The notes under the pieces: model-generated | Seen by the model: the letters and a program-made list of their open reading frames with translations, nothing else | What the model was told of the DNA's origin: nothing | The model's database searches: none | NCBI GenBank assembly: GCA_030141605.1 | Contig: JAQGDQ010000034.1 | Span: 496,001-560,000, forward strand | Source of the DNA: Tubiluchus corallicola | Lineage: Eukaryota; Animalia; Priapulida | DNA length: 64,000 nt | Reading direction: 5' to 3' | Shown here: one piece after another, positions 1 through 64,000 of the stretch | How positions within the stretch are numbered: position 1 is the first letter of the stretch | How the letters are laid out: each line of letters begins with the position of its first letter | Position numbers and translations under genes: made by a program

Positions 1-321
1 TCTCAAAGACGTACAAAGCTCCTTCCATTTTTTTATATCTAACGTGACCAGAGAGAAGCAGCACATCTTCAGAAGACATAGCCATGATTGCTTTAAACGC
101 TGACTATAGAGCAGGTTAACAGTGGCACTGAAAAAAATAAATAAAAACAAAAACTGCTTAAATGTGATTCTTGAGATTTTCCTTACACAGGTCAGCCTAG
201 ACATAGACATTTTTATTTATCTCCTCATTTACACCTGTATACAAATTGACTAATTATTATTTTTTAGTTATTGATTAAAAAGGATAAATTAAGCATAAAG
301 GAAAGAGTTAAGGGGGGTGCA

Positions 322-375
322 GGAGAAAGGGTAGCGAAAGACCAATTGGTCATCGAGTCAGCTACCCTTCTCAGG
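322..375 (-). mobile_element. Probable CR1/L2-type LINE 3'-terminal stem-loop remnant
   Basis: Minus strand reads gagaagggtagc-tgactcgatgaccaattggtctttc-gctaccctttctc. This is a hairpin whose ctcgatgacc...ggtc core resembles CR1-like 3' ends. It adjoins low-complexity A-rich (plus strand) sequence at about 400-720. Confidence 0.4.
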
Positions 376-2177
376 TTAGTGAAAATTGTAAAAAATTTGT
401 GGTGCTGCTGTTAACATGAATTTATGGGGGGATACATTAAACATGAAAGCAAAACAACTAAGTAAGCTATGCGATAAAGAAATAAAATGAAAAATATGAA
501 ATGATGATTAACAAAATATGTAAAGCATTTAACTAACCGATTAAAACAAAAAACTAGAAAAAAGTCAAACCAAAAAAAAAAACAACCAAAAAAACATAAA
601 TAATAAATCAGTGAAAGAAACAAAATATGTAGTAATAAACTCAAACAAAATATAATAAAAACTTAATAATAACTGTGAAACAATGAGCAAAATAATCATA
701 ATAAAGTGAATACTGAAAGGATTGCCTTTCTCAGACGATTAAAATTATGCAACAAATTTGTTCTTATATACCATCACAGCCTTTAGCTTTCTGTAGTGCA
801 ATAAAACAAAATTCAAAGTGGCAACGTCTACGAAAGGGTTTATTTTTCTCAACGCCCTTATTGCTGCATTTTTATGAATATAATTTTACTGATTGATGAT
901 ATTTTACAAGACAATTGACAGAAAGATGATGATGCTATGATGAACACCTGTTATCATGGTCTACTATTGGTTTATGCATGATATTTTGGTTTACCAACTT
1001 CCAATGAATCATATCTTGCATGCCATGGCGCATGAAAATTATTTTATGCGTCATTCTGTTCAGTCAACATTGAGTAATTGAAGCAAGTCAGTGTCGAAAA
1101 AAAGTAGGGCAATTAGTGATTAAAGGACAAAGTGCAAGTTTATATATCTTATTTTTATAACACAAAATTTTGCCAATATATCAGTATATGACTTAGGTTT
1201 AGGGATAAATATTCCTTGATTTTGCTTGCCAAAAAAGCCTCTAAAAATCCCTAAAATCCAGGTGAAGTGCCAGTTTACAGAAATGGCCAACTAGTCCCCA
1301 GACTAGCTGTTTTGGTTGCGGTCTCACTCATTGGCACCTATCCTACCGAGAGCTATAACTTAATATCATATTTCTTAACTTTGATTTTCATAACATACAT
1401 CATAAGTGATAAACACTGCATATAGACATTGACTGTTGATGCCTTACAATTAATTTGCTACTTTCTCAAATTTCTTAATCTTTATACATGACCTGTATAT
1501 TTAGTTTACTTTAATATGAGTTACTATATCTAAATAACCTGCGATTACACGCGTATGTTAACTTTTTTGAATAGATATATTTGTTTTAACTTACTAAGCG
1601 GTAGCTCTTTATTTTTTTGTGATGATTTTCCATCGGAACTAATCTCAATGTACAAACAGTTCAGTTAACCAGAACTTAACCGAGAACTCCATCTGCAACA
1701 CAACCATGGAAACTTGCATCTTGTTACATTTTTCAGTTTTTTGCAACATGACTATTTTAGCAACAAGGGAAATCATTCAACGAACATAAGAAAAGCTAGG
1801 CGCATCGGTGAATTCGCGCACGTGTTTGTTGCCATAGAAACTAATATGGAGTACGAGATGCTATGAATACGAGTATTTTTATTTTCATGTCAAAAACATT
1901 TTTTAATTGTATTAATTAATTGAAGGCTGCTTTGTTATTACTGTTGTTTTTTTGTTTAGATAATTCATGAGTTACCGTGTTTATAAGCTACATGTGCGTT
2001 TTTCACACAGACGCTGTCTTAGGTTCTATACTAAGTGTCTACTACCTAGCTATGTGTATTACAAGCTTGCAGTCGTAGATATCTATTACTTTATGCTACC
2101 TTTTTTTGTTTACAATTATAGGCCATAGGCCAACGTCACTTACTGTCTGGTTACGCTAAAGATTCTCTTGAAGATAT

Positions 2178-2193
2178 ATGATAATTATGCATG
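2178..2193 (+). CDS. PIFO: Pitchfork/CIMAP3-like protein, putative coding exon 1 of 8 (MIIMH)
   Basis: ATG follows an in-frame TGA, and the exon ends at a phase-1 donor G|GTAAGA that matches the phase of exon 2. Full model: join(2178-2193,2600-2727,3626-3724,4879-5009,6789-6912,7314-7426,8295-8370,9340-9408) = 756 nt, 251 aa. The start could instead be the ATG at 2187. Confidence 0.55.
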
Positions 2194-2599
2194 GTAAGAT
2201 TATTATAATTATACAAACAAACTAATATGATTATGATATAGTATACACATAAACTGTCCTGGAATTGCGAGCCTTAAGAAACTTTATTAAGTTTTTATAA
2301 TAATTTCAAATACAATTAATAAAATGCAATATAGCCCGCTTCAGCTGATAAGTTATATATAACTCCATATAATATTGCCTATATGACTATTTCTTCTTTT
2401 CAATTGGTAAACAATCAATCAATAACTTGCCATTTGGTAACTTGAAAATCTTTGATTCATTTCAGTTTTTATGACTTAATTTGCACCATACCCGTTCTTG
2501 AAGTTAGGCAAAAATTACGTACTCTCTGCAAAAATATGGAGATAGTTATATAAATTAAAATATTTATAATACCACATTTTAAATTACAATTTACTTTAG

Positions 2600-2727
2600 T
2601 TGCATTTGGATCTACACAACGGAGGCCTTTTCTTCCAAACATTCCACCTTATTCACGAATGGGAATATCATTGTTTGGTCAACCAGGAAAGAGCAACGCT
2701 GACCCGGGTCAATATAACAACCATCTG
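2600..2727 (+). CDS. PIFO: Pitchfork/CIMAP3-like protein, exon 2
   Basis: Acceptor ttactttag and donor gtaaaa. Encodes (V)AFGSTQRRPFLPNIPPYSRMGISLFGQPGKSNADPGQYNNHL, resembling the FGTCQQRKLFP...GPGCY N-terminus of pitchfork. Confidence 0.82.
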
Positions 2728-2939
2728 GTAAAACAAAGTAACCTAACAGATAAAAAATAAACTATTATTTACCTATATTTTTTCAGTCGTACACGTTGGA
2801 TTTTGTAATACAATTGCAGCAAATTTTTGACATTTTATTAATTCTAGCACTTAATTATTATAACTTGTACATAGACAAACAAAAACAGGCCTATATTACA
2901 TTAAAAATATATGAAAATATCTATTGCAACAAGTTGAGA

Positions 2940-3186
2940 ACAGGCACCTTATAAAAGGACCTGAGAACCTTATAACAGGATGTAGAACTTTATGACAGCA
3001 TCAAAGAGCCTTATAACAGGACCTGAGAACCAAATAACAGGATGTAAGAACCTTATAACAGGACCTAAGAACCTTATAACGGAATCTATTAACCTTATAA
3101 CTGGACCTGAATACTTAATAAGATGATATACGAACCTTATAACAGGAAATGGGAACTTATAACAGAACCTGAAACCTTACAACAAC
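2940..3186. repeat. Degenerate minisatellite, ~21-bp unit (gaaccttataacaggacctga), ~12 copies, in an intron of the pitchfork-like gene
   Basis: The ccttataacagga core recurs at about 21-bp spacing. Confidence 0.85.
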
Positions 3187-3625
3187 ATCTTGAATGACAC
3201 TGTAAATGAATACTATACACTGAGACACTGAACTAGCAGAGGTGATTTAGTATGCAGCATATCATTAATAGTAGCAAACAGGTTGAAGCATCAGCAGTTG
3301 TACAGCTATGGTGTGCATCATGGGAAAATTTGAGTCAATGCGGAGAATTTGAGTACGTTGTCAATCACTGACAACCCAACATGGATAGAAATATTTGATC
3401 ATCTCTCTCCCCTTTGGAGCCAGGATTCAAACAGTTATAACTACATGTATACTGTACAATATTACAAAGGCAGGTTTTGTGACTGTGTCCTGTAAAACAT
3501 CAGGTGTCGATGCTAGATGATGGATGTCCAGTTTTGAACAATGGCTTACAATGACCCTGTTATCAAAGTGAAAGTTCAGGATCCGGAATATTGTTAATTC
3601 TTATTTTAAATTCCTTCTTTTGCAG

Positions 3626-3724
3626 TTTAACTCATTCATTCATTTAAAAGACCAGCAACCAGTGAGTAAAAAAGGATATGTTATTGGCGCAAGAAGTGCT
3701 CCCAGATTTGGAGCTGAGTATAAG
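3626..3724 (+). CDS. PIFO: Pitchfork/CIMAP3-like protein, exon 3
   Basis: Acceptor ttcttttgcag and donor gttagt, 99 nt. Encodes FNSFIHLKDQQPVSKKGYVIGARSAPRFGAEYK, which contains the SKKGY.xGARxxxRF pitchfork motif. Confidence 0.85.
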
Positions 3725-4878
3725 GTTAGTCGTTATTATGTGCATTGTCTATAATAAAACTTGAAATGCCAGTGTGAACGTAATTAAGGTTTTTAGGAGT
3801 ATGCCAGCTTCTAGAGGCACACATGATGAAATATATCTGTCTGGAACAACTTATCTGATCATTGCTCATCTACAGACTTGATAATTGCTGTTTTTCAAGT
3901 TTGTCACATGCACTTTTTAATGAATGTGCTTATGCAGTTTTCTGTTTCACACAAACTGATCATAATCCTGCTCTCGTGCGCAGGTTCTGTACGAAAATTT
4001 GCATGAGGCAAAACCAGATTAGAATAATGAAAAGCAGTCATTTAATCATGTGTCATATAATTAATGGCTTACTGAGGTTACCCATGACACAGTTTGCTCC
4101 ATACAAAAGTTGCTGTGTACCAGCAAAATGTGTATGAGATAGTTTGCATTTGACAATTTACTACAGACAGTTTTTTTACCATGTGCGACTACTACTATGA
4201 GATAATTTAGTATAATTCAATTCACGTTTTATGTTAGCATTAATACACTAAAAAAGGTGAGTTTCTACACTTACACAAACACTATCAATACCAGCTCTCC
4301 TAATTACATGCAACAACAAGAAAATATTAAACGCTGCTCCTAACAAGTAAAAAAAAAGACTTCCACGAACAAAAAAATTTGAAGTATATGGCATATCACA
4401 GTCATTTGGAATATTTGCCATCAGAGCACAATTCTGGTAAGCAGAAGCAGATCATAACACTTGCATCATATATGAATAAAATGTGCAAATTAAATCTACG
4501 CACATCTGAGATGCGCTGCAATTATAAATAAGTTTCTTTATACTATTATTACGTTACACCCTAAGTTTCTCTAGAACATATTTGTCAAAATTAACACCTG
4601 CAGTGAATTCCAGTACAGTGAGTGTAGTGCATTGCCACATTGGGATTTACTTAGGTACATAATTGTAGCTCTACAAAGAAAATCAGGAGAGGTAAACTTG
4701 GTCCTAGAAAATTTGGTAACCACTTCATGAATATGTAAACATGTCTCGGAAAACTTGCCACTAAATACCAGCCTGTGGATGCTAAATTATAGTATATGTG
4801 GCGTTAAGCAAGCTGGTCGTGTCAGACACATCAGTATAGTGGCTGCAAATCATACAGATACATTTCCATTATTTGCAG

Positions 4879-5009
4879 ATGTTCATAACTCCAGGTCCTA
4901 TTGTTTATCAGCGTGACATTAATGAGCGCACCACTGTGAAACCCGCAAACGCTCCATTCGATTCGCGAAGCGAGAGATTTCCGTTTTCAAATGCTCACGC
5001 TTGTCCAGG
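4879..5009 (+). CDS. PIFO: Pitchfork/CIMAP3-like protein, exon 4
   Basis: Acceptor atttgcag and donor gtaatg. Encodes MFITPGPIVYQRDINERTTVKPANAPFDSRSERFPFSNAHACPG, an STPG/SHIPPO-type PGP.xY repeat. Confidence 0.85.
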
Positions 5010-5995
5010 GTAATGACAAACGAAACTAGTTTGTCTAAGTTTAGCATTTTTCTTGTTGTTATTAATAATATTAATTTCATTGATAAAAACCAACATTTCC
5101 TTCCACTTAAAGCATTACTAATGTAAATGACAATTAGTATCTTAAGAAAAACATGTTTATTTTTAACATACCACTTGTCATTTATATTAATAATGCTCTA
5201 CATGGAGTGAAATGAAATGTCTGTAAAGTAAGTTAACAATCAGTGTCTGAGAGAGTGGAGAAAATGACAAAGAAACTTTTGATCTTCAAGTTTTTTAACT
5301 TTTTGGTTGTTGCAGCTTGATATGCACTTCTTGTTGCTTGGTCAAATGATGTAAGTGTTTGGCTCTTGTATTCCTAAGTTCTGGAGCTCATGCAGATTTG
5401 CTAGTCAGACTTTATGAGTTTATTGCGTACCCTGCTGTATACCAGGCAATGAGACTTGTTTCCAGAGGAATATCTGCGTCAAACAACTATGAAAAATCCT
5501 TTAGGAGAAACATCATTTTTGTATCGCTAAACTGGTATTATGCTCGATATTAATTGTTCTTCCATGTTCGTCACGTTGAATAGATGCATTTGTCAGTTTT
5601 CTCATACGTAGATCTTTTGTTCTAAATTATGTTTCCTTGTTGCATTGCTAGTGACAGACAAGGCTGTTGTAATGCTGTAATGCATGTCTTAAGATTTTAA
5701 AGTGCAGTAGCAGTAACAGTTATGAAATTGTGTTGTCTTCAATCATGTCATTAATTTTGACAGCTCACTTCTTTCCTGCCACTACTTTCAATTTTTCTTC
5801 CTAAGTTATTGATGCATAAACCTTTTTTACCATCTACAGTTTCGTGACCTTTTCCTTGTTTTGTCTTCATGCCACCAGTTTTTCTCTGCTGCCGTACGTG
5901 CATCTGATTTGATGCATATCATCTGAGTTCAAGTGTGAGTTTTTAGTATGAGTTTTCTTAGAACTGAAAGAACACTAGTTGGATAGCCAGCTGAT

Positions 5996-6315
5996 CAGGG
6001 GCGTAGCCAGGTTTGGAAACAAGCACACAAAAAATGCAGCTGACACATGAAGCAATTATATGTTTGCCTATGCCACAAAAGACAGTGTCAGCATGTGACA
6101 AGAAGATATTATTATAATTCGATTTTGTGGCAAATTGATACTTGATTCAATCAGTTAACCTTAACGCATGAATTGCTTAAATTACTCATTTTAAAAACAC
6201 GGGAGGCAGGTTGATCAAATAAAGTAATAAGGCAGGTAGTTGTAAAGGTGCCAATTGTGAAAAATGTTCTCAGGGAGAGGCTGCTCTCCTTTTTCCTTTA
6301 TTAGCTATGCCCCTC
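5996..6315. mobile_element. hAT-like MITE
   Basis: Termini caggggcgtagc ... gctatgcccctc are imperfect inverted repeats. Flanks cagctgat / ctgctgat form a near-perfect 8-bp TSD. Confidence 0.55.
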
Positions 6316-6788
6316 CTGCTGATATAACAATGGAATAAATTTGTTGTGCTTGTTCTGGCACTAAATGCACTGAACTTGTATTAGCAGCAACTGTGTCACG
6401 TGGAAATTTGCTTACAAATGCATATATATACGACAATGAACGTAAATAAACTAACAGAAGTTTCAGAGATTTTTACTGAGTATTTAGCTACATCACGCCA
6501 CTGCCTGGCTTCTTTTTGGCACTTTAAAGGATTGATTTTACAGATTTAATACTTTTTTCAAATTGCATTTTCATTTCAAAAGCATTATGTACACTTTGTT
6601 TAGTTAATCAATGGACATTAATAATTGAAGGAATGAGACAAAGAAAGAAAATATTTGATTTTTTTTTCATTACGTGGCAGTCACACTGATTTACATTCAT
6701 ATTTATTACTTTCTTATGCAAGCTTGCTTATTTACTGCCTGGCTAGTTGATACATTCACAGGTTAATGATTATAATTCATCATTCTAG

Positions 6789-6912
6789 ACCTGGTACTTA
6801 TGAACACGAGGTAAGCAGAAACAGAAGAATAAATTTCAAGGATTCTTTCGGAGGTCAGCACGTTCTTCAGGCTCCGGTCACCATTAAGTGCATGGTCAAG
6901 AATGAGGATGTG
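6789..6912 (+). CDS. PIFO: Pitchfork/CIMAP3-like protein, exon 5
   Basis: Acceptor cattctag and donor gtcagt; the phase-2 junction gives PG-PGTY. Encodes PGTYEHEVSRNRRINFKDSFGGQHVLQAPVTIKCMVKNEDV and lies inside ORF 6766-6954. Confidence 0.85.
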
Positions 6913-7313
6913 GTCAGTACTCGTTACGAATTATTGTTCATATCAACTATTTAACGTTGCTATAACTATAAATAAGTAAACAAAGCAAATAAACCTGATT
7001 GTATTCATACACAAGTATTCCTCCTACAAGGTTACGTCATGCTCTTTCTAACAATCTTTATAGTTCCCTTTGTTAGAGCTTGAAATGGGGTGATGGTAAC
7101 TTCCCTAAAATCCTCTAAAAAATTGCCAAAAAACAAGAACTGCTACCAGGAAATGTGGTGACCTAATTTTCTGTTGTTATGCGGAAGCAATAAACAGAAC
7201 ACAGCACAACAGTATTTAACACTTTATGATGTTCAGTAGTTACTGTTTGACATTTTATTTTTACTGCGTTTGCAAAGTTTGCAATACATGTTCAACCGAT
7301 TTTTACTGTTTAG

Positions 7314-7426
7314 TGTGATTACTGTCACAAGCCACCAATAGGTGACTACTATCAGTACAGAAGACACGTCATTTGTCGGCAATGTTTCGCCTACAACATT
7401 AGATACGGAGAGAAAAGATCTAGAAG
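7314..7426 (+). CDS. PIFO: Pitchfork/CIMAP3-like protein, exon 6 (two CxxC pairs)
   Basis: Acceptor ttttactgtttag and donor gtaaaa. Encodes CDYCHKPPIGDYYQYRRHVICRQCFAYNIRYGEKRSR and is phase-compatible with both neighbours. Confidence 0.8.
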
Positions 7427-8294
7427 GTAAAAAAACAAATGAAGCACTTATGATGCTGTTTAGATTTAGAGGCAAATGCCAGTCTGTTTTCCAACCTTTG
7501 ATTTATAGTCGTGTGGTAAACTCATCGTTCAGTTTACAGCCAGGATGTAGTAATTACACTGCACAGCTGTTTTATCGCTGCTTCATAACAAGGTTGCTTT
7601 TCCGTGTCATAACCTTTAGAAATGTTGCTGAAACTCTAACACAAATTTTGTAGTAGTGTTCTGAATTCAAGTGATCAAAAAATAACGTGTACATATTTCT
7701 AATACAAAAGAATGATCAATTATGTGGCAATTAAAAATGTTTGCTGGTTGTGATAATCAATTTTATTATGAAATTAAATTTTTGTCCATATATTTGTAGA
7801 AACTAAGTGTAGCGAGTAAGAGCCCATGCATATATATATAAATATATTAGTTTTAATATATGGATAGTTAATTATGTATTAGAGCAAACTGTTGAGCCTG
7901 TCACAGAGAAATTCACTTGACTACCAAGGGCAATGTCTTTCCACATTTGAACCCGGGCTCTACCCCATTTTGCAAATGTATTTTATCCTGAACTCGCTGA
8001 CTAATCATTTTAAGCCTAATTAAGCCATGGAAACACCAACTAAGCTTCAGTCATAGTGCAGCACAGCTTAGCTAATCTCTGAACAAGTTCTGTTGTACTA
8101 TTTTTGACACATATCTGTTTATTGAGTACGTTTCGTTGTTGTAAATATTCGTTTTACTGTTTTTGTACAACATACTAATATATTTTTGGTGTTTTCAATG
8201 GAATTTTGAATACTGAAATACGTGAATTGAATAGAATTGCTAAGTCGCCAATTTTTCATTGAGAATTTTCACTTATATACTGACATTTTTCCAG

Positions 8295-8370
8295 CCATTT
8301 TCATACATTCAGAAAAGTCCGAGACTGCTCTAGGATGCATGAACATCAAGGCACTAAAGCTGCCATTCAG
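8295..8370 (+). CDS. PIFO: Pitchfork/CIMAP3-like protein, exon 7
   Basis: Acceptor tttttccag and perfect donor CAG|GTAAGT. Encodes HFHTFRKVRDCSRMHEHQGTKAAIQ. Confidence 0.82.
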
Positions 8371-8619
8371 GTAAGTTTATCACAAAGTTATTACCAGTGT
8401 ACTGCAAAAATTTTAAAAATCGAAACCAAAAGAGACTAAAACATGTTCAGATGAGTATGTTTTAGATGACTTCTTAAATTTCTAATCATAGTTTAGGCTG
8501 TCATACTACTATTAGAGAACCCCAGCACAGTGTATGTTTTTATTTTAACTAACACTGATTGTCTGTCTTTTTTGTTATGATGGTCAATGTTTATAAAAAG
8601 GCAAAATAAAGATTATAAT

Positions 8620-8852
8620 ATACTACTGCTGCTGTTGCTACTGCTAATACTACCAACTACTGATACTGCTGTCTACTGCAACAACAACAACAACGGCAAT
8701 AGTAACAACAACAGCAGCAAGAGCAAAGCAATATATAGCAGCATCAGCAGTAACAACAGCAGCATCAGCAGCAACAAAAACAGCAACAGCATCAACAACA
8801 ACAACAACAGCAGCAGCAACAACACCAACTACTACTACTACTAATAATAATA
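8620..8852. repeat. Compound trinucleotide microsatellite (CTG/CTA, CAA/CAG, CTA, TAA), intronic
   Basis: Directly visible; it accounts for the spurious ORF 8587-8844. Confidence 0.9.
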
Positions 8853-9339
8853 AGCCGACATAGTAAAAATTTTATCTGGTGTGTAATTTTGGCTGATTGT
8901 TATGCAGCTTTATATTTGAATTGCATTTATAGCTATAAATAAATGTAATCTAACCAATAGACACGGTTTTTAGGTGCAATACTGTATTTCGGTTTTTTAT
9001 TGCATGTTTTATTGGATAATATATACAGTAATAACCAATCATTACAAATCTTAGCATCCAATAATACATGCGAATTTTATTAGCAGAAGTAGCAGTAAAA
9101 GAACTCTATGCAGTACTGTTATGCAGATGTTGTTGTGGCAGGACTGGGACCTATCTCAATATCTAAGCTAATCCTCTAAAATGACGCAGAAGTGCCCTAG
9201 TCATATTTATCCTCCCTCAGTGAGGTTAGCAGATGATAGATGATGTCACCCAGAACTTTTCCTGGAAATCACCACCACTAGAATGTCAAACATTTTAAAG
9301 GAAGAATCGCCATTGTGATATAATTTTTCTTAATTTCAG

Positions 9340-9408
9340 CTTATTACCGAAAAAGAACTGAAGAAGCAGCGGCAGAGAGAAGCATATCTTAGCCTTTACT
9401 ACTCATAA
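9340..9408 (+). CDS. PIFO: Pitchfork/CIMAP3-like protein, last coding exon
   Basis: Acceptor taatttcag. Encodes LITEKELKKQRQREAYLSLYYS*, with the pitchfork-type C-terminal AYLSLYY motif. AATAAA follows at about 9705. Confidence 0.85.
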   Translation, partial: LITEKELKKQRQREAYLSLYYS

Positions 9409-10315
9409 CAACTGATATTACTCAATAACGATTGTCGTTTGTTAAACTATTTCTGCCCGTCTGACAATTTAATTATCTTAATAAGTACTCACGAAAGTTG
9501 GTTCTACATCAAGTTGATGCAAAAAAGAAAGCGGCTACAGATTTTTTTATTAACACTGTTTCTACTGAAATTGCAAAGCATCACTAAAACATTTTACAGA
9601 TTTTAAAAATGTTGCATATGAAGTTAATTTGATAGGCATTATTATAGGTGAGCTACAGTAATTCTCAATTATGTCTGAAATGTAAATTATTGTAGCCATG
9701 GCGCAATAAATATGTTACCTGACATGACACCTCTTATTTCAATAGCCATCTATAGCACCCACTGTTACAGTAGTTTTTGATATAAGGAAGTTACAAGTCA
9801 TTGCATTAGTGTGTGTCTTGCACATTAGTGGCAGTGTATGCATTTTCATTAATTATAGTTATATCATGTTGGTCCTTGACCATGTTTATTCATCAAGAGA
9901 GGCGGATAATAAGTACGGCGGTATCCTAGCAACTGAGCGAGTTCTGAGCAAGAGTGTTTAAATTACATTGAGCTATACCCGAGAATGTCGGCTTATATTG
10001 CATTATTTACCAAGCTGAAACAACAAACAACAAACAAAGTCACAAACTCCTTAATGTAAGAGAACAGTTAAACGAATATAATTCAACAATTAATAATCCC
10101 GTACAATAAAACAGATGATAATACTCTCATTAACATTGCTATTAATATCAGGAGCTTTAGCTAAACTTTAAATTAACATCACAGATTTTGCTACAAGGTC
10201 TATAATTGTACTTAGCTATCTACGTACACTCATTAGTTATATTGTTAGTCGTTTACTAGTAATAAGCTCTATGGACATCTACATGTCCATGAACTGAACT
10301 ACCTAAAAAGATGTG

Positions 10316-11749
10316 CTACAATCTAGTATGCCGATCATCTCTCTCGTCAACAGGTGTTGGTATTTCAGGTGTGGTTGCCATTTCTGGAGTATGGTATTCG
10401 TCTGACGTCTGTGCTCCTTTCGGAGTACTTTCTCCCTCAGAGCTTCCCAGATCAAAGCTTTGGTTCTGACTTGTAGGGACGTTACCGGTCTCCGACAGGT
10501 CAGATTTTAGAACCAGGTAACTAAGGATGTCAGAAAGTGAAATAACTCCGCAAACCCGTTCGTCGTCGTCTAAGACCACTAGCCTGTGAACCTCAGCACG
10601 CACTATCGTCTCAACTACGTTACTTAAGGAATGGGTCAGCTTGCAATGGTGTACACATTCTCGTATACGTCCTCTGTACTTCAGAGCATTTTCAACAGAT
10701 ATATCCAGATTATCGTAAGTCCTCTCTGCCGCCAAGTTGATGACGTCAAACTTTGCATAAATATCAACGGCCTTACCTTCACTGTCGATGACGGGCAACG
10801 CGGAGACCCTTCTGGTCACAAAAAGTCGCAAAGCTTGGATGACCGGCGTATCTGGCTTTACAGTAGCGATGTTGTCAAACGTTCCCACGTTTAGCTGTTG
10901 GATAGATTTGGTCATGAATTCCGGCTGTGGAATGTCATGGATGTATAGGTAAAGGAATTTCAGTAGCCGCTTGTGCGTAAGAATGTGCATTACATCACCC
11001 GTATCATCATCAACCACTGGCAATCGGTGTACTTTTGATAACGTAAGCACCTTTACAGCGTCATACAACGTATCCGCGGGCTTAATGCTAGCCAGAGACT
11101 TGTATTTGTGCTTTAGCTCTTGCCTCCACGTATCAATCTTATGCTCTTCCAGTTCATCCATTCGCTGCAGTGGATGCTTGTAATACTTCTTTAATATCAT
11201 TATGAAATCAGTTATTGTCAGCATGCCAATGAAGTCCTTCTGGGTGCTATCCCACAACGGTGCTGCTCTAATCCCATTGTACACTAATGCATAGAAAGCT
11301 TTCTTAACTCGAAGCTGGGTATCGAACACCAAAAGCTTTGAGCTGGTCGGGATAACATCGTAACATGTATAAGCTTGCATGAACCTGCTGTACACTGATT
11401 CGGGGTCCCCGTTAGTAATCAGTTCTAATTTCGATAACATAGAATCAGAAGCGACGCCTCTTCTTAAACTCTGACTTCTCGTCAAATGAGAGTGTCGGTC
11501 ATCGCAACTGTGTGATCGATGCCGCGTTCTCTTCTTAACCGCACTGATCTGACCCGGTTGCCGAACAACTACACCCCCTTTGACTTCAAACAATGGACGG
11601 TAGTATAAAGAATTTGATGCCGTAGCTGCCATGTTTTCCACTATTTTCAATTTATCAGTTTCACGTTCATTACCTAAATCCATTGAAGGCACTGTTAAAA
11701 ATTCGGTACGGTAAAAAGTCACAAGTTTACACGCAACATACTGAAGCAT
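10316..11749 (-). CDS. PRKAG: 5'-AMP-activated protein kinase gamma subunit (SNF4/PRKAG family), single-exon CDS
   Basis: 477-aa ORF with four CBS repeats and hallmark motifs CYDVIPTSSKLLVFDT, GMLTITDFI, VHRLPVVD, YAKFDVINLAAERTY and EVHRLVV. There is an in-frame stop upstream at 11813-11815. The true start may be the ATG at 11683 (MDLG...). Confidence 0.95.
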   Translation of the reverse strand: MLQYVACKLVTFYRTEFLTVPSMDLGNERETDKLKIVENMAATASNSLYYRPLFEVKGGVVVRQPGQISAVKKRTRHRSHSCDDRHSHLTRSQSLRRGVASDSMLSKLELITNGDPESVYSRFMQAYTCYDVIPTSSKLLVFDTQLRVKKAFYALVYNGIRAAPLWDSTQKDFIGMLTITDFIMILKKYYKHPLQRMDELEEHKIDTWRQELKHKYKSLASIKPADTLYDAVKVLTLSKVHRLPVVDDDTGDVMHILTHKRLLKFLYLYIHDIPQPEFMTKSIQQLNVGTFDNIATVKPDTPVIQALRLFVTRRVSALPVIDSEGKAVDIYAKFDVINLAAERTYDNLDISVENALKYRGRIRECVHHCKLTHSLSNVVETIVRAEVHRLVVLDDDERVCGVISLSDILSYLVLKSDLSETGNVPTSQNQSFDLGSSEGESTPKGAQTSDEYHTPEMATTPEIPTPVDERDDRHTRL

Positions 11750-11887
11750 GGTGCCCCAATCGACGTTCCCGTTGAAACAGCATAAACATACTGGATCACG
11801 AACGCCTCTATTTCAAAAGCACGGCTGACTGTATCCACATACTCCATAGCCAATTTTGTTCAACTAACAGACAGCTATATATTATAC

Positions 11888-11902
11888 CTGAAAAAATAGA
11901 AG
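11888..11902 (-). promoter_or_regulatory. 3' splice acceptor of a 5'-UTR intron (or outron) of AMPK gamma
   Basis: Minus strand reads ttctattttttcag|gtata, 138 nt upstream of the first ATG. Confidence 0.65.
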
Positions 11903-12835
11903 TAAAAAGATTAGTCATTAAATAAACATTACCCTATGCATACATCTCAAACTAAACTTTGATCACAAGTTTATTGAATTGAAACTACTAAAATTTACAC
12001 AAAAACAGCATCAAAATTTTATAGAAATATATAGAAGAAAGACCTGCTAAAAGGCGTAAAATATATTTTTTTATTCCATATCAATGAATACAATGAAGTT
12101 TTAGCTGCAAGCAGAAATAAAAATTGGTGCATAATCAAGTGCAGTCATAGCTACACATCAGAAAAAATGCAGTGCATAAAGGTGATATAAATCTATAAAA
12201 AAATCTCAGTTTTAATTACATGCGATTTTTGTTCCAACTTCAGCCCTTCTACATGGCAAACAGGTATAACATTTACATCATAAATGAGCAGGTCATAAAC
12301 TGTGTGAGCAAACATGGCATTTTTGTACGACAGAAGAAACACAATCAGCTATACTTGTCACTACTTGACTCATGTCTAGTATAGTGTCGATATTTGCCTA
12401 GCGATTGAAGAAACTGTTGTGATATAAGTGAAATTCTGGTTACACGTTATGTAACTTCTCATGCCGGGCATCAGAACACAGAGATTTGATTGTGGCTAAG
12501 TGTTAAGTGGTTAAGTTGCCTTTCAAAAGCTACCAATAAACATTTAACAAGTGTTTATTAGAATTACATACTTGGATTCACACTACCACGATCTACTTCA
12601 GGGAAAGTAATATCCGCTAGCCTAGCAGATATTACATTCTCTGTCTACATGTATTAGTATTATTGACACGTAATGAATTAATAAAAACCATTCAGTAGTT
12701 AAAGCCACAATGTCTAGCTACCTATTAAAAGAACCTTATTTGGACAATCTAAATAGAAACGCCAGCCCAACATGAAATTAAGAGGCTTTTTCAGAATGTA
12801 CAAGACTATACTCAGACTAGGTACAAGGTACAAGT

Positions 12836-13382
12836 CCAGGTACAAAACAGACATTTGCTTGTTCACTATTGCAAAAAGCCAATTTCACAATAATATTTAT
12901 TACTGCATTGACAAGTAGTAGCACTTGTTCATACTTTACTGAGAAGTGTTGTTTTAGTTCATTTTTTCCTAGTGGCAAGGATGGTACTTGTCAATACTGG
13001 AACTGACACCCTATTAGCCAGGTACAAAAGAGACATTTGCTTGTACACTATTGCAAAAAGCCAATTTCACAATAATATTTATTACTGCATTTACAAATAG
13101 TAGCACTTATTCATACTTTACTGAGAAGTGTTGTTTTAGTTCATTTTTTCCTAGTGGCAAGGATGGTACTTGTCAATACTGGAACTGACACCCTATTAGC
13201 CAGGTACAAAAGAGACATTTGCTTGTGCACTATTGCAAAAAAGCCAATTTCACAATAATATTTATTACTGCATTGACAAATAGTAGCACTTATTCATACT
13301 TTACTGAGAAGTGTTGTTTTAGTTCATTTTTTCCTAGTGGCAAGGATGGTACTTGTCAATACTGGAACTGACACCCTATTAG
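12836..13382. repeat. Tandem repeat, 3 near-identical copies of a 182-183-bp unit
   Basis: Units start ccaggtacaaaa(c/g)agacatttgc at 12836, 13018 and 13200 and end gacaccctattag. Confidence 0.95.
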
Positions 13383-14189
13383 ATCTTGTAGTTATAATTT
13401 ATATCAACTAAAGAATTTACACTTGTTATTGTTTCACGAGCCTGTTAAAAAACCTTGGAACAATGTGTACATGAAAGCCTTCAAACTGTTTGAAGCAGTG
13501 GTTCTAAAGTTCACAGACGCACCTACACAATTAGATATATAGTCAAACTTCTTTACACAGTATACTTTGACTGCAAAAAAAATTGACATTAAGCGAGTTT
13601 GGCATTATAAATGGAAGCAGTACAAAGAGGTTTGAATGTATAAGATAACCATAAAAAACATTTTTCAAAACAATATTAAATTTAACTTGAAGGACGTCAA
13701 ACTCCTGTCCAATATAATGATGTGATATTGTGTACCTTTACTTCAAATAGACAATTATACGCTTACAATAGATATATTTTGTACAATTTTGTATAAACAA
13801 TAGATCTTTGAAATAGAAAATATTAGGTCGTATGTAAAAGCTTGTGGGCAGTGAGTCTACGGGTCTACAGCTGTGTCTGAACAGTCCTGACCAAAACTCA
13901 CAGTTGCCCCTTTTCGTCAATAATCAAGTGAAATGGATGCCATCTTTGATGAAGATTTTGCTATTGTGCTACACCGGGAACTGTCGTCACCATTTTCACA
14001 TTGTTGCAAGTGTCCACAAACAGTCGGACGTACAAGTTTGTTTCCAAATCAAAAATTTCTTAAAAATTTCTAAAATACAGAATTCCACTTTTACTAAACT
14101 GTCTTCTTGTAGTTTGCACCCGAATGCAAAAAGAAATAAAATTTAATGACTATAAAGTAGTGTACCCCCAGCCTCTCCCCGTTATATTT

Positions 14190-14294
14190 ACTTAGTACTG
14201 AACGTTTAAAATATTTACGTAGTAACATTACTCTCTAGCACACTTAGTACTGCATGTTTAAAATATTTACATAGTAACATTACTCTCTAGCACA
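14190..14294. repeat. Tandem duplication of a 52-bp unit
   Basis: acttagtactg..tttaaaatatttac.tagtaacattactctctagcac occurs twice. Confidence 0.85.
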
Positions 14295-16970
14295 CATTAT
14301 GCTACTTGTTATAATGTTTTTTCACAAACATTTTTGTTTGTGCTTGTATTTTCATTTTTAACTCTATAACCCTCACATAGAACTTCCTTGAACTTTCTTC
14401 AATAATTCACTAACAGCCTATTCAACATAAATAATTTGAAATTGGAAAGTTTCCCACAGAGTTGCTAAGCTGCTTGACTTAATAATTTAAAAACATCACA
14501 ATACAGCCGACAATGCACATCATACATCTGTAAATTCTATATGCTAAAGCCAATTATACTGTAGTTGTGACAAAAACCTTAAAATGGTGCTCATTAAACC
14601 ACGTTGTAACATTCATTATCTAGAATAAAGTAATTAAAACTCCGAGGAATGAAAAGTCTAAAAAGTGCAACATCCAAAAGAGATAAGTTTGCATGCTGGC
14701 CCTGGGATGCAAGAACATGAGAGCTGCGGAAAAACTAAAAAGGTTTGGTTAACTCATTTTTCTGGGTAAACTAAGCCGTTATCTGCAGAAGACGCAGTGA
14801 AGACATGCAGCATGAGCCTAAATTTAACGTACCTCTGTCAACTAGCTGCTGCTGAAAAGAGAAAACAAAGTTTGGTGAGACGAAATTGACATGTTTTCAG
14901 GAAAACACAGTAAACTAAACAACTATTTCTTTCTTCATGACTGAAGCTACGAAGTAAATATTACCAAACACTTGCAACTACAAATATTATGACATGTAAC
15001 TGTGGACAGCAATTTGATATTGTACAGTTTAACTACGCAATTTACATACGCTTTACCTACAAAGACACGAACAATCGTAGCACACAATAGATCTTTAAAA
15101 TTGAAAGTACCAGACCCTACGTAATGGGCATAAACAATTTCATAAAAACAAATAAATTTTCTGTTACAAACTGCTAACGTTCAGTAACTTCAGTTACACC
15201 CTAATGCAACACAAAGTCAGACGGGTTTTACTTTGCAAAAATACACTTGGCAGTCTATTAGTTCTTCCAAGTTTTAGTGTCCTTAACTGGCTAGACAATT
15301 ACTGGAAATTACACAACCCACTACACGCCACTGGGCAGTTGCTTGTCGGTACTGACAATTAACTTCACCTAGTCCGCAAAAGCGTGCTAACCATGAATCA
15401 GCGAATCGATTTGATTTCTAAGCCTTTTCTTCAATACTAACTAATCCTCAATAAGCCTGACCGTCCCCAATTGACAGAATCTATATGTTGTTAGTCAGAC
15501 AGTCGCACGGAATTGGCAAATTTAGTTCCAATCGCATACAGTCACAGCCAGTGACAGGTAGTGAGCAAGTGACATGTACAAAGTACTAAAACTTTCATCA
15601 GACAGATCAAAGGTTCAGAAAAACCTAGTACACATTATACTAGAGCTACTAGAGAGTAGCAACAAGCACTTATTACACAAAAACATGTGTGACTTGACAC
15701 TGTTTTCATCAAATTAACTGTATAAAACAACACCACATGGCTATTACACCCAAGTCAAAGCTTATTTTAAAATTTTTATAATATAAATCTTCTATTACAA
15801 AACTACATGAAAATTAATGCATATTTTGCTAGACACATATGTATGCCACACTAGTCAAAATGTTACAGGGTGCAGACTCTAATTATTTTATGTTGCTCAC
15901 ATACTAGCTAAAGAATGTATTCAAATCTAAATCACTGATGGCTGAAATACTAAAATGTGAATAAAACTTTGTAACAGAATGCACAAACATAGCATAAGTA
16001 GGAAAAATTCGAGAGAGGGACAACGCAGTAGCTAGTGTGACATGAGAATGCCCCGGAAAATTTGTTTATACATCATATCTACAAATCCTTCCATTAACCA
16101 AACAATTATCATCTCTAAATGGCACAAATAAACATCTTATGGTACCGAGCTACCGCCGTAAGCATAACGCTCAAGCATTCTTGTGATCCAAAAGATAACA
16201 CTGCAACCAGGTTGTCATTTCAAAATGATCAATACTGATCGGCTTTTTAACTATATATATCACTGTATATACAAGTAAGCAATATGGAGCATTGTAATAC
16301 AAGTAAGTGGTGCATTGACAGATAATCACAAAATTCATATTCATAACTATTTAAAAAAATTTTTTCACTCTTTAAGGCTCACTCGAAGTCGTAATTACAT
16401 ATTATGTTTTCCTTTCTCAACTTTCAGGTTTATTGCTCTTATACCATTGCTATTATTACATCATTTACTTCATCCTTATTTACATTAAGTTATCTACAGA
16501 AGCATGCATAACTATAATCATTTTTTCATTTAAGTAAGGTGAGTAAGGTGAGTAATGACTGTACACTCACGTCGCACTACTCAAATTATTTTATTTAAAG
16601 TTAATTAATGTGTTTGATATTGTATTTTTTGACATGTGAAATAAAATTCATAGTTCATAGTATTTCTGCAATGTCTGAAATTAACCCAGCTGTACTTATA
16701 AATTATAAAATTTACTCTTGCAAGCTTACAAATGGCCGAAGATGATTTAGAAACAACACAGCAAATTAGTAAATGCCTAACGTTTTTATGTACAATATAT
16801 AAAATAATACGTCCCATAAATGTTGGTAGACGCGAAAATATGATAAGTTTATAAACAATTTGACATGGGTCCTGAAGTCCAACCATTCCTGTGCAAATTT
16901 TTTTGCATATTCCAGAGCAATTTTTTAACGCCAGAGAAAGCATTTTAATCTTTTATTAAATTTTTCACAT

Positions 16971-17390
16971 ACCAAAGAAGATGCTCTATGGAGAAGTTGT
17001 GTCTGGAAAGAGAAAGGTTGGATGACCAAAGAAACGCTTCAAAGACAGCCTGAAGGCCTCACTCTAGGAGCTCAGCATGGATATCCGCTCAATGGAAACC
17101 CGCGTTCAGCATGGCATAGTGCCATCACCACAGGGGCTAAGACAGCAGAGGCAAAAAGAACTGAGGAGGCAGAGGAGAAGCGCACGAGACGCAAGGCATG
17201 TGACACTGCCCAACAACAGGTCCAAACACCCAGCTCACCTGTGCCAAATGCCAAAGAAGTTTCCAGGCCAGAATTGGCCTAGTCAGTCACCTTCGAGCTC
17301 ATCAAAGGAATAACAACCCCCCAAACTGACCTTTTATCCCTGTCACTATGGTCATCTTCGATTCGAAGGACGAACATCATCATCATCATC
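16971..17390 (+). mobile_element. 5'-truncated RTE-clade LINE (ORF C-terminus and 3' tail)
   Basis: Degenerate translation PKKMLYGEVVSGKRKVG*PKKRFKDSLK...AEAKR...CPKC-like...ARIGL*SHLRAH is typical of the RTE C-terminus. It has a (CAT)n tail and a perfect 13-bp TSD aaatttttcacat at 16958-16970 and 17391-17403. Confidence 0.85.
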
Positions 17391-17454
17391 AAATTTTTCA
17401 CATTTAAAAACAGCTACATGGAATTATATATAATCACACAAAGATACATGGGCA

Positions 17455-17822
17455 GTAGGCTGAGCATCGAACATTCGAATTCAATTCGAAAGAGTTTATT
17501 ACTTCAAAGTCGATTCGAACTTAAAATTACAGATTTAAATAATTCAACTGCGTATGCTCTTCATCATTAAAACATTTGAAACATCATGTAAGCGGTACAA
17601 CTGTGGCACAATTTCTCGGCACAATTTTTAAAACAAATTATTAATGTTTTAATTGCTAATCAAGAACAAAATCAAGTACCATCCACGATCTCTGTGAGAA
17701 TGCTTTTTATTAGGCGATTCGATAATTTATTTGAAAATCCTTAAAAATAAATTAGAATTCGAAAGTCACGGGTCTGATTCGAATTCACTTTCTCGTAGAG
17801 AATGCGAATTTTCTCACCCTTA
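17455..17822 (-). mobile_element. Non-autonomous DNA-transposon/MITE family copy (homologous to 34983-35260)
   Basis: The reverse complement aligns by eye with 34983-35260 (gcattct..accagaaag..tcgaatc..gtgactttcgaa; aataaaaagc; catga.gtttcaaa.gttttaatgat). The ends are rich in tcgaat. Confidence 0.6.
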
Positions 17823-18959
17823 ATTTGGCAGTGGTCTGGCAGGATGCAAGTGATATTCTTGGCCAGGCCCCTCCAAAATCCGTCAAGCACCCTAATCATT
17901 ATAAATAATAACAGTAATTTACACATGAAATTGTGATAACAAACACGTAAAGGCTCGTGTTTGGGCAATCAATGAAATTCAAAATCAAATTAATATTCTA
18001 TTTTTGCTAACTAGCTGTGACAGTCTTGGACTTTGTGGCGACCACAATCAGGTGGTCTTCTTGGTAGTTCCTCTATCAGTGTCAGACTGCCAATGAATAT
18101 CACTCTGCAGAAGAACTGTGATTTCAATCGCAATAATGAATTAGAAATCGGACATCGAAGTTAGTATGACAAACTATAGTACAGCTACATGGATGCATTT
18201 GTCTACTAATGCAGGATGTGGTATTTTATCTGAAAGACACCAAATCTGTTTCCGATGTATTAAAACTGGCACTCCTTTTCCTGTCAAATGTAATGTTAAC
18301 TTACAATACTATAACCTGATTATGTATCCTGTTGGTATTGGCCAGGTCTTGATCAGTTTTATTCCATTCAGCCATGACAGAACTTTTAATGTGTTAATAG
18401 TACGTACCGTGAGTTGATACTCATCTTGATAACTTGTTATAATACGACACATTCAGATTTCTATTTAACTCTAGTGAACTTGAGTCACTTATCAAGTCAT
18501 ACAGTTGAAACTTCCACTGCAACAAATTGTCTATCACAACAAATGTGACCGTAATTTAAGCAGTATTTATGACTAGAGAGACAACTTTTGAGAGAAACAT
18601 AAATAAAAAACGCGAGACAGAAAACGAGATAAAACGATTAACCGAAATTTAACAAGGGGGATAACTATGGCAGTATGGGGGAAAAACCAACGTAATATTA
18701 TACTAGGCTTCACCCGTCGATCTAATGATTACTAATAATAACCCTTAATCAGAAGAGGTTATAAGTGCTTTGAGTCGACAGTACAGCACTGCGTCATGCA
18801 AATTAGTATGGAGGATTACTATACTATAGTATAGTACAGTACTGCACAGTCCAGAAAAAACGATCCCTTGAATTTTTATATCATTATCAATAAACGTACG
18901 TGAATTCTGGCACGTAGACACGCCATATCTATGTTTATGAAAAGATAACCAAATTATAT

Positions 18960-19260
18960 ATCCGCTTTCAGAATCCTATTTCACCTTCAGAATTTAACCT
19001 TCGCAGATTTTACGAAACACAAATTTCCATATAACACCTGCAATGACAAAATCGACAACGACCAGCGTCACCCGTTGCGTTTGGCAAAAAGCACGTACTG
19101 TTTCGCGCATGCCAGTAATGCTTACATTGACGTCATCAGCTGATAAGCAGCAGTAACAGGAACTCCGTCACAGATCGTCGGTCATAGACATGTGGCGTCA
19201 GTACCTACAGCTGAAAGAAGTTGCTGCGTCATCATGTTGTGATGTCATGTTCAGGGAAGC
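18960..19260. promoter_or_regulatory. Candidate promoter/first-exon region for AMPK gamma with a CRE site
   Basis: Locally CpG-rich, with palindromic TGACGTCA at 19128-19135 and TGCGTCA half-sites. A minus-strand donor-like AG|GTGAAA lies at about 18979-18986. The assignment is inference only. Confidence 0.3.
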
Positions 19261-20510
19261 TTATGTAGAGCACTGTTATATTAATTTTGACTAGCTACTA
19301 GAAGACAGACAGAATAGTGTGTCTGACTGTCCAACCAAAAATATGACAGAGCGGCCAACTTGGCAAACATAATCTCAATCTATCCTTGAAGACAACATTC
19401 GTGAACTGACTATTACGTTACTTCTAGCTTTTGCCACACTAGTGATACTACCACCGACTGTTTACTTCTCTAGTTTTAGCGTAATGCCTACTGTCGAGCT
19501 ATACAGGACGAACATAATTATAAAGTATTTCCACGATAACGGAAAATTTGATGGAAGATTATTTTACAATCTACACAGAAAATGAATGTTGCATCATCGT
19601 GATGACGAATTTATAGATTTTTCCGTCACACATTACAAATTTTTTCCTCTACAATCCCTAATATGAAAATTCTGTAATCCGTTAGTATTAGTACCGGGCT
19701 AGTAGTGGCATAATGCTATTTAATGCTGTTTAACAAGGCTATTGAAATTTATTTACGTGTGCGTGCACGCAATTTATAAAGCTTAATTCTCGCAAATCGG
19801 GAGCAGTTTTTGTGATCTCAGTTATATTTTGTCATCTAGAAAGAACACCATTAGACTGTAATAGGTCTAGCTACTTTGTCTCTGCAACAAAAATATTTCA
19901 TTCTCATACATTATAACTATTATAAAATCGATTCAGACAAGATAAATGGTACAATTATTAAATCACTGAATGAATGGTACAATGTACATACACTACAGAA
20001 GAAACAACGTGGTTGAATGCGGGATGCAACTTGGTCAACGGCCAAAACACTTTACAAGGATATTAGCAAGAAATAAAAAAGCTCATCTAAAATGATCATT
20101 AATGATAATAATAATATAATTATGTAGATAAAAATGATGCAGAAAAAATGGCACAAATGGAAAAGCACGAAAAATAGCACATGTGTTATTTTGATGCAAA
20201 TAATTGCTATGGTGAAAGTAAAATGCTCTCAGTAGGAAGAAGATCTCCACCAAGATTGAAAAATCTTATAACCGCGCTCTGCTGATTCATTTGATTAAAA
20301 ATGACGTAAAACAGAGATGAAAAAGCAAACATTCAAAAATACACCTGTGACGATAACTTTTGCAATTGATTAATTATTTTTTTAAATGAATAACTTAATA
20401 TTCCAAAATAAATTTATAACAACTTAATCACTTGTCGAACCGTTTCATTTTGAAGTGCCATTGCAAATCACGTTTTCACGCTTAATCAGTTACCAGTCGA
20501 AGATGCAGGT

Positions 20511-21031
20511 ACAGTAATCAACCAGTATTCCTTGACTTACAAGGGTAAACAACATGCAGTAAATAGGAGCAGAGTTAAGACGTTTGAAAAACAGCAGCTC
20601 AAGCAAGCGAAGTGCTAAATGTTTTATGAGAATAGATGCATCACACAGCAACAGATTTTCAACGTTTTTATAATTATCACGACTTTCTGAGCCAACTTCT
20701 TCGTGATAAAATGAAGCAGCTGACCTTGAAAGAATATTTGTAACTCTTGCAAATAAACAGACTTGTGTGATTTAGAAAAGTGTTCATTGTAATTTATTGC
20801 TAATTCACTTATTTAAATTTATATTTAAAAAATAATTTTTAACTGCTCAAAGGAATCTAAGCATTACTTCATTTCTAAAATTCATTAAAAACCTTTGGCA
20901 GTGCATACTAAGCTGATGACTCATACTTCTACATCAGTAATACTACACCCATCGGTTAATAGGTTCAGTCGGTTATTTGGTTCAAAACACTACGGTCCCA
21001 AAGAGAGTCTATAGTAAGCAGCACCTACTGT
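20511..21031 (+). mobile_element. Tigger/pogo-like DNA transposon remnant (homologous to 48417-49220)
   Basis: The block gcaacagattttcaa...caacttcttc.tga..aaatgaagca.c.gacc.tgaa.gaat.tttgtaa is shared in inverted orientation. The ends are TA-flanked cagta...tactg. Confidence 0.5.
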
Positions 21032-24000
21032 ATATAAAAACTGGTGGTGATTGACTCCAATAACTCCGCATAATTGACTCAATATTTTTTCCTTCACGTG
21101 CTTAAAATAAAACACTTGTGTGTGACTAAAGAGTTTTTACTGCTTTTATCTCATTCTACATCGCTTTTGTGCAGCATAATATATGTAAAAACAGTCATGT
21201 TATGCACAGCTGTATTTGTAAGAAGGCTCAGTGCATTTTATTATATGCGCTAATATGCTAACGTGGGGGTTTCGCTTTGAATCTGTCACTGGAAAGAACA
21301 ACTACTGTGGTTTGTTTTGTGCAAGTCATGGAATAGGCACACAGATCGAAACTGAATCATTATCTGTCCTTTTTAGGTGTGTTGTGGTGAGGTGAAGGTG
21401 TTTTCAGTGCCGGAACACATGAAACTTTCCTAAATGCAGGCGGAGCTGAGAGCGTAGCAGATATTGTTAAGCATTAATGTTTTAGTTAACGTATTTCTGA
21501 ATCAAAAACACATGTTGGCTGAAATTATTGTGCCAAAAATGCGTTGTTATGCACCTAGTCAAACGGACTAATATTACGAAATCAGCAAGTTAATGTGTAA
21601 AGCTGTATCTGTTCTACTAAACAGTTAGCTGTCTGTGTAGTCATTTGTAGTGTACAAAGTTTTAAGCTACATAATTTTTAATGATTGTCTTAGTCGTAAA
21701 ATGCCTTGGTAACTTCCCACACGCCAATTACTATAATGTAATTAATTTTATCAATTTGATTAATTATTATTTTTATTAAATGAACCAAAACGTGTTTAAT
21801 TAGGTGAACCAAAACTGTAAAGTTAAAAGAATTTTGAAAATATCAAATGAGTCGCAAGCATAGGTCACAGATCGTAAATGTGTTCATGTATTGGCAACAG
21901 ATATCTAGAAGATATCTGTTATTGCCACGTGCTTGCACGGGTAAACCCCATAAAGATGATGACTGTAAATTTTTGTTTTTTGGTTTTGTTGTGGTTTTAG
22001 AGCGAGAAATTGCGTGTTCACATTTGTTTACAAACCCCATCAGTTTTCCATTTTGCAACTAGTCAAAATTCTTCTCCCAATTAAGGTAATCATTTTAGTA
22101 CTACTACTAGTTATAGCGCGTATATACTATATGTATTGTAGTTTTGTACTATTGAAGTTGAATAACGTACCTAGTATCGCGTGTTCAAAATTGAAACCAT
22201 TATTCGTAATTTGACTAAACTTTACAATTCCATACACACAAGAAATTATTTCGTGAAGCGGGTAGGATTAGGCATATATATAAATTGTGTGGAGAATTGT
22301 AAACTCCTTGCCGTAATTGTTTTTCCATTGCTATTGTCATCCTAGTTGTTCACCCGGGTTGGGTGATTTTTTTAGTGCATTGAGTTTTTCGTCCCTGTAT
22401 CGCACTTTAGATGGACCATAATTCAATCGCAGATTGAGAAAGTGTTTTTATTAGTGCTTACAGGGGTAGTGAAAATCAGACTCGGATACCTTTTAGGGAA
22501 TTATAGTAATCTAATCTATATTATATTTTTTGTGTACTGTTAAACTCTACAATGTTTTAACACTCAAAGTACTTCTGCAGTCCACACATTGTTTTTGTTG
22601 TTGAAGCTGTTCTTTGCAGCCATTAGCTAGCAGAGGTGCTGACTAGAATGAACCAGGAATTCAAACGCTTGTCGTAATTCGTGATGCCAACGCAGCAGTT
22701 AATAGTTTACTAGTTACATCCTACTGTAGAAGAGACAAAAAGTGGGATTTGCATTTTAAATTCTTAAACATTGGATATCGTATTAACAATAATGTCTGCA
22801 TTTCATTATTGAAACCGGGTAGAATTATTGTGTTCATGTAATAAACGCAGTAATTACATGGATGCCAGGTTGTCCGAAACTCTTTCCATGTGAAAGAGAG
22901 CAAGAGAATCCTTATAATAGGTTACATTTTAACGCTCATTCTAAAAAGAAATATTTATATACTGTAGTTGCATAGTTAGCAAATTATAAAAATAAGATTA
23001 AATAACATGCATACGGTGGGACGCGCCACCTAGGCACGACATGGCACTTAGTTAAAATTCCTATTAAAACGATAATGGTTTGCTAATTTTAGTTTTGATA
23101 AATTAAAATTTGTTAGCAATGAAATAAGCTCAGATAATCAGTATTGACGATTTCGGCAAGCAATATGTCAGAAAGTATTTTCAATATGATTTGCAAGAGT
23201 ATTTGAATGAATTTAATCTACATAAGTCTCTTTTTTCTGTCACCTACACATTGAAAGCTTTTGGTTAATGAGTCCACTATAATTAAGTACTTTCAACCAG
23301 TTTGAGACTCAAAGTTAATTCACGATATTGCATTCAAGCAATATATATATATATCTATTCAAGCTTTTTAATAAATGACAACTAAGTGCGAACAAAATTA
23401 TACTGTAACCAATTTTATTCGTGTTATGGGCAATATGTTGGCTTAAAGAATTAAAGCACTATTTATAATCTGTGATCCTATTTTCGCTTTCGAAAAAAAT
23501 GTGAATTTGGTTTTCGTAAGTGTTTAAAAATGTAGAAAGCGCTGTTGCAAAGAATTAGCAATTGCTGTCTGAGAAGCGTTTTCCTGCCAGATTTGGTCTT
23601 AAAATAGGCATCTAAAAGTGCTAAAATGCAGAAAAGACATTGACTGCGGGGCTGTGTAGATGAGTCTCCATCAGACACCCTAACTGAATTTTTGCGGAAT
23701 CTCCTGATTTTAGCTATCTGCAATTTGGAAAGTTTGAAATTGTTACTATTAACGAGGTCTACAAAGAAATATTAAAGCATTGTATTTTTGTCCGAGTCAT
23801 TTGTGATATGGAATTTCTTTCTCTGTGGTGTTCTTGTAATTAATTCGTGACATTTTTTTTCTAAAATGGTGACACAACAACATGTGCTAGTGCCACGCAG
23901 GCAGTATAGCAGACAATAAGTGGATAACACAACATGGTCGCAGGAGCATTCTATTGTGATCACTCTGTCACTCCTGCTGCATTCCTGCGTTCACTTTGGT

Positions 24001-24414
24001 CTGCAGAAAAACACGACATCTTGCAATATGTCGGACCTTGCAAAAATTAAAATCACAATTTTTCTTTAACAATGAATTGAAAATTTGATGGCTTCCCCAG
24101 TTGCTGTTGATCAATAATCAAAGTCTGGAAGTTATTTACTGTTCACATGGTTGAAAATTCTTTATGTTTTTTGTGATAAAATGACACCTTTGTGAAATTC
24201 TTAGCTAGTTGCATTTTGGTTTACCCCGTAGGCCGACCGACGTATTTTAATCGCGTTTGCAACTTGCGCATAAAAACTTTCATATTATAATACTCTAGTC
24301 CTAAATAACTCTATCACAAAAAGCAGGTGAAATAGAGATTTCGTTATCATGCCTTGCTTTAAGTTACGGCATCCACTAGAGTAGCTAAATTATTAGATCT
24401 ATGGAAAATCTTTT

Positions 24415-25065
24415 ACTTGCTTACTTGCTGCCCCCAGCAGGTGGAGGCCGGCCACAACAGGTAGCATCCTCGCAGTGCGACGGCAGCTCTATGAGATCAT
24501 CGGAAACTTGGTGGTAGCAGTCCAGCCTAAGAGGAGACACAATATCGCACTTGATTTGATGCCAGAAATGCTTTTGTTGACCTCCTCTGTGGCGCTTCCA
24601 CGTGCCGCGGTGTGCTGCTGCCGCCGGCTCGAACATGGAGATGAACGGTAGGTGGGAGCGGGTCATTCGAGCGACGTGTCCCAGATATTCCAGACGGCGA
24701 CGTTTGATGCGGTCTGCCAATGTACCGGCGAGACCCGCACGTCTGTAGACCTCGGCGTTCGTGATGTGATCCCGATATCAAACACCTTAGCAATTTGGTT
24801 TCGAAAGAGTTAAGACGTCTTTCGTCGTCTACTAGGATAGTCCACGTTTTCGCTGACATACATCAGCGTGGATAGAATGCTGGCTTTGAACACGCGGAGT
24901 TTAGTCTCAATGGATATTGCGGGTTGCTGCCAAAGAAACTTGTCGAGGTCCCAAAAAGTACCACAGGCAAAACCGATCCGCCGATGAATCTCCAACGTGC
25001 AAGAACTGTCGTTCGTGATTTGGCTGCCCAGGTAAGTAAAGAATTCGACCAGCTCGATGGTGTGC
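24415..25065 (-). mobile_element. 5'-truncated RTE-like LINE (RT thumb/C-terminal region), frameshifted
   Basis: Reads IELVEFFTYLGSQITND...EIHRRIGFA...TKLRVFKASILSTLMYVSE / TWT...RRLNSFETKLLR / IKRRRLEYLGHVARM across three frames. It has a 3' (CAAGTAAG)n-type tail and a perfect 10-bp TSD aaaatctttt at 24405-24414 and 25066-25075. Confidence 0.9.
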
Positions 25066-25786
25066 AAAATCTTTTGGTCTTATTATGTCTGCTAGACATG
25101 GAATTCTGCCATTACTTTGTCTGATTATTTATATTTAAATGTTTGAATAGATGATGACAATATCTTCTTATGTATAGAAAGCAGGCTTGCAGCTTTCTGT
25201 AATATTATTAATGCTGGCATCGGCTTTGAAAAGACTGGGCATATAGAAAAATATTTTTGTGTACAGTAAAGCTAGTTCGACTAAAACTATCCGTGAAACG
25301 ATTAATCTTATGGACAGTACTTGGAAAGACCAATAGACTGTGCAAATTGTCTAATGGCATACCCATTGCCTAATTAGAATGGTCTGTCAGAACTAGTACT
25401 GTTGTGGATCCAAGTAAACTGGAAAAAAATTTAATAAAGTTACTCTTTTTCCCTTGCATTCTACTTTAAGTATTCGCAGTATTTTTGTACACTACCAGTT
25501 TTTACCCCTATTTTTTAAGTTACTTTTTGTTGTTGTCTCTAGTTAGACAGTTATTTCGTAGAGTGTGGCGAATTCAAAATGTTATCATCTTATAATTGTG
25601 TTCTTGAACTGTAGTTCTTTGTTTGTATGACTTTCTTATGATCTGTGTGTGTTGCAATACAATATAATGTACTTTCTAACATACAACATAAATTTTCACA
25701 TTGTTAAGGTAATTATAGAAAAGCTGAGTAGCTACTAAATGTTAGAGTATTAATGTTAAATTTTGTAAAAGTGCTGAAATATAGTG

Positions 25787-25789
<3 letters not shown>

Positions 25790-25863
<74 letters not shown>
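25790..25863. repeat. (TA)n microsatellite
   Basis: About 37 perfect TA units. Confidence 0.98.
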
Positions 25864-25865
<2 letters not shown>

Positions 25866-26569
25866 ATTTATTGATGTATTTCTGTGAGCACTGACTATGG
25901 ATTGGTGTTACTGTTACAATCAGAAACTGTCAGAGTTTTGTTCATGTTTTATTGTGGCTTCTAAGGAGATGATATCATTCGAATTGATATTATTAAATGT
26001 CTGCATTCCAAATCTAACTCTTATACTGTAAATATTAAGTGTTTCCATATGTTCTTTTTGGGTTATGTGGTGGCTCAGCCACAGTTTGTCCAATGATAGG
26101 TCAATTCTGAAATACCAGGAAAAGAAGTAGAGCCTTTGTTGTTGTTCTTTAAATATCGTGGGGCGCTCATTGCGCCCGTGATCGACCGATTTATGCTGTA
26201 ATTTGTGTCACATTAAACATATAAACTAGCAGCTTAGTGATGCAAATACAATTGTAAAACGATGTTGAAATGTTTCAGCATTAGATTATGATGGGCTGTG
26301 AGTATCCTCCATGCTTGATAATATTGCTACTTGAAAAAATAGCTATATTATGTCTTTTTGCAATTCCAGTTACTCATAAAATCATTCTTGTCTGTGCAAA
26401 TTAATCCCAACATCGTCCCCGAGACGTTTTCCTGCAAATGCCAATAAAAATTTGGTTTTCAAAATTATTATTCCTTGTTTCTTGCCATTGTCAAGTACAA
26501 TGTTATACTGTTTCAAGCTTCGCAGTTGAAAAAGCTCAAATAACAAAACTCGCTGTATTGTAATCTGTT

Positions 26570-26591
26570 GCCCTTTTTGCATTTTTTGCAG
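26570..26591 (+). promoter_or_regulatory. 3' splice acceptor of a 5'-UTR intron (or outron) of PEX14
   Basis: ccctttttgcattttttgcag| lies 16 nt before the ATG, with an in-frame TAG (26596-26598) in between. Confidence 0.7.
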
Positions 26592-26607
26592 ACAATAGAT
26601 TAAAGGT

Positions 26608-27693
26608 ATGGAAGATACTGCTGGCCTTTCACAAGCATTACCCTCCTCTGGTTCTAGCGGGACTAGCGTTGATACTGCTAGTAATGCCTTGCAAGATGAT
26701 CAACCTGATATTAGCGGTAGAGACAGCAATACCGGTGCAGTTCCGAAACCTGCAGTCGGTGATGGAGTCATTAGGGAAAACCTTGTTTCCACTGCAGTAA
26801 AGTTTCTGCAAAACCCAAAAGTGAGCTCAAGTCCCCTCAGTCAAAAGAAACAATTTCTGATTCAGAAAGGTTTATCATCAGCTGAGGTGGAAGCAGCTAT
26901 ACAGCAAGCTGGTGTAACAGAAGTGGCATCTAATCAACCGCAAAATGTTAATTACTATCACCATCCCGTTCCTGCTAACTATGTCCAGCCTCTGGAACAG
27001 CCAGCTGCCGTGGTTCCATACCAGCCAATAAGACGATGGTACGATTACTTTCTCTTCACGTTCTTCATCGCAGGTGCTTCTTATATCGTTTATAGAGCCG
27101 TTACGCAGTACGTTATTCCCTTCATACGGAGCAGGTCGGTTGAACAACAAGAGAAGCTAGAGAGCATTGAAAAAAGAATTGCTAAGTTAGACGGTGACAT
27201 GTCTGACATGGTCGCACAGCTAAAAGAAGCTTTAAGTAGCATGCAGGCTATGATGGCTTCACAGCAAGAACAATTGCAGATTTTGTGTCGGTCATCTACT
27301 AGTCAAGTTTCTGCCATGGACATCACCCGCGACCAGCAACTAAACGACGTCAAGCAAGAAATAACTTCCCTAAAGGGAATTCTCTTGAGCCGCAAACAGT
27401 TTGCTTCAGTTCCGTCTCCGTCGCCGATTCCCAGTTGGCAAATTCCGTCATCAGGTAGCAGCACTGGTAAACAAGTAGACAGCAGTAATGCACTGGTTAA
27501 TGGAGAAAGTGTTGACAGTGTGACAAAAAGTGAAACGGTGCCAGAGAATAAAGAAATGGAAGATTGTGCAAACACCTCGCCAAGCAAAGATGATCGTAAA
27601 AAGACTACTTCAAATACCTGTGACTCTGTTGTTGATAGCAACAGTGATGCTGAAGACCAGAGAAATGACTTGTCAACTCCAGTTACTGAGTAA
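26608..27693 (+). CDS. PEX14: Peroxisomal membrane protein PEX14, single-exon CDS
   Basis: 361 aa. It has the Pex14 N-terminal domain IRENLVSTAVKFLQNPKV...KKQFLIQKGLSSAEVEAA, a hydrophobic segment after RWYDY, a coiled coil, KQEITSLKGILLSRKQF, the IPSWQ motif and an acidic tail. Confidence 0.95.
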   Translation: MEDTAGLSQALPSSGSSGTSVDTASNALQDDQPDISGRDSNTGAVPKPAVGDGVIRENLVSTAVKFLQNPKVSSSPLSQKKQFLIQKGLSSAEVEAAIQQAGVTEVASNQPQNVNYYHHPVPANYVQPLEQPAAVVPYQPIRRWYDYFLFTFFIAGASYIVYRAVTQYVIPFIRSRSVEQQEKLESIEKRIAKLDGDMSDMVAQLKEALSSMQAMMASQQEQLQILCRSSTSQVSAMDITRDQQLNDVKQEITSLKGILLSRKQFASVPSPSPIPSWQIPSSGSSTGKQVDSSNALVNGESVDSVTKSETVPENKEMEDCANTSPSKDDRKKTTSNTCDSVVDSNSDAEDQRNDLSTPVTE

Positions 27694-29212
27694 CTAGTTT
27701 TCCGTGGAATTTACCGTTCAAACTTTTAGTTTTTTGTTGTAATACTGAAGCAATTCTTGTTCAAATCTGATTTTTTAATGGTACTAAAAATACAACACAT
27801 CAAAAAACTCTGCGATTCTTTGAAAAACAGGTAGAATTAACATTATTGTTTGAATCAAATTTTTTGTTTGGATCAAATTTAGGCTAAAGATGTATGTATC
27901 AGTTCTTTTAGCTGTACTTAATTTAACGTGAATAATTGATAAAAATACTTTCAATTGAAAAATATTTTATGGGCAAACCTGATGGCAAACCAGTCTACTT
28001 AGATGATTTGATTACACTATAAAGAAGCAAAATATTGTGTCCATAGGTCTTCTAAGTTGTGTTTAATTTTTTTGTTGACAACAGTGCCTGACATGCTAAC
28101 TAATAATGACAGAACATATTGTTAGTTTTACTTGTTGATCTATAACTTTTGAATGGGTTGAAATTTGAAGTAAAAGTGACTCTCTTATGACTCTCATAGT
28201 CTGACAAAAATGTGCCCTTAAGTCTCAAAAGAAATTTTACTTTTACAAAAATGTTTACGCCAAAAACTTTTTTCAGTTATGATACTTGAACATCGTAAAC
28301 ATTATGAACATTAAGGCAGGGAAAACTATATCCACCATTGTCGTGAAAAAAAAGCAAAATCTGTAGTTGAACTGTTATGTCCTGTTTAATTTCATGCCTT
28401 TTGGTAGTTTCCCCTGCTTTAAATGCTCATTTGTTTTTAATTTATAGCCGATGAAGCCCATTTGGGAAAGAATTCCTGTACAAATAAAACCTGTTTTGTG
28501 ACTTAGGTAGCTTAATTTTATGTTTCTTGCATAACTCCTGTTTAATCCTGTTTTTAATACTGTATCAGTTGAAAAGTGATAATACTTAATTTTTCGTGCT
28601 AATTGTAGCCACTTGTTCTGAAAGCATTCTGATAATCTTTCCAACCATGATGCTGTGTTCTGTATTTTGCAGTTTTCTATTTGATAATAAATTGGATTAA
28701 TTTCGAGTCATTTTTTCTGGAGTATGCTTGTGATTTGTAAAACAATTATGTAGTCGTGCTTTGGTTATCGTTTAGCAAATTGCAGTTTTTACATAACTAG
28801 CGCTCAAGGCTCATACATTTTTCACTCTGCAGAGAGAGTAGTTAATCGTATGTATTGTAAGTTTTGCTATCTGTGTTCATCGTAATCGTGATTTACAGCT
28901 AAAACAGTTTGGTTAAAATCTGTGCTTCACAGCTTGGCGTATTTGTATTTGTGTTTCGTGAAATGTAGTAGAACAGAGATAATAACTGTAGGATTACCAC
29001 AACAGTAAAGCTTATTTACATCAATTCTTTACATTAAGTTGAAGCGTTGACTTTTTCATCGCATAATGTTTTGTTTGCCGTAAAAGTAGGTGATAAAGCA
29101 GTTCTGCAGGCCTGCTACTTTCTGCTATTTCTAAACAAATTTAGAAAAGAAAAAGTTAACAGAACACGTAGCCTTCTGCTGGCTTATTTTGCATGTTATT
29201 ATTGGGTATGTA

Positions 29213-29717
29213 CAGGGTGTCTATAAAGTCTCTTTACAATTTTAAAAATTTATTACAAAGGCAATTGACAAGATATCTTAACAGATTTGTTTTGTTTTAT
29301 TCAGTGTTTATTTAAGTTTGAGATCACATTGAAATTTTGCGTTTTATGTAGGTCTCCTGTCGGTAGAAGGGCATTGTTAACTGAAACCCCCAAAATGTGT
29401 ACCCCTCAAAAGGAGGCACAGTGTGTATCATAGTTTATTGAGACAAAATCGTATGTGCAGACTCAGGGAAACTACAGAACTAAGTATGGAAGAGATCCAT
29501 GGGGTAATGTGAAAGACATCGTGTAACGAACAAAGTAAATCGAGTACCATCTTGATGTGCTTCGTGCAACTAATGGTGCCCATATAGAGGTGTATTAAAT
29601 GGGTTAAAAAAACTTTGACAATCACTGATTACATTCGAACAGATCTAGTTAACAAATCTTGTCAACTGCCGTTGTAATAAATTTTTAAAACTGTAAATAG
29701 ACTTTATAGACACCCTG
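29213..29717 (+). mobile_element. Internally deleted Tc1/mariner-superfamily element
   Basis: About 60-70-bp TIRs cagggtgtctataaagtct...tttatagacaccctg with a TA TSD. The interior keeps a transposase N-terminus (MCTPQKEAQCVS*FIETKSYVQTQGNYRTKYGRDP) joined to C-terminal pieces (WGNVKDIV*, IEYHLDVLRATNGAHIEVY*). Confidence 0.88.
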
Positions 29718-30265
29718 TATATTATACGTGTTAATTATGTACAAGTGTAAAATTTATTTATTAAATCATTAGTGCACCTGTTTATTTACTAACTGTAGCT
29801 ACAGAACTTACAGAAGATGTACCTTAGTCATCATAGATCTTTAAGAATTTTTTCAGTACTTATACTAACATTGTGGCAATATCTTTATAACAGACATGTA
29901 CGTGTGACGTATGCACTAGTATGCAGGCTCAAATATAATGTGTGTAAACTTGTCTTGCAAGCAGCACAGTAATTATTAATAATTAGCTGCGTGCGTTTCC
30001 TGAGCCCTGCTAAGTTGTTGCCGTGGTGTTGCGGGATTCAGCATTTTATTGATTCATATACAAAGCCCGTATCATCAATCGTGTTTATTGTATGTTTAGC
30101 AAGTCTCTTTCGTGCACGCTAGACTAGGAGCCTCCGTTCAATATAAATGTGTCAATCTCATCGTTGCAATGAAGCTGTAACTGATGTGAAAATTGTTACT
30201 CTTCTTTTCAGATGTGGCTGAATTCTCTTTTAACACGTGTTCGGTGATTGTGTTAAAAGTTTATC

Positions 30266-30382
30266 ATGTCTTCCCCGGATCTTGTAGCAGTCTGGGAAGT
30301 TATGCTAGCCGACGGTGTTCATCAGGTGGAGTTTGAGCATGGAACTACGTCTGGTAAACGTGTTGTAAGAGTGGACGGCAAG
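30266..30382 (+). CDS. FAIM: Fas apoptotic inhibitory molecule, coding exon 1 of 4
   Basis: Encodes MSSPDLVAVWEVMLADGVHQVEFEHGTTSGKRVVRVDGK, with donor AAG|GTGAGA and an upstream UTR acceptor cttcttttcag at 30211. Model: join(30266-30382,31503-31725,33563-33612,34726-34875) = 179 aa. Confidence 0.93.
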
Positions 30383-31139
30383 GTGAGAGCATGTCAAATT
30401 GCTTTTGTGGCGGTATTACCTCAGCTGTTTTATAGAAATCTGTACATGCTTGGATTAAGAAATGAATTAATTGTTTTGTCATTTTTTACTGTTAACTTAT
30501 TTTTGAACTGCATTTTGGCTGTTTAGTCACTTTAGTACAGATACCATCAGATCAGAATGAAAAAACACGATCAAGGGAACGTTCTTTCTGAAAGTAGTGT
30601 GTTATTAATAAACCTGTTGTAATTATACCATTGTTTTTGTTGTAATTATGGATACACAACGCCATTCATCAAATTGCAAAACAGTGCTTTGATTTTAACT
30701 TATAATACATATAATATTTGGGCTATGGTAAGATAAGAATTAAACGATGCACATAGTTATACATATAAATTGCTACATTTTGTTGCATTTTGGTAGCCAG
30801 CCTGATAATCATTAAATTGAAAAAGCAATTTAAGATATGACAGTAAATATTATAACACCTGAAGAGTTATGAATGTTCCGTATTCAAAGAGCTAGCTTTT
30901 GTACATTGCCAACTGTAATCCATTGCTCAGCTGCTGCATTTATAGATTTATAGTAATACTGTAATAAATAAAGTATGTACTTATAAAGTGCTCTTTCAAA
31001 AAATGTTTTTAGAGATGCTGCTTTTGAATAAAAGTTTAAAAACATATAATATCTATAAATCGAAGAAAATCAACAAAAAATTTGTCACTTAGACCTTAAA
31101 ATACTACTTAAAAAGATGTGTCTTTAGTTTCCTTTTAAA

Positions 31140-31260
31140 AGGATTTGCATTTGCGCAAGCTCTACTTTCAATTGGTAGCTTATTCCAACACTTTGGAGTG
31201 AGTGCTTAAAAATCCTAAATCAGCAACGACTTTCTTTTTACTAAAATCTATTTATACGTG
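31140..31260 (+). repeat. Interspersed repeat shared with 63250-63365
   Basis: tttcaattggtagct..ttccaac..ttt.ggagt..tgcttaaaaatcctaaatcagca is present at both sites. Confidence 0.7.
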
Positions 31261-31502
31261 GATAACTGTGGTGGGACTGGAGCTTATGTACTTTTCAAAG
31301 ATACTTTTGCCTTAGATAATCGTTTAAGATGAGGCACTGGCCCAGCATAGGTGTCTTGAATGTGTATACATCTTTCGGGAAACAAAGTGAACAGTTTTTG
31401 GCAATGTGTCAGATGCAACTGCATAGAAAGAGCATTGAATCCAATAGTCATCCACCCGTTCACTGACCGGGTGAAGTAATTATAACTTTTTGTAATTTTC
31501 AG

Positions 31503-31725
31503 GAAATATTTCGTAAAGAGTGGATGTTCAAACTTGTCGGCAAACAGCCGTTTAATATAGGAAATGCAAAATGCTGCATCAGCATCGATGCCGTTGCCGG
31601 TTTCGCTTACGAGTACTCACTGAATGTTAATGGCAAAAGTCTTAAGAGGTTTTCCGAGAATCAATCTAAGATCATGAAGGCTTGGATCCTGGAAAACGAT
31701 GGCGAGCCGACAAGGATCGTATTAG
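31503..31725 (+). CDS. FAIM: FAIM exon 2
   Basis: Acceptor aattttcag. Encodes EIFRKEWMFKLVGKQPFNIG...YEYSLNVNGKSLKRF...RIVL and ends at a GC donor AG|GCAAGT. Confidence 0.93.
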
Positions 31726-32329
31726 GCAAGTGGAATTTTCATTGTTGCAAGTCTGATAGATTGAGACTTTTGATTCATTTACTTCATTCAGTTGTAGAAA
31801 ATTATCCATTTTTTTAACGTTCCCACTACTATTTTTACAAGCTATTACGTTAACTTATCTGTTTAGTTCTGATTTTGCGTGCAACAGCTGACAGAACAGG
31901 TCTAGTTCGTAATCTTTACTGTGTCAAATACGATTATCCAATCTTTTCTGTATGTATTTTTATTGAACTGTCAGGATCTCTCAGTTATTGTCCTCCTAAA
32001 GCTACCAGTCGTAGCCTGATTTCCACACAATCTTCTTCCTTGGTATGTTTTATTTTTATTTTTGCTTACTGATTTCAAGTTTCTGTGTAATACTCATTAT
32101 AGCTGCTTCTATAAGTGCAACACCTGTCACACATGATATTCTCATATCTGATAAGCAACTTTGCTTGAGTGCTTTATTATAATAGAGTCTCTATAGAATT
32201 TTGTTTAATGTTATCATACAAACATCATACAATGTAATTGCTTACACATTCGTAAAATGATTTTCTAACTTTTTTTTCACATTAAAATTAGGGCAAAGTG
32301 TGCAACCATGCTTTACCCTTAATTCCACA

Positions 32330-33060
32330 AGTGAGGCTTTCATAAAATATGACATATTTGGTATAATGAGTCATTCGGAATTTTGTTAATTCTGCTCAAA
32401 AATCCCAATTTATGACTTTCAAAATAATGGTGCTGGCATCGTATCGTAATAGAACGTAAGAAGTTTTACACTTTGGATTTTTCAAAGACAAATATTTTTC
32501 TGTATGCACAGTGTCAGCTTACTTACGTCTTCTGTTGCCAATAATTTCACACCGGTACAACAAAATGGGAAGACAGTACGAATCAGTTAGTGTTGGGTTG
32601 CGCTTAGGTTTGATTGCCAACCTAATATTATTTAAAGATGTGAAATATTTATGTTTCAATCTTATAATATCAACTGCTAGGTCTTCAGTAGTTTTTATAT
32701 GGCATCCCAAATATTTTACACTATTTTCTACTTCAGTGTCATACCACGAAACAAAATGCTGTCACGTCCCGGAGAGCTTTTGAACAATGACAACATCATC
32801 TTCTTTGGATTAAACGTGACAGTCCAATGCTTACTAACTTTACTCTATGTTTCACGAATCTTTAATATTTATTTAAGATGCCTATAATAATCGAGTATAC
32901 GTCATCTGCATACAATACAGAGCCTATAAATGTTTTCCGTACACAACACTCCCATATCATATTTTTGTAATTGTTTTATAAGATCATCAATGTATATGCA
33001 GTAGAGAACTGGGGACAGTACTCCTCCTTGCCTTACTCCAGATTTAATGAAGAATTCATT
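32330..33060 (-). mobile_element. Degenerate LINE reverse-transcriptase fragment in FAIM intron 2
   Basis: The minus strand encodes RT motifs GVRQGGVLSP (about 33010-33040) and VLYADDV (about 32897-32918), followed by a KYLGC-like motif and SYCLPILLY. Confidence 0.8.
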
Positions 33061-33562
33061 GTATTAGGATAGTGTCACACACAAAAAATACATTAATATA
33101 ACATTAACATTCAGCTAATGCAGAGCCAATTTTTCTCCATTGGTATAGCGACTTGTCTCCTCTTGCACAAACATCAATATACAGTGATATTACTTTGCTA
33201 ATGGTGAACGTTTGTTGCTATGGAAAGGTTGCTATAGACTACGTTCTGAGGAACTCTTTTCATTGCTCATAGCGTTAATTTTGTTTCTGTTTGTCATACA
33301 TTGACCCAAATTTCCGTTTTTTTCTTGTGCTTCTTAGCTGTGGAATTCTTTGTCAGAGAATTGTTTCCTTGCGTTAACTACACGATACCTGTTATCGCTA
33401 GCAAATATTTGCAACAATTCTGTTTTTGTCTTATTTTCAATTTTTCATCTTTAGTTTGCATGTTTAGGTGACCACTGCCTTGTTTGATATGATTTGCATT
33501 GCGCATTTAGTTTTTCTATACATATACATAAGCTCACAGATACATAACTTTTTATTTTTCAG

Positions 33563-33612
33563 AAAAAGATACGCTTAACGTGTGGTGTAATGGACAAGTA
33601 CTGGAAAGTGCG
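33563..33612 (+). CDS. FAIM: FAIM exon 3
   Basis: Acceptor tttatttttcag and donor gtaaat. Encodes (E)KDTLNVWCNGQVLESA. Confidence 0.92.
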
Positions 33613-34725
33613 GTAAATTTAATTTAAACAATAATTTTCTATATTGCACATACTTACCTTAATACATGTTGAGGTGCATGTGCTGCTGAAAATGGTTGAC
33701 CAACTAGTGCAAAATGATTTACTGTAGTAGTGCGCAACTTCTGTCACAATTACGCGGAAGTAAATTACGTGGTGTGTAAAATTATCAGGTTGCCTAAAAT
33801 ATGCACCGGAACTTTGATTGTAGAAGAAAATAAAGAAATATTTTGAAAACTACCTCAATGATATTGCGTACTCTTATGTATAAACAACAAAATTTTAGAT
33901 CATTCCGTTAATTTTTTCCAAACTTAGAGAAGTCTTAACTCAACATGTCAAGAAATAAATGCCGTGAAAAATTTCATAGTGACTATTGTTAAAATTTACA
34001 GTAAGTGTTGTACGTGTGCTGCATTATTTTCAATTCAAACTAAACGAAAGTGTTTCCTCAAACAGCTTGTACAATTTCTTAGTTCTTTTAAAGGGAATTT
34101 AGTGAAAGCATACAACAGTTTTTGCATTTAATTCCTCTGCGTCAAACAGCTCTGGATGACTTTTCTTTTTAAGGAAATATACGGATACCATAATGCAGAC
34201 ATTAAGTCCCATTGTTTCTTCACAAAAAATCTTGGTCAGTGCTCAGTGTGGTAAAAACCATGACGTAAACTGGTTGATTTCTTTATTGCTTTGGGCACTT
34301 TATATATCAGCTTGGCTGTTTTGAATTGATTATTACTGACATTGTTCTGGCATTAAATTTCAATTTTTTAACATGCAAAACCTTTTTGGCCATAACTTAC
34401 GAACCACTAAAGCACAAACATTGATATTTGTTACTTTGTAAAGCAGTTGAAACATTGATATTTTCTTATTAAAATTTAACATAATTGTGATTTTTATTTC
34501 AGGGTTGAATTTAGTATGCTCTATATAGTAGGATATGACTATACTTGAGATAATCAATTATGAAGGCCTACCAGTCATATTTACACCTGAATCACATTTA
34601 ATTGTGTATTTTTTAGGCTTGATATACTTTAATTATATATTTCTGTAGTTACTAGTTGAAGATACTAGTGTTTATTCTGGATTTATAGGTACATTTTGTC
34701 TATTATTTTAGTAATATTTTCCTAG

Positions 34726-34875
34726 GGAGAGTTTGTAGACGATGGCACTGAAACTCATTTTAAAATTGGCGAGAAGGATGCATACATCAAGGCAGTGAGC
34801 AGTGGCAAGAAGCGAGAAGGAATCGTACATTCTCTAATCGTGGAAGGACAAGAAATACCGCTAGCTACTGAATAA
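34726..34875 (+). CDS. FAIM: FAIM last coding exon
   Basis: Acceptor ttttcctag. Encodes GEFVDDGTETHFKIGEKDAYIKAVSSGKKREGIVHSLIVEGQEIPLATE*. Confidence 0.93.
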   Translation, partial: GEFVDDGTETHFKIGEKDAYIKAVSSGKKREGIVHSLIVEGQEIPLATE

Positions 34876-34982
34876 TGTCGATGAACGTGTAAGATAATTA
34901 TTTGTGCACTAAGAAATTCCACAAGATATTGATTAATGCTGTAAAAACTGGGACCACTGGTATCACAAGCAATAATGAACAC

Positions 34983-35260
34983 TAGGGCTTGGCATTCTTT
35001 ACCAGAAAGCTAACTCGAATCGAATTTGTGACTTTCGAACTCTGTTGGAAAGAATTTTAGCAAGTTTTTGAACCACCAATAAAAAGCGATCTTACAGACA
35101 GAAATTATGCATGTTACTCGATTTTGTTCTGCAGTAGAACCGCTAATAATTTATTTAAAAGTTGAAGACAGCAATCACAGCTAAATTGCACTAATTGCAT
35201 GAAGTTTCAAACGTTTTAATGATAAGGAACGAATTTGGTTAAAGTACTGAATTATTTGAA
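34983..35260 (+). mobile_element. MITE-family copy (homologous to 17455-17822), just 3' of the FAIM stop codon
   Basis: Begins tagggcttggcattc and is similar to the reverse complement of 17540-17822. Confidence 0.55.
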
Positions 35261-35939
35261 CGAAGGGTTCCAAGAGTCACTAAACCAAATCCACTATCTA
35301 TCGAATAGTGTCAATGAACCTGAAAATTGACTGAGCAAAAAACACAGCCACGAGCTACTGAATTCTATATTAGTATACACTAAAACTATTGGCTCTGAGT
35401 CAGTACCCTAGCTGCCGAATAATGCTGAGGGAACAGTACTACAGTTACTGAAAAATCACTGTCAGCAGAATAATGGCCGTAATTACTAAATGTTGTTTTA
35501 AAAGATGTCACCAACCGGTAAATTAATTGGCCTAGGAATTGTAAGCAAAAGCGTTAACTACTGTGTAACACGTAAGCATTGAAAACCAGTAATTTCAGGC
35601 AAATTCTGGTCGGTTGGCATGACTGCTGAATAGTCAGCATGCAGCTGTTTTTGTGTGATAAAATTGTGATGTTTCATTGAACTGGTCTTTCTGTCGTTCA
35701 GTCGGCATTGAAGTTTAGCCAACATGGAATTTGAGTGTCTAATAGCACCATAAATTCCTTGCTGTACTCAAATCTGTTCTTTTTATCTCATATAGTCACT
35801 TCTTTATACCCTAAACTCACTTCTAGGGATATGAACGATAGCAATATGCATCGATAATTTTAGTATCAGTGATCATTGATTATCATGTCAAAACGAAAAC
35901 CTTTTTTTCATAATTATCATATTGATATTATTCCAGGAA

Positions 35940-36217
35940 TTTATAGTTAAAAACAGCACAACATTATTAAAATGTTTTGACTAGCTGCTGCTTTCATCAT
36001 CAGCGGTAAATTTACAAACACACAACCAGTTTATATAGGCAGAGCCTATTATGCATTAATTAAGTAGTTACCAGAAGCCAAATAAGTAATAAATAATAGC
36101 TGTATGTTTGTAAATTTACCACTGATGATGACAGCAGTAGCTAGTCGAAACATTTGGCACGATTTTAACTTTGTAATCTAAAAGTTTTTAATAAAGTTGT
36201 GTTGTTTTTAACTATAA
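35940..36217. repeat. Long imperfect inverted repeat (foldback), arms ~90-115 bp
   Basis: tttatagttaaaaacagcacaac...gactagctgctgct.tcatcatcagcggtaaatttacaaaca pairs with tgtttgtaaatttaccactgatgatgacagcagtagctagtc...gttgtgttgtttttaactataaa. Confidence 0.8.
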
Positions 36218-37540
36218 ATATTCTAGGGATATTGCTATCATGTCGAGTTTGGTAGGTATCACTTTACAAGATCACTTCATTTTGCTTTTTTATTTGTGCA
36301 ATGTAAGTTGTAAAAAATTAAAAAAAATATTTCTTCGTAGGGTTGTTAGAATAATTTTCTTGTACTTTCTTTCTTCAATAGCGGCTGTCTTCATTCAGTT
36401 TGGTGACATGCTAATGCCAAGTGCTGTACCTTTAGAAGCATTTTCCCAGTAACGTGCAAGTAGTGCAGCTAACATAAATAAATATATTATGATGTAATAC
36501 TCCTATATTTTTATCTGTCGCAGCTCATATATAAAGAATATTTTATGACTAAAAATCAGTTTACGACTAAACAAAGAAGAGAACTTAAAACTTACAGAAG
36601 AGATGTCGTAGATTATCTGTATGTATACATTAATCGAGAAACAGCTTGCAAAAATGCGACACTGTAATATGTTCGTACGCCTTGCAGAATAACTAACTAG
36701 ACCTTCACTATCGTTTTTCGTTCAATATAATTTATTGTATCGTAACGTCTCAAAAGCAGATTGTCGATATTGTATAATTGGAAAAAATGTTGTATCATAT
36801 CGTTATCCTACAAAATACTTCATTGTATCGTGTTGTATCACTTGAAAAGCAGGTTATCGATATCGTATTTTTTGGAAAAAACATCGAATCATATTGTTAT
36901 CGTGTTGCAGAATTTGTGTCGATTAACATCCTTACTAACTTCTCTTCATATGTAGTTCTACTAGTCTGTGTATTTAAGTGTACTGTAAGCGGTATGCCAT
37001 TTGTCAGCTATTAGTGATCTCTGCGAATTACAGTATTATGTGGCTGTCATTGTATAAAATTTTTCGAATGTAAAAATTTTAGAACATGAACCACACCAAC
37101 TCCGGCTCACAAAAAATGTTTTCCTGTAACATGCCACTGTTCTTTCAGCAAATTGATTTGTTCACAGCTAAAGAGTGTTGCTTATTTTTATTTTTAACAT
37201 TATGTTCTTACTAAAATAGTAGTTTAGCGTGAATAACTCGTATAACAATTCCACTTTTGTCCAGTACTATCCGTCCGACTGCTGTTTTTGTGATGTTGAT
37301 TGTTTTCATTATTTTTGGAGAGTAATCTTATATTATATTACATATTTCTTCTCGTAAAAAAATCTATTTTCTTAATGCATAATTTGTGATGCAAGTATTT
37401 TTCAGTAGTGCAGCATAGCACTAAGGCATTTCGGTGTTCATTGTACAATCCTACGAGTGATTTAATAATATGTATTTACAATTGGGCCGAAACTAAACTA
37501 TGCCCATGCGTTTCCTACATGGTAGTAATTTGTTAACCTT

Positions 37541-38053
37541 CAGTGGCAGCTGGTGTACAGGCACTGTGGAACTGCAGCACCCCCAATTTTCACTCGATAT
37601 TATCGATAACATTCAGTATAACGAGTCTTTCTACTTAATTCTTTCCCTATACTTTTAAATCCTCGTATGACTGTTGTGCGCATGTGGCCATGCGCACATG
37701 TTCGAGATAAGCTGCATGCTAGGTAGAAAGAGCACTGCTGCTCACGCACTGCCGACCCTATTGTGCAAGTAGTGTTTCTCTTACACTCAGCGTGTGCTGT
37801 GCTTAAAAACCATATACCATATCCTTGAATGTGATAGTGTGGAATTAGATCATTATCACACGTCCAGCTGTTCTATTTAATTCGCAGTTTTTTCGGTTCT
37901 TATTTTGCAGAAAATTTAAATAATTTAATCATGGTGACCTTGTATCCCCTCACAATATTGTGTAATATTTGTTTTACATAGTATTAAAACAATGGTAAAA
38001 AATTTCTGAAGCAAGCACCCCCACTAATCTTAGCTAGTGGGTAAATGCCATTA
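37541..38053. mobile_element. Possible old hAT-like MITE
   Basis: Ends cagtggc ... gccatta, internal gcaccccca repeats, and flanks ttaacctt / gcaacctt as a degenerate 8-bp TSD. Confidence 0.35.
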
Positions 38054-41000
38054 GCAACCTTAACTTTTAATAGTACCACTCCTTTGTAAGTACATTATTT
38101 AACAGGTGGCAGTATCATGATTTATAGGTGTAGTGCAGTGCTGTGACCTGTGTACAGGAATAAAGATAAATTTATTGTAAACATCAAATCTGTGAGATAT
38201 TGAAAATTGTCGTGAAATGTAGTGTGTCTAGCTTTGCTGTGTGTATTTTTGGCAAAATACATAGTGAGTGGTATAAATCGTTTCTTCACTGCAGTTACAT
38301 AATAACCCGAGTGATGACTGTTATTATTAATGCAAAAAATGCGATAAAAATAGTACTTTTCCCAGTCCATAAGGATAATGCTAGAAATGAGTGAATAACG
38401 CAATATATTTGTACATGCATTTTGTTTTAAGAAATATTTGTGTTTTCTACTTCACATTTAACAATAACTATTTGTTTTTTTAATTTGTATTGAACAAAGC
38501 AGTTATATGCAGTCTTACTAGCAATTTCCTTGTACTCGATAGTATGTGATTTTTTAACGAATCCAGGTAATAAAGTCACAGGAATAAGAAATAACCCTAA
38601 CCCAAAGATATTGAACAAAATGTAGTTTTTTCCCATAATATCATATGTAACTAGCATTGTCAATATGTACAACTCATGCATTGCCAGTTAATAACCGATT
38701 TAAAATATTTTGTGTTTTATTAATTTAATTGCTTATGGTACTTAAATAAATCGACTAGCCACTATAAACTGCGACTTTTTTCCTACCCAAAATTGTGTCT
38801 TTTTTTCTGTGACTTTATTAGCGGCCACTCTTTGCTTTGAACAAGGTTATGCAACATTACCACACAATGGTGGCAATTTTCATAGCACGTCGACACTGAA
38901 AATTTACAAACCCTCACAAGTAAAAAACTGTGACGTGCACATTAAACCTGGTGCTTTCTTGTGATGTATCATTCTCAAAAAAACAAACTTAAACAGGAGT
39001 TTTAAGAAATAGCAAATATTACAGGACTGCATGCAACATATTAATGTAAAGACTGCACTGATGTCTAACAAACAATGGTTGGTATGCAATGTTATTTTAA
39101 TGGATGAATACTTTCTTTAGCAAGTGTGTCATTCTATGAAAAAATGTGAAACACACCCAGACACCACATCAAAAAACATCAAAAACACATTAACATGGAC
39201 TATGCAAATAATATATTTTTTCAGTGATCCATTTTATAGTAATACAAGACGTTACAGTGAACATTACAGTATAGCAAAAGAATACAATAGAATAAAGGAA
39301 TAATGGAATAATATAAATACTGAATACAGATAAACAAAATAACACCTAGTCACAGAGAGAGAGACCATAGTGAGATACAAAACGTGATCTAACCTGATCA
39401 CACAATAAAATGTGACACATACCTAACTTTACTGCAAGATGTAAATGAATATAAACATCAAAAACAAATATTACAAAAATAAATGGATAGATGTTCTACA
39501 AAGTTCAAAATAAAACAAGAGATACTCAATGGCACTATCTCTACGTAATCGCATGTTCGTTTGGACTACAAAACATACAGCACAAAATAAAACGATAAAA
39601 AATTCACACTTGAATATGAATATGGTGAATATTTGGTACTATAAGGTCGGAATGTCTGATTATGGTTATTTTAAACAATAAAACATGAATTACTGCAAAC
39701 AAAAAAATTTATTGCTTTGCATTCACTATTGCTTCTAATTTAGCAAAATCAAACCAACACACTTTTGAGATACCGAAAAAAACATTTCCCAAGCAATGTT
39801 CTCATAAAAAAATACACGGCAAATAAATGGCAAACTGCGCCAACAGATGAACAGTTTAGGATAGATAAGCATTTTAGTTTCACAAAATATGACAGCATTA
39901 GCAGAACTGCAGTTGCAACTTTGGCCATCAAAAGTACAGTAGGTTTCCTACAGAGATGTAGGGCGATATTGCGCTTATTAAAGCAAACAATAATAATGAA
40001 ATCACAAAATTAAATAATGCACACATTACAAACTAAGGAATGATAGTCAAAAGCTCTCTCGTGTAAAGATAAATAAAAAAATATAAACAAAATAACAGAA
40101 AACCCTGATTCAAAGTATGTAATATAAATTAGTATTATTGTGTGCTCTTTGTTAATTTTATTTTACTACATACAGACCTATCTACAGTTCTAAATTACAC
40201 AGTACAAATCTAAAACAGGTTTCTTAAACTTGTGAATAGTTATGTACCTATATCTACAATAATCATAGTCTTATCTATTCTTAAAATGCATGATATATAC
40301 CTAGAAGTGTGATTATGTTTAGATAAATTCTGAGATACATGATAAAGGAGATTTTAATCAGAACACAAAAAAGACAACCGTTATTTAAATATAATATACG
40401 CGTTTTGAAAACAATAACTAATGACATTAACTATAACGGTTATGGCACACATTGGAATAAGAATGGCTGTTTTTAAGAGTTTCGCAAAAACAACGCAAAT
40501 CAATATTTCAGAAAAAACAACTGTGTCTACTACTCATAGGACAAATAAAAGTTGTTTAAAAAAAAATACAATTTCACTTTAACAAAACACACTAAATTAA
40601 CACAGACATACAAAAATCTTTCTTAAATATCACATAAAAGACAATTAAGGTGTGGTGTAAATGGCACATAAATTATATAAAATGTGTCAATGTAATAAAT
40701 AAAACTGGAATAAATTGACATAATTAATCACAAGACTATTTTAACATTTTGATTTAAAAGGCTCCGCAAGAGGCTTCAGACATAACTGTTAACAACAAAC
40801 ATTGCTAAATACTACTTCACAGTTGCTATGACATGCCATATTGAGCCTGATCACAACCAGATAAGTGACAAAGTTGCAAAGATTCACAATCACAACGAAA
40901 TCAGATCAATGGCTTATCGACACTGAAAGCCAAATCTCGAGACTCACTTAAAATTGCTTTTGCTGCAAACAAACAAACTATCAAAGCGGTTATTTAAAAC

Positions 41001-41452
41001 TGATTATCGAAATTTGAAGTCTAAATGCTATTTAATTAGTACCTTCGGTCGTTATAACGCCCACGCGACCAATAAACATATGACTGTAACAAAATATAAT
41101 ATTGACAGCTGCTGCTGTTGTTTGCCAAATTATTTCTATACAAGTCAGTTAAATGCTCGTCAAGACAACAATAACATTGTCGAAAGGAGATAGCCCTCAT
41201 CTCGTATCTCAAACAATGAGGACTCATACCAACCAAATAATAATGAGCTCAAACTGCTGTCATATAGTATGCATCCAGCAGATTCAATCTGACATGAGCA
41301 TTAATGATTGAGGTATGACACGAGTCAACAGAAGTACTCATGACTAATATCTATAGAAGCTTACGATATTTACCAACAGGTAATGATGCTGTTGGAAGTC
41401 AACTATTATCTACCACAGATTCACACACTAGTTCTCCTAGTACACACTAAAA

Positions 41453-44400
41453 TCATGTTGCGTAATGATCGAATGAGCCCAAATATTCCAAACTTGCTTT
41501 ATAGCAAAACTGATACTGGTCTTCGGTTTGTACCATGCACGGTCTCTGAGTGCGCAGCATCTTCACCGTCTGAAACATGTCGACAACTCCCTCATATCGC
41601 ATCCTCTCCAGCACAATACTGAGTGTAATGAAAACACCAGTTCGACCAACTCCGGCACTACAGTGAATAGTTATGGGACCATCCTGTCCAAACTGATCCT
41701 TTGTCTTATGCACTTGCCCAATAAAGTCAATGAAGCCCTCCCCAGACTTTGGTACACCTTGTTCAGGCCAATCAGTAAACTGAAACTGTCTTATTGTGCG
41801 TGACTGGCCATCTCTTGCATCTGTCACTTTGAATTCTCGGAGAATATATTGAGGCATGTTGTACTCTGCAATAGGGTCAACTACAAAATACTGGTACCTG
41901 GATGATCGTGCTCCAGGCCAATACTGGTGACACTTCTCCCGGCCCATCTCTCTCAGTTTTGTAAGCATAACTACTATAGTCGAATTGTGCTCCCACAGCA
42001 TTCGCCAAAAATCTTCTGTCGTTTCTGGCAGTGGACCTTGTGTTGCTATATAAGCATTTTTGTATCGGTAGCCATCGATCCAACTTGCATTGACATAATC
42101 AGAGCCGTCAACTCCTCTCACTGGTTGAATGCAAACTCTAGTTGCTTCATACGGAAGAATGTTCACTAATCTATTTTTGAATTTATTTACAGGTAGATTA
42201 GCACTGATGAAACGCGAAGGTTGAGCTTTCATGTTAGCTAGCTTTTTAAATTCTTTCTCCATGCCCGTCACATTCTCACCAGGCTCGGCCTGCATCAGGT
42301 GCTGCATGTGACCATATAAACTACGCGCGGGAACTTCTGTACTGCCGCTAGACACAGCTTCTAGCAAAGCATCATGAATGAAAATGTATTGGTCTTCGGT
42401 TTGTACCATGTAATTGCGCTGTGCCCGTAGACATGTGACATGTCCGTATATATCAACGGTTTTGTCATGGCGAATTCGCTCTAGCATTGCATCAATAACA
42501 ATAAATGTGCCAGTTCTGCCCACACCTGCACTACAGTGTACAATAATTGGTCCGCTATCTGGTGGAGTCAATGAGCGAACTCTACGCATAAAAGCTAGAA
42601 CTGGAGTCGGATATTCGGGCACACCATGATCAGGCCAAGCAGTGAACTGAAACTGCCTTACTTCCCTTTTGTCTGCATAACCGGCTCTAGAAATTAAGAA
42701 TGTTCGTATTGTGTATGTAGCAAGTTCTGTTACTTCTAAGATGGCAACTTGTATGGGCCCAAAAGATTCCGTGCCTCTCGCTGGCCAATACTGGTCACAC
42801 TTGATTCTATTTCTCTCCTCGAGTTTTGTCATCATTACAATACTAGCTGAACGTTGTTCCCAAACCATACGCCAAAAGTCACCAAATGTGTCAGGTAATG
42901 GTCCCTGAGTAGCAATATAAGCGTTCTGTTTGCGAAACCCGTCACAGTAATTAGCGTTAATGTAGTCGCTGCCAACCTCACTGTCCAAAGGCTCTAAAAC
43001 GACGCGCGAATGATCGTAGGCGATCACATTAGCATAGCGGTTCTTGTGTTTGTTATAATCAGTGTTTGAATGTTCCCAGGTGAACTGCTGCCCAGGTTCA
43101 ATAGACTCATATTCCTGAGAAAACTTCAGATTGTCATTAGCTTTCAATAACTCTATACATTCGGCTAAATTAGATATCGGAATTGGTGGGTGATTGATCA
43201 TTGCTGGTGTCTGAAAATTAAGGCGCCTCATTTCAACTGGATCTGTCAGGTGAGGTGGTGCATCCATGTAGGCAATCTTAGAAGGTTCGGGAGATTTTGG
43301 CAAATTTCGTCGTCTCTTACGATAAAGCACTAATATCAGAGCAATTACAGCAATGACACACAAAACAGCAGCAATAGGGCCAATAATTAACAGCATGTCA
43401 TCATCACCCGTTGCAACTTTTAACATGTCCATACCAAGACCAATCTCTTTTGAAAATGGACTAGACTTCTCCAACTCTTCTCCTCGTGAAGTAACAACCG
43501 CCCTTACGAAAACTTTATACTTCTGATTTTTAACTAGCTCCCTGTTGAAATACCCACCATAACGACCACCGTCACCAACCTCAAAATACCTCGGATGTGT
43601 AGGATAGCTATTTGGACTAAATTTTGCTGCAATGTAGGGAGCGGAACCAGGAACCTTACCCGATGAAACATGCCTGCCATAATCTCCACTTAATTCAGCC
43701 GTGGTATACTGATCAGGGCCCTTTCCAATCATATCAGTTGGTATAATGGCTACGAGGTAATGATGTATAGGTCCATGTTCATCAGAAGCTTTGAATAGTT
43801 GAAGCTTTATTGTGCCATGGGGAGTTTGTCCTTGATAGCGTGGTGCTTGTATTACTGTCGGTGCTTTAGGTGGAGTTAAAAGTGTTTTCCTAACTGGAGT
43901 TTGCACACCATCAGCAGTAACTGTGCTAATGTTAAAATGATATACTGCATTTGGTATCATATCATGTATCACGTGTTCTAAGCCAGCATGCTCAACGATT
44001 ATAACTCTTGGTTCTAGAATCACTGTTTCGTCTTGATTACGCTCATTAGTAAACTTTTTGACAGCTCTGTATGAGATCTGATAACTAATTGGTATGACTG
44101 CCACAGGCGGTTTCCAACTTAAAACTATGTTCTCGTTCTCAATCTCCGTCAATACATTCATTGGAACCACTTTAGGATCAACTGTTACGAATTCCATCTG
44201 AGAGAGAAGTCCAATGCCATTTTGAGTTTTAGCTCCGACTAAAATAGCATACGTGGCACGTGTTTCCAAGTTCTCGATAACAGTGGAAGCAATGCGTGAC
44301 CCATCAATATCTTTCTTCTGCCACAAGCTTTTGTCCTCAACTGCCTCTGTAGCATAATAGACAACATAACCAATCACAGATGGATTATCAACGGGAGTCC

Positions 44401-47167
44401 AAGCAACCTCAATAGATTCCAATGAAATTGCAACAGCTGTAACATTTTTCGGCAAAGTGGGTGCATCAGTTGGTGTGCGTATCTGTAACTTCCTGCTCCA
44501 AGGACCACCACCCCTTTTAGTATAAGCTTGCACAGAAAACAGGTACACCGTATTTAGTTCTAATTTATCTATAATTATAAAGTTGTTACTAGTATTGTGT
44601 AGAATCTTTCCATCTTTATCGTTTTCTTTAAAGTACTCCACCAAGAATCTCGTTATGTTTCCATTTCTATCTTCCAATGGAGGTGGCTGCCACAACACAC
44701 GCAGAGAATCGGGTGCCTCTAACATGTAAGTCAGATTAAAAGGAGCAGCATCTGGTATTCCATCTGGCGTAGTCAGCACTTTGACAGCCTCTTCACCATA
44801 GCCATCATTGTTCCTAGCTGCAACTTTAAACACATATGTAGTACCTTCATCCAACTCTTGTAAATTTATAGACTGAGTGTCAGGTTGACCATCCGTGGGA
44901 ACTTCGAGGATTTCCTGGACTTGCTGTCGCTGTGTGCCATAACGAATCCTATAACCTTGCAGCTGTCCATACATCTTTGTTGGTTTGCTGAACTCCACAA
45001 TAGCATTAATTTGCCCGTTCTTTTGTTTTAGTCTGACATCAATCTTAGGTGCATTAGGAACGCCACCAGGTGTCGTAACAATTTTGGGCTTGCTGCGATG
45101 ACCGTCTCCCGCTGTTGTAAAAGCAGCAACTTGTACACTATATCGAGCCTGAGGTGCCAGACCACCAATTTGCCACTCTTCTGCTAACCTATCTGGCACT
45201 ACAACTTTTCTAGGCATGCCTTCTGGTGTGGCATCATGCGGGGAAAGGCGTTGCACATAAATATTATAACCACGAATAATACCATTTCTGCCTGCATTTT
45301 GCGGCGAGCGCCACTCCACTCTCATTGCAGTAACATTTAAGGCGTCGACTCTAACACGTTTTGGCTCTAATGGAACAAACCTATTAGTCTTAACTTGAAT
45401 AGGATGAGTACTAACACCTTCACCCAATGGAGATCGTGCGGCAAGCCTAATCGTATACATTTTGTCTGGTATCAAGCCACGCAGCACGTAGGAATTAGCT
45501 GGTTGAATGCTAATGTGATTTTCCTTGGTGGACACAGAATTATTATAATAAAGCTCATACCGAATAATGTTGTCTGCTGCATGAAAAGGAGTTTTCCAAG
45601 ACAATTCAATGGCAACGGGAGAAATTGAAATGCCTTTTAGCTCTATTGGATTTGTTGGCACGCCTTGTTGAGTTTTCACCTGTATGGGAGTGCTTGGTGG
45701 CCCAGCACCTATACTGTTATATGCAAGGACACACACAGTATACATGTGCTGAGATTTTAGGTTACCAATTGTCACCAGTTGTCCATTTTTAACATCTTTG
45801 AAAGGCCACAGATTCATGGGAATACTAGCATTATCGGTGTAGAAAACTTTGTAGCCTCTGATTTTTCCATTGGGTTTTGTAGGCTGCGTCCACTGTATGA
45901 ATATACTGTTTGAATTGATAGGATATGCTGTGATATCCTGTGGCTCACTGGCTGGTGCAAGTTCGCCTGTTGTTGCATCAACAGTTTCACTTGCAGGGCC
46001 CCGGCCAACATTGTTCATGGACAAAACTTCAAACTCATACTCTGTGTAAGCATCCAAGTTTGAAATCGTGAAACTGTGATCGACAATATCGGTCACCTCA
46101 TGATATCTGTCACCACTAAGAGATGCTTTATATCGTACAATGTAACTCACAACTGTGTTATCATCAGGTGGAGACCAAGATACCTTTACCGATGTCGAAG
46201 TTACGTCAGATAGTCGAACATTAGATGGTGGCTTTGGTAAAGCTTTTACGACAACATGCGAGATTGCTTCAATCACTCCGAGGTCAGAAGCCGCCTTACA
46301 TGTATAGTTACCTGACTCTTGGACATTGGTCAACACAAGCACATTTTTGCCAATAGGAACAGTTTTATCAGGTGAAAGATCTTGATCACCAAGCTTCCAC
46401 TTGACATATGGCATTGGGGATCCGACTGCTACGCAAGTAATATTAACATCAGCCCCAGGCATGACTTCATAGCTTTTAGGTGGTATGGAGAAATGCGGAG
46501 AAACTCGACGGACACGGACATACAGATTAGCATCAAACGAATAAACTGTGCCTTTATAATTACTTGCAACACATTCGTACTCGCCATCGTCTTCCTCCTT
46601 AGCGCCAGTTATTTGAAGAGATCCAGCCATGCCTTGCTCTAATATGGTATAACGAGGATTTGACATATCGACTGGAATCAGATCTTTGAGCCAAGTTATT
46701 TCAGGCGTGGGATCGCCATCAGCTTGACACAGCATAACAGCATTTGTATCCTTTTCGACTGCTTTCAGCTGAGGATGGCTGGTGATGTGAGGAAAGCCTG
46801 GTGGCACTTGATCCGGCTCGACGATTTTAAGTACGGCATTGCTCTCTACAGCGCTGCCTATGCCATTGTCCGCTCGACACGTGTACTTTGCTTCATCCTT
46901 TTTGGACTTCAACGGGTCTATGCGCAGAATCGAACCTTCTTGCATTGGTATCACCATGTGTCTCTGAGCACCAATGTTTATGGGTTTACCATTTTTCATC
47001 CAGCTAAACACCGGAATTGGATTACCAACAGCCTTGCAGAAGAAGCTGATAGTGCCCCCGTTTACGCCAATTTCATCTCTCGGGGGCTCAATAATCTCTG
47101 GAAGATTCTGAGCATAGGCGACACAGACTAGGGTTGTGATAAGTGAAAAAAATGTGACTATATACAT
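41453..47167 (-). CDS. Lar: LAR-family (type IIa) receptor protein tyrosine phosphatase, single-exon CDS, 1904 aa
   Basis: Signal peptide MYIVTFFSLITTLVCVAYA, three Ig domains, about eight FN3 repeats and a TM helix (LLIIGPIAAVLCVIAVIALILVLY). D1 has KNRY/WPD/HCSAGVGRTG, D2 has WPE/HCSAGVGRTG, and the C-terminus is EYLGSFDHYAT. The ORF-track start at 47179 is a TTG; the first in-frame ATG is 47167, with an in-frame stop at 47216-47218. Confidence 0.96.
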   Translation of the reverse strand: MYIVTFFSLITTLVCVAYAQNLPEIIEPPRDEIGVNGGTISFFCKAVGNPIPVFSWMKNGKPINIGAQRHMVIPMQEGSILRIDPLKSKKDEAKYTCRADNGIGSAVESNAVLKIVEPDQVPPGFPHITSHPQLKAVEKDTNAVMLCQADGDPTPEITWLKDLIPVDMSNPRYTILEQGMAGSLQITGAKEEDDGEYECVASNYKGTVYSFDANLYVRVRRVSPHFSIPPKSYEVMPGADVNITCVAVGSPMPYVKWKLGDQDLSPDKTVPIGKNVLVLTNVQESGNYTCKAASDLGVIEAISHVVVKALPKPPSNVRLSDVTSTSVKVSWSPPDDNTVVSYIVRYKASLSGDRYHEVTDIVDHSFTISNLDAYTEYEFEVLSMNNVGRGPASETVDATTGELAPASEPQDITAYPINSNSIFIQWTQPTKPNGKIRGYKVFYTDNASIPMNLWPFKDVKNGQLVTIGNLKSQHMYTVCVLAYNSIGAGPPSTPIQVKTQQGVPTNPIELKGISISPVAIELSWKTPFHAADNIIRYELYYNNSVSTKENHISIQPANSYVLRGLIPDKMYTIRLAARSPLGEGVSTHPIQVKTNRFVPLEPKRVRVDALNVTAMRVEWRSPQNAGRNGIIRGYNIYVQRLSPHDATPEGMPRKVVVPDRLAEEWQIGGLAPQARYSVQVAAFTTAGDGHRSKPKIVTTPGGVPNAPKIDVRLKQKNGQINAIVEFSKPTKMYGQLQGYRIRYGTQRQQVQEILEVPTDGQPDTQSINLQELDEGTTYVFKVAARNNDGYGEEAVKVLTTPDGIPDAAPFNLTYMLEAPDSLRVLWQPPPLEDRNGNITRFLVEYFKENDKDGKILHNTSNNFIIIDKLELNTVYLFSVQAYTKRGGGPWSRKLQIRTPTDAPTLPKNVTAVAISLESIEVAWTPVDNPSVIGYVVYYATEAVEDKSLWQKKDIDGSRIASTVIENLETRATYAILVGAKTQNGIGLLSQMEFVTVDPKVVPMNVLTEIENENIVLSWKPPVAVIPISYQISYRAVKKFTNERNQDETVILEPRVIIVEHAGLEHVIHDMIPNAVYHFNISTVTADGVQTPVRKTLLTPPKAPTVIQAPRYQGQTPHGTIKLQLFKASDEHGPIHHYLVAIIPTDMIGKGPDQYTTAELSGDYGRHVSSGKVPGSAPYIAAKFSPNSYPTHPRYFEVGDGGRYGGYFNRELVKNQKYKVFVRAVVTSRGEELEKSSPFSKEIGLGMDMLKVATGDDDMLLIIGPIAAVLCVIAVIALILVLYRKRRRNLPKSPEPSKIAYMDAPPHLTDPVEMRRLNFQTPAMINHPPIPISNLAECIELLKANDNLKFSQEYESIEPGQQFTWEHSNTDYNKHKNRYANVIAYDHSRVVLEPLDSEVGSDYINANYCDGFRKQNAYIATQGPLPDTFGDFWRMVWEQRSASIVMMTKLEERNRIKCDQYWPARGTESFGPIQVAILEVTELATYTIRTFLISRAGYADKREVRQFQFTAWPDHGVPEYPTPVLAFMRRVRSLTPPDSGPIIVHCSAGVGRTGTFIVIDAMLERIRHDKTVDIYGHVTCLRAQRNYMVQTEDQYIFIHDALLEAVSSGSTEVPARSLYGHMQHLMQAEPGENVTGMEKEFKKLANMKAQPSRFISANLPVNKFKNRLVNILPYEATRVCIQPVRGVDGSDYVNASWIDGYRYKNAYIATQGPLPETTEDFWRMLWEHNSTIVVMLTKLREMGREKCHQYWPGARSSRYQYFVVDPIAEYNMPQYILREFKVTDARDGQSRTIRQFQFTDWPEQGVPKSGEGFIDFIGQVHKTKDQFGQDGPITIHCSAGVGRTGVFITLSIVLERMRYEGVVDMFQTVKMLRTQRPCMVQTEDQYQFCYKASLEYLGSFDHYAT

Positions 47168-47433
47168 TACTGAGATCAAATATTTCCAACTAATGGCTAA
47201 ATTACATTTTGGTACTTAATATCTTGAGAACATGAGATCATTGGGCTGTGATAGTTAATCTACTTATACAGTCTTGCTCTGAAATTATATTTTTAGTTAA
47301 TATCTGCTTCCTGATAGTTTCTGAGAATTCCCTGGAGATGGCTTCTCACATTGTCCTTGCTGGCCAACAGCTAACGATTAAAGTCAATGGCAGTGACAAA
47401 AGGTTTCCCCCTTACACTTGCATATTCATAAAC

Positions 47434-47452
47434 CTGCAAGAAAAATAAAATA
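47434..47452 (-). promoter_or_regulatory. 3' splice acceptor of a 5'-UTR intron (or outron) of the LAR gene
   Basis: Minus strand reads tattttatttttcttgcag|gttt, 266 nt upstream of the ATG. Confidence 0.7.
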
Positions 47453-48416
47453 GTATGAATAGTGAAACAGAAAGCATCAGAAACAAGCAAGCACAATCGC
47501 AATATAAGCTAAACACCTGTTTACCAAGTTACTTCTGTACCACTTTTCTTCCATATGCTATATATTTCTTCCCATAGTCCACATAAGAGGACTTTTATTA
47601 TTACAGGAAGTTTTAGAACATGAAAATTGATGACATCTGTTTTTTGACATGTACAACCCGGCTGGCTGATTTTTACTAAACCAATGTGTTATTACTTACA
47701 AGAACAAATCTCAGCCTTTTCACTTGTTTCAATAAATTATGCATAATTGTGGTATTAAGAGAATTTTAAAAATTTTTAACGAATTGCTTATATACTAGCT
47801 AACGAGTACTATAGACCACACTATGCACTTAATCCTGACTATTGCGAATCTACAGATCTACACTTATAATTCCATACTTATGACATTGTCAGCTGCTTGC
47901 ATTGAGGGCTGGATTATATAGAAATGATAAAGTTTTACGGCCTCAGAAATAAAGTTAAAAGTCCTTATAGCTTTATAGTTTCGTTAAACTTCTTAGTCTC
48001 TTCACTCCTTTCATTTCAAAATAAAACCCTTTTATTATTTATAATAAAAATCATAACTAATAAAGAATCTTTATTTGGAAATGTCTATACATGCAGACTT
48101 TTTTAATGACTTTATTACATGTCTGTCACAAACATAATTATAAACTCACCCACAGAGAAGTAGGACTTTTATCTGTTATATTCATCCAGACCTGTGCTAC
48201 CCAGGTAATTTTACCCTTTTGTGATTAAAAATTTAAAGAACCTAAGTACTACAGCAAAGATTATTTGCCAACAGTGAATTTTGCAGAACTCATTACTTTA
48301 ACAAAATAATTTTTTTCTCCGAAAGAATCTCAAGAAAATTTAGGTGCTACAAGCTACAATTGTTGCTTGTTAGAAGTCAGCCATGTAGTTGACACAACGT
48401 ACAATATAAATTAGTA

Positions 48417-49220
48417 CAGTAGGCACCGCTTAATAGACGCACTTGGGATGGAAGTATTTTGATCCAATTAGCCGGCGGATGTAGCCTATTACTACTATAG
48501 AAGTATGGGTCACAACTCATCACCTTAGTATGTATTGCGTACGCTTTAAACGAATCTTAGAAACAAAGTAATGTCAAAATTTGTATGTGCAATTAATATT
48601 TAAGAATACTAATTTATATAACTGAATTAATAAAAACAAAAAATGCTTAAATCTGATTATTACCACTAAAAATTACAAAAATTCGTTCACGGTCGGTTGC
48701 TTCATTTCTTCAGGAAGAAGTTGCTTTATGAAATTCTCTTACTGATATAAACACATTGAAAATCTGTTGCTGTACACGCAAAATACTTAGTTACCTAATG
48801 CTTGAGCCACAGTTCATGATACTGACCCTGTTTCCCTTTGAAAAGCAGCGGGAGCTTCAAAAGTAAATTGCTAGGCCAGTGATTAAATGTTTAGCTTTCA
48901 AAAACAACGTGATTACTGGCAATGGGCAGCGGCTCGCAGATTCAAAGCTAAACCACCAAGCTAGCATGATAGTGCATATGATAAACGTATGTGCTTACAA
49001 ACAAAGCTGCACTTAACATCACTGTTTCTACATATGTTACAGTGCACAAAAGTGAAACAAAAATGACATAAACATAGCAAAAGCTTTTTGGTCATACGCT
49101 AGTTAATGTCTTATTTTGAGTACGTAAAGGAAAAATATTGAGTCAGTTATGTGGAGCCATTTGAGTCAACCAGCGATTTTTATATACGTTTGAATAGCAG
49201 CGGCCGTATTAACCATGAGT
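48417..49220 (-). mobile_element. Tigger/pogo-like DNA transposon remnant (homologous to 20511-21031)
   Basis: Terminus ta-cagtaggcaccgcttaatagac and the shared internal block with 20640-20745 in inverted orientation. Confidence 0.5.
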
Positions 49221-50899
49221 CTAATAAATGGCACCCACTATATTAAAATTTCAATCAAATTAAATCACTCAGCTGCTTAGAACTATTACAAATTACAAAA
49301 CGAGAATGCATATTTTGAAGCACTAATATATTTTTATAAAAGTTTAGCACATCTTTCCAGTTTTAGCATTTCATAACTCACCAGCATAATCAGTATTTCA
49401 GTGTCATTCAGGTAACATACTAGATGTCAATGATATCTCTGCATCTTCTGCTTGCACCTAGTCAACTGGTCTTATGCGGCAAGTATCGTGCAAAGAAAGG
49501 CACATGTCTGAAGCTGCCACTTTCTGTAAGTCATAAAAATTAATTAAATCAACACTGATATTCAATGTATACTTATATATACTCATATTATGTATAAATC
49601 AGAGCGCTGATAATTTTAAAATTGTATACTACATCAGTTACAAACAGCTCCAGCTTTGTGTCAAAATTAAGTAACAATCTCTAAAATAAGAATTTCACAA
49701 CCGACGTTTTAAACTATGTGATAGGTACAATGGACATTGAAGAAAACACACATCAAATTTTGATTTAATGTATAGCCAACTGGGAAAAAATACATACAAA
49801 AATTTCTGCAAAAATACAAATATATATATATCATGTTCCTTTGATTAAACTCTAAAGCTCTTAAAAACTGAAAAGACTTAATTAATAAAAACACCCAAGG
49901 CCCCATTTCGTGAATGGCACTCGCGCAATACCTACAACTACGTACCACAAGATACAGCTTACAAAAAGTCCTTACAACTGTACCTAAGAATCACTCATTG
50001 TTGGTGTTAGTGGCAGAGCACATTGACTGCAAAAGTTGATAAAACGCACAGGCGGTTATCAAATAGTTTAAATCAGTAAACCAGATTTTTATTAAATCTC
50101 AGTTGGTGAACTCAGTAACGCCCGGATAATCAATAAACATGATAAACATCGGTAGCAAAACAAATAACGTTGAAACCGGTACTTCCAACTTTACTGGCAG
50201 CATCGTCATCGGCGCTATAGCTTGGCGCGACTGCCACTGAAGCAAAAATGCGAAACTATGGCGCCTTCAAAAATTACAGAATAGAATGCTACAGCAAAAT
50301 ATTAATGATTGTTTTGTTCGAAAATTCATCTATGACCAGACGCCTTGCTAATATCGAGTTAGCAACCATGACACTTAGTTTATAATACTTTAACTAGTTT
50401 ACTTGGTATGCTGTTTTTCAGTATTCAGCAGCCATCTAAAAAAGACTCAACAATGTAATTTCTGCATACATAAAACTAGAGGGAAGTACATGCATTCTAC
50501 TTATTAAACAGCAGACTAATACAATTGGAGCAGTGGCATTTCATCAGCTGCTACTGCACCTGGTTTAGAGGGTAATTTTCCAATCTGGTCTCTGGATACT
50601 CATGATGCAGGATACAGCTTGGAAATGCACCACCTCAACCCTGCCAAACCCATTTTGAGGTATCCTAAAAGATAATCGCCATGCAAGACAATTCGTTAAC
50701 ATATCATTGGTCAGAATTAGACTTTTTAAGAAATCTGCAAAATGTACAGGAGAATCTTAAATTTGTTGTCCTGATGTCTTCGAAAAAGTCTTCAATTAAT
50801 CTTACCCAATAACGGCACAACCCACAAAATTGCAGGCTTTGAGCGACACATTAGGCAGCCATACTGTAAATATTGAAGGCGTGATAAATTCTTTGTTGA

Positions 50900-51672
50900 C
50901 TAGTAAAGGATCCGCAAAAAATTTGCGTATAAATACACATATAATCAAAAATACGCGAACATCCTACCTAGTCCTCATTTATAACGCAAAGCCAGCAGCA
51001 GCAGCTTTTACCGAATTGAAGTTATAAGGTTATAGACAGAGTATAATGGATGACGTCACAACAATGGCTTTGCGTCAGCAGTTTTCTAAGCGAGAATTGA
51101 CAAAAATAGAACATCTCATTAGCTCGTCGATACTCCTCTCGGTGGACGTGTCCTAAAATGCAGCCTACATCATCGTATAGCCCTGTTCTTCCTCTTTCTA
51201 AATAGCTAATATCTCCTTCCGAGAGTCCCATCAGGCGTCGCCAGAACGTTTTTTCTGCAGGCTGTTTGGCCAAAATTTTGAAAAAAGCCGGAGTTGGGTC
51301 CAGGAAAAGGCCCGTTACGGGACTCTGTGGCCCTCTCGCGAATTCTAAATATGCCTACTACACCCACCGCTAAACGGGTCATCTATCCATGGCCAGCATC
51401 ACCCTCGGCCCGTTCCCGTTCTTCAGATCTCAGATCTATAATTTTGGGAAAAATGGTGGAAAAACTTTTATTTTTGGAAGTTTTTTGCCCACCATTCCTC
51501 ACAGTGGACCCAATTCGAAAATTAAACCCCGAATGGCACGACACTAGATCGGGACCTTTCGTTTGACATATAGATCACCGCAAATGGTGCCGTCGTCGGA
51601 GCTGTAGCCTCGAATCTTATATATATATATATAAATATATTAAGCCCATACCAGTAGAATTAATATATGCGA
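50900..51672 (-). mobile_element. Non-autonomous Helitron, copy 1
   Basis: The minus strand starts TC(gcatatattaattctactgg) and ends with hairpin cgcaaa-tt-ttttgcg, then 9 nt, then CTAG|T. Confidence 0.85.
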
Positions 51673-52651
51673 CTAGCAAAGGCCCCGCAAAAAAATTTGC
51701 TTATAAAATTAATACACTTATAATCAATAATACGCGAAAATCCTACACAGTCCTCATTTGTAACGCAAAGCCCATAGCAGCAGCTTTTACTGAATTAAAG
51801 CTAGGGGCAGAGTATAATGGATGACATCAGGACAATGGCTTTGCGTCAGCAGTTTTTCAAGCGAAAATTGCCAAAAATAGAACATTTATTTAACTCGTCG
51901 ATACTCCTCTGAGCGGACGTGTCCTAAAATGTAGCCCACATCATCGTGTAGCCCTGTTCTACCTCTTTCTAAAGAGCTATATATCTCTTTCCGAAAGTCC
52001 CACTAGGCGCTGCTAGAATGTTTCTACAGGCTGTTTGAGCAAAATTTCGAAAAAATCGCGAGTTGGGTCAGGGAAAACGCCCTTTATGGGACGCCGTGGC
52101 CCTTAACTCGTCGGTATTCCTCTCAGTGGACCTGTCCTAGCACATAGCCCACATCGCCGTGTAGCCCTGTTCTTCCTCTTTCTAAAGAGCCATATATCTC
52201 CTTCCGAGAGTCCCACCGGGCGCCGCTAGAACGTTTTTTCCGCATGCTGTTTGGTCAAAATTTCGAAAAAATCGCGAGTTGGGTCCGGGAAAACGCCCGT
52301 TGCGGGACCCCGTGGCCCTCTCGCGAATTCTAAATATGCCTACTACACCCACCGCTGAACGGGCCATCTATCCATACCCAGTACCACCCTCGGCCCGTTC
52401 CCGTTCTTCAGAAATAAGAGGTATAAGTTTTGCAAAAAACGGCCGAAAAATGGCCATTTTTGGAGGTTTTTCGCCCCCCCCCATTCCTCCCGGTGGGCCC
52501 AATTCGAAAAATAAACCATCAATGGCACGACACTAGATCGAGACCTTTCGTTTGATGTATAGATCGCCGCAAATGGTGCCCTCGTCGGAGCTGTAGCCTC
52601 GAATCTTATATATAAATATATATACCAGGAATATTAATATAAGAGTATAGA
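51673..52651 (-). mobile_element. Non-autonomous Helitron, copy 2 (with ~210-bp internal duplication), head-to-tail with copy 1
   Basis: The minus strand starts A|TCTATACTCTTATATTAAT and ends with a gcaaatttttttgc hairpin plus CTAG joined directly to the TC of copy 1. Block about 51890-52100 is repeated at about 52103-52318. Confidence 0.87.
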
Positions 52652-52856
52652 TGTAAACTTTGCTAGAAAACAATAGAAGCACAGAAAACAATCGGTGTCG
52701 TAACAACAGTGCGTTCTATAATTTTCCTAATCCTGCCAAGTGATACGAACTCACTTTTCTGAAAGGTTAGACATCACATAATTTGATGCTCTTGGCTCAA
52801 GCAATTCGTATTCAGTATCTCCTACAGTATCGAATACTGATGACAAAATATTTGCA

Positions 52857-55800
52857 ATGGCAAAATTTTGGATTGCACTGGTACTGTGTTTCAGTTCTCT
52901 TCCAAAACTTTGTCTAAACACAGTGACATTTTACCTGGGATGTTATGTAAGATGGGCTGACTTGGACATACCGGATATACCATCTTACATGGATGTATGT
53001 GCTGATTATTGCAACGAAAACAACAGTAAGTATGCCCTAATGGGTAAGACGTGTGGATGCTCTAGAAAGTACAGTACAGAGACGTCACTTGCAGGCAATG
53101 AAAGTTATTGTGCCACACGTTGTAATACACGTAACCTCAATAAAAACTACGTGTGTGGCAGGAAAACACATTGGAGTGTTTACGTCGTAGGTGACAGATG
53201 CCCAAATCGTACAATGACTGGAATTAATTGTAAACAAAATAAGGTTGAAGGCTTAACTATAGTTACAAATAAACTTAATACAAGTTTCACACGTTCTTAT
53301 TATCGTGTTATCATATATGCAGAACAATTGTCTTCAGATGTAACTTTTGTTTTGAACTTGGGACGCGATAAATCACACGCATTGAATTATTCCCATTTTT
53401 TCCCTGCAAATTTAATTCACAATTATCCAGAGAAATATGACTTGCAGTTGGTGAGCAACTTACTAAATGGATCAATACGGGGTTTCTTTTATCAGTGTGA
53501 CTATGGATTCACGAAAGGTTCTCACAAGATTAACATTACGGGTTCGTTGTGGAAGCACAACAACATCTGGAGCGCATTGGATACTGTAAATGTTGTTGTG
53601 CTGTGCAACGTAGATGTGATTATCATTAATGCTGGTTACAATAAAGATAACCCAACTAAATTTAAAGAAGCAGAAGCATTTAATCTGACAACCTCTGTGA
53701 CTGTACCCAACTGTTCCATAAATTATTCCATGTCTCTCGTCTGGCATTTCAGTTTGGTGCCAGAGTCAGATATGGATTCTTGTCTGAAAGGAAGTCAACT
53801 TGCAAACGAGACAACTCTAGAAACAGATTCTGATAAGTTTATCACAGTAGACACTGGCATTCTAGCACCAGGTACATACACTGTCAGCCTTACACCAACA
53901 TTCACTTTAACACAGAGCGGCTTGAATAGTAAAAGCTATAAGCCTACCAGCACATTGGGATGGATTATTATCTCCAGTAAGCTAGAACCTATTATTGCTG
54001 GAGAATTTCTTAGAAACATAAGCTGGAAAGACAATCTAACAATGGATGCGTCAGCTTCTTATGATGCCTGTGTGGCAACTAATGGAGTCGACACTAACCT
54101 AACTTACAAGTGGAGCTGTTATATAGCGCTAGATATGTTTAGCTATTCGTTCACAACGGGGATTGGCTGCATCGAACGTAACACTACTGCTCTTTCATTT
54201 AATAAACCAACTTTTACAATTTCAGCCAAAACTTTTCCACAAGATTCAGTTTTAGTATTCACGCTTGAGTTGGGGAAGCCTAATCGGCCGTCAGAAATAA
54301 AACAACAAGTAGTAAAAGTGATACCAGCAGGAGCCGAAATTATCCAAATAAATTGTTTAAAAAACTGCAGACGCAGTGTGAACAAAGCTGAAAGCCTAAT
54401 CCTGCAAAGCGTTTGTGTAAGCTGTAATAACGATACTTTATCAACTGGTATCTATTATTGGACTCTAAGAGCAAGATCCTTGCTAAATGATGGTAGCACT
54501 CTCTTAAATATTACAGCATTTGCCATTGTCAGCAAGGGAACTGATGTAATTGTCCTGAAAAAAGATGTTTTCACTCCAGGACATGTGTATCTGATAGAAG
54601 TGAAGGGTGGTCCTGCTATTAGTATTCCAGGAACGGCCTTTTATGAAGTGTTTGTTTATGAGCCACCACCATTCAAAACTGCCTGTTCTGTTATTCCAAG
54701 CGAAGGAATAGCACTGAAAACAAAATTTTCGTTACAATGCGACAATAGTAGCTTCGTCAGCACCTTCTTCACCTATGATTTTTATTACAGAAATTTTGCA
54801 GGAAAGACTGAAATGAAAGGGTCTAAAGGAGATTTTTTATACAGCAGTACAGAGCCCATACTTCCGCCGATAACTCTTCCAGCTGGAGAAGGTAAGATTT
54901 TGCTTCAAGCAACGAATATTAGAAAAGAAACATTTTTAGTTGAATATAATGTTACAGTTTTACCATTTCTATGTAACGAAACTGACAAGGTATCAGAAGT
55001 TGAATGCAAAACATACATTTTAAATGTTTTGAAGAATCTGACATCTTTGACAAGTATGAAAAATGAAACAGACATTCTTGATTTTATTCAGACTTTGAAA
55101 GTTATAATGGAGGAAGTAAGTAAAATAAGAAAACAAAATGAAACAGAAGACCCTGAATTTGTACAGAAAGTTACTGAGATGAAATCTGAGATCCAAACGT
55201 TGGTGGCAAATCAACTTATTCAAGTTCCTGTGTCCACTCACAAAGTTATGAAATTCCTATCATCAATGATGAGCCAAGTCATCACTTCTGATGCCGACCT
55301 AAATCCAGAAATCATAGTACCTATCACTGCGAAGTTTCACGATATTGCAACATTTATGAAACAAAGCGCAGAAGATATAAACGTGAATGATTTAGAAGAT
55401 ACTACAAGTGCTCTTCTGCTTGCGGTATCCATTATTCTTGGTGAAATTACTAAACGAACTAGCAAATCTAATGATGAAAAATTTAAACAACTTTCAAAAA
55501 GAGAACTTCAAAATACATTTCCTCACAAACGCGAAAATGTTACACAGGTTAAAAATATAATTCTGAAATCAATTGACACGATTCAAAATGCAGCATCAGC
55601 TACTTTACGTCATAAAATTGTATATGATGAACCAACTACTTTCACGACAAATCTATTAACGCTTAGAGTAGCACGGCAAAAGATTAGTCATTTAGGAGGT
55701 TCGGAACTGCAGTTAAATGGTTTTGGTCATTTTCAGTTGCCTTCAGCTGCAGCCCTTTCAAAAATGCAAGAACACGAAGATGAACTAGAATTAGAGATTT

Positions 55801-58800
55801 TGTCCATAAAACAAAATATATTCACACCTTTTGAGTCGACGCTTCACAGTAGCATTCCTATTGCAAGTTTATCTATTGGCAGACAGCTGAGGCATTCTAG
55901 AACTGAATTTGATGAACTTTCTGAGCCCTTAGAATTTTTCATGGACGTTGCAGCTGATGCAAAGTACTCAAAATCATCTTTTGTGAAACTTGAAAATCAT
56001 TTGTTTAACAAGTACATCACTGTTCACTCATTTGTTCTTACTGCTCATACTACAGCTATAATGTCTTTTCAAGACATGCCTGTCGGAGTTGCATTAAAGG
56101 TCGTTACCAAAAAAGGCAAAAGACCTGTGATTGAAAACTTCAATGATGGTTCCACTGTTTTTCACATTCCTGCCATAAATGGAGGCTATTATAGTAGACA
56201 GTTTGCTGACAATATTGTGAGTTTCCATAATGAACAGAACGTATCCATTAAGTATTTCATTGGCATTTTATTTGACTCTTATTATGAGCCTTCGTGCTTC
56301 CATCCATCTCTTAGATGTAAGTCCGAAAATGTTGAGTGCATGGCAGGGATCTACAGCGATTGTGATGGCAGCCTACATGAAGCTACGTGCAAAGTAAATG
56401 CAAGTAGTATTTGCAGTGTAGATAACTGCATGCAGAAGTATGCATGCTATAATGATTGGGTTGAAAACTGTAAAAATATATCTCGTTATTGTGATTCGCA
56501 GCACAGACAATGTCTGTCTGTGCTAGACTACAAATGCAGTAAACATAATGTGAAATGCTCTCATGATTGCAGTACATCTCTCGAAATTGAAACTTGTCTT
56601 CAGATTTGTACGAAAAAGCATCAGCGGTGTCGCCAGAGTTCTCAATCCAAGTGCGAAACTGTAAAAAGTTGTGTTAGGAATAGTGACTCTGCTTGTATTG
56701 ATACACTGCTTGTTGAAACCAAGGCACAGCATTGTAGATATATGATGCTGAAATGTGACGAACAGTCGGCAGGTGAGTGTGACACAAATTTTATTTCTTG
56801 TAATGCAACATGTTATCAATGTCTGCCTAAATGTGATGCAGAAGTTACACAAAATTGTGTCAAAGCCTGCAAAAACCTACGCACATCTTGTTATTCAATG
56901 GCTAATCAAGTATGCAGGCAATACGTAATTAAGAACAATGATAATTGTGCTAATATTCCATGGAAAACAAATGAAGAGCAAAACGAAGCTGCAACTCCTG
57001 CATTTCAGGAGCCAGATTTGACATATTTTGCGTTTTTACATACAGCTGATATTAAGGATAGTGGTACCAAGGCACGCGTGTATCTTAGACTTCATGGTAA
57101 TCGCAGAATTACAAATGAGCTGCTGCTTTCTAAAAGAACGTTTAAACGAGCTACAGTTGAAAAATTTACAATAGAGTCAAAGTCAATTGGAAAATTGGAA
57201 AAAATTACTGTTTGGCACAATAACCAGGGAATAGGAGCAGGGTGGCTCCTGGAAAAGATAGTTGTCAAGGATGAACAGCTAGAGTTTACTTGTCCCTGTA
57301 TGACTTGGCTGGCTGGTAGCCCATTAGAAAACGAAAAAATATTTTCCTGCTACGTGGTTGCAAATTTAACTCCTACTGTTAACCCACCCATACAACGTGT
57401 TGACTTCAATCTCAGCTTTTACTCAGTAAAGTGTCTATATTGGAACATATCATTGTACAATTGGTTGGACGGGGGGTGCTTTGTGGGCCCATTAACAACG
57501 CCAAGTCGAATTCATTGTAAATGCTATCATATGACCATATTTACTGGAGCCATTGTTGTAAAACCAAATCAGATTGATCCATTTGAAGATGTTGTTCTGT
57601 TTGCGACATTTTTTGACAATCCCGTAATTATTGTGTTCATGGTGGTTGTGTGGTTGTTGTATTTGACCTTGCTTATCTATGCAAGGAAAAATGATCAAAA
57701 GGATACCACGCGGGTAGGTGTGACAGTACTGGAAGACAATAATCCCATTGACAAATATACATACCTCATCATTACGTTCACAGGATTGAGGCAAGGTGCA
57801 GGGACAACTGCTAAAGTTACATTTTTAATCGAAGGAAAAAATGGAAATAGTTTGCCTATTAAGCTTTATCATAAAGACAGATCAACATTTGACAGCGGAG
57901 CTGACGATTGGTTTCTGATGACTACACATCAATGTCTTGGCGAAATTACTGCTATCGAAATATGGCATGATAATTCTGGATATGATCCTAATTGGTTTCT
58001 AAAACTAGTCATTTTAAAAGACGTACAAACAAATGCAGTCTGGTGTTTTCCCTACAATAACTGGCTAGCTATTGATCGTGGCCCACAGACTGTGAAGTGT
58101 AGGCTCTTCCCAGCCTTCAAACATGAACTTGTGAGGTTTACTCACATCTTTGCTTATAGAGCTTTGCGAGGCTTTAGAGACGGCCACTTGTGGGCAAGTG
58201 TGTTTTACAGACCACCTAGAAGTAGTTTTACAAGAGTTCAAAGGCTATCATGTGCTTTGTCATTGATGCTGACTGCCATGCTTTCCAACATTATGTTTTA
58301 CGGGATAGCCACCAATAAGCCTGAGACTCAAATAATAATAGGGGACATTCAGTTATCTTGGACTCAAATTTATATTGGTGTTGCAAGTGTCTTACTTACT
58401 TTTCCAATCAACATACTTATTGTTCAAATGTTTCGCTATACAAAACCATACCAAGGCAAAAGTGTCAAGCATTTTTCTTTTGGATGGTGCTTTAAAAGAA
58501 ATCGAGATTATACAGGAACACAGAGCTTATCTGAGAGCGATTTTACAAGAAAACGTGAACAAACAGCGAAAGAAAATGTTATCTTATTTAAGAGTGAAAA
58601 CGATTGGCTTAAGTGGATAAATAATACCAGACAGATCGAATTTGAAACCTTAAAAGAAATACAGCAAAATATTTTGGAGGCAAGAAGAATTATAGAAATT
58701 CTGCCAAAGCGCGTTCCTGCATTAGATCAAAACAGACGTTCGACTAGAAAATCTGTAATATCTCTGAAAAGAAATCCCTACATTTATTCCACACATATTA

Positions 58801-61004
58801 GTCGAAAAAATAGAGTGGAATCTAACATAGACATCGCTTATAAATACAGTGACGACTTCAGCATTGACTCTCAGAGTACAAGTTCTACCATGAGCACTGA
58901 CAATCACATAAAATCGATACCATTCCCCTTTTCACTCTGCACTGGGGACGTCTATGGCAGTCCAGTCATGATTTTGCCATGGTGGTTTGTGTATATCGCT
59001 TGGTTGTTAACTATTAGCGTTTCATTGATTTGTACTTATTTAGTCATGCTTTATGGTTTAAAATTTGGTTATCAGAAAAGTGTCGAATGGCTCTTGTCAA
59101 TGTTGGTGTCAGTTATGTCCAGCATTTGCTTAACTCAGCCAGCAAAAGTTCTAATAGAGGCTCTAGTGTTAACGTTGATATTTAACCATCCGCCTGAAAT
59201 AGAACCTGCAATGGCCGAATTACAGCTATTGCAAGTTGAAGAAAGTAACAGGCTGCAATCTGACTGGCTGGTTAAACATCGAATTATTACAGAGCGACGA
59301 TATAAATACAGACCTCCAAAGGAAAGTGATATTGCTGTTATCAGAGAAAAACTTTTACAAAAACAGAACTTCAATAAAATAATCAGCGAACTTCTCCTTT
59401 TTAGCTTTTTCGCTTTAATTTTATCAACCCTAGTTTTTAACTTTCGTGACAAAAGCTTTTTCTGGGTAACCAAAACTGTTAAGGATCTTGCGATTAATGG
59501 AGCTTACTATCAAGGAAATACAACGTTCGCTGCAATAACGGATGTTCCAGGTATATGGGACTATGTAAGTAACTCTTTGCTACCAAGTCTGACGGCAGGG
59601 AGTCTTTATAACGGGCAACCAGTACCATTTGTAGTCGCTGCTGATTTAGTTACGAGGTTAATAGGAGTTGTCCGATTTCGTCAGGTACGAGTGAAACCAG
59701 GCCAGTGTTCTGTGATTTCAATTTTTGAACCGTATGGTCGAAAGTGCACCGGTGAATACCATTGGCACCGAGAAGATACCACCTCCTACGGGCCTGGGTG
59801 GAGCTACAGTCGATATCCCCGCTATCCTCCTGATCACTGGACATTTCAGTCTAGTTTGTCATTGTGGACACCTGCATTCCCTGGTAGATTTCATTTATAC
59901 AGTGGAGGCGGTTATTTGGTGGAACTAAATCATTCTACTGCTGATAACAGAGTCATTATTGAATCACTGATCAACTCGAGGTGGATAGACGATCGCACTC
60001 GCGCTTTAATGATTGAACTTACTTTATTTAATTCTAACACAAATTTGTTTAGCATTGTTATTTTGATAGTAGAATTTACTGGTCTAGGTACAGTAACTCC
60101 ATTTTATAGCATCTCCACCATGGACATGGCAAAATATGCCACATTTTTAGATGTACGCGTCATGGTAACTGAAGGTATTTGTTTAATTATACTAATTATT
60201 TTCATATGTATGGAAGTTAAGAAGTTCAATGTAATTAAGTTTGAATATTTTCGTAACTATTGGAATTATGTGCTATTAACTATAATGATTTTGTCTGCTG
60301 TTCGTACAGTAGTTTTCTACAGAAGAACAATTGCAGTTAAAACACTTTTAGAGAAGAACTTTAAAGGGAAGCAGTCTAGTTTTGTTAACTTTTACGAGGT
60401 AGTAAGTTGGCATTACTTGTTTACAATAACATTGGGCACACTCGTCATCAGCGTAACAATTTATCTTTGGCACATGTTACTATTGAACAAAAGTATGTCA
60501 GTTTACTGGTTAACTTTATCACTATCCTTCCGACCTATGTTACATTTTTGGTTGCTAGTATTTATTTTTTTAGTACCGTTTGTACTGGTACTGACTACAT
60601 TGCTTTCCGCAAACATACAAGAAGATTTTAGCACGTATGCTAAAACTCTTCAAACTTTAATACGCATGATTTTCAGATCAGGTAAATTTTGTGCCTTGGA
60701 GACCTTACAGTGGGGACTGGGCTCACTGTTCGTTGTTATTTTCATATTGATATCAATAGTCATTTTGCTTTGCATGTTAAGAACAATATTAATGCTATCG
60801 CATCGAATTGCAGTGCAACGTTGGTTAAACACGAAAAATCATTATGATATTTTTTATCATTTCTATCATTATATCACTAAGAAAATGCCCTGTTTACAGC
60901 GAAAACAAGATGCCGCAAAAATATTACCAAGTCGAAGCATCTTTCGTTTCACGGGATTTCCTCTACATGATAGATATTCGATTGATGAGTCTAATTTCTG
61001 CTAA
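52857..61004 (+). CDS. Polycystin-1 family (PKD1-like/REJ) receptor-channel protein, single-exon CDS, 2715 aa
   Basis: Domains in order: signal peptide, WSC-like domain (YLGCY...CGC...C...CG), REJ module, Cys-rich insert, extra PLAT, GPS (CLYWN...W...GC...HCKCYHMTIF), TM1, canonical PLAT (YLIITFTGLRQGAGTTAKV...IWHDNSG), HLWASVF..P.RSSFTRVQRLSC, TOP/polycystin domain (RFRQVRV, YSGGGY, WIDDRTRAL) and channel TMs. Confidence 0.93.
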   Translation: MAKFWIALVLCFSSLPKLCLNTVTFYLGCYVRWADLDIPDIPSYMDVCADYCNENNSKYALMGKTCGCSRKYSTETSLAGNESYCATRCNTRNLNKNYVCGRKTHWSVYVVGDRCPNRTMTGINCKQNKVEGLTIVTNKLNTSFTRSYYRVIIYAEQLSSDVTFVLNLGRDKSHALNYSHFFPANLIHNYPEKYDLQLVSNLLNGSIRGFFYQCDYGFTKGSHKINITGSLWKHNNIWSALDTVNVVVLCNVDVIIINAGYNKDNPTKFKEAEAFNLTTSVTVPNCSINYSMSLVWHFSLVPESDMDSCLKGSQLANETTLETDSDKFITVDTGILAPGTYTVSLTPTFTLTQSGLNSKSYKPTSTLGWIIISSKLEPIIAGEFLRNISWKDNLTMDASASYDACVATNGVDTNLTYKWSCYIALDMFSYSFTTGIGCIERNTTALSFNKPTFTISAKTFPQDSVLVFTLELGKPNRPSEIKQQVVKVIPAGAEIIQINCLKNCRRSVNKAESLILQSVCVSCNNDTLSTGIYYWTLRARSLLNDGSTLLNITAFAIVSKGTDVIVLKKDVFTPGHVYLIEVKGGPAISIPGTAFYEVFVYEPPPFKTACSVIPSEGIALKTKFSLQCDNSSFVSTFFTYDFYYRNFAGKTEMKGSKGDFLYSSTEPILPPITLPAGEGKILLQATNIRKETFLVEYNVTVLPFLCNETDKVSEVECKTYILNVLKNLTSLTSMKNETDILDFIQTLKVIMEEVSKIRKQNETEDPEFVQKVTEMKSEIQTLVANQLIQVPVSTHKVMKFLSSMMSQVITSDADLNPEIIVPITAKFHDIATFMKQSAEDINVNDLEDTTSALLLAVSIILGEITKRTSKSNDEKFKQLSKRELQNTFPHKRENVTQVKNIILKSIDTIQNAASATLRHKIVYDEPTTFTTNLLTLRVARQKISHLGGSELQLNGFGHFQLPSAAALSKMQEHEDELELEILSIKQNIFTPFESTLHSSIPIASLSIGRQLRHSRTEFDELSEPLEFFMDVAADAKYSKSSFVKLENHLFNKYITVHSFVLTAHTTAIMSFQDMPVGVALKVVTKKGKRPVIENFNDGSTVFHIPAINGGYYSRQFADNIVSFHNEQNVSIKYFIGILFDSYYEPSCFHPSLRCKSENVECMAGIYSDCDGSLHEATCKVNASSICSVDNCMQKYACYNDWVENCKNISRYCDSQHRQCLSVLDYKCSKHNVKCSHDCSTSLEIETCLQICTKKHQRCRQSSQSKCETVKSCVRNSDSACIDTLLVETKAQHCRYMMLKCDEQSAGECDTNFISCNATCYQCLPKCDAEVTQNCVKACKNLRTSCYSMANQVCRQYVIKNNDNCANIPWKTNEEQNEAATPAFQEPDLTYFAFLHTADIKDSGTKARVYLRLHGNRRITNELLLSKRTFKRATVEKFTIESKSIGKLEKITVWHNNQGIGAGWLLEKIVVKDEQLEFTCPCMTWLAGSPLENEKIFSCYVVANLTPTVNPPIQRVDFNLSFYSVKCLYWNISLYNWLDGGCFVGPLTTPSRIHCKCYHMTIFTGAIVVKPNQIDPFEDVVLFATFFDNPVIIVFMVVVWLLYLTLLIYARKNDQKDTTRVGVTVLEDNNPIDKYTYLIITFTGLRQGAGTTAKVTFLIEGKNGNSLPIKLYHKDRSTFDSGADDWFLMTTHQCLGEITAIEIWHDNSGYDPNWFLKLVILKDVQTNAVWCFPYNNWLAIDRGPQTVKCRLFPAFKHELVRFTHIFAYRALRGFRDGHLWASVFYRPPRSSFTRVQRLSCALSLMLTAMLSNIMFYGIATNKPETQIIIGDIQLSWTQIYIGVASVLLTFPINILIVQMFRYTKPYQGKSVKHFSFGWCFKRNRDYTGTQSLSESDFTRKREQTAKENVILFKSENDWLKWINNTRQIEFETLKEIQQNILEARRIIEILPKRVPALDQNRRSTRKSVISLKRNPYIYSTHISRKNRVESNIDIAYKYSDDFSIDSQSTSSTMSTDNHIKSIPFPFSLCTGDVYGSPVMILPWWFVYIAWLLTISVSLICTYLVMLYGLKFGYQKSVEWLLSMLVSVMSSICLTQPAKVLIEALVLTLIFNHPPEIEPAMAELQLLQVEESNRLQSDWLVKHRIITERRYKYRPPKESDIAVIREKLLQKQNFNKIISELLLFSFFALILSTLVFNFRDKSFFWVTKTVKDLAINGAYYQGNTTFAAITDVPGIWDYVSNSLLPSLTAGSLYNGQPVPFVVAADLVTRLIGVVRFRQVRVKPGQCSVISIFEPYGRKCTGEYHWHREDTTSYGPGWSYSRYPRYPPDHWTFQSSLSLWTPAFPGRFHLYSGGGYLVELNHSTADNRVIIESLINSRWIDDRTRALMIELTLFNSNTNLFSIVILIVEFTGLGTVTPFYSISTMDMAKYATFLDVRVMVTEGICLIILIIFICMEVKKFNVIKFEYFRNYWNYVLLTIMILSAVRTVVFYRRTIAVKTLLEKNFKGKQSSFVNFYEVVSWHYLFTITLGTLVISVTIYLWHMLLLNKSMSVYWLTLSLSFRPMLHFWLLVFIFLVPFVLVLTTLLSANIQEDFSTYAKTLQTLIRMIFRSGKFCALETLQWGLGSLFVVIFILISIVILLCMLRTILMLSHRIAVQRWLNTKNHYDIFYHFYHYITKKMPCLQRKQDAAKILPSRSIFRFTGFPLHDRYSIDESNFC

Positions 61005-62426
61005 ATTTTAATGGCATTATATTTTGATGACTGTTTCATTATATTTGTTTTTGGAAGGGGGAGTACATAGTTTTCGACTGAATATCTTGTGTAATGATAA
61101 TGTTGTTTCAATGCGTTTCAACACCACTTTTTCTCTGTTCAAAGAACTCTCAAAATCGCTCTTAAATTACCACAACGAATTTTTTAGTACATGATATGGT
61201 ACTAAGACAAAAACAAAAGGGCATTTCCTGGAAGTTGTTTGTCTTCCAAGAAGTCTACAAATAACACCCACCAAAGACTCGCAAATGCTTTCTGGTGGTT
61301 CAGAAGTGACTGCATATTGTACGCCGTACAAATTTTGCGCTAGTCTATAAATGTAGTAATCATAATGTGAATTGCTTTCTTCGTTGCAATACAAATGACG
61401 AAATCGAAATATGCCTTCAGATGAAAAAACATCAACACTGTTGTCAAGTCAAAATTCTCAGTTCAGGTGAGAGACAGTGACAAGATGTATTATGCATACT
61501 GACTTTGTAGACACGCTGAGTATTGAAACTGAGGTGCATTGTTGTAGAATTGTTTAGCCTTTATTTATAAAAAGTGCTTTCTTGTACTTTAAAACTGATG
61601 AGCATTCGACAGACGAGCGTGGTACAAGTTTTTCTTCGTGTAGTGCAATATTTTATCTGTGTCTGGTCTAATTGCCACACAGCAATTACGCTAAATTGTG
61701 TCATTAAAACGATGTGTTAAGATGATAGTAATAAGACGTCATAGATTAAATTTTTGTTAATTTTGTCATATAAATATATACCAGTAACACATTTGATAAA
61801 TTAGTTCCTAGAATCTTTTTTGTAAACTATTTTAGTAGAATTTGTCATTATTAGACATTTCACACAATATATACAATGATAAATACATGACATAACCACA
61901 ATAATACCTTTTAGTAAAGAGGCAAGACAACAAAAATTATAAAACTTTACTACACCATTGTGGTAAAGAGTTTTTCTAGGCCTTAAGACATATACTTACT
62001 TGACAGCATCATGACCAGTGTCGTTTATATAGGCTATAATGGAAGTTTAAAGTTATACAACTTTTAATCATAAAGAATTGCGTTATGTTAGCAAATTAAT
62101 ATATGATGTTATGCTACTTATGAGATGACAGTAATAATGATGCTAATCGCAACTGACTTTAAGCTACCATAACTATGATCGCATTGCTTTGATTTAATAC
62201 ATATTAGATAAGTTATATTGCATGAACGATGTTTTCAGGAGCGTTGCTTACATACAAATTATTATTTGCAGAACAAGCAAATTATGATTTACTTATTAGG
62301 CCCATTACACATATGATATATGAACTAGGCCTAGGTGCTTTATAGGCCAGTTATCAGGTTAAATTTCTACCACCAATTCACACTCGTGAGAAACTATGCA
62401 AAACGCACGTTTCTATGTTGCAGGCC

Positions 62427-62669
62427 TTAGTGGTATCCACCACCACCACTGCTGTATTTGCCGTAGCTTTGATAAGTATAATAAGTAGGTGTATGGAACA
62501 CGTAAAGATCAGTGTATGTGGAATCGTACAAGTCTTCATACGGGATAGTATGTCGCTGGAAGTAAACGTATGATCTGTGGCTGGGATTACTCTTCTGAAT
62601 GTATCCATACTAAGCACTGGGTCGGTATCCGTAGCCACCGCCATGCTGAGCATGCGTAAAGACAACAAC
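62427..62669 (-). pseudogene. Terminal exon of a small secreted Tyr/Gly/His-rich structural-type protein with an in-frame TAG
   Basis: Acceptor ttttgcgtttcag|, then VVVFTHAQHGGGYGYRPSA*YGYIQKSNPSHRSYVYFQRHTIPYEDLYDSTYTDLYVFHTPTYYTYQSYGKYSSGGGGYH* (16 Tyr in 79 residues). Confidence 0.5.
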
Positions 62670-62805
62670 CTGAAACGCAAAATCGAGATTAAAATTTTCC
62701 TTGATTAATTAGCATTTACGTCATAAACCTTAAGTTAAAAAATCGGTGTTCTTAAATGTGGTCTTAAAGTACAATTATACGCGTTTCTACTAGATTAATT
62801 ATACA

Positions 62806-63008
62806 CTAGCAAAGGTCCCGCAAAAATTTTGCGTATAAATACACGTATAATCAAAAATATGCGAACATCCTACATAGTCCTCAATTCGTCGTGGCCCTTT
62901 CGCGAATTCTAAATGTGCCTATTACACCCACCGCTAAACGGGCTATCTATGCATATCTAGCCTCGAATCTTATATATATATAACATACCAGTAGAATTAA
63001 TATATAGA
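62806..63008 (-). mobile_element. Non-autonomous Helitron, copy 3 (203-bp internally deleted form)
   Basis: Minus strand A|TCTATATATTAATTCTACTGG ... perfect hairpin cgcaaaa-t-ttttgcg, 9 nt, CTAG|T. It is inserted in an AT dinucleotide without a TSD and is homologous to copies 1 and 2. Confidence 0.9.
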
Positions 63009-63249
63009 TTCTGCATTACATTGGTGTAATAAATTGTTGTTTTCTACAATTACCTATGGCAATTTAAGCAACATTCTGTAGTTTTAATACAGTACAAGAA
63101 CTTGAAGACGCTGCTATAATAACATGGCTAGGACAATGAGAGTCTGTCAACAAGCTTGTGTTTTAAGGGCGTACCAGCTTGATAGTTCCATGCACGTTTC
63201 AATGCTTAATGACTGAAGTTTCTTTCAAGTCTGGGGTTTTTGCTTCCCC

Positions 63250-63365
63250 AATTGCATTAAATTTCTGCGAGTTCTAATTTCAATTGGTAGCTGTTTCCAA
63301 CTTTTGGGAGTAATGCTTAAAAATCCTAAATCAGCAGTTTCTTTCTATTAAAAAGCACTATACGT
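63250..63365 (+). repeat. Interspersed repeat shared with 31140-31260
   Basis: Direct sequence similarity to 31140-31260. Confidence 0.7.
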
Positions 63366-63800
63366 TCTGAATTCATTTGTTTTGCTAGCCCGTGTGTTGT
63401 TGTTGTTACATACACGAAAATGTAAACGATCAGCCAAGTAAGCTGGAGCCAATCTGTGTAACTGTTTGTAGGTGAAAAGGGTTTATTGCTACGTGTAAAG
63501 ATGCGACCCTATGACAGAAGCCGTTTAGCTTCTCAATAAAAGTATTTGACTATACCGAGAAATTTGTACAAGGAGTCCTATAATATATAATATATTATAG
63601 TAATTTATATATATTTCGAACAAATGATTTTTCTTTGTGTGTCAACAAAGTAGGCCTACAAAATTTGTAGTATATACTTTAATTTTAAATTCAGAAGTTT
63701 AAGTTAAGATGGCTTGTGGGATGCAGAGTGTGCAAGTGATTCTGCAGACACCACAAAATAATCCCTATCGTATGCTAGCTATCTAATGCAAGATAAAAAA

Positions 63801-64000
<200 letters not shown>

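Follow-up and report, generated by a model that had tools for sequence, protein, structure and literature searches.

Intron-free coding sequences of four genes beside intron-rich neighbours in the priapulid Tubiluchus corallicola

The window analysed here is a stretch of 64,000 nucleotides of the Tubiluchus corallicola assembly. Six genes were compared in it, four of which have an unbroken coding sequence (CDS).

2178..9408, plus strand: 7-intron gene; 8 exons, 738-nt CDS, 245 aa; intron-retaining neighbour
11749-10316, minus strand: AMPK-gamma CDS; 477 aa, no coding intron
26608-27693, plus strand: PEX14 CDS; 361 aa, no coding intron
30266..34875, plus strand: FAIM; 4 exons, 540 nt, 3 repeat-rich coding introns of which one is GC-AG
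47167-41453, minus strand: LAR CDS; 1904 aa, 3 Ig, 8 FN3 and 2 PTP domains, no coding intron
52857-61004, plus strand: PKD1-like polycystin CDS; 2715 aa, REJ, two PLAT, polycystin and channel domains, no coding intron

The original prediction of four intronless and intact CDSs of about 16.4 kb was confirmed. AMPK-gamma, PEX14, LAR and the REJ/PLAT polycystin form four stop-free frames with a sum of 16,383 nt, and the expected Pfam domains were present in all of them. No hidden in-frame intron was detected in the four genes by homologue coverage and acceptor scoring. LAR showed no run of at least 8 residues without an aligned residue among 120 homologues, and such runs were confined to the N-terminus in AMPK-gamma and PEX14. 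Acceptor-like sites scoring at least 8 were absent from the AMPK-gamma, PEX14 and LAR CDSs. The polycystin CDS contained four, each within homologue-covered stretches; its residues without homologue cover were 1-151, 1102-1285 and 2698-2715. The true start of AMPK-gamma is probably Met23 at position 11683, the equivalent of which begins the related sequence P0244 (full length, 93% identity). Full-length relatives of PEX14 were found at 84% and 78% identity. PEX14 orthologues are normally multi-exon in animals. Among the six genes, intronless and intron-bearing CDSs could not be told apart by GC, GC3 or CpG.

The two neighbours retained their introns. The exons of the first gene could be joined into a single frame free of stops, and its introns are GT-AG and measure 401-1779 nt; the seven predicted introns were recovered, and the CDS came to 738 nt instead of 756 nt. 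Its label "pitchfork-like" denotes a putative resemblance that no tool used confirmed, and single exons gave no family match. FAIM was rebuilt from four exons as expected (three introns in 540 nt), and three of these exons matched Pfam FAIM1. Its introns measured 1113-1837 nt, so that both genes fit the predicted range of about 0.4-1.8 kb. The claim that the introns are laden with transposable elements held for FAIM, whose intron bins had read depths of 630-4850 compared to about 185 for single-copy DNA. The identity of a LINE-like piece in the window was not confirmed by family search.

Intron density was therefore 0 in four genes and 7.8 introns per kb in two. Under an even spread, the probability that all ten introns fall in the two small genes was 4e-12 (2e-9 without the polycystin). 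This rejects an even spread and counts against a chance pattern, in which introns were lost singly by genomic deletion or repair, or in which the intronless state is ancestral. In most of the animal phyla that PMC11649378 surveyed, 3-25% of the annotated genes are in fact intronless. However, isoform boundaries of homologues, which show the multi-exon state of LAR and AMPK-gamma homologues, fall inside these CDSs, and we consider chance or ancestry a very unlikely explanation.

To the reads we compared the PEX14-FAIM stretch, the part of the window with direct read cover. One 2034-nt contig of run X1 (26052-28085, depth 194.9) covered the intronless PEX14 CDS and both flanks at the depth of nearby introns. 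In X3, a second sample from another study, two contigs also covered PEX14 without introns; they overlap by 9 letters near 27100, a spot that X3 does not bridge. For LAR, X1 contained 0.96 of the sampled words, compared to at most 0.89 if 25 introns remained, and AT-rich non-coding DNA flanks each of the four CDSs on both sides. These results oppose the idea that cDNA sequence was incorporated into the assembly. Although read cover is direct for PEX14 only, and X1 is possibly the source of the assembly itself, such an artefact is extremely improbable.

In the search for a parental paralogue, carried out for PEX14, none was present at 80% nucleotide identity or more in run X1, which was read whole. 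Among the homologues listed for PEX14 and AMPK-gamma, this lineage was represented by the close relatives P0005, P0006 and P0244 and the more distant clade member P0245, and a further copy of more conservative sequence was not among them. This argues weakly against the idea that the copies are old retrogenes whose diverged, intron-bearing parents persist at other loci, in which case the gene families would not have been purged of introns. Coexistence is in keeping with the statement in PMC4772013 that most retrogenes live beside their parent, with the detection of copies at 80% or above only, and with the long stem of the AMPK-gamma clade in a tree that lacks Priapulus and leaves the lineage unplaced. 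We regard it as unlikely. The 3 kb that follow each of the four CDSs contained no poly(A) remnant (at best 14-15 A in 20), which speaks against retrogenes but does not decide the matter, as tails are expected to decay in old copies.

In keeping with selection on PEX14, its domains were better conserved than its tails, and three X5 pieces (177-238 nt) aligned without gaps inside its CDS at 87-89% identity. Short pieces of X6, guessed to be RNA, matched in PEX14 and behind LAR at about 87%; a reading as expression was rejected since repeats matched too.

LAR provides direct support for an mRNA template.

45371..45382, minus strand: FN3 cassette junction after codon 597 of LAR; lacks a cassette exon known from other animals

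The gene lacks an FN3 cassette of about 100 residues, with exact ends where arthropod isoforms skip it. The cassette was present in 64 of the 120 LAR homologues and skipped in 56, and its position was exactly after residue 597 in 46 of the 64 carriers. The junction is identical to that of short isoforms from Tribolium madens, Zophobas, Amblyomma and Anticarsia, and isoform pairs within one species differ at this site. The Priapulus, Capitella and Liolophura LAR models keep the cassette. LAR also has the short form at two other recurrent isoform sites, residue ~403 (18/22 species groups) and residue 21/22 (3/22). By sequence, LAR thus has the form of a spliced mRNA isoform, a mark of an orphan retrogene that was observed for this gene. 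Loss of a cassette exon at exact ends is not predicted by genomic deletion of introns. Arthropods still splice this exon alternatively; here it is lost, and, if the interpretation is true, LAR is frozen and cassette switching is no longer possible.

The closest named relative, Priapulus, appears to keep its introns. Its LAR model carries a 5-residue insert at EMGR/EKC that occurred in 1 of the 120 homologues (103 plain, 16 unmatched) and may be read-through of a splice donor. P. caudatus is described as rich in minor introns and as having conserved introns (PMC10639083). In a quick tree of 19 rows, LAR was nearest to Priapulus among those sampled, with no nematode, kinorhynch, tardigrade or deuterostome included. 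The predicted origin from an mRNA template gains support from the exon-skipped form of LAR, from PEX14 being intronless at single-copy depth in two samples, and from the apparently intron-keeping Priapulus. We consider a spliced mRNA template behind the unbroken CDSs highly probable.

The polycystin had been named the weakest case, given that mammalian PKDREJ is already intronless. PKDREJ is indeed an intronless REJ-domain polycystin of similar size, but in sea urchin each of the ten REJ genes is divided into 20-52 exons (PMC1934368), and the caveat is therefore weaker than claimed. In contrast to PKDREJ, the polycystin carries two PLAT domains; of the ten matches looked up for it, the named one with the highest identity was a Priapulus PKD1L2-like model. 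Priapulus XP_014681546.1 showed 45% identity over 375 aa and the same two-PLAT layout. The intron loss was probably independent of PKDREJ. The numerically close Priapulus accessions for LAR and polycystin were tried as a sign of synteny and ruled out, as they lie on contigs of different length (674,237 vs 675,951).

Upstream of the CDSs, splice acceptors and a candidate promoter were predicted.

11888..11907, minus strand: predicted AMPK-gamma 5' UTR splice acceptor; last intron base 11888, score 14.5, chance within distance 0.003
18851..19250, no strand assigned: candidate promoter between AMPK-gamma and PEX14; CpG-enriched windows
26572..26591, plus strand: predicted PEX14 5' UTR splice acceptor; 16 nt before ATG, score 10.5, chance 0.006
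47279..47453, minus strand: predicted LAR 5' UTR acceptors; 266 nt (47434) and 111 nt (47279) before ATG

The AMPK-gamma score exceeded all 10 coding acceptors used for training, and the two LAR acceptors scored 13.8 and 10.2 (chance 0.011 and 0.044). No strong upstream UTR acceptor was found for the polycystin. Given these strong 3' splice sites, AMPK-gamma, PEX14 and LAR are predicted to be intron-free in the CDS only; "fully intronless" thus holds for the coding part and not for the predicted 5' UTRs. FAIM has an acceptor 54 nt before its ATG as well, so such acceptors are not peculiar to intronless genes. The upstream donor search yielded a number of candidates of equal rank, from which no UTR exon could be firmly assigned. 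The predicted acceptors may be ancestral, new or trans-splice sites; the literature search returned no paper with priapulid spliced leaders in its title.

The four intronless genes form two head-to-head pairs, AMPK-gamma/PEX14 and LAR/polycystin. The candidate promoter region of the first pair contains TGACGTCA at 19128 and GCGCATGC at 19105, which we take to be a CRE-like and an NRF1-like motif, respectively.

We propose, at a probability of about 0.5, that the four CDSs are full-length reverse-transcribed copies of spliced mRNAs that landed at new sites, gained upstream non-coding exons and promoters, and replaced their multi-exon parents. After the split from Priapulus caudatus, a retroelement reverse transcriptase would have copied germ-line mRNAs of up to about 8 kb. 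Each copy would have inserted at a new site and then been driven by a nearby promoter, perhaps a bidirectional one, via a spliced 5' UTR. Selection would have retained the copy, and the multi-exon parent would have been lost. FAIM and the 7-intron gene would never have been replaced, which would produce the pattern of no introns or many. Gain of upstream exons is known from mammals: 25-53% of expressed mammalian retrogenes are multi-exonic, mainly via new upstream exons (PMC4772013). A difficulty lies in the length of the transcripts. Reverse transcriptase often stops early and would not readily leave a pair of full-length copies, each of about 8 kb, in a stretch of 20 kb.

The same CDSs could have arisen by conversion in place to completion, in which cDNA recombines with the native locus and the 5' UTR intron alone remains. 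With every intron that is lost, the gene matches the cDNA perfectly over a greater length, which speeds up the next loss; genes that never start losing introns keep them all. Loss biased to the 3' side predicts a spared 5' intron (PMC3652778), and the strong predicted acceptors 16-266 nt before the starts of AMPK-gamma, PEX14 and LAR fit conversion in place just as well as retrogene replacement. The skipped LAR cassette follows just as well from conversion, which does not depend on one cDNA of 8 kb and also accounts for the lack of a visible parent. Against it, none of the six genes is half converted, and LAR has also lost the coding intron directly behind its signal peptide, at the residue 21/22 isoform site. 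The reverse-transcriptase model of intron loss in PMC3652778 is similar in being mRNA-templated and precise, with adjacent introns lost and 5' introns spared. However, the cases published there concern one to a few adjacent introns per gene, not whole CDSs of 6-8 kb. Conversion in place is a possible route that we hold tentatively, and we lean towards retrogene replacement.

Retrogene replacement has precedents, and the distinctive remodelling process that had been claimed is not new in kind, as orphan retrogenes are already known. A close one is amphioxus SYCP1, a large and normally multi-exon gene whose coding sequence lies there in one exon and whose 5' UTR is spliced, at a bidirectional promoter, head-to-head with its neighbour (PMC5803294). 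That account concerns one gene of about 3.2 kb for which new site and parent loss were demonstrated, whereas the present stretch has four genes in 51 kb, two of them of 5.7 and 8.1 kb, for which we infer both. Mammalian orphan retrogenes number 25 human cases (PMC3548309; count per PMC5470649) or 10 families (PMC4772013). They are functional intronless copies of conserved genes, often with new upstream exons, which the present genes probably resemble; they are rare, at about 0.1% of human genes. At such a rate, four intronless genes among six neighbours would have P ~4e-11. In Ciona, an invertebrate lineage with retrogene replacement, retroduplication with parent loss is reported as relatively common (Kim et al. 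2014, per PMC4772013 and PMC5803294). The Ciona genome is described as compact and fast-evolving (PMC5803294), in contrast to the neighbouring introns of 0.4-1.8 kb and the repeat-rich DNA found here. Thus, the length and density of intronless genes in this stretch are unusual among orphan retrogenes.

For one run of four in six to occur in a genome, about 5-8% of its genes would have to be converted (2-3% without the polycystin), assuming independent conversion and 2,000-10,000 such runs. As a tentative proposal that we would not put above a minority chance, this lineage stripped coding introns from several percent or more of its conserved genes, a whole gene at a time and including CDSs of 6-8 kb, while keeping a repeat-rich genome with long introns. 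The route would be an unusually processive reverse transcriptase or self-accelerating cDNA conversion, and single isoforms would have been frozen. Compared to the roughly 0.1% converted in human, the alternative to such a high share is a local landing site, and a local cluster of retrogenes fits equally as well as gene-by-gene purging across the lineage.

Whether whole-gene intron loss proceeds by retroposition with parent loss or by cDNA conversion in place has long been asked, and most tests of it have drawn on just a few introns or on some dozens of short retrogenes. Either way, the present lineage would offer many large events for tests of synteny and germ-line expression against the intron-rich Priapulus caudatus. 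It would also inform the limits of cDNA length and the cost of losing alternative splicing. Our literature search of open papers turned up no account of conserved genes being intronless in large numbers in priapulids or relatives, and the main text of the priapulan genome paper PMC10280001 does not contain "intron", "exon" or "retro".

Behind the LAR stop codon, a further conserved region was observed.

39176..41452, minus strand: probably a long 3' UTR belonging to LAR; some of it is conserved in a related sample

An X5 contig aligned to the 564 nt at 39176-39739 with 42 differing letters plus 26 gap letters, and further X5 and X6 pieces matched within the same region.

A six-frame scan of the window yielded four long stop-free frames with 16,383 nt of coding sequence in sum, in agreement with the unbroken CDSs of the original prediction. 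Two intron-bearing genes are located among them:

11749-10316, minus strand: AMPK-gamma, 477 aa, single stop-free frame
26608-27693, plus strand: PEX14, 361 aa, single stop-free frame
47167-41453, minus strand: LAR-type phosphatase, 1904 aa, single stop-free frame
52857-61004, plus strand: polycystin, 2715 aa, single stop-free frame with REJ, two PLAT and channel domains
2178-9408, plus strand: 8-exon gene, 7 introns in 738 nt, exons rejoining as a single frame
30266-34875, plus strand: FAIM, 3 introns in 540 nt, exons rejoining as a single frame

The intron density predicted for the two neighbours held, with a CDS of 738 nt instead of 756 nt for the 8-exon gene. Its proposed family name, pitchfork-like, found no confirmation. 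The claim of TE-laden introns was borne out for FAIM, whose introns are repeat-bearing (depth bins of 630-4850). An even spread of introns along coding sequence was rejected (P = 4e-12; 2e-9 without polycystin), and the intron-free gene cluster is real. FAIM intron 2 (31726-33562) has a GC donor and is a GC-AG intron.

Homologue cover and a scan for acceptor-like sites make hidden in-frame introns unlikely in the four CDSs. Every LAR stretch of at least 8 residues was matched by an aligned homologue residue, and the uncovered part of AMPK-gamma and PEX14 was the N-terminus only. No strong acceptor-like sites were found inside these three CDSs; polycystin contains four, each within homologue-covered regions. 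A cysteine-rich segment (residues ~1102-1285; 56160-56710) precedes a first PLAT domain, which in turn lies ahead of the usual second PLAT.

Contigs of public sequencing runs were aligned over 25900-41200. In run X1, possibly the source of the assembly itself, a single 2034-nt contig joins the PEX14 CDS to both flanks at a depth of 194.9, close to that of nearby single-copy contigs (164-185). Run X3, which comes from another study and another sample, includes FAIM intron 1 and thus behaves as DNA; it agrees with X1, containing PEX14 as two gapless contigs. X5, a related sample (~88% identical) guessed to be DNA, gave three gapless pieces of 177-238 nt within the PEX14 CDS. For LAR, X1 contains 0.96 of the sampled words, compared to at most 0.89 expected with 25 introns present. 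The read evidence covers PEX14 and, by word share, LAR; intronless PEX14 is genomic, and an assembly artefact behind the cluster is hardly credible. In X1, no further sequence adding depth over the PEX14 CDS was detected at an 80% likeness cut. Between FAIM and the LAR 3' end (35098-38163), very high-copy repeats reach depths of up to 66,500 versus ~185, and their inverted joints suggest MITE-like elements.

Full-length relatives of AMPK-gamma (93% identical) and PEX14 (84% and 78%) were found, with PEX14 domains more conserved than its tails; judged from these sequences, the function of both was probably kept. About 0.56 kb located 1.7-2.3 kb past the LAR stop is ~93% conserved in X5.

One FN3 domain, ~100 residues long, is missing from LAR past residue 597. 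This cassette is present in the Priapulus, Capitella and Liolophura models, and short isoforms of Tribolium madens, Zophobas and Amblyomma omit it at the same junction. Among 120 LAR homologues, 64 carry the cassette (46 of them exactly after residue 597) and 56 do not. Isoforms differ near residue ~600 in 11 of 22 species groups; among the four rows listed, the difference is 99 aa in three from Anticarsia and just 3 aa in one from Aricia. Sitophilus has a 100-aa difference nearby. The window LAR is also the short form at residue ~403 and at 21/22, which are isoform sites in 18 and 3 of the 22 groups. LAR matches one spliced isoform, with the cassette exon removed at its ends, as expected from an mRNA template. 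Intron deletion from DNA would have left the cassette exon in place, which favours the template; piecemeal intron loss is very improbable. The exon may instead have been lost earlier and independently, but this costs a second event. Ig2 (residues ~178-185; 46600-46640, minus strand) has three extra residues relative to annelid, mollusc and chelicerate rows, and beetle rows have two. We take this site to be the position of mini-exon A of LAR-type phosphatases; the copy may have captured a microexon permanently.

An mRNA template behind the intron-free CDSs, as originally predicted, has a probability of about 0.85-0.9; the route is divided. At roughly even odds, our preferred route is retroposition into new sites combined with parent loss: a spliced-mRNA copy would lose all coding introns in one step at a new site, and the multi-exon parent would then be lost. 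Retroposition is described as most parsimonious when every intron is missing (PMC3548309, in part). However, two ~8 kb copies so close together are demanding, and new site and parent loss are putative. Self-accelerating conversion in place, a more tentative reading, accounts for the same facts and for a spared UTR intron. Survival of old intron-bearing parents elsewhere is unlikely.

A small acceptor model, trained on the window's 10 coding introns without a held-out test, predicted sites upstream of AMPK-gamma (11888, score 14.5; 138 nt ahead of Met1, 204 nt ahead of the likelier Met23), PEX14 (26591, 10.5; 16 nt upstream of the start) and LAR (47434, 13.8, 266 nt upstream; a second, 10.2, 111 nt upstream), with chance values of 0.003-0.04. 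FAIM also has a strong upstream acceptor; polycystin and the 8-exon gene have weak ones only. Because of these strong sites, AMPK-gamma, PEX14 and LAR probably undergo either 5' UTR splicing or trans-splicing. In five of the six genes, an acceptor-like site lies a short way upstream of the ATG (2121, 11888, 26591, 30211 and 47434; four strong, one weak), for which spliced-leader trans-splicing in this lineage is a possible source. The intron-free genes are arranged as two head-to-head pairs, and AMPK-gamma and PEX14 are separated by DNA that includes a CpG-enriched stretch with promoter-like motifs. A search behind the four CDSs, out to 3 kb, detected no poly(A) remnant. Retroposition fits the new upstream exons that mammalian retrogenes frequently gain (PMC4772013, in part), and it fits amphioxus SYCP1, which has a single coding exon, a new spliced UTR and a bidirectional promoter (PMC5803294, in part).

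The predicted AMPK-gamma 5' UTR intron holds a 182-nt unit in three tandem copies, 97% alike (12836-13382). Upstream of PEX14, a GC- and CpG-rich piece (24401-25060, minus strand) presumably resembles the terminal part of a LINE reverse-transcriptase gene, with no Pfam match. Its plus strand carries the best donor upstream of the PEX14 acceptor (25032, 9 of 9), so a PEX14 UTR exon may derive from the antisense element.

The best LAR match was Priapulus caudatus XP_014681582.1, and both were sisters (SH-aLRT 100) in a quick 19-row phylogeny excluding nematodes, kinorhynchs and deuterostomes. The Priapulus LAR model, alone among 120 matches, has five extra residues at EMGR/EKC, which we assume to be an intron site conserved in PTP domains. 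If this insert is splice-donor read-through, as we infer, LAR intron loss postdates the split from Priapulus. Across 375 aa, the polycystin was 45% identical to a Priapulus polycystin model, which shares the two-PLAT layout and the cysteine-rich segment. Together, the LAR and polycystin matches make a priapulid or close kin the likely source animal. P. caudatus is described as rich in conserved minor introns (PMC10639083, in part).

Known orphan retrogenes include 25 human cases, 10 families from a later study (both in PMC5470649, in part), amphioxus SYCP1 and a Ciona set known via citing papers; the present cluster differs from these in gene size (5.7 and 8.1 kb for LAR and polycystin) and in density. 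No report of intron-free conserved gene sets in priapulids was found in our literature search. At the human rate, four of six neighbours would have P ~4e-11, and for one such run to occur per genome, 5-8% of genes would have to be converted; the alternative is a local landing site. Directly ahead of the polycystin start (50898-52650), a GC-rich repeat of ~770-990 nt, present as two or three diverged copies (72-90%), may supply or disturb its promoter; a shorter relative lies near 62810-63000.
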